A stretch of DNA of 64,000 nt. Origin: Deltaproteobacteria bacterium. Its GTDB lineage: Bacteria > Desulfobacterota_D > UBA1144 > Nemesobacterales > CSP1-2. Both the position numbers and the translations under genes were made by a program. The stretch covers positions 1,369-65,368 of the forward strand of contig JACPIY010000050.1 in NCBI GenBank assembly GCA_016187835.1, in the 5' to 3' direction. Shown one piece after another: positions 1 to 64,000 of the stretch (positions are counted from its first letter, which is position 1; each line of letters opens with the position of its first letter). The notes beneath the pieces were generated by a model, which worked only from the letters and a program-made list of their open reading frames with translations, had not been told where the DNA came from and searched no databases.

Positions 1-1833
1 GCTCTTCCTGCCGAGGTGACTCATCAGATAGTGACCAAGACAGATGGAGTGCCTCTATTTGTTGAAGAGTTGACAAAGATGGTGCTTGAGTCGGGGTTGC
101 TAAGGGAACGAGAGGGCCGCTATGAACCTATGGTTCAACTACTTTCGCTTGCTATCCCTGCCACGTTACACGACTCGCTTATGGCTAGGCTTGATCGTCT
201 GCCTAGAGTCAAAGAGCTAGCGCAACTGGGAGCAACTATAGGACGCGAATTTACTTATGAGTTACTTAAGGCAATCTCATCTCTGGACGAAGAGACTTTG
301 CAGAGAGACCTAGCCAAGTTAGCGGGAGCTGAACTTCTCTACCAGAGGGGACTTCCGCCTCAGGCTAGGTACTTCTTCAAACATGCCTTGATTCAGGATA
401 CAGCCTATCAATCGTTGCTAAAGAGCAAAAGGCAACAGTACCATCAGAAAATTGCACAGGTCCTGGAGGAGCGATTTCCGGAGACTGCTGAGACCCAGCC
501 AGAGCTTCTGGCTCATCACTATACGGAGGCGGGTCTCAGGGAGCGAGCTATTGTCTATTGGCGGATGGCAGGGCAAAGAGCAGTCGAACGCTCGGCCAAT
601 GTGGAAGCTATTGGCCACTTCACCAAAGGGCTGGAGTTGCTTAAGGCCCTGCCAGACACATCCGAGCGGACTCAGCGAGAACTTGCACTGCAAATCGCTC
701 TGGGTGCTCCCCTAAGAGTTACTAAGGGCTTTGCATCTCCTGAGGTAGAAAGATCCTACGCACGTGCACGAGAGCTGTCTCAGCAGATAGGAGAGACTAC
801 TCAACTCTTCCCTGTGTTGCGAGGACTATGCGGATTTTATCTTGGGCGGGCGGAGTTACAGACGGCGCACGAGCTTGGAGAACAATGTCTGCGCCTTGCC
901 CAGGCCGCACAAGACTCCGCTCTCCTAATACAAGCTCACTATTTACTGGGAGCGACCTTATTCTGCCTTGGGGAGATAGCTTTGTCGCGCGAGCATCTAG
1001 AGCACGGGATTACCCTCTACAATCCCAAACAGCACAGCTCCCATGCATTCCTCTATGGGCAGGACCCAGGTGTGGCTTGTCTATTTTGGGAGGCTTGGGC
1101 CCTGTGGCATCTGGGCTACCCAGACCAAGCGCTGAAGAAGGGCCACGAAGCACTGACCCTGGCCCAGGAGCTATCTCACTCTTATAGCCTAGCTATTGCT
1201 CTTGACCTGATTGCCTTCCTGCATCAGTTCCGCAGAGAGGAGCATGCTGCTCAAGAGCGTGCAGAAGAGTCCATTGCAATCTCGACTGAGCAAGGATTCG
1301 AGTTTTTCTTAGAAATGGGAACTATTCTACGAGGCTGGGCACTGGCCGGGCAAGGAAGGGCTGAGGAGGGAATCTCACAGATACGCCAAGGGCTCACTGC
1401 ATGGCGGGTCACTGGAGCAGAGTTGTACCAGCCGTATTGGCTAGCTCTATTAGCTGAGACTTTTGGGAAAGTGGGGCAGACAGAGGAGGGGCTTACTGTA
1501 CTGGCCGAGGCGCTGGCAGTTGTGCGCAAAAATGAAGAGCGTTACTACGAAGCGGAGCTGTATCGGCTCAAAGGAGAGCTACTTCTGGCTCTGTCTGCTG
1601 AGAATCAAGCTGACGCTGAAACCTGTTTTCGTCAGGCTATTGATGTTGCACGTCAACAGTGTGCAAAATCTTTAGAGTTGCGGGCAGTAATGAGCTTGAG
1701 TCGTCTGTGGCACGAACAGGGCAAGAAAGAAGAAGCCCGCGAGATGCTGGCCGAGAGTTATGGCTGGTTCACCGAGGGATTTGACACTAGAGACTTGAAA
1801 GAAGCAAAAGAACTGCTTGAAAAGATGTCTTGA
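1..1833 (+). CDS. C-terminal part of an adenylate/guanylate cyclase-AAA ATPase-TPR multidomain protein (5' end outside window)
   Basis: Frame is open from base 1. Motifs KTDGVPLFVEEL, LHDSLMARLDRL, YFFKHALIQDTAYQSLL and a C-terminal AKSLELRAVMSLSRLW TPR region match this family as I recall it. Confidence 0.85.
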   Translation, partial: ALPAEVTHQIVTKTDGVPLFVEELTKMVLESGLLREREGRYEPMVQLLSLAIPATLHDSLMARLDRLPRVKELAQLGATIGREFTYELLKAISSLDEETLQRDLAKLAGAELLYQRGLPPQARYFFKHALIQDTAYQSLLKSKRQQYHQKIAQVLEERFPETAETQPELLAHHYTEAGLRERAIVYWRMAGQRAVERSANVEAIGHFTKGLELLKALPDTSERTQRELALQIALGAPLRVTKGFASPEVERSYARARELSQQIGETTQLFPVLRGLCGFYLGRAELQTAHELGEQCLRLAQAAQDSALLIQAHYLLGATLFCLGEIALSREHLEHGITLYNPKQHSSHAFLYGQDPGVACLFWEAWALWHLGYPDQALKKGHEALTLAQELSHSYSLAIALDLIAFLHQFRREEHAAQERAEESIAISTEQGFEFFLEMGTILRGWALAGQGRAEEGISQIRQGLTAWRVTGAELYQPYWLALLAETFGKVGQTEEGLTVLAEALAVVRKNEERYYEAELYRLKGELLLALSAENQADAETCFRQAIDVARQQCAKSLELRAVMSLSRLWHEQGKKEEAREMLAESYGWFTEGFDTRDLKEAKELLEKMS

Positions 1834-1991
1834 AGTTGCAAGAACCACTTAAAATTCATCACAAAATCCAAAAGACCATATAATCCCTTCCCAAGCGTCA
1901 ACTTTCGTTTACGCCGACGTCAACAAGAGTTTACGCTTTCCTCCACGTGTTTAAGCTCTGACATTAATTCTATGGTTTAAATATACGAAGC

Positions 1992-2039
1992 CGAAAATTC
2001 GTAAAGCCTTTGTCTGACAAGGGCTTGCGAGGATTTCCG
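1992..2039. repeat. Long imperfect inverted repeat
   Basis: cgaaaattcgtaaagcctttgtc / gacaagggcttgcgaggatttccg. Confidence 0.6.
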
Positions 2040-2067
2040 TACAAACTGCTCAGCTTTTGTCCAGCCT

Positions 2068-2082
2068 TGGCATGACACTTGC
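2068..2082 (+). promoter_or_regulatory. sigma54 -24/-12 promoter
   Basis: TGGCATGACACTTGC, exact GG-N10-GC spacing, upstream of an AAGGAGG RBS. Confidence 0.6.
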
Positions 2083-2126
2083 GATTTAACCAAAATTGAA
2101 AGACAAAAAGTAAGGAGGAAAAGATC

Positions 2127-2276
2127 CTGAACAAAGTCGAGATTCAAAGCAAAAGGGTAAGTGAGAAAGAACGGAGAGATTTAGTGCGAGATCTCTACGA
2201 ACCCCGTATCCGCGCGGCCCGAATGGGGTTCGCAATGAATCACGTGATGTCCATTGATTGTATCGAAGATGTTTAG
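2127..2276 (+). CDS. Putative 49-aa small protein (CTG start)
   Basis: AAGGAGG at 2112-2118, 8 nt before CTG; open to TAG at 2274-2276; no recognised homology. Confidence 0.3.
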   Translation: MNKVEIQSKRVSEKERRDLVRDLYEPRIRAARMGFAMNHVMSIDCIEDV

Positions 2277-2327
2277 GAATCTAGATGTCAAATTAATCCA
2301 AAACATAAATAAAGGAGGAAAACTCAA

Positions 2328-2441
2328 ATGAAAAGGATGTTAAACGTAATGATTCGGCGAAAGCCGAAGGAAAGGAAAATAGTATGCGAGAGTATTAGCC
2401 TTAGAGTTGCTCTTTTGTTGCAAATAACGGTTGGCAAATGA
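2328..2441 (+). CDS. Putative 37-aa small basic protein
   Basis: AAAGGAGG RBS then ATG; MKRMLNVMIRRKPKERKIVCESISLRVALLLQITVGK. Confidence 0.3.
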   Translation: MKRMLNVMIRRKPKERKIVCESISLRVALLLQITVGK

Positions 2442-2587
2442 TGACGATGCCGATAAGGCGGCATGGGACAATGCTTCCAACAGATTTATCGCTGGGGCTC
2501 CACTGCCCTGCCCCTCTAAACCAAAAACCCTCTGCAAATGTGGTGGCGATGCAAGGGATAAATAAATGCCACTAGGAGGTAACAGTC

Positions 2588-3691
2588 ATGGATTGGGGAT
2601 TACATTTTCCGTCACACATACATTCATGGAAATGGGTTTCATACGGGGAACAGAAAGGGTTCTCTTACTTTATGCCGTATGACAGCATCGGAAGCGATGT
2701 CTATGAAACCCTTGCACTCTGTGCCGTAAATACAAAAACCATAAAGTTAGGACCGGGTGTTACAAGCCCCGGGTCACGTACTGCACCTGTCACTGCCCGC
2801 GCTATGGCAACTCTTAATGAGTTGGCGCCTGGAAGATGCGTCCTGGGTATTGGCACCGGAAACACTGCCCGTCGGGCATGGGGGATGCCACCAGCAAAGA
2901 TTGATGAGATAAGAGAATTTGCTGAGATATGCAGGAAGATGTTTAAGGGGGAAGAAACTCTTTATGTTGAAGGGCCGGATAGATACATGAATGAAGAGAG
3001 ACGTCGCTATGTGAAGTTCTTAAGTCCTGATTGGGGCTTTATTAATGTTAAAGATGATATTCCTATTTTTTTAGCGGGAAGTGGCCCTAGGATGCTAGAG
3101 TTAGCTGGTGAGACGGCCGATGGCGTTATTTTACTCGGCACTATTGGCGAATCTTTCGTTGATTACTGTATGGAGCATATTAGAATCGGCGCAAAGAAAG
3201 CGGGAAGAGACCCAAAGAGCCTCTATACGATCGTGCTCACGGCTTTTCATATTTTAGAGAAAGGAGAAACGTTAGATTCGAGGTCAGTAAAGCTTGCGGT
3301 AGGCCCTGTTGTTGCAGTGTGTCTAAATATTGCGGCTCTTTCACTAGAGAACTACGAAAAAACAACGGGTACTGCTAAGGGTGATCCTTTGCCGGAGGAT
3401 ATACGAGAAGGTGTAATGAAATTCACTGACGCATACCCAGGAAGGAAGATGGATATTCAAAGGAGACACCTAAAACTCTACGGCAGCTATTTTGTGTGGA
3501 ATGAAGAATATGAACCTCTCATTACACCAGAGATGATAAAGACTTCGACACTTGTCGGTACTCCTGAAGAAATAAGAGAGACTGTGCATAGGCTAGAATC
3601 TCAAGGAATAAATCAGGTTATGATAGCGCCTATTCCAGACCCTAACAAGTCAATGGACAGCTTCCACGAAAACATTATCTCCAAGTACTAG
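2588..3691 (+). CDS. LLM-class (luciferase-like) flavin/F420-dependent oxidoreductase
   Basis: TKTIKLGPGVTSP, TLNELAPGRCVLGIGTG, IPIFLAGSGPRMLELAGETADGV, LVGTPEEI; GGAGG RBS. Confidence 0.9.
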   Translation: MDWGLHFPSHIHSWKWVSYGEQKGFSYFMPYDSIGSDVYETLALCAVNTKTIKLGPGVTSPGSRTAPVTARAMATLNELAPGRCVLGIGTGNTARRAWGMPPAKIDEIREFAEICRKMFKGEETLYVEGPDRYMNEERRRYVKFLSPDWGFINVKDDIPIFLAGSGPRMLELAGETADGVILLGTIGESFVDYCMEHIRIGAKKAGRDPKSLYTIVLTAFHILEKGETLDSRSVKLAVGPVVAVCLNIAALSLENYEKTTGTAKGDPLPEDIREGVMKFTDAYPGRKMDIQRRHLKLYGSYFVWNEEYEPLITPEMIKTSTLVGTPEEIRETVHRLESQGINQVMIAPIPDPNKSMDSFHENIISKY

Positions 3692-3744
3692 AGAGGCGAG
3701 TAACTATACGCCGAACGGCAATAAATTGAATTTGGCTCCTTGGA

Positions 3745-3831
3745 TGTCATTCTGAACGGAGCGCAGCGGAGTGAAGAATCTGCCCGCTTTTGAGGACACG
3801 ACTGAGATTCTTCGCTTCGCTCAGAATGACA
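3745..3831. repeat. Palindromic MITE/REP-like element (TGTCATTCTGA...TCAGAATGACA)
   Basis: 11-bp perfect terminal inverted repeat plus an internal gaagaatc/gattcttc pair. Confidence 0.75.
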
Positions 3832-3913
3832 ATTAAAAGCACAATTCATGTCCGTACAAAGTATAGAATCCATCAAGAGCTGTGACATATTTCAAACAAA
3901 GGAGGTGATTAGA

Positions 3914-4102
3914 ATGGCGAAATTTTTAGCGGTTCATCCAGTGGATCCACAGCTAAATGACAAGGGTGAGATAATAACGGTTTACTGCGAATGGGACGGA
4001 AAAGATGTTGAAGCTGTTAGACAGGCTTTAAAGTCAATACCTGAGCTTCCAGCTAAAGCTATATCTCCAATGGCTGAAATTCACGGAGAGAATTACAGGT
4101 AG
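3914..4102 (+). CDS. Small protein resembling the DUF4242-like family, possibly internally deleted
   Basis: GGAGG RBS; MAKFLAVHPV...VYCEWDGKDVEAVRQAL resembles that family but is only 62 aa. Confidence 0.45.
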   Translation: MAKFLAVHPVDPQLNDKGEIITVYCEWDGKDVEAVRQALKSIPELPAKAISPMAEIHGENYR

Positions 4103-4290
4103 ATTTCTTGGCTAAAGGCCACTGGAGAATTTTCTTCGGTTTCTCTAGTGCCTTTTCAGCAACAGCTTGACCACGCTACAAGCAGGTACAAGCAACTCTT
4201 TCTTTTTTACGTAAATGGACGGTTGGAGAGAGAATTTAGGTTCATGCATAAAACGGGATAATGAAAAAAGTTTTCCTTGACGCTGGCACC

Positions 4291-4338
4291 CTTAAAAGAA
4301 TTTCCCTTGAGCAGGGTGGCAAGTCTCCAAACATTATC
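4291..4338 (+). pseudogene. Tiny aldehyde dehydrogenase-like remnant
   Basis: LKRISLEQGGKSPNII resembles the ALDH LKxVxLELGGKSPNI motif; flanks do not continue it. Confidence 0.4.
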
Positions 4339-4372
4339 CGGTTAAATAGTTATCGTATCGCTATCTATCCCG

Positions 4373-4430
4373 GTAGGGGTAACTCTCGCGGTTACCCACA
4401 AACTAGGGCAGGTGCAAGACCTGCCCCTAC
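4373..4430. repeat. Paired GTAG-type REP palindromes
   Basis: GTAGGGGTAAC-tctcgcg-GTTACCC and AGGGCAGGT-gcaag-ACCTGCCCCTAC, just downstream of argG. Confidence 0.7.
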
Positions 4431-4476
4431 AATTCTTACAAATCTGCTAATGCTTTATATCCGCACAGAATTAGTA

Positions 4477-5685
4477 TCATTTTTTATTTCTCTCCACAAT
4501 CTCTCTTACTGCAAGCCTTAATGCATTTAGTCTTATAAACCCAGTCGCATCGCCTTGATTATAAACTCTGTCCTCTTCAAAGGTGGCTAAGTCCTTCTGA
4601 TATAGTGAAAACGGAGAACGTCTTCCTGCAATTGAAACGTTTCCCTTATAAATTTTTGCCCTTGTTGTTCCGGTGACGTTTTTCTGTGATTCTTCTATCG
4701 AGGCCCTAAGCATTGCCATCTCCGGCGAGTACCAGAACCCGTAGTAGATAAGCTCAGAAAACTTAGGAACGAGCGTGTCTCTAAGATGCATAACTTCTCT
4801 ATCCATGGTAATTGACTCAAGCCCTCTATGTGCGACATGGAGTATGGTTCCGCCTGGGGTTTCGTAGACTCCGCGGGATTTTATCCCGACAAACCTATTC
4901 TCGACCATATCCACTCTACCTACTCCGTTTTTTCCTCCGATTTCATTTAGTTTATAAAGAAGTTCCACAGGGGAAAGTTCTTCTCCATCAACGCTTACAG
5001 GAACCCCTTTTTCAAAATCTATATCAATATAAGTAGGTTCATCAGGAGCTTTCTCAGGGGAAACAGTCATCTCAAAGATATCCTCGGGCGGCTGATTCCA
5101 AGGGTCCTCGAGTATCCCCCCCTCGTAGCTCGTATGAAACATGTTTCTATCACAGCTATAGGGCTTCTTAGAAGTTACGGGAACGGGAATCCCATGCTCC
5201 TTTGCATATGCTATTAGAGCTTCTCTTGACTTTAAATCCCACTCGCGCCAAGGAGCGATTACTTGAATTTTGGGCTCAAGGGCACAGTAGGTCAATTCAA
5301 ACCTTACCTGGTCATTCCCCTTTCCGGTTGCTCCGTGTGCTACGGCATCCGCATTTTCTCCTTTGGCAACCTCGATTTGTTTCTTTGCAATAAGAGGTCT
5401 GCCAAGAGAGGTTCCCATAAGATACATTCCCTCATAAACCGCATTTGCTCGGAGAGCGGGAAAAACAAAATCCTTCACGAATTCTTCTCTCAAATCCTCG
5501 ATATAAACCTTGCTCGCTCCAGTCTTTAGGGCTTTTACTCTTACCTCATCTAAATCCTCTCCCTGCCCCAAATCAGCCACAAAAGCCACTACCTCAGCCT
5601 TATATTTCTCTATAAGCCATCTCAGTATTACTGATGTATCAAGGCCGCCTGAGTAAGCAAGAACTATTTTCTTTATATCTCCCAT
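4477..5685 (-). CDS. argG: Argininosuccinate synthase
   Basis: [36 protein letters not shown]. Confidence 0.98.
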
Positions 5686-5720
5686 CTTCTCAACGTAAGG
5701 TTTATTGAACGTGAATATAC

Positions 5721-5878
5721 CGATTTTGGATTGCGGAATTAAAGCTTTTAACTAGCCACGAAATTTGGGTATCGGGTATTCGATTTTAGGAATGGCCAAT
5801 ACATAATATCTATATTCGTGACCATTCGTGTTCATTTGTGGCCAAACATACTTTTAAATCTGAAATCTGCAATCCGAG
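5721..5878. repeat. Nested inverted-repeat element including a copy of a ~55-bp dispersed repeat
   Basis: Outer pair ggattgcgga/tctgcaatcc, inner pair tagccacgaa/tttgtggcca; 5823-5876 is a close reverse complement of 25564-25618. Confidence 0.7.
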
Positions 5879-5888
5879 AGCCGCAATT

Positions 5889-6320
5889 TTAAACCGCTCC
5901 GCCGCTCCCCCTTAGATCATAAAAATAAAATGTCGCTCCCTTACCCTCATAAAACTTCTCCAGTGAAAGACCGAGATACTCTAACTTAGCAATGTCATCC
6001 CCTGTATATGATGTACGCTTCACTTCCTTTGAAAGTTTACAGACTATCGGAATATCATTTGTGGGATTGTCCTGAGATGTGAAGTTTAGTTGAAACTCTC
6101 CATCAATTGACATATCATTCCGAACTGCAAACCCCAAAGCCATATTGGCATTGATAAGCTCAACAACTATAACCTTCACCCTACTGCTTCCACCTTCGGC
6201 TTCTCCTACACTATCTACTTCAAATGTATAAGCGTAAAAGTTAACCGGAATGTTTTTTTCTCCCATCGAATTCAGGTACAAATAATCTTCCGAAGTTATG
6301 AAACACAGAATCTGTAACAT
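5889..6320 (-). CDS. Hypothetical protein (143 aa)
   Basis: GGAGG RBS before the ATG at 6320; no recognised motif. Confidence 0.7.
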   Translation of the reverse strand: MLQILCFITSEDYLYLNSMGEKNIPVNFYAYTFEVDSVGEAEGGSSRVKVIVVELINANMALGFAVRNDMSIDGEFQLNFTSQDNPTNDIPIVCKLSKEVKRTSYTGDDIAKLEYLGLSLEKFYEGKGATFYFYDLRGSGGAV

Positions 6321-6439
6321 TTAATCCTCCGTAAGTTTAGTAATGAATTAAAAGTGAAAGTTTTCTGTTTTTACAATTCGTAACTCTTCATTCATGACTC
6401 TACTTTGGAACTATTATCATAACATGTTTCTCTCATACT

Positions 6440-7120
6440 TTAAACCAGTCCGACGAAGCTCAGTTGCTTTCCTACTCCCTTACCATCTCTTCTATACGAA
6501 TGAAACCCGCTGTCACACTTTGTACATATATTTATTATTTCTATATCTTTGACCCCTTCTTCTACCAAGGCAATCCTATTGGCTTCTTTTAGATCGAGGA
6601 TGTATTTAGAATCATTTTTCTTCAACAGATAACTCTTCCAATTATCAAATTTATTCATAAACAAAGATGCGACATCCTCTCCAACCTCGTAGCAGCATCT
6701 TCCAATAGAAGGACCTAAGACTACGTAAACACTCGAAGGCTCGATTCCGAAGTTTTTCTCTATCTCAAGGAGAGCGGTTTTTGTAATTTGAGAAAGTGTT
6801 CCTCTCCAACCTGCATGAACTGCCGCTACAACAGAAGCAGTTCTGTCAACAAAAAGGATCGGTTGACAGTCCGCAGTAAAAACCCCTATTCCCATATCCT
6901 TTAAACTCGTCACAATCGCATCCCCTTTTTGCTCTGATTCTTGTCTAAATCCATCTTTAATCACAAAAACATTGCTGCTATGAATTTGATTCAATGTGAA
7001 AATCCTGCTCAGTCCAAAATAACTTGCAGCCTCTTCCAAACCTCCCTTGAATCCTCGATTTGAAAACCCGTGAACGATGCCGCTAATTATTGATAAATTT
7101 TCGGATTTAATCCAGCTCAT
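6440..7120 (-). CDS. pgeF: Peptidoglycan editing factor PgeF/YfiH (laccase-domain) family
   Basis: LNQIHS, FTADCQPI, VHAGWRG, CTKC..FHSYRR; downstream of rluD. Confidence 0.93.
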   Translation of the reverse strand: MSWIKSENLSIISGIVHGFSNRGFKGGLEEAASYFGLSRIFTLNQIHSSNVFVIKDGFRQESEQKGDAIVTSLKDMGIGVFTADCQPILFVDRTASVVAAVHAGWRGTLSQITKTALLEIEKNFGIEPSSVYVVLGPSIGRCCYEVGEDVASLFMNKFDNWKSYLLKKNDSKYILDLKEANRIALVEEGVKDIEIINICTKCDSGFHSYRRDGKGVGKQLSFVGLV

Positions 7121-7130
7121 AACAAATGCC

Positions 7131-7181
7131 GATTGCAGATTTCAAACTTAAAAGCGTATTCAGCCACGAATGAACATGAAT
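7131..7181 (+). repeat. Copy of the ~55-bp dispersed repeat
   Basis: gattgcagatttcaaacttaaaagcgtattcagccacgaatgaacatgaat aligns with 25567-25617. Confidence 0.7.
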
Positions 7182-7197
7182 TTACACTTTATAAAAT

Positions 7198-7265
7198 GAT
7201 GCACGATACATGATTCATGATACATGAAAGCTTCTACATGCATCCTGTATCGTGTATCTTGCATC
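7198..7265. repeat. 7-bp-unit hairpin
   Basis: gatgcac gatacat gattcat gatacat / catgcat cctgtat cgtgtat cttgcat. Confidence 0.75.
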
Positions 7266-7309
7266 CCATTTACTTTCATCAGTGTTATTTCTTGGCTAAT
7301 TAAACTTTT

Positions 7310-8296
7310 TTATTCAGCAAGTCGAGATTCTAATGTTTTAATTACTTCTTTCATATCTTCAGAGAGTGGTGCTTGAAATTCCAAATAGTCTCCACTTCTA
7401 GGATGAACAAAACCAATAGTTGATGCATGAAGCGCATGTCTTCCCAGTTTCCTTGAAACTGCATTCAAAAAATCGGAATTATGTTTTCTAGACCCATAAA
7501 CCCTGTCACCTAAAAGCGGGTAGCCGTTATCAGCAAAATGAACCCTTATCTGATGGGTTCTTCCCGTCTTAGGCTTCGCTTCAACCATTGTTACTTCCTC
7601 GTATCGTTTTATAACTTTCCATAAAGTTAAAGCTTCCTTTCCGGTCTTTGCTTTTGTAGACATTTTTATTCTATTCGTAGGATGCCTGCCTATAGGTGTG
7701 GAGAAGTAACCCGATTCCTCTTTAACTTTTCCCAAAACCAGTGCTACATAACTCTTTTTTACTTCCCGAGATTTGAATTGATTTATAAGCAACTGATGTG
7801 CAAAATCGTTTTTTGCGACAACCATCACGCCTGACGTATCCTTATCGAGTCTATGTACTATTCCTGGCCTAATCTTACCTCCTATTCCGGAAAGCCACTT
7901 GCACCTATATAGAAGAGCGTTTACCAGAGTCCCCTCTTTTATTCCCGCTCCCGGATGGACTGTTAGACCAGCAGGTTTATTCACCACTACAACATCATCA
8001 TCTTCATAAAGAACTTCAACGGGGATGTCCTGAGGTTTGGCTTCAATAGGCTGAGGAGGAAGTAATGTCACCGAAACCGTCTCGCCACCGCTTAGCTTCT
8101 TTGAGGGTTTTGTAGGCTTTCCCTCCACCAGAATAAGCCCTTCGTCAATCAATTTCCTTATCTGTGAACGGGTAAGACCGGATAGAAGATGAGAAAAAGC
8201 AACATCGGCCCTCTTACCTGAAAAACTAAGGGGTATTTGAAATGTCTCCGTATTAGCTTCTTTGCTCATAGTCTTTCTATAATCCACTTCTCTCAC
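7310..8296 (-). CDS. rluD: RluA-family pseudouridine synthase, RluD-like (ATG at 8269 may be the true start)
   Basis: S4 domain, VNKPAGLTVHP, GIVHRLDKDTSG, TGRTHQIRVH, HALHA. Confidence 0.93.
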   Translation of the reverse strand: MREVDYRKTMSKEANTETFQIPLSFSGKRADVAFSHLLSGLTRSQIRKLIDEGLILVEGKPTKPSKKLSGGETVSVTLLPPQPIEAKPQDIPVEVLYEDDDVVVVNKPAGLTVHPGAGIKEGTLVNALLYRCKWLSGIGGKIRPGIVHRLDKDTSGVMVVAKNDFAHQLLINQFKSREVKKSYVALVLGKVKEESGYFSTPIGRHPTNRIKMSTKAKTGKEALTLWKVIKRYEEVTMVEAKPKTGRTHQIRVHFADNGYPLLGDRVYGSRKHNSDFLNAVSRKLGRHALHASTIGFVHPRSGDYLEFQAPLSEDMKEVIKTLESRLAE

Positions 8297-9402
8297 TTAG
8301 CTTCTCCCTTATTCTTTTCTTGCACCATTCTCCTGGCTGTACTTGCAATAACACCGGGGAGATTTTTATTCCAAAGAAGGGCCCTGAGTTCCTTATCCCT
8401 CAGATGGCGGATAAGGTTAAGAGATATATGGGACGGTGTTTTGGGATTGTTAACCAGCGCTAACTTAACTTGGTAAATCTTAGCCCACTTACGAGCCATC
8501 GCTACCTCACGAAGTATATCCTCGTCTACTGTCTTTGATTGAGCGATATTTATAACCTCCATATCTGAAAGACGAGGATTTTTTAGTACTGCACTCGCTA
8601 CAATCCTGTTTGGGTCGCGGACGAGAATAGTTCGTGAATCCCTGTTCCCCAATATAGCAAGCTTTACCTTTTGTGCTATGTTCATCTGCTTTATTATATT
8701 GATTAGACTTTCACGCTTTTTATCACCAATGTCTTCTTCACTCTCTTCTACGAAATCCTCTGAGAAATCTATTTCATCTAAAAACGACTCCTTAATGTCT
8801 TCGAGTACCGTTGGTTCTACTTCTTCCTGAGATTCTTCCGAAGTTTCCGAATGGGATTCATATTCCTTTAGGAACTCAGGAACCGAGCCCCGTTTGCTTA
8901 AATAAAGGCTGAAAAAAGAAATCACCTTGTCGAGCGTAGATCGGCTTATTGCAGAGTTCTTACTGAGAGATTCAACAATGTCCTCCGAACGCAGAATCCG
9001 CTCCTGATTATTAGCTATGATGTCTAAAAGGGATTGGCTATGAAGGGTCTCGGCAAGGTAAACAATGGTGTTATCGCTTGTGAAATGGTTTAATATGATT
9101 CTTTGGAGTTGGGATTCGCTGTCGGTATTTCTAGCTATATAATCTAGAAGCTCTGACGGCGTAGAAGTATCGGCAAGTAAACTTACCATAACTCCTTCCG
9201 GTATAGACTTTAGAGACTTCTCAGCCTCTATACTAACTTCTTTATCTTCTTCCAAAGTGAGACCGTAAAGAACGAGGGCAAGGTCTTTTGGTGGAACCGG
9301 AATAACACCCCGTGCCGCCATAAGGCGCATCTCTCTAGGCATGGACGGGTCAATAAATTTCTTTAAGGTCTCAGGAATTTTTTCAAAAAAACCTTTCGTC
9401 AT
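8293..9402 (-). CDS. Conserved hypothetical alpha-helical repeat protein
   Basis: Long ORF; C-terminal QKVKLAILGNRDSRTILVRDPNRIVASAVLKNPRL resembles a deltaproteobacterial family; start taken at MTKGFF. Confidence 0.8.
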   Translation of the reverse strand: MTKGFFEKIPETLKKFIDPSMPREMRLMAARGVIPVPPKDLALVLYGLTLEEDKEVSIEAEKSLKSIPEGVMVSLLADTSTPSELLDYIARNTDSESQLQRIILNHFTSDNTIVYLAETLHSQSLLDIIANNQERILRSEDIVESLSKNSAISRSTLDKVISFFSLYLSKRGSVPEFLKEYESHSETSEESQEEVEPTVLEDIKESFLDEIDFSEDFVEESEEDIGDKKRESLINIIKQMNIAQKVKLAILGNRDSRTILVRDPNRIVASAVLKNPRLSDMEVINIAQSKTVDEDILREVAMARKWAKIYQVKLALVNNPKTPSHISLNLIRHLRDKELRALLWNKNLPGVIASTARRMVQEKNKGEAK

Positions 9403-9551
9403 AAGTAGCTTTATTTTAAGTAAAAATAATGGAGGATACAACTTTCCCTGATTTGCCAAACAATTGACGAAATTTGTTAGAGAATATTTCCATCTCCTCA
9501 TTTATTAAAAAATTTTTGAGCGATTTAAACAAGTTAGGAATTGAATCATTC

Positions 9552-9566
9552 TGGCATAGTTTTTGC
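9552..9566 (+). promoter_or_regulatory. sigma54 -24/-12 promoter
   Basis: TGGCATAGTTTTTGC, identical to 14610-14624. Confidence 0.65.
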
Positions 9567-9614
9567 TGTTTTTAAAATAGTAAAGATTTCGTTTTTGGAT
9601 AATTATTGGTCGTA

Positions 9615-9686
9615 TGTCATGTTGAGCGAGGCGAATCATCCCATTTGACTGAGAGCATAAGACACTTCGCTGACTTCAGTGTGACA
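9615..9686. repeat. Degenerate copy of the TGTCAT..GAGCG MITE-like palindrome
   Basis: tgtcatgttgagcgaggcgaa...cttcgctgacttcagtgtgaca resembles 3745-3831. Confidence 0.55.
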
Positions 9687-9815
9687 CGACAAGTGTTTAA
9701 CCGGAGTTGATATTATTAAAGCTAAGTTTGCGGGTTATTTTCTCTCAATGAGATGGAAATGATACGGAACAACTGGCTTAAGGTTTGGGAATATCATAAA
9801 GCTAGGAGAAATAAA

Positions 9816-10238
9816 ATGAAAAAGCACGCTATGAATCTATCACGGAACAGCTACTCCAATTCAACCATAGTCATACTAAAATGGAGTGAGGTACTCGAAA
9901 GCGCCTTTGATTACTACTATGCCGACTATGTCCCTGCCTGGGCTCTGAGAGAAACCCCTTTTAACAATACGGGAGACAAGCTCTTTATTTCAAAAAAGAA
10001 CGAAGAGTGGGTTAGCTGGGAAAAAATTGACTTGTCAGACCGGCCCGATGTGGCAACCCTATTTGACCTGCTTCCGGACTTGCCCAAGGACGAAGAATAC
10101 TGGAAGGTGGTGCGTGAAATTAAAAACAGCGGAATCGAAGACGCTGAGGATTATTTCTGGGAAAATATGTTTTCCTATAAGCAATCAAACGAAGTCAATG
10201 TGCATGGAAGAACTTACAAAATCGAGTGGGAAGCTTAA
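9816..10238 (+). CDS. Hypothetical protein (140 aa, acidic/aromatic)
   Basis: AGGAG RBS before the ATG at 9816; no recognised motif. Confidence 0.65.
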   Translation: MKKHAMNLSRNSYSNSTIVILKWSEVLESAFDYYYADYVPAWALRETPFNNTGDKLFISKKNEEWVSWEKIDLSDRPDVATLFDLLPDLPKDEEYWKVVREIKNSGIEDAEDYFWENMFSYKQSNEVNVHGRTYKIEWEA

Positions 10239-10374
10239 GCTGAACGGCTATGTAATTACCTAACACAATATAACAAATTTGAGGCTTCTTAATACAATAG
10301 AGGCAACCCTCGCAATATATAATAAGTATACAAGCAATAAACACAGACCTTGGAAACGAAAATAATGAAATAAT

Positions 10375-11208
10375 ATGGAAATATCAGCAGAACAATTCAA
10401 AACCATTTTCAATGAATCACTTGATGTAGTTATAATAATTGACCCTGCAAGTGGAAATATTCTCTGTGTAAATAACACTGTTCGCTATAGCCTCGGCTAT
10501 GAGGCGGATACCCTTATTGGAAAACATTTCTCCGCTCTTTTTTCATCCGATGGCTCGCTGAAACCAGAAAAACTTCTGGAAGAGACGCGTACCTACGGCC
10601 CGGTCTTTACAGAACAGGGTTTCCTCCGGGCAGATGGCTCTGTCTGTCCCATGGATTTGACCACAACACTGATCCCCTGGGACAATAAGGGCAATGTAAT
10701 TCTCGTTACCCTGAGAGATGTTACTGAGCAAAGGCGGGCAGAGGAGGCTTTAAAACGAAGAGAAGAACTAATAGAAAACACTTTAGACCTTATTGCAATT
10801 CTTAATGCTAGCGGAACCTTCCGCTACGTAAGCCCTTCGCATAAACGCCTACTCGGATACGAGCCTGAGGAATTAACAGGCAAAGTCGCCCTGAATCTTA
10901 TTCACCCCGATGATATCGAGGAGGTTCGTAACCGCTTCATCAACGAATTACAAAACACCAGCGTTGTCCAGTCAGGAGAGTTTCGCTTTCGACATAATGA
11001 CGGCTCATGGCGTATTCTAGAATGTATAGGAAAAGCACTTACCAACGATTCGGGAGAAACCGTTATAGTTGTTAACTCTCGCGATATCACTGAACGTAAG
11101 CGGGCAGAATCCTTACAAAGAGGACAAAACCAGGTTCTTGAAATGATAGCAAAAGGCGCTTCTTTGTCTGATGTACTGGATACCTTGATTCGGTTCATCG
11201 AAAAATAG
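10375..11208 (+). pseudogene. PAS-PAS N-terminal part of a hybrid sensor kinase, ending at a premature TAG
   Basis: Two PAS domains; continues in frame past the TAG into 11218 (IEK*SEGMLCSILL). Confidence 0.75.
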
Positions 11209-11217
11209 TCTGAGGGC

Positions 11218-13269
11218 ATGCTTTGTTCCATTTTGCTTCCAGAGCCAAACGAAGACAAGTTGCGTTATTATTCAGCACCCAGTCTACCTGAAGGCTATAT
11301 ATCCGCGATAGATCCCTTATCTATCGGGGCATGTTGTGGTTCCTGTGGAACAGCCGTCTATAGAAAAGAAGCCGTTATAGTCCCAGATATTGCTAACGAC
11401 CCATTATGGGCCGAACGGAAAGAAATAGCATTGAAATATGGAATCAAAGCCTGTTGGTCTACTCCTATCTTTTCCACAAACGGTGATGTATTAGAGACTT
11501 ACGCAATGTATTATCACGAGCCACGCAATCCAAGTACAAGCGACTTAGAGTTAATTAAAATAGCAACCCATATCGCAGGAATCTCAATTGAACACAAGCG
11601 GACTGAGGAGACACTATGGGCCAATTTGGCTCAATTGGCTAAAAAGAGCCGATATGAGACGATCGTTAATTCTGTAACTCAAAGCGTCCATAAGTCAATC
11701 AACCTCCAAGAAGTTCTAGAAAACGCATTTGAGGTAATGAGCACGAATATAGATGGAGTAGAGCATGTCGCAATTCATTTAGTGGAAGGAGAAGAAGCTG
11801 TTATCAAAGCTTATAGGGGCCACCAAGATTGGTTTGTCGAGCGTGTAAAAAGGTTACCCTATCCAAAAGGCTTTACCTGGAAGACAATCATAGAAGGAAA
11901 ACTCAGGTATTGCCCGGATGTTGACGAAGATACTGTTATTGGTCCCGCAGGAAAGGAAGCTGGAACAAAGAGCTATTTGTCTATGCCTATCTTCTGGGAA
12001 GGTAAGGCAATTGGGTGTACCAATGTACATTCTTTCAAGAAAAACGCCTTTGAGGAAGAAGAACTAAAACTGCTTGAGATTGTTGCACATCAAATCGAGG
12101 TAGCAATCAATAACGCAAAGCAGGCAGAGGCGTTGCAACAATCAGAGGAACGTTACCGAACCCTCTTTAATCAATCCCCTGTTGGCGTGTATATCTTTAA
12201 AACGAATTGCACGATTACTCATTGCAATGAGCGTATGGTTCGAATTCTTCAGTCCTCCTATGACAAGATCATAGGAGCTGACCTGCGGAAACTGAAAAAC
12301 AATTGTGTATTGCCTTTGATGGATAAGGTGCTTGTAAAACAGCCCGCTACATATGAAGGTTTCTATGAAGCGACCAATAGTTCGGCCAGGTTATGGGTAT
12401 CTATTAGGCTTTCGCCACTACGTGACGCACATCGGAATGTTATCGGTGGAATGGCAGTAGTGGAAGACACCACGGAGCGTAAGAAAATGGAAGAAAAGCT
12501 AATAAAAGCCCAAAAACTGGAATCCCTTGGGATTCTTGCTGGCGGTATTGCTCATGATTTTAATAATCTCCTTACAGCTATTCTTGGCAATATCTCCGTT
12601 ACAAAGATGTACGTAAGCCCCGAAGATAAGATATATAAAAGACTCGGTGAAGCAGAAAAAGCCTGTATTCGTACAAAGGACTTAACCCAACGACTGCTTA
12701 CCTTCTCAAGAGGAGGAGCGCCAATAAAGAAGGTAGTATCCTCCCTGGGAGAGTTGATAAGAGACACGGCTAGTTTTGCTGTGAGCGGATCCAAAGTCAG
12801 ATGTGAGTTTTTAGTTGATAAAGAGCTTTGGCCAGTTGAGATAGATGAAGGGCAGATAAGTCAAGTCATAAATAATCTTGTAATTAACGCAGACCAGGCA
12901 ATGCCATACGGAGGGGTGATAAAGATAAAAATAAAGAACGCATTGGCAAGAAATGAAGAGGGCGTCTCTTTAAACGAGGAAAGGTATTTAAAGATATCAA
13001 TAGAGGACAATGGAGTAGGAATAGGGAAGGAGTATTTACCTAGGGTATTCGCCCCCTATTTTACAACCAAGCAGAAGGGAAGCGGGCTGGGCCTTACAAC
13101 CGTCTATTCGATAATAAAGAACCATGATGGGTATATAGGAGTAGAATCGGAATTAGGTGTAGGAACGAAATTCACCATATATCTCCCTGCAACCAAAGGA
13201 GAAGAGGTAAAGAATGGAGAAGAGAGAGATCGTTGCGGAAGGTGTTGGAAGGGTTCTTGTGATGGATGA
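11218..13269 (+). CDS. GAF-GAF-PAS-HisKA-HATPase part of the hybrid kinase
   Basis: H-box AGGIAHDFNNLL, N-box NLVINADQAM, DNGVGI, GSGLGL. Confidence 0.85.
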   Translation: MLCSILLPEPNEDKLRYYSAPSLPEGYISAIDPLSIGACCGSCGTAVYRKEAVIVPDIANDPLWAERKEIALKYGIKACWSTPIFSTNGDVLETYAMYYHEPRNPSTSDLELIKIATHIAGISIEHKRTEETLWANLAQLAKKSRYETIVNSVTQSVHKSINLQEVLENAFEVMSTNIDGVEHVAIHLVEGEEAVIKAYRGHQDWFVERVKRLPYPKGFTWKTIIEGKLRYCPDVDEDTVIGPAGKEAGTKSYLSMPIFWEGKAIGCTNVHSFKKNAFEEEELKLLEIVAHQIEVAINNAKQAEALQQSEERYRTLFNQSPVGVYIFKTNCTITHCNERMVRILQSSYDKIIGADLRKLKNNCVLPLMDKVLVKQPATYEGFYEATNSSARLWVSIRLSPLRDAHRNVIGGMAVVEDTTERKKMEEKLIKAQKLESLGILAGGIAHDFNNLLTAILGNISVTKMYVSPEDKIYKRLGEAEKACIRTKDLTQRLLTFSRGGAPIKKVVSSLGELIRDTASFAVSGSKVRCEFLVDKELWPVEIDEGQISQVINNLVINADQAMPYGGVIKIKIKNALARNEEGVSLNEERYLKISIEDNGVGIGKEYLPRVFAPYFTTKQKGSGLGLTTVYSIIKNHDGYIGVESELGVGTKFTIYLPATKGEEVKNGEERDRCGRCWKGSCDG

Positions 13270-13627
13270 TGAGGAAAGCGTCAGGGAAGTTGCCGGAGAG
13301 ATGCTAAGGCACCTTGGATATGAGGTAGAGTATGCGGGAAATGGAAGTGAGGCAATACAGAAATATAGCAAGCTGAGGGAGAACGGACAAACATTCGATG
13401 TCGTAATAATAGACTTAACGATACCGGGAGGCATGGGAGGCAAAGAAGCAATGGAGAGGCTTCTGAATATAGACCCCAGAGTAAAGGCGATAGTATCGAG
13501 CGGATATTCCAATGACCCCGTCATGGCTGAGTACAATAGATATGGGTTTAAAGGAGTCGTTTGTAAACCCTATAGAATAGAAGAACTAGGAAAAACCGTA
13601 AAAGAGGTGATGAGAAACGGAAAGTGA
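13214..13627 (+). CDS. Receiver domain (frameshifted tail of the kinase or a separate response regulator)
   Basis: VLVMDDEESVR, IIDLTIPGGMGG, SSGYS, CKPY; overlaps the kinase 3' end in the +1 frame. Confidence 0.85.
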   Translation: MEKREIVAEGVGRVLVMDDEESVREVAGEMLRHLGYEVEYAGNGSEAIQKYSKLRENGQTFDVVIIDLTIPGGMGGKEAMERLLNIDPRVKAIVSSGYSNDPVMAEYNRYGFKGVVCKPYRIEELGKTVKEVMRNGK

Positions 13628-13676
13628 AAGTTTATGATTGAATAATAGAGTTAACAGTTAAGAATTATAAGGGAAT

Positions 13677-14447
13677 TTAACCCTTAATTTTCACCCTTAA
13701 CTCATCATTCACCTTAATCACATCACACGCCCTACCCCGATTAACGGAGATTTCTAAAAAACCCGAACTTCCAACAATTGCAAGAAGCTTACCTTTTATG
13801 ACATCTGCATAGGATTTGGAAAGACCTTTTATTATCCTTTTCCCTATGTAAATCCTCGACCCAGATTTTACTAGCTCTGCAGGTATGTTTGTAACAAGAT
13901 TCCCGAAGGAGTCTATGTAAATGACTTCCCCGATTATTTCATCCCTCCGCACCTCCGACTCTTTAATCGGAAGCTCGACGGGCTTCCTTAATCTTTTTCC
14001 TAAATCCCCCACCGAAACGCCAAGAGAAAGATGCGCCGCAACCGGGGCAAATATGTCCCTTCCTTGAAAAGTAAAACTTATATCAGAAAGAATGTACTTG
14101 GGGTTTTTAATTTCATAAATACTATAAGACTTTGATTCACGGTAGATAAAAGTAAAAACTCCATTATCGGGCCCTACAAAAATGTTTCCATCTACTTCTA
14201 AGGCTATAGCCTTTCTTGTACTACCCACTCCCGGATCAACAACAGCAACGTGAATTGTTTCCTTGGGAAAGTAGCGATAAAAATTCCTGAGCGTAAACGC
14301 TCCTTTAAAAATATCATGAGGTGGTATTTCGTGTGAAATATCTATGATCCTTGCAGCAGGATTTATTGAAAGGATAACTCCCTTCATTGCACCAACATAG
14401 TGGTCTTTTAGACCGAAGTCTGTAGTTAAGGTTATTATTGGATTCAT
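13677..14447 (-). CDS. SAM hydrolase / SAM-dependent halogenase family (DUF62)
   Basis: IITLTTDFG, HVAVVDPGVG, VGPDNG, TFQGRDIFAP, YIDSFGNLVTN. Confidence 0.92.
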   Translation of the reverse strand: MNPIITLTTDFGLKDHYVGAMKGVILSINPAARIIDISHEIPPHDIFKGAFTLRNFYRYFPKETIHVAVVDPGVGSTRKAIALEVDGNIFVGPDNGVFTFIYRESKSYSIYEIKNPKYILSDISFTFQGRDIFAPVAAHLSLGVSVGDLGKRLRKPVELPIKESEVRRDEIIGEVIYIDSFGNLVTNIPAELVKSGSRIYIGKRIIKGLSKSYADVIKGKLLAIVGSSGFLEISVNRGRACDVIKVNDELRVKIKG

Positions 14448-14609
14448 CCCTCTTTCTCCTTTTACATAAGAACAGAATAAGTTACCAAATTTGACAAGAC
14501 AAAAAAATGCAATTATAGCACCTGACAAAAATTGTTTTGCAATTGGCCCAAAAACTTTACTTCTTTTATAAAATCCAGCAACTTAAATAAATTAGGCAGT
14601 AAAAAACTG

Positions 14610-14624
14610 TGGCATAGTTTTTGC
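14610..14624 (+). promoter_or_regulatory. sigma54 -24/-12 promoter
   Basis: TGGCATAGTTTTTGC upstream of the 14757 ORF. Confidence 0.65.
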
Positions 14625-14756
14625 GAGTATTCTGAAAATAAGAAGCGTAGCTCAGTTTCAATCAAGAGAGAAAAAAGCGAGTGTAAGGATTCAGAATTAG
14701 AAAACCTGCCATTGAATCTCTCTACAGTTATCTGATAAACTTGCTATAAAACTCAT

Positions 14757-14978
14757 ATGAAACTTTCCATAGAAAAAGTGATTAGCTTAGGCTTTGCATT
14801 GGCGTTGCTGATTTTAGCTTTCATCGGCATAGTTTCTTATCGAACCACTGCCGAATTCATTAGTGTCGTTGAGATTCGTCAACACTCTCAGGTTCTTGAA
14901 AAACTCGAAGAGATATTTTCTCTAAGGATGACCAGAGAGGGAAGCGTGGTTACATTTATTACTTTTTTTAGATACTAA
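14757..14978 (+). pseudogene. Truncated TM-CHASE3 sensor N-terminus
   Basis: GFALALLILAFIGIVSYR...HSQVLEKLEEIFS is a typical CHASE3 kinase start; stops after 73 aa. Confidence 0.6.
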
Positions 14979-14990
14979 AGGGAGGCAGCA

Positions 14991-15431
14991 ATGACGCCTC
15001 AATCTTCTCAGTTCACCAAGCAACTTGCTAGAGTGCTCGTTATGGCTGCCGTCTACTATGTCGCGGCTAAGCTCGCACTGTTGTTAGCTATCCCTCCAGG
15101 ATATGCAACTGCTGTATGGCCAGCAGCGGGCCTCGCATTGGCCGGCGTACTGCTGTTCGGCTATGGCGCGTGGCCGGGCATCTTACTTGACTTGAATCTG
15201 CCGAAGAAAGACGGTCGTGAGGTGCTTGCGGATATAAAAGCCGATGAAAACCTGAGACGAATTCCTGTTGTAGTCCTGACTACTTCGGAGGCTGAACAGG
15301 ACATCCTCAAGGTCTTCAACTTACATGCGAACTGCTATATAACTAAGCCGGTTGACTTAAATCAGTTTGTGAAGGTGGTAAAGTCTATCGAGGATTTCTG
15401 GTTGACCATAGTTAAGCTGCCCAAAGAGTAA
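14991..15431 (+). pseudogene. In-frame chimera of a MASE1 N-terminus and the C-terminal half of an Rcp1-type receiver
   Basis: [36 protein letters not shown] joined to [41 protein letters not shown]. Confidence 0.8.
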
Positions 15432-15655
15432 ACTGATTGCGGGTCGGAAGAACAATGAACAAAAGTGAAGCGAATAAAAACACCTATAGTCTCGTCGCAA
15501 TTGTTTATTCGATTTAAACTGTAAAGAAGAACATAGAATGAACAAGCCATACAAAATTCAAAATTCTTCTAAATTGAGGGGTGGAGGTCGCGGGATGCGG
15601 AATGAAAATATTTGTGTCTTTACAACAAGATCAGATAGGCAAAGGAGAAAAGACT

Positions 15656-15838
15656 ATGAATAATTTATCCGATGTTTCAAATCTAAACTCCGAAGCTATA
15701 AAGGTTTTGCTTATCGAGGATAACCCTGGAGACGCCCGACTAATAAGGGAAATCATAGCAGATGCAAGCTCTACTCGTTTTGAGTTGACCCACACAGAGC
15801 GCCCTAGTGAAGGTTTAAGATGTCTTCGTGAAGAATGA
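15656..15838 (+). pseudogene. Truncated receiver-domain N-terminus
   Basis: AGGAG RBS; IKVLLIEDNPGDARLIRE then a stop before the phospho-Asp. Confidence 0.7.
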
Positions 15839-15842
15839 TGAA

Positions 15843-15900
15843 AGAAAAGTTAAGAATTGAAAAATCGAAAATTCTTCACTTTTAACTCCTAACTTTTCAT
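15843..15900. repeat. 7-bp-unit hairpin
   Basis: aaagtta agaattg aaaaatc / attcttc actttta actccta acttttc. Confidence 0.6.
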
Positions 15901-15910
15901 TAATAAAAAA

Positions 15911-16657
15911 ATGAAGCTCTTTATCCTAGGTTCAGGCACTTGCGTTCCGTATGAAAGAAGAGGTTCTTCGGGATATGCGCTGAAGCTCTCAAAATCGACT
16001 CTCTTGCTCGACTGCGGAAATGGAACCACGTGGAAGTTAGGAAAAGTCGGTATTAATTACCTGGAAGTAGATCATATATTTTTGTCGCATTTTCATCCCG
16101 ATCACACAGCGGATTTGATCCCGTTCTTATTTGCTACTAAATACCCCCAAGCACCTAAAAGAGAAAAACCGCTTTATATATGGGCAGCTAAGGGATTTAA
16201 AAAATTTTTCTCCGCACTACAGAAAGCATATAATGGTTGGATAGTGCCCGAAAGTCTAAATCTCAAAGAGACAAAAGAAGGTATATTTAAATTTGATGGT
16301 TTCACTTTAACGGCAAGAAAAACACCCCATATAGAAAGTAGTCTTGCATACAGAATTGAATCCAGTGGTAAATCATTAGTTTATTCAGGCGATACGGATT
16401 ATTCGGAACCATTAATTGAACTTGCAAAAGATACTGACGCTCTCATTATTGAATGTTCAGTACCAGATGAATTAAAGGTCAAAGGCCACCTTACTCCGAC
16501 TGAGGTAGTAAAGATTGCCAATGAATCGAGAGCAAAAAAAATAATAATCTCCCATCTATACCCCATCTGCGATAAAACAGATATTACCAGCGTGATTAGA
16601 GAACACACAGAAGCAGACGTAATCCTAGCCGAAGACCTGTTAGAGGTTGAAATCTAA
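15911..16657 (+). CDS. MBL-fold metallo-hydrolase, RNase Z/ElaC-like
   Basis: LGSGT, LLDCGNG, SHFHPDHTAD, YSGDT, GHLTP, ISHLYP. Confidence 0.9.
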   Translation: MKLFILGSGTCVPYERRGSSGYALKLSKSTLLLDCGNGTTWKLGKVGINYLEVDHIFLSHFHPDHTADLIPFLFATKYPQAPKREKPLYIWAAKGFKKFFSALQKAYNGWIVPESLNLKETKEGIFKFDGFTLTARKTPHIESSLAYRIESSGKSLVYSGDTDYSEPLIELAKDTDALIIECSVPDELKVKGHLTPTEVVKIANESRAKKIIISHLYPICDKTDITSVIREHTEADVILAEDLLEVEI

Positions 16658-16689
16658 ATTACAGTAAACGGCAAATCCAATTCCATTAG

Positions 16690-16960
16690 ATCCGCGCGAA
16701 ACATCACCGTCGCAGCATTAGATTGAAAGAGTACGATTATTCTCGTGCTGGGGAGTATTCCTTAACGATTTGCGCGAGGAATATAGAATGTCTACTTGGA
16801 CATATCCTGGATGAAGTTATGCAGTTGAATCAATTCGGGATCATCATTCAGTCGTGCTGGAATGAGATGCCAATTCATTTTGTAAATGTTAAGTTGGATG
16901 CGTTTATCGTCATGACCAACCAGTGCATGGGGACGTATGTGCTGTTCGCAAACCACCACT
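16690..16960 (+). mobile_element. REP-associated tyrosine transposase (RAYT/IS200-like) N-terminal remnant
   Basis: KHHRRSIRLKEYDYSRAGEYSLTIC..QLNQFG..W..MP.HF.NVKLDAFIVMTNQCMG; the HUH motif position (normally NHxHG) is degraded. Confidence 0.8.
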
Positions 16961-17013
16961 ACTTGACATTAAAACCAAACCTTGCTTTAATTGAAGAAAA
17001 GGAGGTAAACACG

Positions 17014-17895
17014 ATGGAACTAATGAAAGCAATCGGTTCAAGAAGAAGTATAAGGTTTTTTAAACCCTGGAAGCCCGTTGAAGAATGGAAAATTCAGATG
17101 ATGCTCCAAGCCGCACGATACGCATCCTGTCAGGGCAACTGCGGCTCAACCGAAGCCATAGTGATTGACAAAAGGATTTACCCGAAGGAGAAATTTGAAC
17201 AGATAATTGAATGTGCCTCTCCGTTTAATGAAATACACCTGCGTCAGGCTCCAGTCGTTATTGCGTGGCTTTTAAACCTTGATGCTTGGTATAAGGAGCT
17301 TGTTCAGTCTTTCGCCGTGCTATTCCCTTCACGAGCAATAAGTGCAGCTCATGGATGGACCTACAAACTGCTTACGGAAGTTACCTACCCTCGCCTTATG
17401 AGTTTTCCCCGCGAAAGAACTGAAGCGCTTCTTAGAATCGAGGCAGGGCAAGCAATAGCTAATGCTTTTCTTGTAGCAACAGACCTTGGACTTGGATGCT
17501 GCCTTCTTGCAACCGGAAGAAAACCAACAGAGTTTCCAAAAGTGCTTGGAACTCCTGATAACGTCGTTCCAATATGGCTTATGGCAGTAGGGTATGCTCT
17601 TGAATCTCCTGCACAAAGACCAAGAAAGCGTTTTGATCGTTTGTTTCACTTGAATGAATATGGAAACCCCCTGAAAGAAGACTCAGAGGTTAAAGAGGAA
17701 TTAAAGAGAAGAAAAATGATCCAGCCAATGGACCCCCTTCCCGGGAGAGAGGAAGAAATTAAGCACATATGCAGGATGTTTGGACTAACAGAGGCTATGC
17801 CCGACATGCCCAAAGAACATATAAAAGCTCTCTACAATGAAGACTCCCCCTATTACGGCGAACTCCCTTCTGGGCTTGAAGATAAAGGAGTGTAA
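17014..17895 (+). CDS. Nitroreductase-family (FMN) protein with C-terminal extension
   Basis: GGAGG RBS before ATG 17014; AIGSRRSIRFF, AGQAIANAFLVATDLGLGCC, LMAVGY. Confidence 0.85.
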   Translation: MELMKAIGSRRSIRFFKPWKPVEEWKIQMMLQAARYASCQGNCGSTEAIVIDKRIYPKEKFEQIIECASPFNEIHLRQAPVVIAWLLNLDAWYKELVQSFAVLFPSRAISAAHGWTYKLLTEVTYPRLMSFPRERTEALLRIEAGQAIANAFLVATDLGLGCCLLATGRKPTEFPKVLGTPDNVVPIWLMAVGYALESPAQRPRKRFDRLFHLNEYGNPLKEDSEVKEELKRRKMIQPMDPLPGREEEIKHICRMFGLTEAMPDMPKEHIKALYNEDSPYYGELPSGLEDKGV

Positions 17896-17922
17896 TACTA
17901 AACAATGGGTTTAGACCTACCA

Positions 17923-17945
17923 GGGGCAGGTTTCAAACCTGCCCC
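17923..17945. repeat. REP-like palindrome
   Basis: ggggcagg-tttcaaa-cctgcccc, same family as 4405-4430. Confidence 0.7.
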
Positions 17946-17999
17946 GCTCTCTCTTTTATGATTAACCGATAAAACTGGGATCGCTTGAATAAAAAGCAC

Positions 18000-19127
18000 T
18001 TATTTTTCAGATTGAGACAAAAGCCTCAGCACCGATTCTTTTACATCTTCAACAGTTATATCATTCAGACATTTAACGTTGAAAGGACATTTTGGTGTAT
18101 AACCAAACTTTGTGCAGGGACTGCAAGGCAGATTTTTGTTTATTACGACGTGCCTTTTTTCAATTGGAGCCCATTTCCTCTGAATCCCAGCACCAAAAAG
18201 CGAAACCGTCGGTGTTCCAACACCATAGGCTACGTGCATAAGGCCTGTGTCACCAGTTACAAATAAATCTAGCTTCGAGATTATTGCCGCGGTTTCCATT
18301 AGGGAAGTCTTGCCGACAAAGCTGAGAATGTTCTCCGTTCCAACTATTTCTTCAAAACTTTTTGCGTCTTTAATGTCTGATTTACCGCCTACGATGACTA
18401 TTCCCACATCTTCGCCGAGAAGGCTTTTTGCTAGCTCAGCAAACCTGTTTATTCCCCATCTCCTTTCAGCAATTGTAGCCCCGGCAAATACTCCCATAAG
18501 GGCTCTCCATTTCTTTCCGAATTCCACTATGCTATGCATAACCCCAGAAATGAGATTTGAGTCGAGGGGAATAAACGGCTCACTCTCATTAAAATCATAT
18601 TGCTTACCCGTAACAGCCGAAACAAGATTCAAGAAACTGTAGACTTCATAATCATCGTGGCTATAAAAAACAGGGTGAGTATAAAGCTCCGCCCTTTCAT
18701 TCGTAGCAAACCCGGCTCTTATAGGAGCTTTGGTTAAAAAAGAGAGTGCTGAGGTCATGCGGTGCCACTGCTCCGTGTCAATCACTATATCGTAATCAGT
18801 CCTTAAAATTTTAAAAAGTTCGAGAGGAGGTCTAAAGTCATAAAGAAATAGATTATTGATATAAGGACAACCAGTTAATATCCCCGCGTTTCTCTTTTCG
18901 GCAAGAAAGTTTATTTCGGCATACTTATAACTCTCTCTAAGCAACTTTAAAGCCGGATAGAGAAGAGCCGCATCACCAATCCCACCTGGTCGTATTACAA
19001 GGATTTTAGGACGGTGTTCGTCAACTTCCTTCCTTGGCTCTACAATGACTTTTGAAAGTGAACAAGCTACTCCGCCAAAGGCACTGTCAAATCTTTTTAG
19101 AAATTCGATCTTCCAGTTCATTTGCAA
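18000..19127 (-). CDS. Glycosyltransferase family 9 (heptosyltransferase-like)
   Basis: ILVIRPGGIGDA, GKTSLMETAAII, FVTGDTGLMHVAYGVGTPTVSLFG, PCSPC. Confidence 0.92.
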   Translation of the reverse strand: MQMNWKIEFLKRFDSAFGGVACSLSKVIVEPRKEVDEHRPKILVIRPGGIGDAALLYPALKLLRESYKYAEINFLAEKRNAGILTGCPYINNLFLYDFRPPLELFKILRTDYDIVIDTEQWHRMTSALSFLTKAPIRAGFATNERAELYTHPVFYSHDDYEVYSFLNLVSAVTGKQYDFNESEPFIPLDSNLISGVMHSIVEFGKKWRALMGVFAGATIAERRWGINRFAELAKSLLGEDVGIVIVGGKSDIKDAKSFEEIVGTENILSFVGKTSLMETAAIISKLDLFVTGDTGLMHVAYGVGTPTVSLFGAGIQRKWAPIEKRHVVINKNLPCSPCTKFGYTPKCPFNVKCLNDITVEDVKESVLRLLSQSEK

Positions 19128-19802
19128 TTCCCTGAATCCTTGCCTCTGGATGGGAAGTAGGGTCTGGAGGGAGGTTTTATCCGGTCTCCTCGTAACCTAC
19201 CTCAGGTCCGCACGGTTCCCTAAAAATTCTCGCTCTAGATCGCTACCTTGCAACCCTGTAGTAATTTTCCTGATTGTCGCTCTTAAGGCAATTGATTTCT
19301 TATTCCTTCTTCTTATATTCAAACAGGTAATTATCGTGTGTTTGATGATAGTTATAAAAAATGATAAATAAGGGGCAGACTCATTAGTGTTGCTAGTGGC
19401 TTTTTCTCGATGTCAGCCGCATGGTCAAGGTAGCAACGAGCAAGTATGTTCTGAGCTTGACGAAGGAACTCCTTGCCTACACGTTCTTAACCTATCTATT
19501 AAATCTAACAAATCAACCACGATAATGACTACAGAAGGGTTTTCCTCTTAAATCAAACATACGTTAATTAAACCGTGTCAAAAAGGAGAATTGCTATAAC
19601 TACGATCGGTCTTGTAGTACCCTTCTGGAACAATATCACGGAGGTTGAAGTAATTGAGATAGCGCAGATTCACCTATAATTATTTTCCAGCTTAAATCCT
19701 CTGGTGAAGTTGTAAACAAGCTAATCGAGAACTCGTATTAGAGTTAAAGCGATTATAAAAATGAAAACCAGGAAAGGAACCTACTAGGTTATTCTAAAGC
19801 TA

Positions 19803-20177
19803 TTAATCTGTAAGCCACGTTAGAAATTCACCATAAGAATCGAAATAATAACTGCTTTCGTCCCCCGATGAGGGAACTTTTATTCTCGCTATTTCTTTTT
19901 CAAGTTTCTCAAATAAGTTATTAGGCTTTAAATCCTTATACTCTGAACTCCCCCAGGGTCTAAACATTCCTTCCTCCCCCCTTACGTTTATATGTCCGTT
20001 TGCAAAAATGGCAATGTAACTACTTTTGTTTTTGAAATAGAAGAATGCTTTTCCGTTAAGCTCTCTTTTTCTTAAAAGTCTCGTAATATACTTTGGGTCA
20101 TACTTATTTCCTGGGTTTTCTTCATCAATAGGCTTTGCGAATCTATAATAAAAGTGATGAATGAGTTGATTTATCAT
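19803..20177 (-). CDS. Hypothetical protein (124 aa) coupled to the sigma factor gene
   Basis: Its ATG overlaps the sigma factor TGA (ATGA); no recognised motif. Confidence 0.55.
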   Translation of the reverse strand: MINQLIHHFYYRFAKPIDEENPGNKYDPKYITRLLRKRELNGKAFFYFKNKSSYIAIFANGHINVRGEEGMFRPWGSSEYKDLKPNNLFEKLEKEIARIKVPSSGDESSYYFDSYGEFLTWLTD

Positions 20178-21361
20178 TCAATAAAATCCCTGAGTAAAAT
20201 TCCTACTTCTAGCTGTTTGAGTTTTCTAAGGGCGCGCCTCTCGATCTGTCTTATACGTTCCCTAGTAAGCCTGTAGTGATTCCCAATCTCATCAAGCGTG
20301 TATGAACTATCAAAACCAATTCCAAACCTCATCCTTAAAATTTCTTCTTCTCTATCGTTGAGATTAGAGAGTGCTTCCTCTATTTTTTCACTCATTGTAG
20401 CCTTTGCAATAAGAGAATCTGTCGAAAGGCTGCTGTCAGGTATAAAATCAATCAGAGTGGTCCTATCATCATCCATGTTTGTACTCGGCGCATCAAGGTA
20501 AATCATACTCGTTGTGGTTGCGTTCATCACCTTTTTTACCTTTTGAACAGTGAGACCGGATTCATGTGCAATTTCGTCAATATCCGGAGTCTCACCATTT
20601 TCGTTCTGGAGCATATTGGTCGTCTTATAAACCTTGTTTGCCTGCTCAAGGACTCTAATCGGCACTCTTATAACCCTGGTTTGATCAAAAAGAGAACGAG
20701 AAATGCTCTGGATGATCCACCAAGAGGCATAGGTTGAAAATCTGTATCCTTTAGAATGGTCAAACTTTTCCACAGCCTTAATAAGTCCAATGTTTCCCTC
20801 TTGGATAAGGTCGGCAAGCGGAAGACCTCGTCCCATGTACTTTTTAGCTATGCTTATAACCAGCCTGAGGTTAGCCTTTACAAACCTGTCTTTAAAGGTT
20901 TTTGCTTTCTTTGAATAAGCCCTCAGAAGAGCGGATAGTCTTTGTATTCTTATTGGTGAAATGTAAATCCCATTTTTAGGTTTATTTACAGGATTTTTTA
21001 ATCTTTTTGAATGTCCATTATTAGAACAATTACAAACGGAGATTTTTCTAAACCCATTTTTGGCTTGCTCTGCGGCTTTATCAAGCAGGGTTCTTATTTG
21101 CTTAGCCTTTGCTTCGTATTTCTTTATTTTTATTGAAATCTCAACCTCATCGCTTGGTCTAAGAAGGGGTTCTGTCCCAACTTCTTTAAAATAAGACTGG
21201 AGAACCCTGTAGTCATCCTCTGAAATTGTCCTGTGACCATTCTCACCTGTGGAGCTGTTTTCCTCTTGAGCAAATGCTTCATTTTGGTTAACCACACCAT
21301 CTTCTTCAATTATTTTCTCAATGGAAAAAATGTTAAGTGCTTCCAGGTTATTTTGTGCCAT
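20174..21361 (-). CDS. Alternative sigma70-family factor (RpoD/RpoS-like, no region 1.1)
   Basis: ANLRLVISIAKKY, DLIQEGNIGLIKAVEKFD, FSTYASWWI, TRERIRQIE; GGAGG RBS before ATG 21361. Confidence 0.92.
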   Translation of the reverse strand: MAQNNLEALNIFSIEKIIEEDGVVNQNEAFAQEENSSTGENGHRTISEDDYRVLQSYFKEVGTEPLLRPSDEVEISIKIKKYEAKAKQIRTLLDKAAEQAKNGFRKISVCNCSNNGHSKRLKNPVNKPKNGIYISPIRIQRLSALLRAYSKKAKTFKDRFVKANLRLVISIAKKYMGRGLPLADLIQEGNIGLIKAVEKFDHSKGYRFSTYASWWIIQSISRSLFDQTRVIRVPIRVLEQANKVYKTTNMLQNENGETPDIDEIAHESGLTVQKVKKVMNATTTSMIYLDAPSTNMDDDRTTLIDFIPDSSLSTDSLIAKATMSEKIEEALSNLNDREEEILRMRFGIGFDSSYTLDEIGNHYRLTRERIRQIERRALRKLKQLEVGILLRDFIE

Positions 21362-21388
21362 TTTACGCACCTCCGTGAAATATTTGTT

Positions 21389-21403
21389 GCAATGTCTATG
21401 CCA
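21389..21403 (-). promoter_or_regulatory. sigma54 -24/-12 promoter upstream of the sigma factor
   Basis: Minus strand TGGCATAGACATTGC, 27 nt before the start codon. Confidence 0.7.
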
Positions 21404-21657
21404 ACAAAGTAGATACACTTAACCCTCTGATATTATTTATAAAAGAGAAGTTCTACATAACCTTATCAACATTTTTGGGCAGGAATGAAGCATTAAATAA
21501 CAAAATTTGTCAGAAGACTTCGAAGTTTAATTCGATGCTTTCAAAGCTTGACTTCAAGATAAGAAGGTATTAAGTTTTTTATAGATTTGATAGATTATAC
21601 AAGTGTTAAGATCAACAACAATTCTTCCTAGCTTTTCTTAAGAGTTAGAGCCTTGTT

Positions 21658-23013
21658 ATGATAATTCAATGTGAGCGGTGTAACAGGAAATTTAAAATTG
21701 ATGATTCCATGATTAAACCCCCCGGAAATAGAGTCAGGTGCTCAAAATGCGGAAATACATTTTTTGTAGAAAGAAAAGAGGAAATATCTCAAAATGAAAT
21801 TAATTCAGAGCATGAAAGAGATCATAGTCACTCCGGTTTTGTTTATGCAGAAGAAAATTTTGAATCGAAGAGTTCACATCAGAAAACAGAAGAGGAAAAA
21901 ATAGAGTTAGAACAAGAAGCAATAACTCAAGAGCAAAAAGAAATACCCCAGGAATCACCTCAGTCACATAAAAAGTCGGGACTAGATATAGAAAAAACAC
22001 CCATAACAGACGGCATTAACTGGGAGGAATTTGTCAGTATCACTAGGGCAAAGTCTGAAGAAGAGAACCTAGATTCTAAGCCAGACAAAGAGTTGGAACT
22101 AGAAAAAAGAGAGAACCCATCGGAGTTTAACTGGGCAAAGCTTGCTATTGACCATGAACCCGAAGAATCTTTAATTGAAACTGAGCCTCCAAAATTGTTT
22201 GATGAAGCACTGGAAGAAGTAAAGCATGACTCACGTAGAAACCCAGAATCTATAAGGATTAAATTGGAACCTGATGTACCCATAAATCTAACACCAAATC
22301 TTCTGAAAGTAGATAATGAAAAGCTAATCATTACAAAAAAGAAGAATCTAAGGTTATCTTCCTATGCATCAGATTATTCGTCTATGGGGATAAAACCACA
22401 AAAAACCGTTGGACTGGTAGGACGCATCATTAAAAGACTTACCTATGTTTTTATGATCCTTTTTATTCTAACAATAATAATTGGTGCAGGAATGATAATC
22501 CTAGCAAACCAGGGATTAATTCCACAGGAGAAAGTTAGCAGGATAAGTGAATCCATATTATCCAAGCTACCTGTGAAATTCACTGAAGCCCCAGGAAAAG
22601 ATTTTAAAGTATCAGACCTCTTAGGCAGGTGGATAAGCACAAGAAATGGCCTTCTTTATGTAGTTTCCGGGAACATTACTAATCAATCTGATTATGTTGT
22701 AAATTATGTAAAAATAAAGAGCGAATTCATAAGCGGCGGAAAAAGCCTCTTTGAGCAAGTTGTATATGCGGGAAATACGTTTACGGAAAACGAGCTTGAA
22801 ACTTTGCCAATTGAAACAATGGTCCAAAAACTCAATAGAAAAAACGGTGATATAAACTTCGATAATCCCAAAAAGCTTGCAGGACTTAACTTCGGTATTG
22901 AACCCGGTGAGTCAGTTCCATTCTTCTCTATCTTCCCATCGGAGAGTAGAATACTGGGCCTAAAATATAACATCAATATTGCGGGCTTTGAGAGAGCAAA
23001 TAATACTCTTTGA
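21658..23013 (+). CDS. MJ0042-type zinc-ribbon protein with acidic linker, TM and DUF3426-like C-terminus
   Basis: CERC...VRCSKC N-terminus, one TM segment, VSGNITN..VKIK..IEPGESVPF. Confidence 0.8.
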   Translation: MIIQCERCNRKFKIDDSMIKPPGNRVRCSKCGNTFFVERKEEISQNEINSEHERDHSHSGFVYAEENFESKSSHQKTEEEKIELEQEAITQEQKEIPQESPQSHKKSGLDIEKTPITDGINWEEFVSITRAKSEEENLDSKPDKELELEKRENPSEFNWAKLAIDHEPEESLIETEPPKLFDEALEEVKHDSRRNPESIRIKLEPDVPINLTPNLLKVDNEKLIITKKKNLRLSSYASDYSSMGIKPQKTVGLVGRIIKRLTYVFMILFILTIIIGAGMIILANQGLIPQEKVSRISESILSKLPVKFTEAPGKDFKVSDLLGRWISTRNGLLYVVSGNITNQSDYVVNYVKIKSEFISGGKSLFEQVVYAGNTFTENELETLPIETMVQKLNRKNGDINFDNPKKLAGLNFGIEPGESVPFFSIFPSESRILGLKYNINIAGFERANNTL

Positions 23014-23091
23014 TGGTTATTACCCGAAAGCGGTTAAGTCTTTTGAATAGGCGGCCTTAAAGTCATTTTTTTATGAGGCAATTCGTCTGTA

Positions 23092-23119
23092 TTGACATAT
23101 CCGAAATATAGGCTATAGT
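23092..23119 (+). promoter_or_regulatory. sigma70-type promoter upstream of pcrA
   Basis: TTGACA-16 nt-TATAGT. Confidence 0.55.
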
Positions 23120-23307
23120 CGTTATTCACAGAAGTTTCCCCGAGATACCTTCTAAAAGATTTAGTATAAGGTATTATAGAAATCTTATGATTTAAGCATA
23201 AGAGAGGGGAAAGTTGAAATTCATATAAATAATTTTTTCTCTAGCAAATAAGAAGATGCTTCTACGGAAGGTTTTTACCTCGTTACCTACACTTATGGAG
23301 ACAAAAA

Positions 23308-25512
23308 ATGGAATCCAATAGCTTTGATGAGCTTAACCCATCTCAAATAGAAGCAGTCAAACATCCTGAAGGCCCGGTTCTTGTTCTAGCAGGTGCTGGC
23401 TCAGGTAAGACAAGAATAATAACTCAGAGAATCGCTTATCTAATTAAAGAAAAGGGAATAACGCCCTCTAATATTCTAGCCGTTACCTTTACAAACAAGG
23501 CCGCAAATGAAATGAAAGAAAGAGTGCACCGCCTAATCGCTCGTGATGCGCGCGAACTGTGGATAGGAACCTTTCATTCGGTATGTTTAAGGATTCTAAA
23601 AAAGGAAATAGATAAACTCGATGGTTTTAGAAGGGATTTTATAATCTATGATGAGGGTGACCAGATAAAACTCATAAGAGAATGTATGAGTCAGCTAGGT
23701 TTCAGTGACCGTATACTTGATCCTCGGTCTATGCGCTCCCAGATTGATTGCGCCAAAAATAGAGGCCTTCATCCCGGTGATTTTGGATCAAATATATATG
23801 ATGAAAGGATTTCCAGGGTTTACGAAATATATGAAAAAGAGCTCAAGAGATTAAACGCCCTCGATTTTGGAGATCTTCTTGATTTTACAGTTAATTTATT
23901 CGAAAAAAGACTCGATGTGCTTCGGAAGTATCAAAACCAGTTCCATCATATACTAGTAGACGAATACCAAGATACAAACCACTTGCAGTATAAAGTTGTC
24001 AAACTTTTATCAGGAAGACATAGAAACACCTTCATTGTCGGAGATGACAATCAATCCATATACGGATGGCGAGGGGCAGATTTAGAAAACATTCTCAACT
24101 TCGAAAAGGACTTTCCCGAAACCAAAGTTATAAAGCTTGAAAGAAACTACAGATCAACTAAAAACATACTAAAGTCCGCTAATGCACTAATTCTCAGGAA
24201 TAGATATAGGCGTGATAAAAAGCTCTGGACTGAGAACCCGGAGGGTGAATTAATAGTATACTATGAAGCTCGTGACGAAAAGGATGAAGGCAGGTACGTT
24301 GCTTCCCGAATCCAATCCGAAATAACTACCAATAGACGCTCATACGGGGACTTCGCCGTGTTTTATAGAACAAACAATCAGTCACGTTTGATAGAAGAAG
24401 AACTGCTTCATAGAGGAATTCCTTATACAATAGTAGGAGGAGTGGGCTTTTACGAAAGGTCTGAAATAAAGGATATTATGGCTTACCTGAGAGTTATAGC
24501 AAACCCGCTTGATGAAATAGGACTAAGACGCATAATTAACGTGCCACCTAGGGGAATTGGCAAAGGAACGATAGGGGTTCTTGAGAATATCGCTAAAGAG
24601 AGGAACATCCCTTTATTCGAGGCTATAGAGTTTGCTGTTAAAGAAGAACTTCTTCCCAGAAAAGCTTTAAACAACCTTGATAAGTTCTATAGGATTGTTG
24701 TTGAGCTTATAAAAATCTCAAAAGAGTTGAGTGTGGGAAAGGTTCTTGAAAAGATTCTTGAGACAACAGGGTACCTTGAGCTTCTGGATAAGGACGAAGA
24801 AAGGCAAAAAAACGTAGGAGAGATTTTAAACCTTGTAGCAGAATTTGAGAAAGAAGAAAAGAATACAAACATTCATGATTTTCTTGACTGGATAACGCTT
24901 GCAAGCGATGTGGACAGGGTCAGTGAAAAAAACGATAAGGTTACTCTTATGACCCTTCATTGTGCTAAAGGGCTTGAATTTCCTGTGGTCTTTGTCATAG
25001 GAATGGAGGAGAGCCTGTTTCCTCATGTGAAATCACTCGGAAATGGAAAACTCATAGAGGAGGAAAGAAGACTCTGTTACGTAGGCATTACGAGAGCGAA
25101 GGAAAAAATATTTCTTACGAGCACCTCTAAAAGAAGAGTATTCGGTATCGAACATAGATCGATTCCTTCCAGATTTATTATTGAGATTCCGAGAAAACTA
25201 CTACATTGGGAAAACTATCATATGACTCAAAGAGATCAGGAAAGTAACAACTTTCAATTTTATCGTTCTAATGACAATGAGCTGAACATTCACCAGGCTC
25301 AGACGGGACTCTCAGACGAGATAGCTCAAGGACATCTAAATTCAAACGGAAATAGATATATAATTGGGGAAAAAGTAATCCATCCCTCTTTCGGACAAGG
25401 TGTGGTAAAAAGGATAGAAGGAATGGGGAACGAAGCAAAAGTAATTATTTCGTTTCCTAATCACGGACAGAAAAAGATTATGGCAAACTTTCTCGGCCTT
25501 AAAAAGACTTAA
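23308..25512 (+). CDS. pcrA: UvrD/PcrA ATP-dependent DNA helicase
   Basis: AGAGSGKT, VTFTNKAA, LVDEYQDTN, VGDDNQSIYGWRGA, LERNYRS, EEERRLCYVGITRA. Confidence 0.95.
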   Translation: MESNSFDELNPSQIEAVKHPEGPVLVLAGAGSGKTRIITQRIAYLIKEKGITPSNILAVTFTNKAANEMKERVHRLIARDARELWIGTFHSVCLRILKKEIDKLDGFRRDFIIYDEGDQIKLIRECMSQLGFSDRILDPRSMRSQIDCAKNRGLHPGDFGSNIYDERISRVYEIYEKELKRLNALDFGDLLDFTVNLFEKRLDVLRKYQNQFHHILVDEYQDTNHLQYKVVKLLSGRHRNTFIVGDDNQSIYGWRGADLENILNFEKDFPETKVIKLERNYRSTKNILKSANALILRNRYRRDKKLWTENPEGELIVYYEARDEKDEGRYVASRIQSEITTNRRSYGDFAVFYRTNNQSRLIEEELLHRGIPYTIVGGVGFYERSEIKDIMAYLRVIANPLDEIGLRRIINVPPRGIGKGTIGVLENIAKERNIPLFEAIEFAVKEELLPRKALNNLDKFYRIVVELIKISKELSVGKVLEKILETTGYLELLDKDEERQKNVGEILNLVAEFEKEEKNTNIHDFLDWITLASDVDRVSEKNDKVTLMTLHCAKGLEFPVVFVIGMEESLFPHVKSLGNGKLIEEERRLCYVGITRAKEKIFLTSTSKRRVFGIEHRSIPSRFIIEIPRKLLHWENYHMTQRDQESNNFQFYRSNDNELNIHQAQTGLSDEIAQGHLNSNGNRYIIGEKVIHPSFGQGVVKRIEGMGNEAKVIISFPNHGQKKIMANFLGLKKT

Positions 25513-25563
25513 CTTTTATAACTACTGAGCCAAGAATTGACACCAATACTCCAATCGTGGTTT

Positions 25564-25618
25564 GCAGACTGCAGATTTCGGATTTAAAAGTATATCCAGC
25601 CACAGATGAACACGAATG
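25564..25618 (+). repeat. Copy of the ~55-bp dispersed repeat
   Basis: gcagactgcagatttcggatttaaaagtatatccagccacagatgaacacgaatg; a weak inverted partner lies at 25640-25671. Confidence 0.7.
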
Positions 25619-25700
25619 TTCATAAATTATTCAATGTTAATTCACGCAAATTCATGTAATTTCGCAGCTAAACATCTACAACACATTTTAGGAGGTAATT

Positions 25701-26240
25701 ATGGATCAAAAACTTGAAATCGGAGACAGGGCTCCAGATTTTAATCTTCCCGGAGTTGATGGAATGCACCTTTCGCTTTCTGATTTGAAAGATAAAAAGG
25801 TCCTGGTTGTTATATTCAGCTGTAACCACTGTCCCTATGCACAGGCATATGAAGATAGGATTATTGCTCTTCAAGATGAATTTAAGGATCAAGAGGTTAG
25901 TTTTATCGCCATAAATTCAAATGATGATAAAAACTATCCAGAGGACAGTTTCAAGAACATGATAAAAAGAGCAAGAAAAAAGGGTTACAACTTTCCATAT
26001 CTAAGGGACGAATCGCAGAAGATAGCACTTGACTACGGGGCGACTCATACGCCACACATTTTTGTTTTCAATGAAGAAAGAAAGCTCAGTTATACAGGTA
26101 AAATTGATGATAATTGGAGAGAGCCAAACAAAGTAAAGGAACGCTATCTTAGGGATGCAATTCTGTCTCTAGTTGAAGGAAAAAAGATAGACAACCCAGA
26201 GACCTATGCAATCGGTTGTACAATAAAATGGGCAAGGTAG
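25701..26240 (+). CDS. Thioredoxin-family AhpC/TSA redoxin
   Basis: APDFNLPG, FSCNHCPY, INSND, YGATHTPH, AIGCTIKW. Confidence 0.92.
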   Translation: MDQKLEIGDRAPDFNLPGVDGMHLSLSDLKDKKVLVVIFSCNHCPYAQAYEDRIIALQDEFKDQEVSFIAINSNDDKNYPEDSFKNMIKRARKKGYNFPYLRDESQKIALDYGATHTPHIFVFNEERKLSYTGKIDDNWREPNKVKERYLRDAILSLVEGKKIDNPETYAIGCTIKWAR

Positions 26241-26241
26241 A

Positions 26242-26526
26242 GTGAGACACAGAAAGAAAAAAATAAAGCGTCAGCACAGTATGATAAAGGGTCTAAGGGA
26301 ATTTCTTGAGGAAAAGGTATCATCCCTGGATTTTGTGGATGGTGTTATTCCCGGTGAGATAAAGGTGGGAAGTGCTACCGGTGAGAACCTGATTGTGAAA
26401 TACAAATATAGCACCGTTAGCGGTGCGAAACTGATTGCAAGAAGCGGCTCTTCAATCCAAGAAGTATTTGTCGTAACAAAGTTTCCCGAAAAGCTCAAAA
26501 AAGTCATTGATGAAGAAGGTAATTGA
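26242..26526 (+). CDS. DUF2103-like protein
   Basis: HSMIKGL..VIPGEI..AKLIARSGSSIQEVFVVT resembles DUF2103. Confidence 0.65.
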   Translation: MRHRKKKIKRQHSMIKGLREFLEEKVSSLDFVDGVIPGEIKVGSATGENLIVKYKYSTVSGAKLIARSGSSIQEVFVVTKFPEKLKKVIDEEGN

Positions 26527-26956
26527 TGTGAATTAGACGTAAGTACAAGTAGTAGGGGCGTATAATTATTCACCAGTACATCAGCCACCTAAGCCTTTAG
26601 CTGAACTCACGACGAAACTCATCCTTAATTTTTCTACTCTTCATAAGTCGTATCGAACTCTCTTTAATACTAATACCAGTCCTATTAATAGTACTAATAC
26701 GAAAGTCGTAGACAATTCCTAGGCCTGAGTACGTCCAAAAGTGCTATTGACTTCGTGTTGAATAAGCCATTCTATTAATTTGAAGGAATTTCGGAAACGA
26801 TGATTCTGGCCGGATTGCTACTTTATAAGCCAAATTGGCATAGTTATCTGTAACTATAAACAAGAGATGTGAGTCTTTATGGAAAATTCTAGCATTAGAT
26901 AAAACTTTCTTGAACAGGCTACGGTCATAATAACTAAGACATTACGTTAATAACTT

Positions 26957-29900
26957 TTGTTGATAGTTATGTCAAGCAGCAAAAAAAGAAGAAACGACAA
27001 CTTAGAATTATTAACTAAGATTATTCAAGCTATACATAAATCCTCCAACCTGGAAGAGATATACAAAGTTGCTCTGGACTCGGTCATTGAGCTAGAGAAC
27101 GTAGATATGGCGGCAATTTATTTAGTGGATAAAGAAAAACAGGAAGCAGTGCTTCAGAGCCATAGGAATCTCCCAGAAGAATATACAACAAGCGCAGAGA
27201 GAATTCCCCATTCCAAGGGCATAACCTGGAAGGTTATTAATACCGGCGTTATGCTTAATGTTGAAGATGCTCAAAAAGAACTCGATATAGGACCTGCGGG
27301 TAGAGACCTTGGACACTATAGTATCCTGGGCATACCCATAAGGCTAGAAGAAATGGTTATCGGTGTTATTTGGTTTTTTGGTTACAAAAAACGTAAGTTT
27401 AAGGAAAAAGAGATAAGTTTGCTTTCTACCATTGGTGATCAGATTGCTATAGCCATAGCAAAGGCAAAGCTCTTTGAAGAAATGAAGAAGCGGGAGGAAG
27501 CACTAAAGGCTTCGGAAGAAAGATACCGACAGTTATTTGAAAGTAACCCCCATCCAATGTGGGCCTATGACCTTGAAACACTCGCTTTTCTCGATGTCAA
27601 CAATGCAGCTGCCCGTCATTATGGCTACTCACGCGAAGAGTTTCTCAGAATGACTATTAAGGACATCTGCTCTCCCGAAGATATTCCAGCTCTTCTCAGT
27701 TACCTGTCTAAGCTTAACACTGGACTTGATGTAGCAGGGGTGTGGAAACACAGGAAAAAAGACGGGAATATTATTCATGTAGAAATCACCTCACATACAT
27801 TGAACTGCTTGGGGAGACTTGCAGAGGTTGTTCTCGTAAACAACATCACAGAACGTAAGAGAGCAGAGGAAGCTCTTTGGGAAAGTGTTAATCAGTTATC
27901 CAGAAAGAATCGTTATGAGACAATCATCAACACCGTCACTCAGAACGTACATCAGTCCCTTAATCTGCAAGACGTCCTAGAAAATGCTGTTGAAGCAATG
28001 AGTAATAATATAGACGGTGTAGATAACATTTTTATTTCCCTGGTCGAAGGAGATGAAGCAGTTTTAAAAGCTCATAGAGGCTACCCGGATTGGTTTATTG
28101 AGCTGGTAAGAAAAATAGCCTATCCTAAAGGGGCTACCTGGAAGACGATAATCGAGGGAAAGCCCAGGTATGTTGCTGATGTAGATCAAGATACGGTTAT
28201 CGGCCCTGCTGGGAGGAAAGTGGGAACTCAGAGCTATTTGTCGATGCCGATTCGCTATTTAGACAAGACGGTAGGAGTTATAAACATAAATTCTTTGAAA
28301 AAGAACGCCTTTGATGAGGAAGAATTAAAGTTACTAGAAGCTGTAGCACAACAAATCGAGGTAGCTATCAATAATGCAAATCAGGCCGAGGCGCTTCGCG
28401 AGAGCGAAGAGCGATACCGCGTAGTTGCCGAAACTGCCTCGGATGCTATCATCACAATTGATGAAGAAAGCAGAATATTATTTGCCAATCGCACAGCCCA
28501 GAGAATCTTTGGTTATGCAACACAAGAGATGCTCGGTCAACAAATCACTATGCTCATGCCCGAAAATTTGCGAAATGTTCATCTGTCTTCAATAAAACGA
28601 TACGTTTATACTGGTAAGAGAAATATAACCTGGGATCGTACAGAACTTACGGGGCTACATAAGAGCGGGAAAAAGGTTCACTTAGAGATCTCATTTGGTG
28701 AATTTATCAAGGATGACAAGCACTTTTTCACAGGTATTATCCGCGACATCAGCGAGCGAAAGAGGGCGGAGGAGAAAATACTCGAACAAGCGGCACTTCT
28801 TGATAAAGCGCAAGATGCCATTGCCGTTCGAGACTTAGAGCAAAATATAATCTTCTGGAATAAAGGTGCTGAACGTCTTTATGGCTGGACAGCGAGGGAA
28901 GCAATTGGCAAGAATGCCAATGAAATTCTGTATAAAGAACCTCCACCCCAATTAATCGAAGCCCAAAAGACAGTAATTGAGAAAGGAGAATGGACCGGAG
29001 AGTTACATCAGTTAAGAAAAAACGGCAAGGAAATTATCGTGGAAAGCCGTTGGACATTGGTGTATGGTGATGAGGGAAAACCAAAATCAATACTCATTAT
29101 TAATACTGACATCACAGAAAAGAAGAAACTAGAAGTCCAATTTTTGCGTGCACAGCGTATGGAAAGCCTGGGGACACTCACCGGTGGAATTGCACACGAC
29201 CTGAACAATATGCTGGCACCAATAATGATGGCACTAGAGATGATAAGACTGAGATTTAAAGATGAAAAAAGCAAGAGTCTGATTGATACCCTCGAAACAA
29301 GTACTCAGCGCGCAGCTGATTTGGTAAAACAAGTCCTTTCATTTGCAAGAGGACTCGAAGGTGAACATACTATCCTTCAAGTAAAACATCTTGTTTCTGA
29401 AATTGAAAAGATTCTAAAAGAAACATTCCCCAAATCAATTCAAATTCAAACAGATATACCGAAAGACCTCAGCAATTTCTACGGAGATTTTACGCAACTC
29501 CATCAGGTTTTAATGAACCTCTGCGTTAACGCTCGAGATGCAATGCCAAACGGAGGTAATTTGAATATCTCGGCTGAAAATCTTTTTGTTGATGAACACT
29601 ACGCAGAGATGAATATTGACGCAAAAGTCGGTCCCTACATCGTTATCACCGTCTCTGACACCGGTATTGGAATTCCTGCGGAAACAATCGATAGAATCTT
29701 TGAGCCTTTCTTTACTACAAAAGAACCCGGTAAAGGCACAGGGCTTGGTCTTTCAACGACTTTTAGAATTGTCAAAGATCACAGGGGGTTTATAAATGTT
29801 TATAGTGAAGTTGGGAAAGGAACAAGATTTAAGGTCTATCTGCCTGCAATCGAAACAAAAGAGACACAAAAAATGGGAGATAAACAAATTGAAGAACCTA

Positions 29901-30004
29901 CAGTAGGAAAGGGAGGATTGATTCTCGTTGTTGATGACGAAGCATCAATTCGTGAGATTACCAGGGTTACATTGGAAAAACATGGATATATGGATATAAG
30001 GTAA
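26957..30004 (+). CDS. Hybrid sensor kinase GAF-PAS-GAF-PAS-PAS-HisKA-HATPase; receiver split by a frameshift
   Basis: GGIAHDLNNML, MNLCVNARDAM, DTGIGI, GTGLGL, then LVVDDEASIR just before the stop. Confidence 0.9.
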   Translation: MLIVMSSSKKRRNDNLELLTKIIQAIHKSSNLEEIYKVALDSVIELENVDMAAIYLVDKEKQEAVLQSHRNLPEEYTTSAERIPHSKGITWKVINTGVMLNVEDAQKELDIGPAGRDLGHYSILGIPIRLEEMVIGVIWFFGYKKRKFKEKEISLLSTIGDQIAIAIAKAKLFEEMKKREEALKASEERYRQLFESNPHPMWAYDLETLAFLDVNNAAARHYGYSREEFLRMTIKDICSPEDIPALLSYLSKLNTGLDVAGVWKHRKKDGNIIHVEITSHTLNCLGRLAEVVLVNNITERKRAEEALWESVNQLSRKNRYETIINTVTQNVHQSLNLQDVLENAVEAMSNNIDGVDNIFISLVEGDEAVLKAHRGYPDWFIELVRKIAYPKGATWKTIIEGKPRYVADVDQDTVIGPAGRKVGTQSYLSMPIRYLDKTVGVININSLKKNAFDEEELKLLEAVAQQIEVAINNANQAEALRESEERYRVVAETASDAIITIDEESRILFANRTAQRIFGYATQEMLGQQITMLMPENLRNVHLSSIKRYVYTGKRNITWDRTELTGLHKSGKKVHLEISFGEFIKDDKHFFTGIIRDISERKRAEEKILEQAALLDKAQDAIAVRDLEQNIIFWNKGAERLYGWTAREAIGKNANEILYKEPPPQLIEAQKTVIEKGEWTGELHQLRKNGKEIIVESRWTLVYGDEGKPKSILIINTDITEKKKLEVQFLRAQRMESLGTLTGGIAHDLNNMLAPIMMALEMIRLRFKDEKSKSLIDTLETSTQRAADLVKQVLSFARGLEGEHTILQVKHLVSEIEKILKETFPKSIQIQTDIPKDLSNFYGDFTQLHQVLMNLCVNARDAMPNGGNLNISAENLFVDEHYAEMNIDAKVGPYIVITVSDTGIGIPAETIDRIFEPFFTTKEPGKGTGLGLSTTFRIVKDHRGFINVYSEVGKGTRFKVYLPAIETKETQKMGDKQIEEPTVGKGGLILVVDDEASIREITRVTLEKHGYMDIR

Positions 30005-30291
30005 TTACAGCAAATGATGGTGTAGACGCAGTAGCTTTGTATGCAGAGAGAAGAGAAGAAATTAGAGTTGTTATCATGGACATGATGATGCCAATTATGG
30101 ACGCACCGGCAAGTATTAAAGCACTGAGGAAGATTGACCCAAATGTTAAAGTGATTGCCGTGAGCGGATTAAAGGACAATGGCAAACTTATTGAAATAAT
30201 TGGCACTGATGTAGGCGCTTTTTTATCGAAACCGTACACCGCAGAAACGCTTTTAAGGACATTACAACAGATTCTCGACGGAAATAACTAA
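29991..30291 (+). pseudogene. Out-of-frame remainder of the receiver domain
   Basis: GYKVITANDG..VVIMDMMMPIMD..IAVSG..LSKPY follows the ATGGATAT tandem duplication. Confidence 0.85.
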
Positions 30292-30330
30292 CAAGAAAAA
30301 GGATAAACACAGGGATTGTTTATATTTATC

Positions 30331-33300
30331 TTAACCAAGCCTTAAGACATTGCTCCCCAAAAGTCTTTCTACATCGGCAATAAATTTATCCTGAATATCA
30401 ACCCGGCAATCCCCTATCTCAACTACCACTTCTCCATGTACCGTTTCCAAGTGAAGATATATAATAGATTCCCCTGGAAAGCTTTCAAACATCCTTTTCA
30501 GCTGCAGGAAATTATCCCTGCTAGCATTATCTTTTGTGAGGCTGATATGAAGTGTAGAACCGTTTCTCATCTCTTTTAGAGATAATATCTCCGTTGCTTT
30601 AATTCTAACCCTCTCCTCTGATGGTTCGACTGTCCCCTTTACAATCACTAGTTCAGATTTTTCCTCCAGTAAGGGAAGCGATTTCCTGAGCAGGTCGTTA
30701 AAAATCATAACTTCTACAAAGCCCTTCATATCCTCAAGAACAAGATTACCAAAAATACCCGAACCGCTTTTCGTGTGCTTTACAGTTAGTGAACGCACGA
30801 CGCCCGCAACCGAGACCTCACGCCTTTCCTTGATTTCCGAAATCAACTCAGTGTCGGTATTTGTATACTTTTTTATCTCACCCATATATTTCGCCATTGG
30901 ATGGCTTGAAACATAAAAGCCGCGCACGTCCATTTCATTTTTAAGTATCTCTTTTTCATCCCATTCTTCAACTTTCGGAAGATCAGGGGTTGAAATTGAA
31001 TCGGTCATTGTAAAAAGTAAGTTTTGTCCTTCTGGAGAGCTTTTTTGTACGGCTGAAGTATAGCTAAGGAGGCTTTCAATGGCATCCATAAGCTGTGCCC
31101 TGTTATATCCCAGAGAATCAAACGCCCCGCTTTTAATCAGGCTCTCAAATGTCCTTCTATTTATCTTTCTTGTATCCACCCTTTCACAGAAATCAAATAT
31201 TGATTTGAACCTTCCTCCTTCCTGCCTCCCCTTTATTATTGCCTCAACAGCCCCTTCTCCAATATTTTTTGTTGCAGAAAGACCAAATCTTATTTTCCCT
31301 CCTGACGCAGTAAATCCAGCCATACTCTCATTTACATCCGGCGCCAGCACTTCAATTCCCATTCCTCTGCACTCCGCTATGCTCGAAATGACTTTATCGG
31401 TATTTCCCGCTTCTACCGAGAGCAAAGCCGCCATAAATTCCGCAGGATAATGGGCTTTAAGATAAGCGGTTTGATAGGTAATCAGCGCGTATGCGGCGCT
31501 ATGGCTTTTATTGAATGAATACTCGGCAAACTTCTCCATGGCGTCGAATATTTCTTCTGTTTTCTTGATACCTATCCCCTTTTTCTTTGCCCCTTCAAGA
31601 AATCTCTCTCTCTGAGCCTTCATCTCTTCGGGCTTTTTCTTTCCCATTGCTCGTCTGAGAAGATCCGCTTCTCCAAGGCTATATTCCGCGAGCACACTTG
31701 CGGTGTTCATAATCTGCTCTTGGTAAACGAAAAGACCATATGTGTCTTTAAGAATCTCTTTGAGCTCAGGAAGCGGATAGTTGATTTTTCTCTGTCCGTG
31801 TTTTCGCTTTATAAACTCATCCACCATTCCACTGTCAAGCGGTCCAGGACGATAGAGTGCAAGAAGTGCGATAATATCTTCAAAACTAGAAGGTTGAAGC
31901 CTCATAAGAACCTCTATCATTCCCGATGATTCAATTTGAAATACCCCTCTGGTACACCCGCTTGAAAGAAGCTTATAGACGTCTGGATCATCAAGCGGAA
32001 TCCTTCTTATGTCGAACTTTAAGCTTGCTTCCGAGAAATGGTTCTCATCTATTAACTTTATCGCCTTATCTATGACCGTGAGGGTTTTAAGTCCTAGAAA
32101 ATCAAATTTCACAAATCCTAAATCCTCTATGGCGTTCATATCAAATTGAGTTACGATTTCATCATTTGAACCCTTATAAAGCGGAACGTAATCAGCAAGC
32201 GGCTCATTAGAAATCACGATTCCCGCGGCGTGTGTGGATGAGTGCCTAACCATGTTCTCAAGAGGACGTGCTATCTCTATTAACTCCCTAAGGTTTGGGG
32301 ATTTCTGTATGAGTTCTTTAAGCTGGGGAACCTCCGATATAGATTTGTCAATGCTAAACACCTTTCCTCTAAATGTAGGAATGAGCTTTGTAACCCTATC
32401 AACATCTGCATAAGCAATTCCCAGCACCCTCCCTACGTCTTTTACCACTGCCTTTGCCGACATTGTTCCAAAGGTTCCAATCTGGGCGACTTTATCGGAT
32501 CCATACTTTTCTGTAATGTATTTTATTACCTCGTCCCTTCTCTCCCCGCAGAAGTCTACGTCGATATCGGGCATGCTTACACGCTCAGGGTTTAAAAACC
32601 TTTCAAAAAGAAGATTGTAGGGAATAGGATCGATTTCCGTTATGCCAAGTGCGTAAGCGACAAGGCTTCCTGCCGCGCTTCCCCTTCCCGGTCCTACAGG
32701 GATTCCACGAGATTTTGCATAGTTTATAAAATCAGAAACAACAAGAAAATATCCAGAAAACCCCATCTCCTTTATTATTTCGATTTCACTCTCAAGTCTT
32801 TCTCTGTACGTATTTACTTTTTCTTCTGAAATACCGTTTTCTCTCAACCTCTCTTGAAGCCTTTCCCTCGCAAGGTGTGTCATGTGCTCGTCCAGAGATT
32901 TCCCGCTTTCGAGTTCAAAAACAGGAAGCTTGTAGCCATTTGTCCTAAACTCAAAATTGCATCTTTCCGCAACTTCCAAGGTGCGCTCAATCGCATCCTC
33001 AAAGTCATCCAGATACTCGAGCATCTCTTCACGGGATTTGAGGAAGTATTCATCACCCTTAAATTTGAATCTTTTTTCCTCTTTTACAGTCGTACCCGTC
33101 TGAATGCAAAGAAGTATGTCGTGTGGCTTTGAATCTGAACGCCTCAGATAGTGACAGTCATTTGTCGCAACAACCGGAATCTTAAGACTTTTCCCAATCT
33201 CTCTTATCTTTTTATTAGCTATTTCCTGCTCCGGAAGCCTGTTTGCCTGAATCTCGAGATAATATCTATCGCCAAACATCTCTTTGTATTTAGCGGCAAT

Positions 33301-33774
33301 CAGTAGTGCTCCCTGTAGGTCGTTATTGAGAATGTGCTTGCAAAGCTCACCGTTAAGGCAACCACTTAGTACGATAAGCCCCTCTCTATGCGCATCTAAA
33401 AGCTCATGGTCAATCCTCGGCTTTCTATAAAAACCCTCAAAGTAGGCTTTTGTAATGAGCCTGGATAGATTCTTATACCCTTCCCCATTCATCGAAAGAA
33501 TAATTAAATGATGGTTTTTCTCTTCCGAAGATTTATCTTGCCTCGCTCCCGGGGAAACATAGACTTCGCATCCGATTATTGGTTTTATTCCCGTTTTCTT
33601 GGCCTCTTTGTAGAACTCGCCAGCGCCAAATAGATTTCCGTGGTCGGTAAGGGCAACGGCGGACATCCCGTATTCCTTTGCCTGCACGAAGAGTTCTTCA
33701 AATTTTATCGCGCCGTCAAGGAGGGAATATTGGGAGTGAAGATGGAGATGAACAAAACCCTTTTCCATTGCCAA
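30331..33774 (-). CDS. dnaE: DNA polymerase III alpha subunit
   Basis: HLHLHSQYSLLDG, GPGRGSAAGS, FERFLNPERVSMPDIDVDF, FNKSHS; no intein seen. Confidence 0.98.
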   Translation of the reverse strand: MAMEKGFVHLHLHSQYSLLDGAIKFEELFVQAKEYGMSAVALTDHGNLFGAGEFYKEAKKTGIKPIIGCEVYVSPGARQDKSSEEKNHHLIILSMNGEGYKNLSRLITKAYFEGFYRKPRIDHELLDAHREGLIVLSGCLNGELCKHILNNDLQGALLIAAKYKEMFGDRYYLEIQANRLPEQEIANKKIREIGKSLKIPVVATNDCHYLRRSDSKPHDILLCIQTGTTVKEEKRFKFKGDEYFLKSREEMLEYLDDFEDAIERTLEVAERCNFEFRTNGYKLPVFELESGKSLDEHMTHLARERLQERLRENGISEEKVNTYRERLESEIEIIKEMGFSGYFLVVSDFINYAKSRGIPVGPGRGSAAGSLVAYALGITEIDPIPYNLLFERFLNPERVSMPDIDVDFCGERRDEVIKYITEKYGSDKVAQIGTFGTMSAKAVVKDVGRVLGIAYADVDRVTKLIPTFRGKVFSIDKSISEVPQLKELIQKSPNLRELIEIARPLENMVRHSSTHAAGIVISNEPLADYVPLYKGSNDEIVTQFDMNAIEDLGFVKFDFLGLKTLTVIDKAIKLIDENHFSEASLKFDIRRIPLDDPDVYKLLSSGCTRGVFQIESSGMIEVLMRLQPSSFEDIIALLALYRPGPLDSGMVDEFIKRKHGQRKINYPLPELKEILKDTYGLFVYQEQIMNTASVLAEYSLGEADLLRRAMGKKKPEEMKAQRERFLEGAKKKGIGIKKTEEIFDAMEKFAEYSFNKSHSAAYALITYQTAYLKAHYPAEFMAALLSVEAGNTDKVISSIAECRGMGIEVLAPDVNESMAGFTASGGKIRFGLSATKNIGEGAVEAIIKGRQEGGRFKSIFDFCERVDTRKINRRTFESLIKSGAFDSLGYNRAQLMDAIESLLSYTSAVQKSSPEGQNLLFTMTDSISTPDLPKVEEWDEKEILKNEMDVRGFYVSSHPMAKYMGEIKKYTNTDTELISEIKERREVSVAGVVRSLTVKHTKSGSGIFGNLVLEDMKGFVEVMIFNDLLRKSLPLLEEKSELVIVKGTVEPSEERVRIKATEILSLKEMRNGSTLHISLTKDNASRDNFLQLKRMFESFPGESIIYLHLETVHGEVVVEIGDCRVDIQDKFIADVERLLGSNVLRLG

Positions 33775-34138
33775 CGTATTATATATCAGAAAATTTTAGG
33801 TCTGCAAGGTTTGATAAAAAAATTACATGATGTGAGGAAGTTAGATTTGCAAATTAATAGAATACTTTTATTTCTACCCATTCAGTGTATTGATATTGAT
33901 ACTTTGTAAAACACCAATTTGATTCTATGTCCTGAGAATCGTATAATTTTACAAATTTTAAGAAATATAATTGAAGTTTTGTCAAGAAGTAGATGATAAT
34001 TCAATGATTTGTTCGATTGGTAAAGAATAAACTAGGAAATTGCCATGTTTGAAAAGGCCAAAATTTCAAAGGTGTTCAAGGAATCAGATCAAGTAACCGT
34101 GTTTCCAGGAGATTATGTTAGGTCTCAATTAATAGAAA

Positions 34139-35077
34139 GTGAAGAGGGTTCCTAATTTGGCAAATCTAATTAAGGATTCTTTTCTTCAAGAATTAGAAAG
34201 AAGATTTGGTAAAATACGCAGACTCGAAAATAGCCATTCATTGTTTGAAGTAGGAGAAAGTGAGACGCGTATCTACATAAGATATTCTAAAAAACATAGC
34301 AGGAACCAAATGTTTTATGGCTTGAGGGAAATAGATATACAAATGCTTGGAGGATATCCTTCTGTTTTATGCTTTTTGTGGGATGGTCAACCTAATCCTC
34401 TTATAGTACCGTATTCTGAGTATGAAGAAGTATTTCACTCCGTTTCTCCAGCAAGTGATGGCCAGTATAAAGTTCAAATCTATGAGCAACACGAGGGGAC
34501 TGAACTATACATAGCTAATGCAGGTCGATTTAATGTAGAAAGCTACTTTAGATGGCAAGCCCTTGAAAATTTAATTGATTTATCAACTTCATATATTCCA
34601 GATTTATCTCATTCTCAAGTGCAAACTCTACTTGGAGCTATTGGCTCACATAAGGGATTTGATGTTTGGGTGCCTATAAACGATCGTTCAAAATTGGATT
34701 GGTCTCTTACTGACACATATCAAACTAATAATATTTTGCCCCCGAACCTTGAACAAATTGTAAGAATTGTTGAAGGAGTAGATATTATTTGGATTGAAAG
34801 AGGAGCAGGTATTGCAAAAGCGTTCTTTGAAGTAGAACATTCGACATCCATTTATTCCGGTCTATTACGTTTCAATGACATTCATCTTGTTTTACCTAAC
34901 TTACGTACGAGATTTAGTGTAGTATCTAATGATGACAGACGTTCACTTTTTGTTCGGCAACTAAATCGTCCAACATTCAAAATAAGCGGTCTCAGTGAAA
35001 TTTGTACCTTTTTGGAGTATGCAAACGTATTTATGTGGCATAACAGAATAAAAATGAAAGAAGGAAATTTTAGGTGA
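34139..35077 (+). CDS. Restriction-endonuclease-like PD-(D/E)xK protein
   Basis: C-terminal VDIIWI..FFEVEHSTSIYSGLLRFND resembles REase-fold families; the start may be TTG at MANLIK. Confidence 0.6.
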   Translation: MKRVPNLANLIKDSFLQELERRFGKIRRLENSHSLFEVGESETRIYIRYSKKHSRNQMFYGLREIDIQMLGGYPSVLCFLWDGQPNPLIVPYSEYEEVFHSVSPASDGQYKVQIYEQHEGTELYIANAGRFNVESYFRWQALENLIDLSTSYIPDLSHSQVQTLLGAIGSHKGFDVWVPINDRSKLDWSLTDTYQTNNILPPNLEQIVRIVEGVDIIWIERGAGIAKAFFEVEHSTSIYSGLLRFNDIHLVLPNLRTRFSVVSNDDRRSLFVRQLNRPTFKISGLSEICTFLEYANVFMWHNRIKMKEGNFR

Positions 35078-35081
35078 TATC

Positions 35082-35284
35082 ATGGCCAAAAAGAAAAAAA
35101 CACTATATGGATTGCTGTTAAAGTTGAACGGGGCTTCCCAGCTAAAGTTAAAGTATTTCATAGTGAGGATTCAGCTCTGATTCAAGAAAGTCTATGGCGA
35201 AAAAACATGAATCTTGACTATGACGATACGGGTGTTTTTGAAGTGATCGTTGGAGAAAATGATCCACCTTTAGAATCTATATGA
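35082..35284 (+). pseudogene. Small ORF interrupted by a frameshift in an A7 run
   Basis: ATG GCC AAA AAG AAA AAA joins TIWIAVKVERGFPAKVKVF..DYDDTGVFEV if one A is added at 35094-35100. Confidence 0.45.
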
Positions 35285-35559
35285 TCCAAAGGTGAATTAC
35301 AATGTCATTCGACAAGGCAGAGGCGTACCCGCCGTACCTCTGATCATGATCGGTATCAAATCTTGACCCGAAAATTAACTTTCTAGTGGCCGTAATAATA
35401 ACTATTCCTCTAAGAAATTTGCAGAAAACTTAAAAAACCGATCCCAATGTTCATTTATGATTATCTTTTCTAAATTAGATTACTATTATTGACAGTTAAT
35501 TATGCACGTTATAAAGTCTTATAAGATTAAATATGGAAGAATGTAAACCATAAAATCCT

Positions 35560-35589
35560 TTGACATAAAACCACGCTTAGCTTTACCAT
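35560..35589 (+). promoter_or_regulatory. Possible sigma70 promoter upstream of ftsY
   Basis: TTGACA-18 nt-TACCAT. Confidence 0.4.
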
Positions 35590-35704
35590 TATATGTTATC
35601 CTAATATGCGCAACCCCGAATCTTAAAATAATGATTGCTTCAAGTATAAGGAATGGTGTTTTTGCTGTCCTAATCGGATAACAGAAGGAGGCAAAGGGAA
35701 AAAA

Positions 35705-37060
35705 ATGGAATCGATTATTTCTTCTCTGAACAATATTTATGAAACAAATCCTGAACTTATTTTAGTGGGCGGAGCTGTAAGTGTAATGGTTTTAATCTCC
35801 GTTTTTATTCTCCTATTTGTTGGAAGAAAACCCGAAAAGAAACAAGAAGAAATAGAATTGCAGGACGTCTCTCAGATCCAGAGCGCTCAGCTTGAGACCT
35901 TTCCTCAGTCAGGGGAAGAGACAGCAGAAGATGGAGAATCCTCAATAGAAGAAATCACCGATGAATTGATCGAAAAAGAGTCGGCAGAAACTTTCGAACT
36001 TGATGAACCAGAAGAATTAGTGGATGAACAGATTGAGGAGATTGAAGACGAAATCAGAACTAAAACCGATGGAACCGACTTTGAAGAGCAAGAAAAGATT
36101 GAAGAAGAGGTCGAAGAAGAAACAAAAGAGGGGCTTTTTTCTAGGCTTCGCGTAGGACTTTCAAGAACCCAAGCCGGTCTTATTGCGAGGCTCGATGATA
36201 TGTTAGCAATAAGGAAGGAGATTGACGCTAATCTCTGGGACGACTTTGAAGAAACATTAATCATGGCCGACATTGGCGTAGGAACCACAATGAAGCTCAG
36301 GCAGGAGATAGAAGGTAAACTCACAAAGAAATCTCTTCGCGATCCAACAGCCATAAAGAGCACCCTTAGAGAGGAAATTCTCAAAACGCTTAAAAAAGCT
36401 GAGGGATCTCCGATTGTGCTTAACGTAAAGCCATTTGTGCTCATGGTTGCGGGTGTAAACGGTGTGGGAAAGACAACAACGATTGGGAAACTTGCTTACA
36501 GGTTTAGAAAAGAAGGGAAAAGCGTTATGGTTGCCGCAGCCGATACGTTTAGGGCGGCTGCGGTAGAGCAGCTTGAAATATGGGCTAAGAGAGTCGGAAG
36601 CGATTTTCTAAAAGGACAAAGCGGCGTTGATCCATCTGCAGTTGCCTTTGATGCAGTAAAAGCATCCCTTGGCAGAGGAACGGATGTTCTCATAATCGAT
36701 ACTGCAGGAAGACTTCATACGAAAACCAACCTCATGGACGAGCTAAAAAAGGTAAGAAGAGTTATAGGGCGTGAGCTTGAAGGAGCACCTCATGAGACTT
36801 TACTCGTACTTGATGCCACGACAGGACAAAACGCTATTCAGCAGGCAAAGATGTTTAAAGAAGCGATAGATGTTACCGGAATAGCATTAACAAAGCTTGA
36901 TGGAACAGCTAAGGGTGGAGTGATTGTGGCTATTGCGGATGAACTAAATATCCCTGTGAAGTTTATTGGAATAGGGGAGAGCTTAGGAGACCTGAGAGAA
37001 TTTAAAGCAGAAGAATTTGTAGAAGCACTGTTTCTTTCGGGAAAAGAAACGCTGCATTGA
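35705..37060 (+). CDS. ftsY: SRP receptor FtsY with N-terminal TM and acidic domain
   Basis: GVNGVGKTTTIGKLA, DTFRAAA, DTAGRLH, TKLDGTAKGG. Confidence 0.97.
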   Translation: MESIISSLNNIYETNPELILVGGAVSVMVLISVFILLFVGRKPEKKQEEIELQDVSQIQSAQLETFPQSGEETAEDGESSIEEITDELIEKESAETFELDEPEELVDEQIEEIEDEIRTKTDGTDFEEQEKIEEEVEEETKEGLFSRLRVGLSRTQAGLIARLDDMLAIRKEIDANLWDDFEETLIMADIGVGTTMKLRQEIEGKLTKKSLRDPTAIKSTLREEILKTLKKAEGSPIVLNVKPFVLMVAGVNGVGKTTTIGKLAYRFRKEGKSVMVAAADTFRAAAVEQLEIWAKRVGSDFLKGQSGVDPSAVAFDAVKASLGRGTDVLIIDTAGRLHTKTNLMDELKKVRRVIGRELEGAPHETLLVLDATTGQNAIQQAKMFKEAIDVTGIALTKLDGTAKGGVIVAIADELNIPVKFIGIGESLGDLREFKAEEFVEALFLSGKETLH

Positions 37061-37068
37061 ATTTAGTA

Positions 37069-37095
37069 GTAGGGGGTTCAATCGAACGCCCCTGC
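37069..37095. repeat. GTAG-type REP-like palindrome
   Basis: GTAGGGGGTTCAATCGAACGCCCCTGC. Confidence 0.5.
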
Positions 37096-37114
37096 AATTG
37101 CCTTTCTTAACCAG

Positions 37115-38239
37115 ATGCCCAAGAACCTCGACTCAAAATACATGTCGCTTGCACTTCGCCTTGCGAAAAAAGGAGAGGGTATGACAAGTCCAAACCCTCT
37201 TGTAGGAGCAGTTCTTGTAAAAAGAGGGAAAATTCTTGGAAAGGGATACCACAAGAAAGCCGGGCTTCCTCATGCGGAAATCGAGGCTCTTTTAGACGCG
37301 GAAAAACAAAACTACAACCTCAAAGGCTCCACTCTCTATGTCACACTTGAGCCTTGTTGTCACACCGGAAAAAGAACTCCTCCATGTGTTAATGCCATCG
37401 TCGAGAGGGGAATATCAAGGGTAGTTCTAGGAACCCTGGACCTGAATCCAAAAGTAAAGGGAAAGGGAGTAAAAATTCTTCGTGAAAAGAAGCTAGAAAT
37501 AAAAATTGGTGTGCTTGAAGAAAAATGTAGAGAGATTAACGAGGGATTTTTCAAGTACATAAATACGGGGATTCCTTTTGTCATTCTAAAACTCGCCGCA
37601 ACGCTTGATGGAAAGATCGCTACCTTTACAGGCGACTCAAAATGGATAGGAAGCGAAATCCAGAGGAAGTATGCTCACAAACTGAGAAAAAAGGTTGACG
37701 CCGTTGTCGTTGGAGTCGAGACGGTTCTTCGTGATAATCCACAACTCACTGTAAGACTGAGTACAAAATCCAGTCATCACCCAACACCAGTGGTTCTCGA
37801 CAGCAGGCTTAGAATTCCTCTTGAATCGCAACTTCTTCAAATTCACAAATCCCCAATTATCGCCACAATAATGGCCGACCCGAAGAAGATAGAGGAACTA
37901 GAGAAAAGAGGGGCTAGGGTTCTAATAACAGACATGGATGAAAATGGACATGTTGATCTTTCAAAACTGCTAAAGAAACTAGGAGAGATGGAAATCACAA
38001 ATATTCTAGTTGAAGGCGGAAGTAAAGTTGCTGCTTCTTTTCTAACAAAAAGTCTTGTAGATAAGATTGTTTTTTTCTACGCACCGAAGATCATCGGAGC
38101 CGACGGAATAAGCATGATAGCAGAACTCGGAATTGCCAAAGTCAGAGAAGCCTTTTTAATCAGGAAAATTAAGCTAAAAGCCATAGGAGAAGAGTTTTTG
38201 GTTGAAGGGTACTCCTGTAGAGTTAAGAGTTATGAATAA
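37115..38239 (+). CDS. ribD: Bifunctional riboflavin deaminase/reductase
   Basis: SPNPLVGAV, HAEIEAL, TLEPCCH..TPPC, LVEGG. Confidence 0.97.
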   Translation: MPKNLDSKYMSLALRLAKKGEGMTSPNPLVGAVLVKRGKILGKGYHKKAGLPHAEIEALLDAEKQNYNLKGSTLYVTLEPCCHTGKRTPPCVNAIVERGISRVVLGTLDLNPKVKGKGVKILREKKLEIKIGVLEEKCREINEGFFKYINTGIPFVILKLAATLDGKIATFTGDSKWIGSEIQRKYAHKLRKKVDAVVVGVETVLRDNPQLTVRLSTKSSHHPTPVVLDSRLRIPLESQLLQIHKSPIIATIMADPKKIEELEKRGARVLITDMDENGHVDLSKLLKKLGEMEITNILVEGGSKVAASFLTKSLVDKIVFFYAPKIIGADGISMIAELGIAKVREAFLIRKIKLKAIGEEFLVEGYSCRVKSYE

Positions 38240-38285
38240 ATATGGAATTCTTAACTTTTAACTCTTAATTCTAACTCTTCACTCA
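38220..38285. repeat. 7-bp-unit hairpin overlapping the ribD stop
   Basis: gagttaa gagttat gaataaa / ttcttaa cttttaa ctcttaa. Confidence 0.65.
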
Positions 38286-38310
38286 TTCCCAGGATGTGAT
38301 AATATGAAGA

Positions 38311-39006
38311 TTGAAAATGGAGAAGAAATCCAGAAAAAGAGTGGGTCTTTTAGGCGGAACGTTTAACCCGGTACATCTCGGTCATCTTCGTGCGGCAGAG
38401 GAGATAAGAGAAGTTCTTACTCTTGATAAGATTTATTTTATCCCTGCCTATATACCACCCCATAAAGATTTAGAAGAGATAATATCACCAAATGATCGTC
38501 TAAAAATGCTTAAGCTTGCAATTCTGGAAAACCCTTTTTTTGAAATCTCGGATGTTGAACTTAAACGTGAAGGGACTTCCTATACTATTGATACTCTTAA
38601 GCACTTCTCTTCCAATTTCCCTGAGTTTGAGTTCTATTTTATCCTTGGAAACGAGCTGTTCGTTGAAATAGATACCTGGAAGGATTTCAAACAACTATTT
38701 GAACTCTCGAACTTTACTGTAATTACAAGACCTGGCTTTTCTGAGGATTCTTCTTCCTTAATACCTCTTGCAGTTAAGAATGATTTTCGATATTATAAAA
38801 AAGAAAAGGACGTGACAATTTATCTACATAAGAGTTCAAAGACACTGGCAATCGTGCAAATCGAGGGAATTCGAGTATCATCAACCCAGATAAGGGACCT
38901 ATTAAGGGATAAGAAATCCATAAAGTACCTAGTCCCCGCTCCAGTTGAAGCTTACATATTGTCAAAAAAGCTTTATGTAAAGGAGGCTGTCCTCAATAGA
39001 GTCTAA
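38311..39006 (+). CDS. nadD: Nicotinate-nucleotide adenylyltransferase
   Basis: GGTFNPVHLGH, PPHK, SYTIDTL, VSSTQIR. Confidence 0.96.
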   Translation: MKMEKKSRKRVGLLGGTFNPVHLGHLRAAEEIREVLTLDKIYFIPAYIPPHKDLEEIISPNDRLKMLKLAILENPFFEISDVELKREGTSYTIDTLKHFSSNFPEFEFYFILGNELFVEIDTWKDFKQLFELSNFTVITRPGFSEDSSSLIPLAVKNDFRYYKKEKDVTIYLHKSSKTLAIVQIEGIRVSSTQIRDLLRDKKSIKYLVPAPVEAYILSKKLYVKEAVLNRV

Positions 39007-39382
39007 AAAGAAAGCTATTGCTCTTGCCCGTGCTGCGTGGGAAAAAAATGCTCTTCATACAATATTAATTGATATGAAGAAGTTGACCGATGTTACCGAT
39101 TATTTCATTATATGCAGCGCTGATTCGGATAGAGGAGTAAAAACGATAGCAGATAACATCCAAAAAAAACTTAAAGAGCTCGGAGACAAGGTCATAGGGA
39201 TTGAGGGATACACCGAAGGCAAATGGGTGCTAATTGACACAACTGATGTTGTAATTCATGTATTCTATGATCCCCTGAGAAAGTTTTATGACCTTGAAGG
39301 TCTCTGGATTGACGCTCCTCGTATAAGGCTCCCATTTGAAGACGGATTTCCTAAGAAACCTGAGCAACCCAAAGAAGATTAA
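38996..39382 (+). CDS. rsfS: Ribosome silencing factor RsfS (start probably upstream of the ATG at 39074)
   Basis: TDYFIICSADSDR, IEG..EGKWVLID..DVVIHVF..RKFYDLEGLW; follows nadD. Confidence 0.92.
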   Translation: MESKKKAIALARAAWEKNALHTILIDMKKLTDVTDYFIICSADSDRGVKTIADNIQKKLKELGDKVIGIEGYTEGKWVLIDTTDVVIHVFYDPLRKFYDLEGLWIDAPRIRLPFEDGFPKKPEQPKED

Positions 39383-39384
39383 TC

Positions 39385-39885
39385 TCAAGTGGAAACTTCA
39401 CTCAACCTGCCAGTCTTCACATCATAAACAAATCCTCTCACCGGTATGTGGTTGGGAATCCAGGGATGGGATTTCACTTTCAGAATCTGCTGACGGACAT
39501 TCTCCTCTAAGTCACTGAAAGGATGAAATGAAGCCGGGGCAACAGTCACGGTACCTGTCTTTTCTCTAAGCTGTTTGCGCAATTCCTCATCAGAGAAAGT
39601 CAACATCCCGCAATCAGTATGATTAATAATCATAAACTCCTGTGTCCCTAACAGGTGATGAGAAATGATGAGTGATCTCAAAGCGCCTTCGGTGATGAGC
39701 CCTCCGGCGTTGCGAATTAAGTGAGCATCCCCGGTTTTAAGACCTAGCAGCTGGGATACCGTTAGTCTTGCATTCATACAGGCGACAACAGCAAGTTTAC
39801 GCGCCGGTGGCATAGGAAGATGTCCCAGCTTAAAATTCTTTGCATACTCTTCATTAGCCTTAAGAACTTCTTCAATGACACTCAT
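39385..39885 (-). CDS. Beta-class carbonic anhydrase family
   Basis: VVACMNARL, IRNAGG, HTDCGM, VRGFVYDVKTG. Confidence 0.88.
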   Translation of the reverse strand: MSVIEEVLKANEEYAKNFKLGHLPMPPARKLAVVACMNARLTVSQLLGLKTGDAHLIRNAGGLITEGALRSLIISHHLLGTQEFMIINHTDCGMLTFSDEELRKQLREKTGTVTVAPASFHPFSDLEENVRQQILKVKSHPWIPNHIPVRGFVYDVKTGRLSEVST

Positions 39886-39923
39886 ATCTTTTTGAGCCTC
39901 TTAAATGTTTTTAGTCTATGCTC

Positions 39924-39938
39924 GCAAAAATGATGCCA
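39924..39938 (-). promoter_or_regulatory. sigma54 -24/-12 promoter upstream of the carbonic anhydrase
   Basis: Minus strand TGGCATCATTTTTGC, 38 nt before the ATG. Confidence 0.65.
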
Positions 39939-40138
39939 GAGCCAACCTACTTTGATTACAATACAATTCAACTCAGAGCTATGACTTAACTGGTTACTTG
40001 TTAACCAAATTGCACTGCCTTATTACAATAATAAATATGAACCCCTTTGAGGAAAGAATTTAACAAATGGACACACAAAGGCACTTGGATCTTTAGGTTA
40101 CGGTGAAATGGAATTTTTAAGAGCAGATAAAAGCTTAT

Positions 40139-40184
40139 GGATAGAAGTTGCGAGCAGAGACTCCTATCTACTCGCAACCCATCC
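40139..40184 (-). terminator. Hairpin just downstream of ftsZ
   Basis: gttgcgag/ctcgcaac stem with extended pairing; weak U-tract. Confidence 0.45.
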
Positions 40185-40197
40185 TACTAATTACTCA

Positions 40198-41268
40198 TTA
40201 TTTCCCCTCTTTGATACCTCGCCTTCTTATAAAAGCCGGTATTTCAAATTCATCACTTACTGCATCAGCAGGAATTTGAGTTACCATTTTACGCATGCTT
40301 TCTTTTGAGCCCTGTATGCCAGTCGCAATTACTGTAATTCTCACAGAATTTCTCATAGCTTCATCAAACACAAGTCCGAAAATCAGGTTCACGTCCTCGT
40401 GCGCACGATCTTTTATGTAATTGCAGGCTTGGTTAAGCTCTTCCATTCCAAAATCAGGCGAAGAGGTCACATTTAAGAGAATTCCCCTTGCGCCATCTAT
40501 TGATATATCCTCGAGCAGAGGGCTTGTAATTGCAGTCTCCGCTGCTTCTATCCCTCTGTTGTTACCCTCGGCATAACCCGTTCCCATTAGTGCCTTTCCA
40601 CCGTTCTCGCCCATTATGGCCTTTACGTCGGCAAAATCCACGTTGATATAGCCTGTTCCAGTAATTATATCTGAGATGCCTCTGACAGCCTGATAAAGAA
40701 CCTCATCGGCTTTTTTAAAGGCCTCTAGGATGCTTATTTTCTGCACAGTGGTCAAGCGGTCGTTTGGAATTATAATAAGAGTATCTACCTCTCTTTCCAG
40801 GTTTTCTATACCCTCTAGCGCCTGCTTATTTCTCCTGGGACCTTCAAACCCAAAAGGCCTTGTTACGACCCCAACCGTAAGCACGCCCATTTCCCTTAAT
40901 GCTTGTGCCACAATTGGTGATGCCCCAGTTCCGGTACCGCCCCCCATACCCGCTGTAATAAAGACCATATCAGCACCTTCTAGTGCCTCAGCGATTTTTG
41001 TTTGATCCTCAAGGGCGGCTTCTCTTCCGAGTTCGGGATTGCCACCTGAGCCTAGGCCCTTTGTTGATCTTGATCCGATCTGTAGTTTTGTTGATGCACG
41101 GGATTTCTTTAAATCCTGGGCATCCGTATTTGAAACTATGAAATCAACGCCAGTAAGCCCTCTCTCTATCATAGTATTTACTGCATTGCCACCGGCTCCA
41201 CCGACCCCTATTACTTTTATTTTTGCTTTTTGTTCTGTTGCGGTATCCTCGAGTTCAAAATTTGCCAT
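40198..41268 (-). CDS. ftsZ: Cell division protein FtsZ
   Basis: IGVGGAGGNAV, AGMGGGTGTG, NVDFADV, C-terminal IPAFIRR. Confidence 0.98.
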   Translation of the reverse strand: MANFELEDTATEQKAKIKVIGVGGAGGNAVNTMIERGLTGVDFIVSNTDAQDLKKSRASTKLQIGSRSTKGLGSGGNPELGREAALEDQTKIAEALEGADMVFITAGMGGGTGTGASPIVAQALREMGVLTVGVVTRPFGFEGPRRNKQALEGIENLEREVDTLIIIPNDRLTTVQKISILEAFKKADEVLYQAVRGISDIITGTGYINVDFADVKAIMGENGGKALMGTGYAEGNNRGIEAAETAITSPLLEDISIDGARGILLNVTSSPDFGMEELNQACNYIKDRAHEDVNLIFGLVFDEAMRNSVRITVIATGIQGSKESMRKMVTQIPADAVSDEFEIPAFIRRRGIKEGK

Positions 41269-41313
41269 AACTTTTGATCCCTCCTCCATAGTTAATATAG
41301 TAGCTCTTTTAAC

Positions 41314-42546
41314 TTAAAAAAACTCCCGAAACCAGTTCTTCATACTGTCAAATACCTTCTTGAAAACGTTCTCATCGCGAATCCGAAGTTTTTTATCTCC
41401 TTTATATCTAATCCCATATAGAACAAGACCAACCCCAGTAGAATAAACAGGATTCGCTATGATGTCGCTCAAACCCCCTATCCCGCTAGGAACCCCTCTC
41501 CTTACCGGTATCCCAAGAACTTTCTCCGCAAGCTCAACAGTGCCCTCCATTATTACGGTTCCTCCGGTAATCACAGCTCCTGCAGGAATTAAGTCCCGGT
41601 AACCGGAATTCGTTATTTCTCTTCTTACTAGACTTAAAATTTCCTCCACCCTCGGTTCAATTATCATTGCTAAATCTTTTCGGGTAATTCTCCTTGGACG
41701 TCTTCCGCCAACGCTTGCCACCTCTATTTTCTCATCCGTTGAAACGAGTTCCGATAAAGCCACACCGTATTTTTCTTTAAGTTTTCTCGCTTCCGCCAGA
41801 GGAGTGGAAAGTCCAAGTGCAATATCCCTGTCTATGTGATCACCCCCTAATGTCAGATTTTCAGTATATCTTATACTTCCTCCGGAAAATGTTGCAATAT
41901 CGGTTGTGCCGCCTCCACAGTCAATAAGTACAACTCCGATCTCTTTTTCATCCGGAGTAAGTACAGCCTCACTGGAGGCTAGCTGTTCTAAAACAATATC
42001 TGCTACATCCATCCCCGCACGGTGGATACATTTTACAAGATTCTGCGCTGCAGTGACCTGCCCTGTAACTATATGAACCTTTGTCTCAAGCTTGACTCCA
42101 TATATTCCCACTGGGTCCTTAATTCCACCCTGACCATCCACGATAAACTCTTGAGGAATAACGTGAATGATTTCCCTGTCTGCGGGGATTAAAAGAGCGT
42201 TTGCAGATTCAATCACACGGTCTAGATCACGTTTTGCAACCTCACGGCTTCTTAGAGTAATCATCCCGTGTCCGCTTATTCCCTTTACATGGCCTCCTGC
42301 GATTCCTGCGAAAACGGTTCTTATTTCGCATCCGGCCATCTGCTCGGCTTCCTGAACAGCATGGTTTATGGATTGGACTGTGTTTTCAATGTTTACTACA
42401 ACGCCTCTTTTAAGACCGTATGAAGGATGGGTTCCGACTCCGATAATATCTATTTCATCTGGATAATTGACTTCCCCTACAATGGCACAAACCTTAGTCG
42501 TTCCAATATCGAGACCTACAATTAAGTCGGATCCCTTCCTACTCAT
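41314..42546 (-). CDS. ftsA: Cell division protein FtsA
   Basis: GLDIGTTKV, IDCGGGTTD, TGGTV. Confidence 0.97.
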   Translation of the reverse strand: MSRKGSDLIVGLDIGTTKVCAIVGEVNYPDEIDIIGVGTHPSYGLKRGVVVNIENTVQSINHAVQEAEQMAGCEIRTVFAGIAGGHVKGISGHGMITLRSREVAKRDLDRVIESANALLIPADREIIHVIPQEFIVDGQGGIKDPVGIYGVKLETKVHIVTGQVTAAQNLVKCIHRAGMDVADIVLEQLASSEAVLTPDEKEIGVVLIDCGGGTTDIATFSGGSIRYTENLTLGGDHIDRDIALGLSTPLAEARKLKEKYGVALSELVSTDEKIEVASVGGRRPRRITRKDLAMIIEPRVEEILSLVRREITNSGYRDLIPAGAVITGGTVIMEGTVELAEKVLGIPVRRGVPSGIGGLSDIIANPVYSTGVGLVLYGIRYKGDKKLRIRDENVFKKVFDSMKNWFREFF

Positions 42547-42567
42547 CCTCTTCTCCTAGGCTAATCC

Positions 42568-43278
42568 CTAGAGTTTAAAATTTACAACTCCTGTCTTCTC
42601 CGAGCTTATGTTTATATATTTCTCAGTTAAATTTATTCCCCGCGAGTGAGTTATTATCTTTTCTACTTTGTACCACTTCTTCCCTATATTATCATGTCCA
42701 AAATCTATACGCCTTCCATCAGTAGTAAAAACCGTAATTCCATAAATCGAATCCAGGTTAATCTCCGAAATTTGTTTCCAGTTAAGCGCATTACTCTTAA
42801 GGGAAAGTCTTAGAATATCCAAAGCTTCACCCACAAGTTCTGACTTCTCTATACCTTCACCTATAAGAACGGGAAAATCAAGACCCTCATTAAAATTTGC
42901 CTTGCCAAGTTCTTTCCCCTCTTCATTCATATAGTAAGAATCACCAGTCTCTCTAAGGACAACACAAAATGGTTCGGCTTCTTTTACTTTTATTATGACC
43001 TTTTTGGGAAATTCTTTTTCAACACTAACGCTTGTTATCCATTGATTTTTGAGTATTTCCTTTTTCACTTCGTTTTCAAAAAAGAGAATTATGCTTTTCC
43101 CAGCCATTAACCCCGATCTTTTCTGAATCTCTCTTTGTGAAACCCTTTTAGCTCCTATTATTTCTATTTGATTTATGGTGAAAAAATCATAGCGTAAAGC
43201 GGCCAAAAAAAGAACAGCAAAAGTGGTTAAAAAAATTAGACCCGCAATTGAAAGATAGAGTCGTTTTCTTCCTTTCAA
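42568..43278 (-). CDS. ftsQ: Cell division protein FtsQ/DivIB
   Basis: TM plus POTRA domain (WITSVSVEKEFP); position before ftsA. Confidence 0.85.
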   Translation of the reverse strand: MKGRKRLYLSIAGLIFLTTFAVLFLAALRYDFFTINQIEIIGAKRVSQREIQKRSGLMAGKSIILFFENEVKKEILKNQWITSVSVEKEFPKKVIIKVKEAEPFCVVLRETGDSYYMNEEGKELGKANFNEGLDFPVLIGEGIEKSELVGEALDILRLSLKSNALNWKQISEINLDSIYGITVFTTDGRRIDFGHDNIGKKWYKVEKIITHSRGINLTEKYINISSEKTGVVNFKL

Positions 43279-44177
43279 CTTTTTTCCTTTCCTATTATCT
43301 TAACTTCTGTCTCCAGGAGTAATCCTTTTCTTAAAAAAGCTTCTTCACCGGCCATTTGTATGAGTCTTATTACGTCGGATGCCTTTGCACTTCCTGAATT
43401 TACGATAAAATTTGCATGAAGCTCTGAAAATCTCGCTCCACCAATTGTAAAGCCCTTAAACCCAAGCTCCTCCAAGAGCTTTCCTGCTGGAATTTCTGCA
43501 GGATTCTTAAATATTGATCCGGAATTCGACGTCGTTATAGGCTGAGTTTTACTTCTTTTATCCAGGTAGTCTTTAACCCTTTTCTCACTTTCTTTCCTGT
43601 TACCATGCGTTAGAAAGAAAAGTGCCCTTGTGACAACACTGCCTTTGGGAAGATCGTTTTTTCGATATTCAAAGTTGATTTCATCTCTGGATAAAACAAT
43701 CTCTTTACCATCTAACCAAATCCACACCCTCTCAACAACGTCTTTTATTTCACCGTCATTTGCACCCGCGTTCATAGCGATTCCTCCACCCACAGTCCCA
43801 GGAATTCCCGCAGCAAATTCAAACCCGGAAAGCCCCGCACGAAGAGAATTATTTAAAATCGTTCCCAACACCGCACCGGCTTCGGCAAGCACCTTTCCAT
43901 TCTCGAGAATCTGAATATCACGCATCTTTCTTGTGCTTACCAATACGCCTTTTATTCCCCCGTCATCAATAATAGTGTTTGAACCGCCTCCAAGAACCGT
44001 CCAGTCAAGCTCAAGGCAACGAAGAATATTAAAAACCATTATAAGCTCTGACTGGTTCTTGGGATAAACTATTAAATCAACTATGCCGCCAACACGCATG
44101 GAGGTATACCGACTCATAGGAAACCTAGATACGTATTCGCATTCAATCTTATCCAGTTCTTTTACAAGTCGGTTCAT
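43275..44177 (-). CDS. murB: UDP-N-acetylenolpyruvoylglucosamine reductase
   Basis: LGGGSN, GIPGTVGG..MNAGA, YRK, GSIFKNP, HANFIVN. Confidence 0.96.
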   Translation of the reverse strand: MNRLVKELDKIECEYVSRFPMSRYTSMRVGGIVDLIVYPKNQSELIMVFNILRCLELDWTVLGGGSNTIIDDGGIKGVLVSTRKMRDIQILENGKVLAEAGAVLGTILNNSLRAGLSGFEFAAGIPGTVGGGIAMNAGANDGEIKDVVERVWIWLDGKEIVLSRDEINFEYRKNDLPKGSVVTRALFFLTHGNRKESEKRVKDYLDKRSKTQPITTSNSGSIFKNPAEIPAGKLLEELGFKGFTIGGARFSELHANFIVNSGSAKASDVIRLIQMAGEEAFLRKGLLLETEVKIIGKEKS

Positions 44178-45541
44178 GATATATCTCCAACTATTTTCTC
44201 GCCTAACATCCACACGTTTCCGGCTCCAAGTGTAAGCACTACATCTCCAGGTTTTACTATCTCTAATACGCGGCGAACTGCCTCATCCGGCTCATTTATG
44301 TAGAAAACGTTTTCATGTCCATTTTCTTTTATGGCATTGACAAGCTTTTCCGCCGTCACTCCCTCAATGGGCGTTTCTCCAGCCGGATATATATCAAGAA
44401 TAAAAAGTGTATCAACCTCGCTCAAAACTTTTACGAAATCATCAAACAAAAGATGTGTTCTAGTATATCTGTGGGGCTGAAAAATTACTATGATTTTCTT
44501 GGAGAAAGCTTCCTTAATGGCACTTAGCGTTACCCGAATTTCCTGAGGATGATGACCGTAATCATCCATAACCAGAACACCTCTTCCTTCACCCTTTACC
44601 TGTAGCCTTCTATCAATTCCCTTGAATTCCGCAAGCCCATCTCTTATGCGCTCAAAGCTCATGCCAAGCTCCATCCCTACGGCAAAAGAGGCGAGCGCGT
44701 TCTCAGCGTTATGCCTTCCAGGAGTATTAAGCTTTACATCTCCCAGATAAGAGCTCTTAAACAGAGCCCTGAAACTGGTCTCAAATCCAGAAACTCTAGT
44801 GTCCTCTGCTCTAAACTCCGCTTCAGGAGAAAACCCATACGTTGTAAATCTCTTTTTGACGTTCGGTATAATTGATTTAAGACGTGGACAATCAATACAA
44901 ATCACAGCTAGTCCGTAGAATGGGATTTTGTTCAAGAAATTTAAAAACGCTTCTTTCAGGTGGATTAAATTTTGATAATAGTCAAGATGCTCTCTATCAA
45001 TGTTTGTAACCACCGCTATAACTGGAGAAAGCATGAGAAAAGAGCCATCGCTTTCATCTGCTTCGACAACCATGAAGGTTCCCTTTCCGAGATGCGCGTT
45101 TGTACCTAGTGTTTTTACTTTGCCGCCTACTACAATCGTCGGGTCAAATCCTCCAAAGCCCAAAACTGTTGAAATCATGGATGTTGTAGTAGTTTTTCCA
45201 TGACTTCCCGCAATGGCTACGCCGTATTTAAGTCTCATCAGCTCGGCTAGCATTTCGGCTCTGGGAATTAGAGGGACTTTGCGATGCTTAGCGGCAAGCA
45301 CCTCGGGATTATTCTTTTTAACGGCAGAAGATGTGACAACTACATCTGCGTTTCCGATGTTCTCCGGAGTATGACCGATTGAGATCTTTGCTCCAAGACG
45401 TTCAAGCCTCTCAATTGTATCTGTTTTCTTTAAATCAGAACCCGTAATGCTGTAGCCCATATTGAGGAGAACTTCAGCTATTCCGCTCATCCCTATCCCG
45501 CCGATTCCTACAAAATGAATTTCCTTAATTCGTCCGTACAT
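44174..45541 (-). CDS. murC: UDP-N-acetylmuramate-L-alanine ligase
   Basis: HFVGIGGIGMSG, GSHGKTTT, EADESD, DDYGHHP, QPHRYTR. Confidence 0.97.
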   Translation of the reverse strand: MYGRIKEIHFVGIGGIGMSGIAEVLLNMGYSITGSDLKKTDTIERLERLGAKISIGHTPENIGNADVVVTSSAVKKNNPEVLAAKHRKVPLIPRAEMLAELMRLKYGVAIAGSHGKTTTTSMISTVLGFGGFDPTIVVGGKVKTLGTNAHLGKGTFMVVEADESDGSFLMLSPVIAVVTNIDREHLDYYQNLIHLKEAFLNFLNKIPFYGLAVICIDCPRLKSIIPNVKKRFTTYGFSPEAEFRAEDTRVSGFETSFRALFKSSYLGDVKLNTPGRHNAENALASFAVGMELGMSFERIRDGLAEFKGIDRRLQVKGEGRGVLVMDDYGHHPQEIRVTLSAIKEAFSKKIIVIFQPHRYTRTHLLFDDFVKVLSEVDTLFILDIYPAGETPIEGVTAEKLVNAIKENGHENVFYINEPDEAVRRVLEIVKPGDVVLTLGAGNVWMLGEKIVGDIS

Positions 45542-45557
45542 TTTTAAAACAAGCTCC

Positions 45558-45633
45558 AAATCTCAAATACCAAATTCCAAAGAAAAGAATAAACCTTAAT
45601 TGTTTGTGATTTGAGATTTGCTATTTGGAATTT
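45558..45633. repeat. 7-bp-unit hairpin overlapping the murG stop
   Basis: aaatctc aaatacc aaattcc / tttgtga tttgaga tttgcta tttggaa. Confidence 0.8.
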
Positions 45634-46697
45634 GTAGTCAGTTTATATATCTCATCAACGATTTCCCTTGCAGCATCAGGTCTGCCGAGGCTTTTTGCCC
45701 GCTTGTTCATCTCTTTAAGAATATCGTTTTTTAATAACCTACTCACAATCTCAGCAAATTTTTCAGGGATCACATCCTTATCTTCAATTATAACCGCCGC
45801 TCCTGCCTTCTGCATTACCCTTGCATTTTCTAGCTGATGATTGTATGCAGAAAAAGGATAGGGTACAAGTATGGATGGTTTCCCAAGCGCTGTAATCTCC
45901 GCAATGGTACCCGCCCCTGCTCTTCCTATCACAAGATCCGCCTGGCTATAAGCACCCGCCATGTCTTCTATAAAAGGAAAAACCGCCGCCCGAATTCCAT
46001 ACCATTCATAAGTCTTTTTCACATCTTCAACATCCTTCTCACCTGTTTGATGAATTATATTTATATCCTGCCTGCCAAGAATTCCGAATGCCTTGGGAAC
46101 AGAAACATTAAGGGTACGTGCCCCCTGGCTTCCGCCAAAGACAAGAACAGTTATGCCCTCCCTTTCCCTCTGACTTGATTTGCTTTCCAGTAAGATTTGG
46201 GTTCTTATAGGGTTTCCGACTACCATTGTTTTTTTTCTCGGAAAGAATCTGATACTTTCTTCAAATGAAGCAAAAACCCTTCTCACAAATCTCCCGAGAA
46301 GTCTGTTTGTAATTCCAGGAATCGAATTCTGCTCGCATATCGCAGTTGGAATTAGTAGCAAGACCGCAGCACAAACCACAGGTCCTGAAACATAACCGCC
46401 GACACCCACAACTACATCAGGACTGAATTTGTTTATGATCCTGAAAGAATCAAAAAAACCCTTGAAAGCAGGGGCTATGCCTTTTATACCTCTTATCATA
46501 CCCTTGCCAACTATTCCTCTAGAACTTATAAATTCGAGTGTATAACCTCTTTGGATCAGCGATTTTTTTTCCAACCCTTCTTTTGTTCCAATAAAAAGCA
46601 CACTGTTTTCGGGATGTCTTCTCAGTATCTCCTCCGCAATTGAGATTGCAGGGAATAGATGCCCTCCCGTGCCTCCCCCCGCTATTATGACCTTCAT
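45621..46697 (-). CDS. murG: Undecaprenyl-PP-MurNAc-pentapeptide GlcNAc transferase
   Basis: GGGTGGHLFP, EQNSIPG, GGSQGA, HQLENA. Confidence 0.97.
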   Translation of the reverse strand: MKVIIAGGGTGGHLFPAISIAEEILRRHPENSVLFIGTKEGLEKKSLIQRGYTLEFISSRGIVGKGMIRGIKGIAPAFKGFFDSFRIINKFSPDVVVGVGGYVSGPVVCAAVLLLIPTAICEQNSIPGITNRLLGRFVRRVFASFEESIRFFPRKKTMVVGNPIRTQILLESKSSQREREGITVLVFGGSQGARTLNVSVPKAFGILGRQDINIIHQTGEKDVEDVKKTYEWYGIRAAVFPFIEDMAGAYSQADLVIGRAGAGTIAEITALGKPSILVPYPFSAYNHQLENARVMQKAGAAVIIEDKDVIPEKFAEIVSRLLKNDILKEMNKRAKSLGRPDAAREIVDEIYKLTTNSK

Positions 46698-47806
46698 TTT
46701 ACTCCCTTTCTTGAAACACTGAGTATTATTCCCACCCCTCCAAAGCTGCTTATAAGAGAAGTCCCACCATAACTGATAAAAGGAAGAGTAAGACCCTTTA
46801 TTGGAAATAACCCAACGGCAACGGCCATGTTAATACCCGCCTGGAGAGCAATTAACATTGTACAGCCAAAAACAAGGTAGCAGCCGAAATGATCCGATGC
46901 CTTAAGAGCCACCCTAAGACCTCTTACCACAAGAACCCCAAAGCCAATAATTATTGAAAGCACTCCAATAAAACCCAGCTCTTCTCCGATTATTGAGAAG
47001 ATAAAATCGGTGTGTGCCTGAGGAAGGAAAAATAATTTTTGCGTACTATCTCCAAGTCCCGCCCCTACAACTCCGCCGAGGCCGAAAGCAACGAAAGACT
47101 GGACGGCTTGATAACCCGATCCAAGTGGGTCTTCCCAGGGATTTAAAAAAGATATTATGCGTTTCATCCTATAACTTTCGCTCATAACAGCCAGTGCAAG
47201 GAGAAAAACCGAAACAAAACCGGAAGCAACCAGGTAGGGGATTTTTACCTCTCCGATAAAAAGCATCGCGAAAAGCATTATGGTAATTATCACAACCATA
47301 CCAAAATCCGGTTGAAGAAGCAGTAGGACTATATAGGCTCCGGCGATCAGGAGATGGGAAATAAATCCTACGAAGAAGGTATCCATTTTCTCTTTCTTCT
47401 TTGTAATCGAATGAGAAAGGTATAAGACTAAAAGGAATTTTGCAATCTCAGAGGGCTGAAAACTTCCGGGACCAAGGCCTATCCATCTTCTTGCTCCGCC
47501 GACTTCGTCCCCTATGCCCGGAATAAACACTAAAATGAGTATTAACAAACCGAGTACATAAGCAGGATAGACAAACCTCCTCAAGACTCTATAGTCGAGA
47601 TTCATTAAAAAAAACATGCAAGCAAAACCAATCGCAAGGCATATGGCATGGCGCTTGAGGAAATAGCTTGGGTCTTTGAATTCTTCTAATGCGTAAACCG
47701 AACTTGTGCTATAGACCATGAGCATGCCCATTGCCGAGAGAAACACTACCGATATGATAATTCCCATATCGTATCCTTTTCCTTCAAACTGAAATATATT
47801 GGACAA
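46694..47806 (-). CDS. ftsW: SEDS peptidoglycan polymerase FtsW
   Basis: GARRWI..FQPSE, LQPDFG, HTDFIF, LPFISYGG; TTG start at 47806 inferred from an upstream GGAGG. Confidence 0.95.
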   Translation of the reverse strand: MSNIFQFEGKGYDMGIIISVVFLSAMGMLMVYSTSSVYALEEFKDPSYFLKRHAICLAIGFACMFFLMNLDYRVLRRFVYPAYVLGLLILILVFIPGIGDEVGGARRWIGLGPGSFQPSEIAKFLLVLYLSHSITKKKEKMDTFFVGFISHLLIAGAYIVLLLLQPDFGMVVIITIMLFAMLFIGEVKIPYLVASGFVSVFLLALAVMSESYRMKRIISFLNPWEDPLGSGYQAVQSFVAFGLGGVVGAGLGDSTQKLFFLPQAHTDFIFSIIGEELGFIGVLSIIIGFGVLVVRGLRVALKASDHFGCYLVFGCTMLIALQAGINMAVAVGLFPIKGLTLPFISYGGTSLISSFGGVGIILSVSRKGVK

Positions 47807-49118
47807 TTTCTTTGAATCTCCTCCCTCTTTCTTCGTAAGAATTAAACATATCAAAGCTTGAACAGGCAGGAGAAAAAAGCACAGTATCTCCCTTTGCAAC
47901 TTTCACAAGCGCTTTATCCACAGCCTCCTCAAGCGAAGATGCCAGAGCCGTTTCTAACTCTCCACCCAGCTCACTTTGCATCCTAAACCTCGACTCACCG
48001 AAAAGAACTAGAAGTTTTACTTTTTTGTGAACCGTATCCTTTAGGACCTCGTAGCTTACACCCTTGTCCTTTCCCCCTGCTATGAGAATTATGGGAGGGG
48101 GAAAGCTCTCCAATGCCCTCAGAGTTGCCCCAGGACTGGTAGATTTTGAATCATTATAGAACCTACCTTCACTAACTTCACATACAAATTCGATTCTGTG
48201 CGGAAGCGGGTCAAACTTCACTATCTCACTTTCTATTAATTCAGGCTCGCATCCGAGAATTCTAGTGGAAGCAATTGCAGCCAAGGCGTTCTCAATGTTA
48301 TGGATTCCAATAAGCTTCATTCTTCTTAGATCGTAGAGCTCATCTCCAAACCTCACATAGGTTCCGTCAAAGAATATTCCTCCCTCTATGGGAGTTTCCC
48401 CAAAAGGAATCTTCCTGGATTTTATTCTCAAAGAATTATCCTTTATCACAGAGTCATCGCCATTATAAATAGCCCACTCAAGAGGGGTTTGGTTTGAAAA
48501 AAGCTTAATTTTGGACTCCACATATTCATCAAAGCTCTCATGATGGTCAAGATGATTTGGGGATATGTTAAGAAGAACTCCAATATACGGTTTAAATGTA
48601 GATATACCCTGAAGCTGAAAGCTGCTTAGTTCCAGCACGAGGAAATCAAAGCCATCATCATCCTCAGCAATTTGGATAAGAGGAGTTCCAATGTTTGCTC
48701 CCAGAAATATCTTTTTCCCGGATGCTTCTAGAATTCTGGCAATAAGAGTTGATGTTGTCGTCTTCCCATTTGAGCCTGTTATTGCAACTACAGGCTTATT
48801 AATAAAACTCCAAGCAAGTTCCAATTCGCTTATTATCTCTATTCCTCTAGCCCTAGCTTCTTTGACAGATGGTAGTCCAAACGGAACACCGGGGCTTAAA
48901 ACTATTTTGTCAGCCCAGAGAAAGGTTTCATTCTTATGCTCTCCGGCTTCTATTTTTACTCCCAACCTTTGGAACTCCTTAACCTCTTCCCGGAGTTTTT
49001 CAAAAGGAGTAATATCACTTGCCCTTATCTCGGCTCCCTTCTTAAGTAGAAACCTCACCGTTTGAATTCCGGTTTTACCCAGGCCTACAACGAGCATTTT
49101 TTTTCCGCTTAGTTCCAT
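47784..49118 (-). CDS. murD: UDP-MurNAc-L-Ala-D-Glu ligase
   Basis: GLGKTG, TGSNGKTTT, ELSSFQL, NDSKST, SPACSSFD. Confidence 0.97.
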   Translation of the reverse strand: MELSGKKMLVVGLGKTGIQTVRFLLKKGAEIRASDITPFEKLREEVKEFQRLGVKIEAGEHKNETFLWADKIVLSPGVPFGLPSVKEARARGIEIISELELAWSFINKPVVAITGSNGKTTTSTLIARILEASGKKIFLGANIGTPLIQIAEDDDGFDFLVLELSSFQLQGISTFKPYIGVLLNISPNHLDHHESFDEYVESKIKLFSNQTPLEWAIYNGDDSVIKDNSLRIKSRKIPFGETPIEGGIFFDGTYVRFGDELYDLRRMKLIGIHNIENALAAIASTRILGCEPELIESEIVKFDPLPHRIEFVCEVSEGRFYNDSKSTSPGATLRALESFPPPIILIAGGKDKGVSYEVLKDTVHKKVKLLVLFGESRFRMQSELGGELETALASSLEEAVDKALVKVAKGDTVLFSPACSSFDMFNSYEERGRRFKEIVQYISV

Positions 49119-49134
49119 CTACGTACGAATGAAA

Positions 49135-49200
49135 GGGACAAGGATGTCCGTTCTCCCCAATATCAAAATTATAAACACCCAGCTCAGACATTAGTGTCTG
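49135..49200. repeat. Pair of short GACA-N-TGTC palindromes
   Basis: ggacaaggatgtcc and cagacattagtgtctg, similar to 58778-58830. Confidence 0.55.
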
Positions 49201-49322
49201 CCAATCAGCTACACCGCTGGAAACGACGGCGGTCTAGCCCGTAACTACTATTTGATTAAATCGTTAAAAACCAAATTCCATCCTCCACAAGGACGGTGAA
49301 ACCAATAAATGAGCCTAGCTCC

Positions 49323-50432
49323 TTACCTGAGTTTCAGTGTAGAAAGCGCAACCAACGAAAGCACGAGCGAAATTATCCAGAATCTAGTCACTACTTTTGA
49401 TTCGGGCCATCCGTTAAGTTCAAAATGATGGTGAAGAGGAGCCATACGGAAAACCCTTTTTCCGGTGAGCTTGAACGACACTACCTGAATTATTACCGAA
49501 GCAGCTTCCATTACAAAAAGACCGCCTACAACGATAAGAAGAAGCTCCTGTTTGATTATGAGTGCTACCGAGCCTATCGCGGCACCAAGAGCAAGTGAGC
49601 CAACATCTCCCATAAACACTTCAGCCGGGTGAGAATTGTACCAAAGAAATCCCAGACAAGCCCCTCCCACAGCCGCAAGAAATACTGCCAACTCGCCGCC
49701 ACCCGGAATATAGGGGATTTGAAGATATCTCGAAAACTCGGCGTGCCCTGAAAGATAAGCAAAAACTATGTAAGTTGCGACTGCAACGGTTATAGAACCG
49801 ATAGCCAGTCCATCAAGTCCGTCTGTAAGATTCACCGCATTTGATGCACCTACAACAACTATAATTGCAAATGGGATATACAACCAGCCCAGGTTAAAAA
49901 CCGCTTTTTTGAAAAAGGGAAACACCACGGATGTAAACGAGTAATATGCGATCTGATCTACTCTAATTGACATCGTGAACCCTTTTTTTTCACTAAGGAG
50001 GAGAAAAATAAAAAGAATTCCCAAACCAACCTGAAGCAGGAATTTTACCTTTGCACGCATTCCCTTTCTGTAATATAGCTTTAACCAATCGTCCGCAAAA
50101 CCGATGAGCCCATAGCTAATCGTAAAGAGTAGGACAACCCAAATAGTCTTGCTTATCAGATTTACCCAAAGAAGAGCCGAAATAGTTATTGCTATTACGA
50201 TAAATGCCCCTCCCATTGTTGGAGTCCCGGCCTTGGATTTATGTCCTGGAGGTCCATCCGGACGAATATTTTCTTTAAACTGCTTTTTAGAGAGGAAACT
50301 TATAAACGCTTTTCCTAGAATAATGCTTATTAGAAAAGCCGTGACGCCTGCCCCGAAGGAACGGAACGTGATGTATTTAAAAACGTTGAAAAGTATAAAG
50401 TCCTCTTTTAATAAATAAAGAAGATAAAACAT
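49323..50432 (-). CDS. mraY: Phospho-MurNAc-pentapeptide transferase
   Basis: KAGTPTMGG, NAVNLTDGLDGL, FMGDVGS, MAPLHHHFE. Confidence 0.98.
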   Translation of the reverse strand: MFYLLYLLKEDFILFNVFKYITFRSFGAGVTAFLISIILGKAFISFLSKKQFKENIRPDGPPGHKSKAGTPTMGGAFIVIAITISALLWVNLISKTIWVVLLFTISYGLIGFADDWLKLYYRKGMRAKVKFLLQVGLGILFIFLLLSEKKGFTMSIRVDQIAYYSFTSVVFPFFKKAVFNLGWLYIPFAIIVVVGASNAVNLTDGLDGLAIGSITVAVATYIVFAYLSGHAEFSRYLQIPYIPGGGELAVFLAAVGGACLGFLWYNSHPAEVFMGDVGSLALGAAIGSVALIIKQELLLIVVGGLFVMEAASVIIQVVSFKLTGKRVFRMAPLHHHFELNGWPESKVVTRFWIISLVLSLVALSTLKLR

Positions 50433-50439
50433 GTAAAAA

Positions 50440-51834
50440 CTACTCCTTAAATAGCCTTTGAATTACGTTTTCCATCTTCATTCCACGAGAACCTTTTACA
50501 AGCACGAGGTCTCCTGGCTTGGCGATTCTAATTAAAATATCTGCCGCTTCATCATGGGTTTCCGCAAAGGCGGTTTCTATTTTTGTCCCAGTCCCCTGCA
50601 GAACATGGCTTCCATATTTCCCACATGCTATAACAAAATCTATTTTGTTTTCCGAGACAAACTCGCCAAGACTTTCATGTTCACTTTCACTCACATTTCC
50701 AAGCTCAAGCATATCTCCAAGCACAGCTATTCCTCTTCCATTCCCCTTGAGTCTTGCAAGCTCTTCTATCGCTCTTCTCATAGAATCTGGATTGGCGTTA
50801 TACGTATCGTTTATCACTTTAAACCCAAAAGGAGTGTCCATGACCTCAAGCCTCATGTATGCCGGTATAAATCTTTCAAGACCCGCCTGGATCTCATCGG
50901 GATTGCACCCAAAAGACAAGGCAACTCCTCCCGCACACAGTGCGTTCATCACGTTATGAAGCCCTATTCCTCTAACCCTTACAGGGAATTCCTTTTCTCC
51001 AATAATCATATTGAATTTGATTGCTGAAAAATCAACCGAGCTAATGTCCCTTGCAGAAATATCCACTCCGGGAGTACTTATACCAAAGGTGATTTTTTTA
51101 CACCTTATACGATTCCCGATTTCCGCGGTTCGTGGATCATCCATATTGACCACAAACGTATTGTCCTGGGTAAATCCATCTACCAGCTCCGCCTTTGCTT
51201 TTGCCACTCCGTCAATACTGCCCAGTTTTTGAAGATGAGCTCTTCCGATATTTGTAATTGCTCCCGTATCGGGACGCGCAATTTCAGCAAGTCTTTTTAT
51301 TTCCCCAAAATCATTCATTCCAAGCTCCACTACGACCGCACCATGATTTTCCGCAATCCTCAAAAGCGTAAGAGGAAGACCAATCAGATTATTCAAGTTT
51401 CCTGAGTTCTTCAGCACGGAAAACCTCAGGGAGAGAATACTCGATGCCATTTCCTTTGTCGTTGTTTTTCCATTTGAACCTGTGATTGCAGCAAGCTTTA
51501 AGTTTGGAAAACTCTTTCTCCATGCAGAGGCGAGGTCTCCAAAGGCCTTAACCGCGGATGGAACCTTAATAAGTAATTTCCCGTTTATTCTGATAGAGCT
51601 AACCTTCTCCACAACGGCACCCTTAGCGCCTTTATCGAATGCTTCGGAAACGAAATCATGCCCATCAAAATTATCTCCAGAAAGAGCAAAGAAGAGCTCG
51701 TCTTTTCTTATTCTTCGAGAATCAGTGGAAACCCCAGAGAAAACTACATCTTCCAACCTAGGATTGGACGAAAGAATTTGCTTCTCCACCAGCTTACCGT
51801 TTATTGAATTTAAAACCAAACTTAGTTTAAGCAT
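50440..51834 (-). CDS. murF: UDP-MurNAc-tripeptide-D-Ala-D-Ala ligase
   Basis: STDSR, TGSNGKTTTKE, NNLIGLP, ELGM, DTYNANP, VKGSRG. Confidence 0.97.
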   Translation of the reverse strand: MLKLSLVLNSINGKLVEKQILSSNPRLEDVVFSGVSTDSRRIRKDELFFALSGDNFDGHDFVSEAFDKGAKGAVVEKVSSIRINGKLLIKVPSAVKAFGDLASAWRKSFPNLKLAAITGSNGKTTTKEMASSILSLRFSVLKNSGNLNNLIGLPLTLLRIAENHGAVVVELGMNDFGEIKRLAEIARPDTGAITNIGRAHLQKLGSIDGVAKAKAELVDGFTQDNTFVVNMDDPRTAEIGNRIRCKKITFGISTPGVDISARDISSVDFSAIKFNMIIGEKEFPVRVRGIGLHNVMNALCAGGVALSFGCNPDEIQAGLERFIPAYMRLEVMDTPFGFKVINDTYNANPDSMRRAIEELARLKGNGRGIAVLGDMLELGNVSESEHESLGEFVSENKIDFVIACGKYGSHVLQGTGTKIETAFAETHDEAADILIRIAKPGDLVLVKGSRGMKMENVIQRLFKE

Positions 51835-53332
51835 TCTTTCTAGACCTCTCTCTTTCCTCTATGGCAATTTTTGCCTCTTCCTTGTCGTCAAACGGTAATT
51901 TCTTCGTTCCTATAATCTGATAGTTTTCATGTCCTTTGCCGGCAATAATTACCGTATCACCTTCCATTCCAATTTCAATTGCTCTTCTTATCGCATCACG
52001 CCTATCCGAGATTCTAAAATACGGTTTTTCATCACAGCCTGCCTCAGAAACCCCTTTTTCTACCTGATCTATTATCCGCTCAGGGGATTCAGTGCGAGGG
52101 TTGTCGGAGGTAACGATAAGAACATCCGAAATTTCCCTGCCAATTTTTCCCATAATCGGCCTTTTAACAGGGTCTCTATCCCCTCCGCAGCCAAAGACAA
52201 GAATAAGATTGCCAGACGTAAAAGGTTTTACTGCATTGAGGACATTGTATAGAGCATCCGGAGTGTGCGCGTAATCTACAAGAACTGTGATTCCGAGGGG
52301 ATTTTCAACCCTATCCAGCCTTCCGGGAACTGATGTGAGTTTCGATATACCAGTCTCAACAGCGCTTTTGGAAACGCCAAGTGAGAGTGCTGTTGCGGTA
52401 GCGGCAAGAATATTCGAGAGATTATGCTTTCCATAGAATTTTGAATTCAGTTCAATTTTTCCCCAGGGAGTTTTTAGAATTGCCCATATTCCCTGAGGGG
52501 TAATTTGGCTTTTTTCGACGTAAACCGTTGCTTCTCTGCTCGTGGAGGAATAGGATACGATTTCTCCGGCTGCGTCTTTTGCTATTTCTCTTCCGTAAGG
52601 GTCATCAAAGTTGATTACTGAGAATTTTTTCTTCTTTTCGCTTGCTTTGAGAATCTCAGTAAATAGCTTTTTCTTTGCGTTAAAGTAATTCTCTATAGTT
52701 ACGTGATAGTCGAGATGATCCTGAGTGAGATTCGTAAAAACTGCTGCATCAAAATGACAACCCAGAACCCTCTTTCTATCAAGAGCATGAGAGGACACCT
52801 CCATCACAACATATTCGGTTCCCGAGTTTCGCATATCAAAAAATAATTTCATCAAGTCCAACGACTCGGGGGTTGTCATTGAGGACGGAAGCTTTTTCCC
52901 CGAAATTCTGTATTCAACAGTTCCTATCATGCCTACGTTTTTTTTCTCTTCCTGCCATATTGATTCGAGAAGATAAGTGATCGTCGTCTTTCCGTTCGTT
53001 CCGGTAACTCCGACAAGAGTAAGCTCCTTTGTCGGATGTCCGAAGAAATTAGCTGAAACATGGGCAAGAGAAGACCTGGTATCCTCGACTTGTATAATCG
53101 AAATATCCTCCAATCGCTTACCTGGAACCCTTTCAACAAGTAGCGCTCTTGCACCATTCTCTATGGCTGATTTGATATACCTATGTCCATCCGTTTTTTC
53201 CCCTTCTATTGCTGCAAAAAGAAACCCGTCACGAACTTCCTTTGAATTATAGGAGATTCCGAGAATTTCTATGTCATTAGTGGCCTGGGTTTGTTTGGCT
53301 TCTATACCTCTTATCAAATCTTTTAAAATCAT
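51827..53332 (-). CDS. murE: UDP-MurNAc-dipeptide-DAP ligase
   Basis: TGTNGKTT, EVSSHAL, DYAHTPD, SDNPR (DAP-type motif), AGKGHE. Confidence 0.97.
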   Translation of the reverse strand: MILKDLIRGIEAKQTQATNDIEILGISYNSKEVRDGFLFAAIEGEKTDGHRYIKSAIENGARALLVERVPGKRLEDISIIQVEDTRSSLAHVSANFFGHPTKELTLVGVTGTNGKTTITYLLESIWQEEKKNVGMIGTVEYRISGKKLPSSMTTPESLDLMKLFFDMRNSGTEYVVMEVSSHALDRKRVLGCHFDAAVFTNLTQDHLDYHVTIENYFNAKKKLFTEILKASEKKKKFSVINFDDPYGREIAKDAAGEIVSYSSTSREATVYVEKSQITPQGIWAILKTPWGKIELNSKFYGKHNLSNILAATATALSLGVSKSAVETGISKLTSVPGRLDRVENPLGITVLVDYAHTPDALYNVLNAVKPFTSGNLILVFGCGGDRDPVKRPIMGKIGREISDVLIVTSDNPRTESPERIIDQVEKGVSEAGCDEKPYFRISDRRDAIRRAIEIGMEGDTVIIAGKGHENYQIIGTKKLPFDDKEEAKIAIEERERSRKNA

Positions 53333-55245
53333 ATTGTCTGCTTAAGTTCTATGGAGCAAACCACACCCTCTTTTATTCTCTCTCCTGCTCTTGGTTGTTG
53401 ATCAGTAGCGTAACCGCTTCCTTTTAGCTTGACTTTTATTCCCTCTTCCTCCGCCCATCTAAGTATATCTCTTGCACTCATCCCCCGAAGATCGGGCATT
53501 ATCTTCGCTCTAGTAATTGTCTCATCGGGGGAAACTCCAAGGTAGAAAAGTACCTTTTCTGTAATTTCTTTAAATACGGGTGCGGTTACAACTCCTCCAT
53601 AAAAAGCCTTTCTTGGATTTTCTATAACCACTACAAGTGCAATTTTAGGATCATCAGCAGGAGCGAACCCGATAAATGAAGCTATATGGCGGTTGGAATA
53701 ATAACCTCCAGTTTCAGGATTGGGAACTTGAGCGGTTCCAGTCTTTCCCGCAACTCTATATCCGGCTATTGAAGCTTGTTTACCCGTCCCGTTCTCAACA
53801 ACGCCTTCTAAAATTTTTTTTATCTCTTCGGCAGTATCATAAGAAACTACCCTGCTTATAACTTCCGGTTCTCTTTTCCGTACAACTTTTCCGTCAGGGC
53901 TAATTATTTCTCTAACCGCATAGGGTTTCATAAGATATCCGCCATTTGCTATGACAGACAGAGCCGATGCAAGTTGAATAGCAGTAACTGATATTCCCTG
54001 TCCGAAAGAGAGTGTTGCAAGTTCGACTGGTCCCCAATCCTTGGAGTTCGCCAGTCTTCCGCTTGATTCTCCCGGAAGATCTATTTCTGTTTTAGTTCCA
54101 AATCTGAACCTCTTGAGATAATCGTAGTATTTATCCTTGCCCAAAATCTCTGCTATCTTTGTAGCACAAATATTGCTTGATAGTTCTACTATCTGAGTCA
54201 CGCTAAGTATACCGTAGGGATGAACGTCATTTATAATCGAGGGTCCTATTTTTCTTCTTCCGTTTTCACAATCAAACTTGGATGTTGATTTTACCTTTTT
54301 TTCCTCCAATGCAGCGGCGGCTAGGAAAATCTTTATCGTCGAGCCGGGTTCAAATGAATACCACACAGGAAGGTTTCTTCTCCCTTTTTCACTATGCTTA
54401 TTAACATTATTTGGGTCAAAAAACGGATAAGAAGCCATAGCAAGCACTTCGCCTGTTTCCGGATTCGTAAGTACCGCCATTCCTCTTTCCGCAGACGTTT
54501 TTTCTATGCCCTTCTTTAGTTCCTTTTCGACAATGTATTGAATCTGAGAATCAATAGTAAGAACGACGTCATAGCCCGATACACTTGCTTCAATATCAAT
54601 GGGATTATTCATAATTGCCCTTCCGCGTGCGTCTTTTTTCACAATGATTTTTCCGGGGCTTCCAGCAAGCAAGCTGTCGAGATCATACTCGATTCCTTCT
54701 ATTCCTTTTGAATCAATATCTGTAAATCCCAGGACTTGCCCGGCGAGATGTCCGTTTGGATATACCCGCTTGGGCTCTTCTATGAAACCTATTTCTTCAA
54801 GATTTGCGTTTTTTAGCTTAGCAACCACTTCGGGTTCAGCAATCCTTTCAATCCAAACGAACGGTTTCTTGGAAAGCAGCATCCCCAGAATCTCTTTCTG
54901 AGAATGCGGAAGGTATTTAGACAGATTTTTGGAAAGTCGGTTAGGATCTTTCACATTCCCGGGATGAACAAAGAGCGAACTGACATCAACGTTTATGGCT
55001 AGCTCTTTCTTGTTTATATCAAAGATTTTCCCGCGGCGGGGTAGAAGAGTAAAAAGCCCATGGTGCTGTTTTTTTGCGACGTCAAATACTCGATCTCTAT
55101 TCAATACCTGTAGCTTAAAGGCTCTAACAGACACTGCCCCAAAGAGAACAAGAATGATTGCACCAATTAAACAGACCTTCCACCTTGGTTTACTTAAATC
55201 CTTTGCAAGGGAAATTCTCTTCTTTGAGTTTCTCTTTATTCTCAT
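53329..55245 (-). CDS. ftsI: Class B penicillin-binding protein FtsI with C-terminal PASTA
   Basis: EPGSTIK (SxxK), SSN, GKTGTAQ. Confidence 0.95.
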   Translation of the reverse strand: MRIKRNSKKRISLAKDLSKPRWKVCLIGAIILVLFGAVSVRAFKLQVLNRDRVFDVAKKQHHGLFTLLPRRGKIFDINKKELAINVDVSSLFVHPGNVKDPNRLSKNLSKYLPHSQKEILGMLLSKKPFVWIERIAEPEVVAKLKNANLEEIGFIEEPKRVYPNGHLAGQVLGFTDIDSKGIEGIEYDLDSLLAGSPGKIIVKKDARGRAIMNNPIDIEASVSGYDVVLTIDSQIQYIVEKELKKGIEKTSAERGMAVLTNPETGEVLAMASYPFFDPNNVNKHSEKGRRNLPVWYSFEPGSTIKIFLAAAALEEKKVKSTSKFDCENGRRKIGPSIINDVHPYGILSVTQIVELSSNICATKIAEILGKDKYYDYLKRFRFGTKTEIDLPGESSGRLANSKDWGPVELATLSFGQGISVTAIQLASALSVIANGGYLMKPYAVREIISPDGKVVRKREPEVISRVVSYDTAEEIKKILEGVVENGTGKQASIAGYRVAGKTGTAQVPNPETGGYYSNRHIASFIGFAPADDPKIALVVVIENPRKAFYGGVVTAPVFKEITEKVLFYLGVSPDETITRAKIMPDLRGMSARDILRWAEEEGIKVKLKGSGYATDQQPRAGERIKEGVVCSIELKQTI

Positions 55246-55580
55246 TTCCTCTCCCCAATTACGGTGTTCTCTTCAATGTATATAAGGTCTTCTTGAGTGG
55301 GGAATCTAAAACCCAGTCCCTCTGCAATACCTTCAACTCTTTCCGGGGACTTTAATTTCATAAATTCGGCTCTAAGAATAAGATTTTGCTTTAAAGTCTC
55401 TTCTTCTTTGTTCTTATTAGCGGAAATCTCATAACCGATTTTTACTGCTTCAACCTTGATGGTTATATAGACAAGAGCAAAACAGACTGCAAAAAGGGAA
55501 AGCATCAAAAACCTTGTCGAGAAAATAGCTTTCTCTACATCTGATTCTCCTCTTACTCTAACAGTTCTTGCTATAGCCAT
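55242..55580 (-). CDS. ftsL: Cell division protein FtsL
   Basis: Short TM plus coiled coil, LKSPERVE..A; lies between rsmH and ftsI. Confidence 0.8.
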   Translation of the reverse strand: MAIARTVRVRGESDVEKAIFSTRFLMLSLFAVCFALVYITIKVEAVKIGYEISANKNKEEETLKQNLILRAEFMKLKSPERVEGIAEGLGFRFPTQEDLIYIEENTVIGERK

Positions 55581-55583
55581 GGT

Positions 55584-56543
55584 TTATATTTTTTCTCCTG
55601 CTCTTAGTTTTGCACTTCTTGCTCTCGGGTTGTTCAGTATTTCTCCTACTCCTGGTATGCGAGGAGAAGGAGTGAGTATTTTAAGGGTACTCTTTCTTCC
55701 GCATCCGCACCCGGGCAATGCGGGAGGACAAACACAGGGCGATGATAATCTTTTAAATGTGTTTTTTACCAACCTGTCTTCGAGAGAATGAAAAGAAATT
55801 ACTACAATTCTTCCTCCAATCTTTAGAAATCGAACCGCATCTTCTAGAAAGCGTTCCAGGTTTTCCAGCTCATTGTTTACTGCTATGCGAAGCGCCTGAA
55901 ACGTCCTTGTAGCAGGATGAATGTTTTTAGGGTGAAACTGCCTGGGTATTGCATTTAAGACAATATCGGCAAGTTGAATCGAGCTCTTTATAGGGGTTTC
56001 GCGACGGTAGTTCAGTATTTCTCGCGCGATCCTCTTTGCCCATTTTTCTTCCCCATATATTTTTAATATCTTGGAAATCTCTTCTTCGTCCATTTCATTC
56101 ACAAGATCGTAAGCAGTAAACCTGAGTCTTGAATCCATTCTCATATCAAGCGGTTCATCTCTCAAAAAACTAAACCCCCTTCCGCTCTTTTCTAAGTGAA
56201 AAGATGACATGCCTAAATCTGCAACTACTCCATCCACTTCATATATGCCAAGGGATTCAAGCACGTTTTGAATATCTGAAAAGTTCTTATTCACAAACAC
56301 AACGCGTCCGGCAAAACTTGAAAGACGCTTTTTTGAAAAAGAGAGAGATTCATCATCAACATCAAATCCTATGACCCTAGTCTGATAACCAGAGATTTTA
56401 AAGATAGCCTCGGTGTGTCCCCCAAGCCCAAGGGTCGCATCCACGTATATTCCGTCGGGACGGGGACACAAAAATTCCATTGCCTCTTTTACCATCACCG
56501 ATTTATGAACCGGGTTTTCTATCTCCAACAACGCCTTTTCCAT
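55584..56543 (-). CDS. rsmH: 16S rRNA m4C1402 methyltransferase
   Basis: DATLGLGGH, DLGMSS, PLDMRMD, FQALRIAVN, NPRARSAKLR. Confidence 0.98.
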   Translation of the reverse strand: MEKALLEIENPVHKSVMVKEAMEFLCPRPDGIYVDATLGLGGHTEAIFKISGYQTRVIGFDVDDESLSFSKKRLSSFAGRVVFVNKNFSDIQNVLESLGIYEVDGVVADLGMSSFHLEKSGRGFSFLRDEPLDMRMDSRLRFTAYDLVNEMDEEEISKILKIYGEEKWAKRIAREILNYRRETPIKSSIQLADIVLNAIPRQFHPKNIHPATRTFQALRIAVNNELENLERFLEDAVRFLKIGGRIVVISFHSLEDRLVKNTFKRLSSPCVCPPALPGCGCGRKSTLKILTPSPRIPGVGEILNNPRARSAKLRAGEKI

Positions 56544-56546
56544 TCT

Positions 56547-56993
56547 TTATAATCCTTGTCCTGCGAGAATTTCTCTGCTTCTCTTAAACTCTTCATAAGC
56601 TTTCTTCGACTCTTCTTCTTCCCACAACTCCTTTGACCAGATTTCAAACCTTGTAAGCATTCCAATCATTACTACCTCCCGCTTAACCTGCGCATGGTTT
56701 CTAAGAGGGTGTGGAACGAGGATTCTCCCCTGCCCGTCAATCGGACAATCAACAGCGGCACCCATGAGGTACCTGAGAAAAGAAATCACCTCTTGTTTAA
56801 ACTGAGGAAGATCAGCGGCTTTTTTTTCAATTTCTTCCCATTCCTTAACCGGATAAGCAGCAAGGCATTTATCAAAGTTTGTTATTATAAGAGTTTCTTC
56901 TCCATATTTGTCTCTTAGCACCTCTCTAAATCGTGATGGCACGCTTATTCGTCCTTTATCTGTCATTGTATGCTCATATCTGCCACGAAACAT
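56547..56993 (-). CDS. mraZ: Division/cell wall transcriptional repressor MraZ
   Basis: Two DxxGR repeats (DKGRISVP, DGQGRILVP). Confidence 0.97.
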   Translation of the reverse strand: MFRGRYEHTMTDKGRISVPSRFREVLRDKYGEETLIITNFDKCLAAYPVKEWEEIEKKAADLPQFKQEVISFLRYLMGAAVDCPIDGQGRILVPHPLRNHAQVKREVVMIGMLTRFEIWSKELWEEEESKKAYEEFKRSREILAGQGL

Positions 56994-56999
56994 GCTTTG

Positions 57000-57056
57000 C
57001 CCTTATATGCCTAAATATACACCTATATGCCACTTTATGCCACTTTAGACCACTAT
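57000..57056 (-). promoter_or_regulatory. 10-bp-periodic GTGG repeats (MraZ operator-like)
   Basis: Minus strand tagtggtcta aagtggcata aagtggcata taggtgtata tttaggcata. Confidence 0.7.
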
Positions 57057-57080
57057 ATAAAAACGTATGAACTTTGTCAA
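57052..57080 (-). promoter_or_regulatory. sigma70 promoter of the dcw cluster
   Basis: TTGACA-17 nt-TATAGT on the minus strand. Confidence 0.75.
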
Positions 57081-57340
57081 GTAAGTTTTTGAAATTTTTA
57101 ATTTTTTTTTGGCTAGCGACGGGATTGGTGGGGTTCTCCCCATTTTTTTACAATTTGAGCTGTTTTATGATTATCAATGTCATTTCATATATTATCACAG
57201 ATACATAAGACACGTCTTTGATAAAATACTTTAAGTATTACATAAAACACACCAAAAAACGCCCATATTAAAATGAAAAAACACCGTCGCTAAGTATTGA
57301 GAATTGCCAAGTTAAAAAAATCTGTTTATTAGGTCAAAAA

Positions 57341-57370
57341 TTGACAAAGCCAGATTAAATTTTTTATTAT
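57341..57370 (+). promoter_or_regulatory. sigma70 promoter with a very short leader
   Basis: TTGACA-18 nt-TATTAT; the ATG is 13 nt downstream and no RBS is visible. Confidence 0.45.
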
Positions 57371-57383
57371 CTAATCGGAACAA

Positions 57384-57608
57384 ATGGCAACTATATTCAT
57401 TAAAATTCACGATAAGAGTGAAACAGTGTATGTTCAATCAATCATTGGCACCTACTGCCACCTTGCATGGGTAAGGACTGAAAATGTAGAAGATGGAATA
57501 ATTAAGATTATCTCCACAGATGACATGGTTAGTGAAGTAAGAGAGTTACTCAAGAAGCTTAGAGAAGAAATCGAGTTTGAAGAGCTGGAATCGGGTTTTA
57601 GGTATTAG
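57384..57608 (+). CDS. DUF4911-like small protein
   Basis: YVQSII..Y.HLAWVRT...GII.I...DMV.EV..LL..L.EEI pattern. Confidence 0.6.
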   Translation: MATIFIKIHDKSETVYVQSIIGTYCHLAWVRTENVEDGIIKIISTDDMVSEVRELLKKLREEIEFEELESGFRY

Positions 57609-57665
57609 GTGTTGGGTGTTTGGTTTTGAAGGTTAACTAACACCTGTCACCTAAAACCTGAAACC
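57594..57665. repeat. 7-bp-unit hairpin overlapping the stop codon of 57384..57608
   Basis: ggtttta ggtatta ggtgttg ggtgttt ggttttg / taacacc tgtcacc taaaacc tgaaacc. Confidence 0.85.
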
Positions 57666-57697
57666 CAATCCGGTTGTTTTAATCTGTGGCTGATTCG

Positions 57698-58624
57698 CTA
57701 CACTTTATTTTGTTCTTCAGCAGCAATCTGGAAAAACCCTCTGAGACTCGTTTTAACTCCTCTCCTCAATCCGCCCAGCTTCCCAGAGATACGAAGAAAC
57801 TTCTTTAAGTCGCTATCACGTCTTGAAATCAAATCAAACATCTCCTCCTCTCTCTCAATTCCTCTAGCTATGATTTCCTTAGCGCATTCATACCAGATCA
57901 CAAGCTGATCGCAATGTTTTTTTAGTTTCTCTTTTGCATGATCGGCAATATTAAAATGTGTGTACGCGACCAGATTCGGTTTTAGTGAAATTAGAGTCTC
58001 AATTGATTTAAGTGCAGGAGCCAATTTAAAAGGAGGCGGCGTTGCCGGAAGCACGACTTCACGGCTTGGAATATAAATCCCTGCAGCGTCCCCCGTGAAA
58101 ACGATATTTGCAGGGTAGAGAAAAATGCAAACGTGATGACTCGCATGTCCGGGTGTCGGAATAATTTCAAAATTGAGCTTTCCAAGAGCAAGGCTCATCC
58201 CTTCTTCAACGGGGATTATTCTTTCTTTGGGAACCGGCTCTGGCTTTCCGTAGATTTTTGCAACAAAACCCAGAACCTCATTTGCTGCCTTCCAGAGCAT
58301 CTTCTCCGGGTCTATAAGGTGCTGAATCCCTCTTTTGTGAGCCACGACATAAGCGTTTGGAAAGTGCCCGATAAGATTTCCTGATGCGCCTCCGTGATCG
58401 AGATGAACGTCTGTGAGCAAAAGGTACTTCACACTTTCGGGACTAAATCCAATTTCACTTAAAGCATCGAGCAAATTTTCAGCAGTGCTCGCAGGCCCTA
58501 CTTCTACTAAGGCTACGGCCTTCCCCGAAGCGACAATATAGGCTCCTGTGTACTCTTCTTCACCACCTACTTTTAAATCCACAAACCAAACGTCCGGTCT
58601 TTCTTCATTCACGGAATATTTCAT
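57698..58624 (-). CDS. MBL-fold metallo-hydrolase
   Basis: TDVHLDHGGA, TPGHASHH, FTGDAAG, YTHF. Confidence 0.88.
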   Translation of the reverse strand: MKYSVNEERPDVWFVDLKVGGEEEYTGAYIVASGKAVALVEVGPASTAENLLDALSEIGFSPESVKYLLLTDVHLDHGGASGNLIGHFPNAYVVAHKRGIQHLIDPEKMLWKAANEVLGFVAKIYGKPEPVPKERIIPVEEGMSLALGKLNFEIIPTPGHASHHVCIFLYPANIVFTGDAAGIYIPSREVVLPATPPPFKLAPALKSIETLISLKPNLVAYTHFNIADHAKEKLKKHCDQLVIWYECAKEIIARGIEREEEMFDLISRRDSDLKKFLRISGKLGGLRRGVKTSLRGFFQIAAEEQNKV

Positions 58625-58777
58625 GTATCGCCCTTTATCCTTTTGCTCTGCTTAGAAACAATAGATTAACGTGAGTTCGATATAAGTTAAAGACAGCTCA
58701 AAACCCACATTAAAAGAGCCGAATTGCCTAGCGGTCTGAAAATCTCCATTTTAACGGGTCACTTCCCGGATTTTAGT

Positions 58778-58830
58778 GTCAGACAGGAATGTCTGACCCA
58801 CCAGATTTGGAACAGACATTCTTGTCTGTT
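58778..58830. repeat. Paired CAGACA-N4-TGTCTG palindromes
   Basis: gtcagacaggaatgtctgac and aacagacattcttgtctgtt. Confidence 0.7.
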
Positions 58831-59032
58831 ATTTCCAAGGCATGACCACTATGGCATAGCAGTCTTCAGGCTTCCACATAAATTCGTCCGCACCCCAAAC
58901 CCTCCTCGAGGGGGAAATGGGAGGGGTGAAAATAGATACCTGAATATTTCCGGCACATCATAACAATTTACCAAGCTCACACAAAACCAAAATCTTGATT
59001 GGTTTTGAGCTTGATATAAACTACACGCCGCA

Positions 59033-60601
59033 ATGGACAACAAAAAAGAAATCACCCGCTCCGTAGGTGTTGTAGGTGTTGTAACGCTAATTAGCCGAAT
59101 AACAGGCTATGTAAGGGATATGGTAATAGCGTATTTCTTTGGAGCAAAAGCTGAAACCGACGCATTCTATGTTGCGTTTAGAGTTCCCAATCTTCTTCGC
59201 AGACTTCTTGCCGAAGGCTCTCTTACAGTATCTTTTATTCCCGTATTTACCGAATACCTGGAGAAAAATGGTAAAGAAGAAGCAAAAAGGGTTTCTGATG
59301 TTACGTTCACGCTTCTTTTTATGGTTTTAATTCTGGTTTCAATTCTAGGAGTCCTGCTATCCCCTTTTATAATCAAGCTTTTTGCCTCAGGTTTTAAGGG
59401 TGAGATTTTTAATCTCGCGGTAGATCTTAACCGAATAATGTTTCCCTATATCTTTTTTGCATCCCTCGCCGCACTTTCGATGGGAATTCTAAACTCTCTA
59501 AAGCGTTTTTTCGCCCCTGCTTTTGCTCAAGTAGCTTTTAATATTGGGAGCATTGCCGTAATTTTTCTCCTTCATCAAAGCCTTAACATTCCGATCTTTT
59601 CTCTTGCCATAGGAGTAATCATAGGAGGGTTTATTCAATTTGCTTTTCAAATGCCTTTCTTGAAGAGTATAGGTTTTCTCCATAGCTTTAGTAAGAACCT
59701 GCGTCATCCTGCTGTAAAAAAAATAGCACTTCTTATGGCACCTCAGCTTTTTGGGGTGGCCGTTTATAATTTAAATATTCTCGTAAGCACACAGTATGGG
59801 TCCCATCTCCCGGAAGGTACTGTCTCATATCTATATTATTCAGAAAGACTTATGGAGTTTCCCCTGGGAATTGTTGCAGTGTCAATTGCTACGGTTCTCC
59901 TTCCCAATCTTTCTTCTCAAGCAGCAAAAGGAGATACTGAAAAGTTTAGAGAAAGTTATTCTTTTGCACTGAGACTTATGCTGTTTCTAATTGCTCCTGC
60001 ACTCACAGGTCTTATAGCGCTAAGAGTTCCAATATGCAACCTTCTCTATCAAAGAGGCGAGTTTACTTATGATGCGACTCTTAGCACTTCACAGGCACTT
60101 ATTGGATATACAATCGGACTCTGGGCAGTAGGCGGGGTGAGGATAACGGCGCCTACATTTTACGCTATGCAGGATACCAGGACCCCGGTTATATTTGCGT
60201 TTCTTGCCTTTATAGTAAACGCTGTTTTTGGATACATACTCGGATTCACATTTGAGCTCAAACACACCGGGCTTGCACTTGCAAGCTCGATTTCTTCGAT
60301 TTTTAACTTTTCTCTCCTCTTTTTCGCTCTCAATAAGCGTGTCGGAATGATAGACATGAAAAACACACTAATATATTGTCTCAAAATATCGGTTGCATCG
60401 CTAACTATGGGACTCACAGCGTGGAAGATTTCTACTCTCTTTGAGTGGACTCAAAGTGGAATTTCGATAGAGAAGATCGGAATATTTCTGGCTTCCGTGG
60501 TAGGAGCAGCTGCGGTTTATTTTGGCTTAGCAAAAGTTCTAAAAGTAGAAGAACTCGGTTTTCTCTTTAGTTTGATAAAAAGAAAATCCGGAAGGGCATG
60601 A
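59033..60601 (+). CDS. murJ: Lipid II flippase MurJ/MviN
   Basis: SRITGYVRD, AFRVPNLLRRLLAEG, RLMEFPLG, FYAMQDTRTP. Confidence 0.96.
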   Translation: MDNKKEITRSVGVVGVVTLISRITGYVRDMVIAYFFGAKAETDAFYVAFRVPNLLRRLLAEGSLTVSFIPVFTEYLEKNGKEEAKRVSDVTFTLLFMVLILVSILGVLLSPFIIKLFASGFKGEIFNLAVDLNRIMFPYIFFASLAALSMGILNSLKRFFAPAFAQVAFNIGSIAVIFLLHQSLNIPIFSLAIGVIIGGFIQFAFQMPFLKSIGFLHSFSKNLRHPAVKKIALLMAPQLFGVAVYNLNILVSTQYGSHLPEGTVSYLYYSERLMEFPLGIVAVSIATVLLPNLSSQAAKGDTEKFRESYSFALRLMLFLIAPALTGLIALRVPICNLLYQRGEFTYDATLSTSQALIGYTIGLWAVGGVRITAPTFYAMQDTRTPVIFAFLAFIVNAVFGYILGFTFELKHTGLALASSISSIFNFSLLFFALNKRVGMIDMKNTLIYCLKISVASLTMGLTAWKISTLFEWTQSGISIEKIGIFLASVVGAAAVYFGLAKVLKVEELGFLFSLIKRKSGRA

Positions 60602-60676
60602 AGGGAAATAAGCCAGAGTTCAACTGCTTTTCTTGACTCTTCTTTCTATTTTAAAGTAATATCAATTGAGCTGATC

Positions 60677-61402
60677 ATGGGAAACGCGAAAGAATTAAGT
60701 CAGGGAGAACTTAGTGCTTTTAAGGAAAAATACGAAAAACTCCTTGCTGAGAATCCATCTTCGGTTGTTTTTGTTTTTCTTGGAGAGATTTTAATAAAAT
60801 TAGGAGAGGTTGATAGGGCAGCCGATGTCTTAATTCAGGGTTTAAAACACAATCCGCAAAATATCACTGCAAAATTCATTCTTGGGAAGATATACTATGA
60901 CAGGCAAATGATAGATGAAGCAAAAAGAGAGATGGAAGAGATCGTACAATCCGCTCCCGATAACGCAGCCGCATGCAAAATTCTCATTCAAATCTGTAGA
61001 GACGAAGGCAAACTAGACAAGGCGATTGATGTTGCCCATTCAGTCGCTTTCTTCTTTCCCGGGGATAATGAAATAGCTGAGATTATAGAGGAGTTAAAAA
61101 AAGGAATCCCCCTTGCCGAAGAAAAAGAGAAAGAGCTGCTCCTGGCTCAACAGAAGGAACATGGGTCTCCTGAATACCCCAGCGATGAAGAGCTAGAGCC
61201 CTTTTCAGGGTTATTAAAGGGTAAAATCTATACAGAGACTATGGCCGATCTCTATATGAACCAGGGATTATATGAGGATGCCTTTGAGATTCTTGCAAAA
61301 CTCTATGAACTCGATCCTCAAAATCTCTCAGTCCGGATGAAACTGGAGGAAGCCAGGGCTTATTTAGTGAACAAAATAGCTGGTTTTACGATTAGGAAAT
61401 AA
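60677..61402 (+). CDS. Tetratricopeptide repeat protein
   Basis: TPR helices; C-terminal TETMADLYMNQG motif. Confidence 0.8.
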   Translation: MGNAKELSQGELSAFKEKYEKLLAENPSSVVFVFLGEILIKLGEVDRAADVLIQGLKHNPQNITAKFILGKIYYDRQMIDEAKREMEEIVQSAPDNAAACKILIQICRDEGKLDKAIDVAHSVAFFFPGDNEIAEIIEELKKGIPLAEEKEKELLLAQQKEHGSPEYPSDEELEPFSGLLKGKIYTETMADLYMNQGLYEDAFEILAKLYELDPQNLSVRMKLEEARAYLVNKIAGFTIRK

Positions 61403-61444
61403 TGTTATATTTCATCGGCGAAGTTAGACTAATGGAAATGAGCA

Positions 61445-61500
61445 GGATGCAAGATACAGGATGCAGGATACAAGCTTGATGTTTTAATACGTCTTGTATC
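61445..61500. repeat. 7-bp-unit element with a partial inverted arm
   Basis: ggatgca agataca ggatgca ggataca ... tcttgtatc. Confidence 0.7.
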
Positions 61501-61552
61501 GTTTTATAAGTGTCAATCAGCCACTGAATAACAACTAACGAAGGATGCAACG

Positions 61553-61987
61553 ATGAAAATCTTGATAGTTCACGGACCGAATCTTAATTTGCTTGGAAAG
61601 CGAGAGCCTGAAATCTATGGAACGACTACACTTGATGAAATCAACTCACTTTTGAAAAAAGAAGCAGAGACGCTGGGAATTGAAATTGAATTTTTTCAAT
61701 CAAATTCCGAAGGCGAGATTGTAACGAAAATCCAGGGGGCAATGGGCAAATTCGATGGGGTGGTGATTAATCCTGGCGCATATACTCATACAAGCATAGC
61801 AATAAGGGATGCAGTTGCTTCGACGGGTATTTCAACTGTAGAGGTGCATATCTCAAACGTCTATAAGCGTGAAGAGTTTAGACAGAAATCTTTTATATCA
61901 GGTGTAGCAGTCGGAGTAATTTCAGGATTTGGAGTGGACAGCTACTTGCTGGGGCTTAGGGGTTTGGTAAGTTATTTGAAGAACTGA
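61553..61987 (+). CDS. aroQ: Type II 3-dehydroquinate dehydratase
   Basis: [30 protein letters not shown]. Confidence 0.97.
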
Positions 61988-62030
61988 ATTTTTAGCTACG
62001 AATTAACACAGATGAACACGAATCAAATAG

Positions 62031-62124
62031 AAATTCCAAATAACAAATCACAAATTTCAAACAAGTTTCAAATTCTAAATGCTTGGCAATTGGAATTTGT
62101 TTGTGATTTGGAGTTTGGTCATTG
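62031..62124. repeat. 7-bp-unit hairpin
   Basis: aaattcc aaataac aaatcac aaatttc / ttggaatttgtttgtgatttggagtttgg; preceded by a partial copy of the 55-bp repeat (acacagatgaacacgaat). Confidence 0.8.
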
Positions 62125-62161
62125 TTGCTTTTTTATTCGTGACTGTATGATACTTTCTGGA

Positions 62162-62215
62162 GTAGGAGCTGCTTCTAGCTGCGAAACTTTGTCGCGCCAG
62201 GGATGGCGCTCCTAC
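62162..62215. repeat. GTAGGAGC...GCTCCTAC REP-like palindrome
   Basis: 8-bp terminal inverted repeat with GTAG/CTAC ends. Confidence 0.65.
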
Positions 62216-62226
62216 AATAAAACCAA

Positions 62227-63960
62227 ATGAAAAAGCACTGGTTTTTGGAAAAAGAAAATACAAAGCTCAAGGAAAAACTCACCAGGGCTCTCGGAATATC
62301 GCCCGTTACGGCCCAGGTTCTAATAAACCGTGGTATCGAGAACGAGACTGAAGCCGAGCTATTTTTTAAAAGCAGTCTTTTTGATCTCCCCTCCCCATAT
62401 CTTTTAAAGGGCATGGACAAAGCGGTAGAAAGAATAAAAATCGCTATAGAGAAAAAAGAGAAAATAGCGATATACGGAGACTACGACGTTGACGGTGTCA
62501 CGGCAACGGCTCTTTTTTACACCTTTCTAAATAATCTTGGTGCCAATGTTACCTACTACAACCCCGATAGAATAAAAGAAGGATACGGAGTGAATCTTGA
62601 GGCTATAGGGAAACTAAAAGACGAAGGAGTCTCGCTTATAATATCCGGTGATTGCGGAATCACGGCATGGAAAGAAGTGGAAGAGGCAAAGAAATTGGAA
62701 GTAGATTTTATAGTTACGGATCATCACGAGCCTCCTGAAATACTTCCTGACGCTGTATCGGTTTTAAACCCGCATCAATCCGGATGTCCTTACCCGGGAA
62801 AAGAGATAACAGGAGTCGGAGTAATATTTAACCTGGTAATCGGTCTTAGGAGGGCTCTAAGGGACTCAGGTTTTTTTAAAAACAATGAACCCCATGAGAA
62901 AGTCTCTGGGGGGTTCTCACGGGGTGAACCGAATCTCGGAGACTATCTCGACCTCGTTGCTCTGGGGACGGTTGCAGACTGTGCATCGCTTACGAACGTA
63001 AACCGGATATTTGTGAAGGAAGGAATAAAAAGAATGCTAAATTCCAAGCGCGCCGGCATGATTGCGCTAAAAGAGGTAAGCGGTATTCGGGAGGAAGTAA
63101 CTTCCTTTGATCTCGGTTTTAAGCTGGGTCCAAGGGTAAACGCATCTGGAAGGCTAAAGAGTGCGAGCGTTGCCGTTGAGCTATTAATCTCAGAGAACCT
63201 GGAAAAGGCAAGAGAACTAGCAAAAATCCTGAATCAAGAAAACTCCAAAAGGCAAAGCATTGAAGAAGAGATTTTTCTTGATGCCGTTTCACAAATCGAA
63301 TCAAATCCTAGCTTTCTAAACTCCAATTCCCTTGTCCTTGCCTCTCCAAATTGGCATCCGGGCGTGATAGGAATCGTGGCGTCAAAGATAGTCGAAAGAT
63401 ACCAGAGGCCCGCGATCCTTATTGCAATCGGAGATGACGGCATAGGAAAGGGGTCGGGGAGAAGCGTAGAGGGAATAAACATCTACTCAGCATTATCCGA
63501 GTGCAGAGAGTTATTCGAAAAATTCGGGGGACACGAGCTTGCGGCAGGAATGTCCATCAGAGAAGAGAACATTGATACTTTTAGAAAAATGCTTGAAAAA
63601 GCCGTCGAGAAATCTGATGGGGATTTTATCTCTAAGCTCAAGATTGATTGTCTTGTGGACTTAGCCGAAATTAGTGATTCTGTAGTCTCAGAGCTCGATC
63701 TCCTAGCCCCTTTCGGAATCGGGAACCCGGAGCCAGTTCTGCTTGCAAGATCGGCTCAGGTGATCTCTCAGCGCCTTCACAAGGATAAACATCTTGGTCT
63801 TAGGCTAAAACAAGGAGATAAAATCTTTGATGCGATCTGGTTTAATCTAAAGGAGCCAATCACCGTCCCCAACCGGATTGACGTTGTTTTCACACCTGAA
63901 TTCAACACCTGGAATGGCAAGAGAGAGATAAGGCTTAGAGTAAGGGATGTGGATTGGTAA
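62227..63960 (+). CDS. recJ: Single-stranded DNA exonuclease RecJ
   Basis: YGDYDVDG, DCG, TDHH, LGTVAD, GPRVNASGR, GSGRS, GGHELAAG. Confidence 0.97.
   Translation: MKKHWFLEKENTKLKEKLTRALGISPVTAQVLINRGIENETEAELFFKSSLFDLPSPYLLKGMDKAVERIKIAIEKKEKIAIYGDYDVDGVTATALFYTFLNNLGANVTYYNPDRIKEGYGVNLEAIGKLKDEGVSLIISGDCGITAWKEVEEAKKLEVDFIVTDHHEPPEILPDAVSVLNPHQSGCPYPGKEITGVGVIFNLVIGLRRALRDSGFFKNNEPHEKVSGGFSRGEPNLGDYLDLVALGTVADCASLTNVNRIFVKEGIKRMLNSKRAGMIALKEVSGIREEVTSFDLGFKLGPRVNASGRLKSASVAVELLISENLEKARELAKILNQENSKRQSIEEEIFLDAVSQIESNPSFLNSNSLVLASPNWHPGVIGIVASKIVERYQRPAILIAIGDDGIGKGSGRSVEGINIYSALSECRELFEKFGGHELAAGMSIREENIDTFRKMLEKAVEKSDGDFISKLKIDCLVDLAEISDSVVSELDLLAPFGIGNPEPVLLARSAQVISQRLHKDKHLGLRLKQGDKIFDAIWFNLKEPITVPNRIDVVFTPEFNTWNGKREIRLRVRDVDW
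62886..62930. repeat. 39-bp in-frame palindromic insert within recJ
   Basis: TGAACC direct repeat 39 nt apart; 12-bp stem accccatgagaa/ttctcacggggt. Confidence 0.7.
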
Positions 63961-64000
63961 AATAAACCGTAAAAATCTAAATTTGAACAAAAAGACAATG

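Follow-up and report, generated by a model that had tools for sequence, protein, structure and literature searches.

Heptamer-armed hairpins in the window

The window, meaning the whole 64,000-nt stretch of contig JACPIY010000050.1 (from a groundwater metagenome) analysed here, carries a series of intergenic hairpins whose arms are built from tandem 7-mers, and the host genes of these sites are core genes in conserved synteny (e.g., the dcw cluster, ribD-nadD, and rluD-pgeF). A preliminary description had listed ten such sites. When each was folded against 200 shuffles and expressed as a z-score, the claim was borne out for seven significant period-7 hairpins, for which none of the 200 shuffles folded as well, whereas one further site proved to be half-decayed, one marginal, and one unsupported. 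The features, together with arrays and decamer modules found nearby, are as follows:

5721-5878: composite element with outer CGGATTN-type arms (5721-5745 and 5850-5878) and an interior of about 105 nt; z -3.5
5824-5843, minus strand: decamer module inside this composite, with its own small inverted repeat
6330-6400: unsupported as a family member; z -1.0, 34 of 200 shuffles as good
7125-7154: solo CGGATTN-type array, GCCGATTGCAGATTTCAAAC, an inverted copy of 5850-5878
7162-7181, plus strand: decamer-repeat module, AGCCACGAAT-GAACATGAAT, 17 nt from the 7198-7265 hairpin and directed at it
7198-7265: GATNCAN hairpin of 4 units, a 10-nt loop, and 4 inverted units, flanked by the stop of rluD (7310, minus strand) and the start of pgeF (7120); -29.8 kcal/mol, z -6.2
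13624-13715: AGTTAAG-type hairpin, probably decayed; marginal, z -2.1, 9 of 200 shuffles as good
15838-15904: AGTTAAG-type hairpin starting at the upstream stop codon, between ORF 15581-15838 and an RNase Z-like gene (15911-16657); z -2.9
25560-25617, plus strand: CGGATTN-type array that lacks an inverted partner and is followed by a decamer module (25598-25617); absent from the ten listed sites
38218-38290: GAGTTAA-type hairpin upstream of nadD, encoding the last residues and stop of ribD; z -4.3
45549-45636: CAAATNN hairpin filling the junction of the minus-strand genes murG and murC; z -3.7
57590-57669: GGTNTTN hairpin in a convergent gap; -40.6 kcal/mol, z -6.5
61443-61500: GATNCAN half element in the gap between a TPR gene and aroQ, with a four-unit left arm and a right-arm stub; z -1.75
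62004-62023, plus strand: decamer-repeat module directly 5' of the next hairpin
62021-62124: CAAATNN hairpin between aroQ and a 577-aa gene at 62227; z -5.0

Among the cases first described as weaker, 13624-13710 may be retained as marginal and 6330-6400 falls away, while 61445-61500, taken for a hairpin, keeps its left arm but only a stub of the right. The right arm of the 38218-38290 hairpin contains additional unpaired units, and the right end of the 62021-62124 hairpin matches the copy at C84:36314. The overlap with stop codons had been read correctly: murG (TNSK*), ribD (RVKSYE*), and ORF 57384-57608 (GFRY*) all end inside arrays, with the 45549-45636 hairpin being the source of murG's last codons and stop and the 57590-57669 hairpin forming the C-terminus of the ORF. 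The last codons of an upstream gene are, in such cases, replaced by the hairpin. Rfam 15 gave no match in the window at its gathering score.

Genome-wide census and arm architecture

Across the genome, at least 78 heptamer-armed hairpins were counted in about ten word families (GATNCAN, 31 copies; CAAATNN, 14; GGTNTTN, 9; and others), each arm comprising 3-6 imperfect 7-base repeats per side in which about five positions of the unit are fixed and two are free; in GATNCAN, the free positions are 4 and 7. A genome-wide scan combining 7-nt periodicity with inverted symmetry, as the preliminary description had proposed, did find an excess. With a threshold of at least 17 matches over 21 comparisons, period 7 gave 70 array regions and period 14 gave 42, whereas other periods gave 3-13 and a third-order Markov control gave 1-3. 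For 54 of 115 period-7 arrays, an inverted partner outscored the 99th percentile of the random controls. The GATNCAN word is present in many genera, while its reversed control pattern has zero matches. Moreover, the variable positions of the two arms are paired at 68% in register, compared with 30-37% when the arms are shifted by 7 or 14; the arms are true inverted copies in a single register. The data support one structure-defined family in which the word varies by site.

Two hairpin copies with unrelated flanks share 97% identity over 94 nt, and a third reaches 88%, which indicates that at least one subfamily has been copied recently to a second locus. Most copies have the word grammar in common but differ in their loops and in the exact sequence of the arms, with a median of 0.36 for identity times coverage. 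No common loop sequence was found in the GATNCAN family, and the loops were therefore rejected as remnants of cargo genes. Local hopping was likewise rejected, neighbouring hairpins having the same word in 9 of 28 cases against 5.8 expected (p = 0.10). A likeness that mostly extends only to grammar is unlike a simple copy-and-paste MITE. A separate palindrome family of the form GTAG...CTAC also occurs in the genome.

Placement relative to genes

The hairpins had been described as capping gene 3' ends, and this holds beyond chance. Among 70 intergenic copies, 65 lie in tandem gaps, four in convergent gaps, and one in a divergent gap; against a background in which 70% of gaps are tandem, the bias has p = 9e-6 by count and 8e-10 by length, and convergent gaps are depleted (about 11 copies expected). 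The upstream gene ends within the stem in 11 of the 65 genome-wide cases and no more than 30 nt from it in 29 more, and the gap left after removal of the hairpin has a median of 49 nt, compared with 298 nt expected for random insertion per intergenic base. The hairpins are thus almost confined to co-directional junctions, where they begin either at the upstream stop codon or no more than about 30 nt from it. Three of four hairpins that appear to lie inside an ORF do so in short, probably spurious ORFs. A design supplying stops in three frames was rejected: all three frames are stopped in 38% of hairpins, compared with 45% of intergenic control segments. Survival, instead of targeting, may account for part of the junction bias.

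Orthologous junctions in relatives

Comparison of orthologous junctions indicates that the hairpins are inserted DNA, the ancestral cistron junctions having been compact or overlapping. For instance, in 10 relatives rluD and pgeF overlap (ATGA) or lie no more than about 20 nt apart; most relatives have compact rluD-pgeF, ribD-nadD, and TPR-aroQ junctions, and murG-murC is compact in three family-level and four of five order-level relatives. The 62021-62124 hairpin is absent from a relative at 86% amino acid identity (L052). To this extent the earlier reading is supported, with former cargo at these particular sites no more than a possibility. Filled and empty junctions are too diverged for the element ends to be placed, and no target duplication was seen; neither an insertion enzyme nor an excision event was identified.

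Where elements are present, the same junction has undergone turnover across genera, with different words, half copies, and composites. At murG-murC, CAAATNN is found in genomes G000 and G002, CAGAAGN with half a CAAATNN element in G004, GGATACG in G007, and degenerate GATNCAN in G001 and G009, while the CAAATNN hairpin is kept in a relative at about 96% identity. At TPR-aroQ, opposite arms of a single ancestral hairpin survive in G000 and L052, and in a relative at about 92-96% the hairpin is intact, with the full right arm that is missing from the 61443-61500 half element. The sequence of the 57590-57669 locus differs in close relatives.

PF05635 genes and the decamer module

The statement that no four-helix-bundle or GxxExxY gene is present here is true of the window. 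Elsewhere in the genome, on contigs other than the window's, there are seven TIGR02436 (PF05635) genes, six of which lie between inverted heptamer arrays; the suggested link of such arrays to cargo genes is upheld for four-helix-bundle genes but not for GxxExxY genes, which are absent from the genome. The window hairpins and the PF05635 cassettes share one architecture in the same genome. Family-wide, about 33 of 42 PF05635 genes lie between inverted arrays; the cargo gene is co-directional with its upstream neighbour in 29 of the 33 cases where this could be determined, and the protein clades track words across genomes (CAAATNN, GATNCAN, AGTCAGN, and GACCGNA). A GATNCAN-clade PF05635 gene was not found in G002, G004, or G014, though GATNCAN hairpins are abundant there, and such hairpins are also abundant in the PF05635-free genomes G001, G012, and G028.

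The expectation that relatives would carry cargo at the orthologous junctions failed: there is no PF05635 gene at any of the four examined, and the PF05635 profile, run over all fetched junction loci, matched only at an unrelated locus (L098). A search for other cargo types between distant inverted arrays returned only neighbouring hairpins of the same family. The 23S rRNA gene, in which a 23S intervening sequence (IVS) would lie, is absent from the MAG. The decamer module, which is conserved, adjoins hairpins of different words, in either orientation relative to transcription.

Proposed explanation and alternatives

The window hairpins are probably gene-less members of an IVS-like palindromic insertion family that are co-transcribed with their host genes and likely cut by RNase III. 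Co-transcription with the flanking genes is inferred from their position inside transcription units and their want of U-tracts, and the transcripts would fold into stems of 20-35 pairs. RNase III, whose gene (rnc) is present in the genome, may cleave these stems as it does the heptamer-built stem of the Coxiella IVS; such a cut would allow the insertion to be tolerated and would part the two neighbouring cistrons, without ending transcription. Candidates for the insertion machinery are a PF05635 protein acting in trans, or one of the Y1 (HUH) transposases (PF01797), which are expanded in the family and give 12 matches in this genome. A further-reaching proposal, which is possible but can be advanced only tentatively, is that the hairpins, the PF05635 proteins, and the decamer module GCCACGAAT-TGACACGAAT-GAACACGAAT would constitute one undescribed mobile class targeting stop-to-start junctions, with its own recognised word for each protein lineage (a code in which protein and word would drift together), mobilisation of gene-less hairpins in trans, and the 23S IVS as a special case.

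Alternatively, the hairpins may be host-selected rather than selfish, namely RNA stem-loops at operon junctions that stabilise the upstream 3' end or set relative expression, like E. coli REP. This would suit the strong co-directional bias close behind stop codons, the stable folds, the murG-murC copy kept in the relative at about 96%, and the identical placement of Xanthomonas heptamer arrays (PMC4692102). However, selection at the RNA level was rejected, as G-U and A-C mismatches relative to the gene strand number 51 and 59; the lack of a sense-strand bias means that there is no positive evidence for selection on an RNA fold. The compact orthologous junctions of many relatives imply that any host RNA function is dispensable, copies decay to half elements, the decamer module adjoins hairpins in both orientations, and the period-7 grammar and the words held in common with PF05635 cassettes would be left unexplained. 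A host-selected stem-loop is unlikely, and a role of the hairpins as a 3'-end RNA processing signal, also raised earlier, is only indirectly plausible.

That the arrays are DNA-level binding sites for a regulator or nucleoid protein, the inverted layout reflecting dimeric binding instead of a folded hairpin, is quite improbable. Five of seven positions are near-invariant per word family while two vary freely, words shift in concert along PF05635 clades, the layout is strand-symmetric, and similar arrays in Geobacter were annotated as regulator sites (PMC2700814), all of which would fit such binding. Nevertheless, complementarity between arms at the variable positions (68% vs about 32%) is not needed for binding, about ten words occur in one genome with many lacking a candidate cognate protein, and the copies sit at 3' ends rather than promoters, with a single one in a divergent gap.

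It is very unlikely that the hairpins are neutral by-products of replication, grown in place at short inverted repeats by 7-nt slippage and quasipalindrome template switching. Unit numbers vary, mismatches are strand-symmetric, and loops are unrelated between copies, all in keeping with this reading, and over-representation of heptamer SSRs has been published with a slippage hypothesis, as cited in PMC4692102; yet growth in place leaves unexplained the same two free positions at about 31 independent GATNCAN sites, the spread of this word over many genera with its reversed pattern unmatched, the junction bias, the 97% identical copies, and the enclosure of PF05635 genes. Finally, factor-independent or unconventional terminators capping genes are highly improbable despite stable stems directly behind stop codons: the stems are AT-rich, copies occur within the dcw operon and between two genes that ancestrally overlapped, a terminator scan of positions 1-20000 recovered none of the hairpin sites, and the missing U-tract (T-runs of at least 6 on the sense side of 7 of 65 hairpins vs 17 of 65 on the antisense side), together with the depletion from convergent gaps, indicates that the hairpins are not terminators.

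An excess of heptamer tandem repeats in the intergenic DNA of bacteria has long been recognised, and we know of no function for the Avd-like PF05635 family ("23S rRNA IVS protein"), which has thousands of copies. Heptamer repeats, this protein family, and rRNA IVSs have been described separately and none has been explained; here, the first two form one architecture. A mechanism is constrained by the extreme preference for co-directional junctions that otherwise span a few bases, register-locked arms, word turnover, the tracking of words by clades, and the decamer module. If the probable IVS-like hairpins are indeed mobile and cut by RNase III, operon transcripts would be widely split, gene ends would be remodelled because new C-termini and stop codons are supplied, and PF05635 proteins would gain a testable ligand.

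Comparison with known systems

Integron attC sites were rejected as a match, since the hairpins are flanked by syntenic core genes and not by mobile cassettes. REP/BIME elements with RAYT, and RNase III-cleaved MITEs such as the Neisseria Correia elements, are multicopy 3'-end palindromes that are co-transcribed, alter mRNA processing or stability, and are mobilised in trans. The heptamer hairpins resemble the REP/RAYT system in being short palindromes with many copies at gene 3' ends within transcription units, but they lack the GTAG foot, and each family builds its arms from tandem heptamers of its own word.

The TAACTGA repeats and the cyanobacterial STRRs are also tandem heptamers of intergenic DNA that abound in particular lineages. 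The TAACTGA repeats of Beggiatoaceae, Cyanobacteria, and Bacteroidetes form 169 direct sets and one indirect set of a single word just upstream of start codons (PMC4679880), whereas the arrays here are inverted pairs behind stop codons with many words. Gene-less inverted heptamer arrays are already in print for Xanthomonas, Nostoc, and Geobacter. In Geobacter metallireducens, paired arrays of hepta- or octanucleotides carry the annotation "global regulator binding sites" and were taken for sites that bind protein or regulate as RNA (Aklujkar et al. 2009, PMC2700814). They similarly comprise several classes with 3-5 tandem 7-8-nt units, opposite-strand pairs at variable distance, and dozens of copies; that report deals with neither insertion nor junction bias nor cargo.

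The (GGGANTN)n / GGGGAYT arrays of Xanthomonas and Nostoc, mostly with about four units and with 70-75 close inverted pairs per genome, have G-rich words that were thought to form G-quadruplexes, and their length and sequence differ between close species (Rehm et al. 2015, PMC4692102). Both there and here, units have fixed and free positions, close inverted pairs occur, and the arrays are intergenic, nearer the end of the upstream ORF, and mostly between co-directional neighbours; here, however, the words are AT-rich (GATNCAN, CAAATNN, GGTNTTN, AGTTAAG, and others) and many per genome. No link to PF05635 was made in that paper (PMC4692102), and a published link of this family to heptamer arrays was found only for the Coxiella IVS.

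In Coxiella burnetii, the stem of the S23p IVS carries tandem GACAGAT (x3) in strain-variable copy number, with a PF05635 gene enclosed by it; RNase III cleaves inside this heptamer-bearing stem, and the element is regarded as selfish (PMC4990558). The window hairpins resemble the 23S rRNA IVSs of Coxiella and Leptospira in being long terminal inverted-repeat stems with tandem heptamers, and the six PF05635 cassettes of the genome have exactly the IVS layout. They differ in that the window copies contain no gene, in that the 23S rRNA IVS sits in rRNA helix 25 or 45 whereas the hairpins lie between (once within) protein-coding genes, and in their abundance, with about 80 or more copies and about ten word families per genome.

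Heptamer Hairpins in the Window and the Genome

Ten intergenic sites in the window, listed in the preliminary description as tandem 7-nt units followed by their inverted counterparts, were read and then each folded as RNA on the gene strand, with 200 shuffles for comparison. Seven of these sites fold far better than the shuffles, none of the 200 being as good in any of the seven cases; 61445-61500 is a half element, 13624-13715 is marginal, and 6330-6400 is without support.

Listed sites in the window (word, the 7-nt unit, with N as a free position; z, fold against shuffles)
57591-57668, GGTNTTN hairpin, z -6.5
7198-7265, GATNCAN hairpin, z -6.2
62021-62124, CAAATNN hairpin, z -5.0
38218-38290, GAGTTAA-type hairpin, z -4.3
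45555-45636, CAAATNN hairpin, z -3.7
5727-5876, outer CGGATTN arms, z -3.5
15838-15904, AGTTAAG-type hairpin, z -2.9
13624-13715, marginal site, z -2.1
61445-61500, left arm of four units with a right-arm stub only, z -1.75
6330-6400, site without support, z -1.0

The stop codons said to lie inside arrays are all correct (murG ...TNSK, ribD ...RVKSYE and ORF 57384 ...GFRY, each followed by the stop), as are the flanking gene names pgeF, rluD, ribD, nadD, murC, murG, and aroQ. The observation is confirmed, and its interpretation is partly supported.

The source genome is a MAG of 2.86 Mb in 107 contigs with 41.5% G+C, the window being positions 1369-65368 of contig C48. Sliding autocorrelation over the whole genome (21 comparisons, at least 17 matches) yielded 70 regions of period 7 and 42 of period 14, against 3-13 for other periods and 1-3 in a third-order Markov control, so that the predicted excess of period 7 holds genome-wide. 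Of 115 period-7 arrays, 54 are accompanied by an inverted array that scores beyond the 99th percentile of the random controls; a separate inverted-repeat scan returned 353 hairpins against 43 in its control, with period 7 as the sole strongly periodic class. The union set contains at least 78 heptamer hairpins, a lower bound in that it recovers just 5 window sites, with 3-6 units per arm; its word families include GATNCAN (31), CAAATNN (14), GGTNTTN (9), CAGAAGN (6), CGGATTN (5), TAGTNTT (4), and TAGTTGA (3), besides others. Within GATNCAN, one base occupies at least 99% of the units at each of positions 1, 2, 3, and 6, and C occupies 87% at position 5; the free positions are 7, where all four bases occur, and 4 (A.33, G.46, T.18).

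The fixed positions of the two arms pair by construction. The free positions pair in 68% of cells in register, compared with 30-37% after a slide of 7 or 14, which makes each arm a genuine inverted copy of the other, with the free positions locking a single register. Mismatches between the arms (51 sense, 59 antisense, 161 other) do not favour G-U on the strand that is transcribed; this strand symmetry points to copying or correction of the arms at the DNA level rather than to selection on one RNA.

Placement Between Genes

Co-directional gaps hold 65 of 70 intergenic hairpins, convergent gaps 4, and divergent gaps 1, compared with a tandem-gap background of 70% by count (p = 9e-6) and 60% by length (p = 8e-10). 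The suspected bias to gene 3' ends is likewise borne out, for the stem begins within the upstream gene in 11 of the 65 and no more than 30 nt past its stop in 29 more; only 5 stems are over 70 nt distant. The gap that remains once the hairpin is discounted has a median of 49 nt, against 298 nt under per-base random intergenic insertion (0.1 percentile, 202). A reading of the hairpins as terminators is rejected, because the U-tract is missing (no T-run follows the stem on the sense side), convergent gaps are depleted, and copies lie within the dcw operon. The heptamer hairpins show no enrichment of three-frame stops.

Insertion, Turnover, and Copying

Orthologous junctions were compared between the studied genome (G000), genomes of its family (G001-G014), and order-level relatives; L-codes denote loci fetched from relatives, and percentages denote identity to G000.

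The murG-murC junction
G000 and G002, CAAATNN hairpins
G004, complete CAGAAGN hairpin beside the right half of a CAAATNN hairpin
G007, GGATACG hairpin
G001 and G009, degenerate GATNCAN
G003, G005, G008, and four of five order-level relatives, compact, ~10-25 nt
G015, the fifth order-level relative, long gap with unrelated sequence

Between rluD and pgeF, ten relatives have an overlap or at most ~20 nt, and ~190 bases are inserted in G000; similarly, ribD-nadD is compact in three order-level relatives, holds a GTGANTC array in G004, and holds a GTAG-type palindrome in G002. The TPR-aroQ gap measures 17-24 nt in three 60-62% relatives, and its GATNCAN hairpin retains the left arm in G000, only the right arm in the 86% relative L052, and a still intact right arm in a ~92-96% relative from sediment and soil metagenomes. 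The CAAATNN hairpin downstream of aroQ is missing in L052. ORF 57384 ends approximately in ...EIEFEE(V)... in all relatives, its GFRY terminus in G000 being hairpin-derived, and other sequence replaces that hairpin stretch in a ~96% relative. At murG-murC, rluD-pgeF, ribD-nadD, and TPR-aroQ, the relatives have a compact junction, another word, or a half copy; the hairpins are insertions and undergo turnover. Over the short term the murG-murC hairpin is stable: across its 76 nt, G000 and the ~96% relative are distinguished by a single substitution and a single indel in the loop, so the free positions are not hypermutated.

Most copies have only their grammar in common: the median of the best identity x coverage with another element is 0.36, and the loops of GATNCAN copies are unrelated to one another. 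Direct evidence of recent duplication to a new locus comes from one subfamily, in which C101:43601 and C84:36314 share 97% identity across 94 nt, loop included (TGAAAGGAATTTACCTT), and have flanks that are unrelated; C12:25059 shows 88% identity with this pair, and the window copy at 62031 has right-end and flank motifs in common with C84:36314.

An extended -10-like motif (ATGTGATAATAT) at 38297-38310, just upstream of nadD, is conserved in G001, G002, G005, G007, and G009; nadD may accordingly possess its own promoter, which the hairpin would then separate from the ribD stop. Gene content is variable directly beside the GGTNTTN hairpin, where a 308-aa gene (57698-58624, minus strand) is present in G000 and L054 and missing from L052, L057, L058, and L059. 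In two 60-62% relatives (L058:7554-9869 and L059:7554-9751), ~2.2 kb is inserted between the 59033-type and TPR genes, which are 76 nt apart in G000.

Four-Helix-Bundle Cassettes

The reported absence of a four-helix-bundle gene from the window is correct: the genome has seven TIGR02436 matches, confirmed as PF05635, all outside it. The suggested link of heptad arrays with such genes also holds, since six of the seven are enclosed by inverted arrays (GGGNTTC, TAGTTGA, TAGTNTT, GATNCAN on contig C69, and CAAATNN twice, one of these on C57). The enclosed layout recurs, with many and various words, in ~33 of 42 PF05635 genes from 14 genomes of the family, and in 29 of the 33 cases that could be determined the gene runs the same way as the one upstream of it.

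In the protein tree, clades have common words across genomes: CAAATNN (4 proteins, 3 genomes), GATNCAN (3 genomes), AGTCAGN (3 genomes), and GACCGNA (3 proteins, 3 genomes). Certain close pairs have related yet altered words, for instance AGTTGAT and AGTCNAN. The word thus changes together with its cassette.

Three successive GATNCAN units match 197 times in G000 and 162-310 times in seven other family genomes, against 0 for the reversed control; they are very common in most family genomes and absent from G003 and most order-level relatives. They also abound where no GATNCAN-clade gene was found (G002, G004, and G014) and in the PF05635-free G001, G012, and G028. As far as incomplete MAGs allow one to judge, hairpins that lack a gene thus endure, and probably spread, in genomes that have no cognate copy with cargo.

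In two cassettes of the GATNCAN clade, L157 (G011) and L158 (G008), the part of the hairpin that precedes the PF05635 gene includes a conserved sequence resembling a promoter (TGTGATAATGGATGTATAAT), so that some cassettes may bring their own promoter. Another cassette, with GGGNTTC arms, lies within an 827-aa DUF1156-type DNA methylase ORF (C67:25562-28045); the methylase frame is open across the whole cassette (~170 codons), and the PF05635 gene uses a different frame. This has the look of an in-frame insertion that is tolerated, and it resembles the Rickettsia palindromic elements within genes.

The Decamer Module and Other Palindromes

A repeat of period 10, consensus GCCACGAAT-TGACACGAAT-GAACACGAAT, has ~20 copies in the genome, four of which lie in the window, against 0.04 expected by chance.

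Decamer modules in the window
5824-5843, minus strand
7162-7181, plus strand
25598-25617, plus strand
62004-62023, plus strand

Read in its own direction, the module has a heptamer array 10-30 nt after it in 12 of 20 copies and before it in 2 of 20; at least three word families are represented among the adjoining arrays, and the modules point towards the hairpins. With respect to transcription they have no set direction. The module occurs throughout the family and is missing from order-level relatives, frequently forms inverted pairs 50-160 nt apart, and lies beside GATNCAN arrays in G004; it may constitute a terminal or recognition site.

REP-like palindromes with GTAG...CTAC feet (e.g., GTAGAGACGCAT tgca ATGCGTCTCTAC) are a separate genome-wide family (C2:27931, C4:19196, and C8:5617, among others), whose window copy at 62162-62215 (GTAGGAGC...GCTCCTAC), on the upstream side of gene 62227, is kept in L052. 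The genome has 12 Y1_Tnp (IS200/RAYT-type) matches. Another dispersed palindrome (TGTCATTCTGAACGGAGCGCAG ... CTTCGCTCAGAATGACA) occurs at 3745-3831, C48 ~65750-65900, C10:12537-12604, and C5:21500-21750. Upstream of gene 59033, at 58780-58828 and 58969-59016, are two strong inverted repeats of CAGACAGGAATGTCTGAC type, to which C4:33-93 is related, in a region where 293 nt are swapped for 138 other letters in ~96% relatives.

Mechanism and Comparison with Known Systems

The best-supported reading is that the heptamer hairpins form a family of palindromic insertion elements resembling the ORF-bearing IVS of 23S rRNA. Pure slippage leaves the dozens of same-word sites, the junction bias, and the copied pair unexplained. 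For insertion, the PF05635 (Avd-like) proteins and the Y1/HUH transposases are candidate enzymes; the latter are expanded in precisely this family, numbering 12 in G000, up to 20 elsewhere, and 0-2 in genomes without GATNCAN arrays, a distribution confounded with phylogeny and, in its expansion, with the separate GTAG...CTAC REP-like family. In the Coxiella IVS, RNase III cuts a 28-bp stem with tandem GACAGAT units (PMC4990558). The present stems, of 20-35 pairs, are located in transcription units, and an RNase III gene is present in the genome; by this analogy, cutting of the heptamer stems would be plausible.

The system matters because it is widespread and now testable. Gene-less inverted heptamer arrays of about four units, with fixed and free positions, have been described in Xanthomonas and Nostoc, near the end of the upstream ORF between co-directional ORFs, and were interpreted as G-quadruplex formers (PMC4692102); in Geobacter, paired hepta/octanucleotide arrays were interpreted as regulator sites (PMC2700814). 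The TAACTGA repeats (PMC4679880), unlike the heptamer hairpins, are in direct arrangement. Apart from the Coxiella IVS, full-text searches turned up no link between PF05635 genes and heptamer hairpins; what is new here is that elements of the IVS-like and heptamer-array kind occur without a gene, at operon junctions, and with many words.

Follow-up and report, generated by a model that had tools for sequence, protein, structure and literature searches.

A gene for an alternative sigma-70-family factor in a 64,000-nt stretch of DNA from a deltaproteobacterial genome (assembly GCA_016187835.1; the whole stretch is referred to as the window) is very likely controlled by sigma-54, as judged from upstream sequences that have been kept in relatives over family-level divergence. 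We assign a probability of about 0.78 to the complete model, in which the sigma-54 polymerase would read a two-gene operon consisting of the sigma gene, as one output of a larger regulon, and an overlapping second gene, orfX, for an accessory protein. In the proposed mechanism, an NtrC-family enhancer-binding protein (EBP) would bind the palindrome TGACAAATTTTGTCA located ~110 nt upstream, and an IHF-like bend site would bring the enhancer-bound activator to the closed complex at TGGCAT-N5-TTGC, where ATP hydrolysis would open the promoter and allow transcription to start near 21377. The resulting mRNA with its short leader would be translated into a 395-aa group-2-like sigma-70 paralog and, by termination-reinitiation at the ATGA, into orfX in amounts similar to those of the sigma factor. 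The latter (regions 1.2 to 4, with Ile at the position of the WWIRQ Arg) would finally direct the core polymerase to a second promoter tier. The positions of the features are compiled in Table 1.

Table 1. Features of the putative sigma-54-dependent operon (positions of the window)
Feature	Position	Strand	Basis
Candidate upstream activator sequence (UAS) TGACAAATTTTGTTA	21498-21512	minus	conservation; recurrence at other boxes
A/T tract and IHF-like site TATCAGAGGGTTA (cf. WATCAANNNNTTR)	21420-21445	minus	between UAS and box; conserved block
Sigma-54 -24/-12 element TGGCATAGACATTGC (TGGCAT-N5-TTGC)	21389-21403	minus	motif match and ortholog conservation
Predicted transcription start	21376-21378	minus	usual sigma-54 geometry, 12 nt past the C of the -12 GC
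Shine-Dalgarno GGAGG of the sigma gene	21370-21374	minus	sequence; GGAGG/GAGG-type purine-rich block before the ATG in most aligned orthologs
Alternative group-2-like sigma-70-family factor, 395 aa	20174-21361	minus	Pfam, NCBIfam, PDB alignment, tree
ATGA overlap of sigma gene stop and orfX start	20174-20177	minus	sequence; conserved overlap
orfX, 124 aa, small alpha/beta protein	19803-20177	minus	orthologs, AF2 model

A preceding sequence-only reading of this DNA had described a sigma-54 box 27 nt upstream of a sigma70-family gene that is preceded by GGAGG, and its coordinates proved to be exact, with the gap spanning 21388-21362 and the ATG of the sigma gene at 21361 on the minus strand. The GG and GC of the box are spaced by exactly 10 nt within TGGCAT-N5-TTGCA, and the element is correctly oriented for the sigma gene. 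The predicted start would give a leader of ~16 nt; a leader of this length is short, which is counted against the sigma-54 operon model. In the window, the motif TGGCAYN5TTGC occurs five times versus 0.14 expected from dinucleotide shuffles (35-fold), a number that was reached by no shuffle. The 2.86-Mb assembly (41.5% G+C) contains 46 copies of TGGCAYN5TTGCW versus ~5 predicted by our own arithmetic from the base composition, i.e., an ~10-fold enrichment, and nearly all of these copies are intergenic and lie on the same strand as the ORF downstream, not within ORFs. Of the 15 sigma-70-family genes in the genome, the 395-aa sigma gene alone is preceded by a sigma-54 box; within 900 nt of the remaining paralogs, no such box was found. 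The 296-nt gap upstream of the sigma gene (21362-21657, minus strand) contains no scored sigma-70-like promoter, no intrinsic terminator was scored 3' of orfX on the minus strand, and a comparison with Rfam yielded zero matches across the whole window.

The sequence-only reading had also proposed a sigma factor phylogeny and a comparison of the box and the downstream ORF between relatives. Orthologs of the sigma factor with 51 to 81% identity are present in three families of the same order, and none of the paralogs in the own genome exceeds 55% identity. A quick IQ-TREE tree groups all 18 orthologous sequences into a single clade (SH-aLRT, 100), separate from the RpoD of the genome and from nine of its other paralogs. 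A sigma-54 box is located 40 to 57 nt before the ATG in 14 of these 18 loci; of the four box-less loci, one is truncated at the end of its contig, and three represent a derived duplicate subclade within a single genus. The palindrome TGACAAATTTTGTCA (<=2 mismatches) is found ~105 to 120 nt farther upstream in 13 of the 14 box-bearing loci. Box-bearing loci with a conserved box, IHF-like block, and palindrome occur in three families (f1, f2, and f5), and their flanks have diverged. When the 14 upstream regions were aligned with MAFFT, only four blocks proved to be conserved, namely, the palindrome, the A/T tract with the IHF-like site, the box, and the Shine-Dalgarno sequence.

It is hardly credible that the box matches the motif by chance and that an ordinary sigma-70 or an alternative-sigma promoter drives the sigma gene, considering that the box is kept in all 14 aligned loci despite the divergence of their flanks, that the motif exceeds the shuffles of the window 35-fold, and that the upstream gap lacks a scored sigma-70-like site. 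Other promoters can nevertheless drive members of the clade, as exemplified by the box-less copy L015/L053 of genus g2, which exhibits GGGGAAT-N14-CGTCTAA instead, and the ECF-like motif CGTCTAA is also present between the palindrome and the box in the box-bearing copies of this genus (L014, L016, and L050).

The candidate UAS TGACAAATTTTGTTA of the sigma gene begins 109 nt upstream of the box start and deviates by one mismatch from the perfect 15-bp palindrome. The A/T-tract block contains an ATCAA-N4-TTA-like site, which we take to be a match to the IHF consensus; according to the alignment of the upstream regions, ATCAA-N4-TTA is exact in several relatives, and three HU/IHF-family genes are present in the genome. 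An enhancer-dependent promoter has its activator site ~80 to 150 bp upstream, frequently with an intervening IHF site. The combination of palindrome, IHF-like site, and box in the sigma locus has the appearance of a textbook three-part promoter of this type that has been kept over family-level divergence.

The palindrome is also found at other promoters of the genome. With <=3 mismatches allowed, it is located 79 to 146 nt upstream of 11 sigma-54 boxes, including that of the sigma gene, versus ~0.6 cases expected from its density farther upstream, and only two further matches were detected in the rest of the 400 nt that were scanned upstream of 174 box candidates. The genes behind these promoters comprise, in addition to the 395-aa sigma gene, those for a type IV pilin, two GGDEF cyclases (one of them a REC-PAS-GGDEF protein), an MshEN-REC protein, a PAS protein, a TPR protein, an AMP-binding enzyme, a 90-aa ORF, and a 161-aa ORF in the window (box at 9552). 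In the relative G002, the combined palindrome-plus-box pattern occurs seven times versus zero for a reversed control, and two of these loci precede orthologs (53 to 54% identity) of the TPR protein and the REC-PAS-GGDEF protein. The unit of palindrome and box, judged by its recurrence, appears to be a conserved regulon signature. Since the palindrome is common to 10 other sigma-54 boxes, the sigma gene would be one output of a larger regulon, which is probably connected to a surface or c-di-GMP lifestyle.

The palindrome might instead be the operator of another regulator, e.g., a repressor or a CRP/FNR-like factor, that accompanies sigma-54 promoters without being the enhancer of an EBP, and it would fit such a role that an EBP gene adjoins none of the palindrome sites examined. 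We nevertheless regard an operator as improbable, given the occurrence of the palindrome at the said distance from 11 boxes with only two further matches in the remaining scanned sequence, the conserved IHF-like site between palindrome and box, and the classical enhancer geometry, which places the palindrome at an upstream distance too large for polymerase occlusion by a repressor.

With respect to the enhancer that we favor, the genome encodes the sigma-54 machinery. The absence of rpoN had been named in the sequence-only reading as an observation that would speak against a sigma54-to-sigma70 cascade, but the gene is present and intact (400 bits; cut-off, 277), and the sigma-54 interaction domain (PF00158) has 18 matches in the genome, with at least 11 full-length EBP genes. 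Together with the conserved box, palindrome, and IHF-like site and the lack of a scored sigma-70-like promoter, these genes lend support to the cascade. In a scan of 11 EBP loci, no EBP gene shared an operon with a member of the regulon, and no convincing palindrome was detected at the promoters of the EBP genes themselves. This lack of a palindrome and the absence of an EBP gene adjacent to the sigma locus or to the palindrome sites examined are counted against the model. A truncated EBP on contig C24 was considered as a part of a palindrome-driven operon and was ruled out due to an intervening queA gene on the opposite strand.

The 395-aa sigma factor is a group-2-like paralog that is neither RpoD nor RpoS. 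Its Sigma70 regions 1.2 (residues 54 to 82), 2, 3, and 4 all scored above the Pfam cut-offs, and the previously noted lack of region 1.1 was borne out by the absence of a Pfam match to this region at an E value of <=0.01. The protein falls below the cut-offs of the RpoD C-terminal model TIGR02393 (278.1 versus 354 bits), the RpoS model TIGR02394 (253 versus 378.7 bits), and the cyanobacterial RpoD/SigA subfamily model (275.8 versus 384.5), and its closest PDB matches are primary SigA/RpoD proteins. The RpoD of the genome is encoded by a separate gene on contig C71 (528 aa), which passes TIGR02393 with 357.1 bits and retains the motif WWIRQAITR. An assignment to MzaA, the sigma factor of the MZA anti-phage system (NF041931), was rejected with 296.5 bits versus a cut-off of 800, which reflects shared sigma-70 domains only. 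The divergent region 2.4 that had been pointed out beforehand, i.e., WWIIQSISR instead of WWIRQAITR, corresponds to residues 214 to 222 (20696-20722), with Ile217 at the position of the WWIRQ Arg; solved primary sigma factors show WWIRQAITR at the aligned position in HMMER alignments to the PDB. Most of the sigma-54-controlled clade has retained Ile, and Thr is present in 4 of the 18 loci, with the derived duplicates among them. It is plausible from this exchange that the recognition of the -10 element is altered. The genome contains about ten RpoD-like paralogs of 380 to 425 aa, in which the WWIRQ Arg is replaced by I, H, N, K, or Y, and a conserved coupled small ORF was found in none of the other sigma paralogs. 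Such a number of RpoD-like paralogs represents an unusual expansion for a 2.9-Mb genome, and since they vary at a region 2.4 position that is fixed in primary sigma factors, they provide a natural set for studying the divergence of promoter specificity.

The TGA-ATG overlap between the sigma gene and a 124-aa ORF, another element of the sequence-only reading, is present: the last sigma codons read ATT GAA TGA and overlap with the start codon of orfX. The same 4-nt ATGA overlap was found in six loci of four genera, comprising the own genome and relatives, with orfX orthologs at 54 to 92% identity. A downstream ORF that is neither conserved nor translated had been named in the sequence-only reading as speaking against its proposal; in view of the conservation, orfX is a real gene, and it belongs to a very small, lineage-restricted family. 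A profile search retrieved 30 clusters among 1.84 billion representatives, and in a phylum survey of 120 species genomes, orfX was present in 7 of the 14 sampled genomes of the family to which the window belongs (the own genome not counted); a second family contributed a single further genome. Sigma orthologs without a coupled ORF are also common (L043 to L047, L051, L052, and L055); therefore, orfX would be an accessory element that is not required in the cascade.

The 124-aa ORF had been described as free of recognizable motifs. No match was obtained with Pfam, NCBIfam, and PADLOC, and matches to PHROGs were marginal only (E value, 0.018). The AF2 models based on a 45-sequence alignment are confident (five models; mean pLDDT, 83 to 84.5; residues 22 to 124 mostly >90) and have the element order alpha-beta3-alpha-beta2-alpha. 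A VIA-align comparison of two orfX models with 48,161 PDB chains resulted in best Z scores of 3.3 and 3.7 (HSP33, Sm, VC0508, and MotI), which are not meaningful; according to the tool's own note, Z scores of 7 to 8 are typical of models that lack a Foldseek match, and 3.7 is unusually low. Foldseek found nothing in the PDB and BFVD at an E value of <=0.001, the ESM Atlas provided no usable match, and no similarity to known anti-sigma families emerged from the Pfam, NCBIfam, Foldseek, and VIA-align searches. The modeled fold is possibly new. A PilZ-like nature, suggested by weak MotI and YcgR rows, was dropped because the family alignment shows no conservation of the RxxxR and D/NxSxxG motifs.

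A very divergent STAS anti-sigma-factor antagonist of the SpoIIAA/RsbV type was considered as well, as the only PDB match of the family profile at an E value of <=10 is the putative antagonist TM1081 (2ka5_A; E value, 0.035; 17 bits; 51 residues). This score is marginal, however, and the alignment begins in the His tag of the chain. Moreover, the 50 best matches of two confident models among 48,161 representatives (listed Z scores, 2.3 to 3.7) included no STAS chain, neither Foldseek nor Pfam indicated a STAS domain, and no partner-switching kinase is encoded nearby, so that we consider this relationship very improbable.

The gene context is more informative with respect to a possible function of orfX. 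Its paralogs directly follow LuxR/GerE-type regulators in three genomes, one is located directly before an ECF sigma gene behind a sigma-54 box, two follow a gene for a small secreted protein behind a sigma-54 box, and some stand alone; sigma-54 boxes are present in three orfX paralog operons. The distant homolog P0036 is a REC-orfX fusion. The 20 N-terminal residues vary with the context: sigma-coupled members begin with MI-Q-..-FYY-F, and the LuxR- and ECF-linked members share the N-terminal extension [IV]Y[KR]WIQKKLG. From this context, we infer that orfX may be a protein-binding output module on sigma-region-4/GerE-type HTH factors. The most likely role, proposed here tentatively and at less than even odds, would be that of a modulator of its sigma partner or of sigma-region-4/LuxR-type HTH regulators in general. 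The occurrence of paralogs beside a small secreted protein or alone weakens a strict partnership with transcription factors.

A role of orfX as a passenger or an independent effector of the regulon, e.g., a small signaling or binding protein that is co-transcribed and does not act on the sigma factor, is a serious candidate, if somewhat short of an even chance. It would be in agreement with the many orthologous sigma loci that lack orfX, with the paralogs that are located behind a gene for a small secreted protein or on their own, and with the dissimilarity to any known anti-sigma family, but it does not account well for the retention of the 4-nt ATGA overlap in six loci, the recurrent link to HTH factors (the group-2-like sigma factor, three LuxR/GerE regulators, and an ECF sigma factor), and the REC fusion, which is typical of output domains. 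A more far-reaching form of the modulator proposal, which we regard as rather doubtful, is that orfX is the founder of a lineage-restricted family of small proteins with an unsolved fold that would bind sigma-70 region-4/LuxR-type HTH factors (group-2-like sigma, ECF sigma, and GerE-type) via partner-specific N-terminal peptides and act as anti-sigma or co-activator modules, with their own genes largely connected to sigma-54 promoters. If orfX is a true sigma binder, it would represent a new class of sigma modulator; it is in any case a confidently modeled domain without a solved counterpart and with repeated links to transcription factors.

Small proteins that bind and modulate sigma factors are known, e.g., the anti-sigma factors RseA, RsbW, and FlgM, the sigma-S assembly factor Crl, Rsd, and AsiA of phage T4, and a coupling of the ATGA type is typical of sigma/anti-sigma pairs. 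orfX resembles these modulators in its small size and its predicted co-expression with a sigma factor, but no sequence or fold similarity to RseA, RsbW, FlgM, Crl, Rsd, or AsiA was found. The sigma factor itself is comparable to the group 2 sigma factors of cyanobacteria and actinobacteria with regard to the presence of regions 1.2 to 4, the absence of region 1.1, the multiple paralogs, and primary SigA/RpoD as the nearest structures. It differs from the cyanobacterial representatives in scoring below the cut-off of the RpoD/SigA subfamily and in the replacement of the WWIRQ Arg. To our knowledge, no sigma-54-dependent group 2 sigma factor has been described. Sigma-54 and EBPs also control sigma genes in the flagellar hierarchies of Vibrio, Pseudomonas, and Legionella (FliA, sigma-28) and at the P6 promoter of rpoH in E. 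coli, and the targets in these cases are group 3 sigma factors whose regulons and anti-sigma factors (FlgM) are known. In contrast, the target in the current study is group-2-like, and the co-regulated genes encode pilin, c-di-GMP, and signaling functions.

Cascades from sigma-54 to a sigma-70-family factor are well studied in few organisms, with RpoN-RpoS of Borrelia as the model. Published work on the Rrp2-RpoN-RpoS pathway of Borrelia burgdorferi describes an alternative sigma gene that is directly transcribed from a sigma-54 promoter with an EBP (PMC3037356, PMC11109971, PMC4014564). The locus in the window corresponds to this pathway in that a -24/-12 sigma-54 promoter is located directly upstream of an alternative sigma-70-family gene, that one sigma factor would switch on another, and that an NtrC-type EBP would be involved. 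Unlike in Borrelia, the target is not RpoS but belongs to a set of about ten lineage-specific RpoD-like paralogs, the promoter is equipped with a conserved distal palindrome and an IHF-like site, and the coupled second gene orfX has no Borrelia counterpart. Rrp2 of Borrelia is devoid of a DNA-binding domain and acts without an enhancer. A full-text literature search for Dadabacteria in combination with sigma factors found nothing related. A cascade from sigma-54 to a sigma-70-family factor is accordingly of a known kind, to which the locus adds an uncharacterized coupled protein and a candidate regulon. It would represent a second, independently evolved example of such a cascade, from a poorly known phylum and with a candidate regulon that ties it to type IV pili and c-di-GMP.

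The 395-aa group-2-like sigma-70-family gene behind the sigma-54 box belongs to an expanded set, as the 2.86-Mb genome carries about 10 RpoD-like sigma paralogs of 380 to 425 aa each, with 48 to 55% identity to the product of this gene. Across the set, the Arg position of WWIRQ, the region 2.4 motif of primary sigmas, is occupied by I, H, N, K, or Y. One paralog copy contains an in-frame TAG and a second RpoD-like gene an in-frame TAA.

Four further sigma-54 boxes were found in the window, some with sites resembling the palindrome, the 15-bp candidate upstream activator sequence; an unannotated 161-aa ORF lies downstream of the box at 9552. Downstream of orfX, the 124-aa ORF coupled to the sigma gene, a gap of about 675 nt extends to a heptosyltransferase gene; no Rfam match was obtained and no minus-strand terminator was scored in this gap, and its plus-strand ORFs are short and without family matches.

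Elsewhere in the genome, a near-identical pair of sigma-54-interaction AAA+ proteins has an atypical architecture for enhancer-binding proteins, with the ATPase domain right at the start and without a receiver, GAF, or PAS domain. Inspection by eye revealed no Fis-type HTH, and the ORF of the full copy, on C12, together with the next ORF runs into sequence that, also by eye, looks like a class III nucleotide cyclase. On contig C83, a CheA-like kinase located 3' of the palindrome-driven MshEN-REC gene appears broken into several short ORFs with HATPase and CheW-like pieces, which may reflect frameshifts or assembly errors.

An element of about 30 nt, CGAAGCAATCTGACAAAAGGTGTCAT, is present in at least 25 copies in the genome, often less than 200 nt from contig ends and in inverted pairs. 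It probably represents the terminal repeat of an IS or MITE at which the assembly is interrupted.

Coordinates of the features (C, contigs of the same genome; L, loci)
Feature	Location	Strand	Remark
Sigma-54 box	window 2068	+	
Sigma-54 box	window 9552-9566	+	palindrome-like site 87 nt upstream, 3 mismatches
Sigma-54 box	window 14610	+	weaker palindrome-like site, 4 mismatches
Sigma-54 box	window 39924-39938	-	
161-aa ORF	window 9753-10238		
Gap	window 19128-19802		
RpoD-like sigma paralogs	window 20174-21361; C5, C7, C22 (two), C81, C83, C85, C86, C87		
Paralog copy with TAG	C85:2710-3714		
RpoD-like gene with TAA	C7:730-1470		
AAA+ protein	C12:30688-31929 (L073)		full copy
AAA+ protein	C24:3-524 (L029)		
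CheA-like kinase	C83:67400-69530 (L031:2305-4428)		
ECF-like motif	C42:12580	-	
ECF-like motif	C50:8107	+	
ECF-like motif	C83:54201	+	
ECF-like motif	L015, L020, L025		relatives
CGAAGCAATCTGACAAAAGGTGTCAT, examples	C4, C5, C12, C19, C29, C42, C48:69625, C53, C57, C58, C73		many near contig ends

The motif GGGGAAT-N13/14-CGTCTAAAT, which is conserved in this genome and in relatives, is an ECF-like -35/-10 pair. It precedes operons of a LuxR-type regulator and an orfX paralog, one of the sigma paralogs (C83:54506) and, in the related genus g2, a duplicate of the window's sigma gene that lacks the sigma-54 box, and it may represent a second-tier promoter class.
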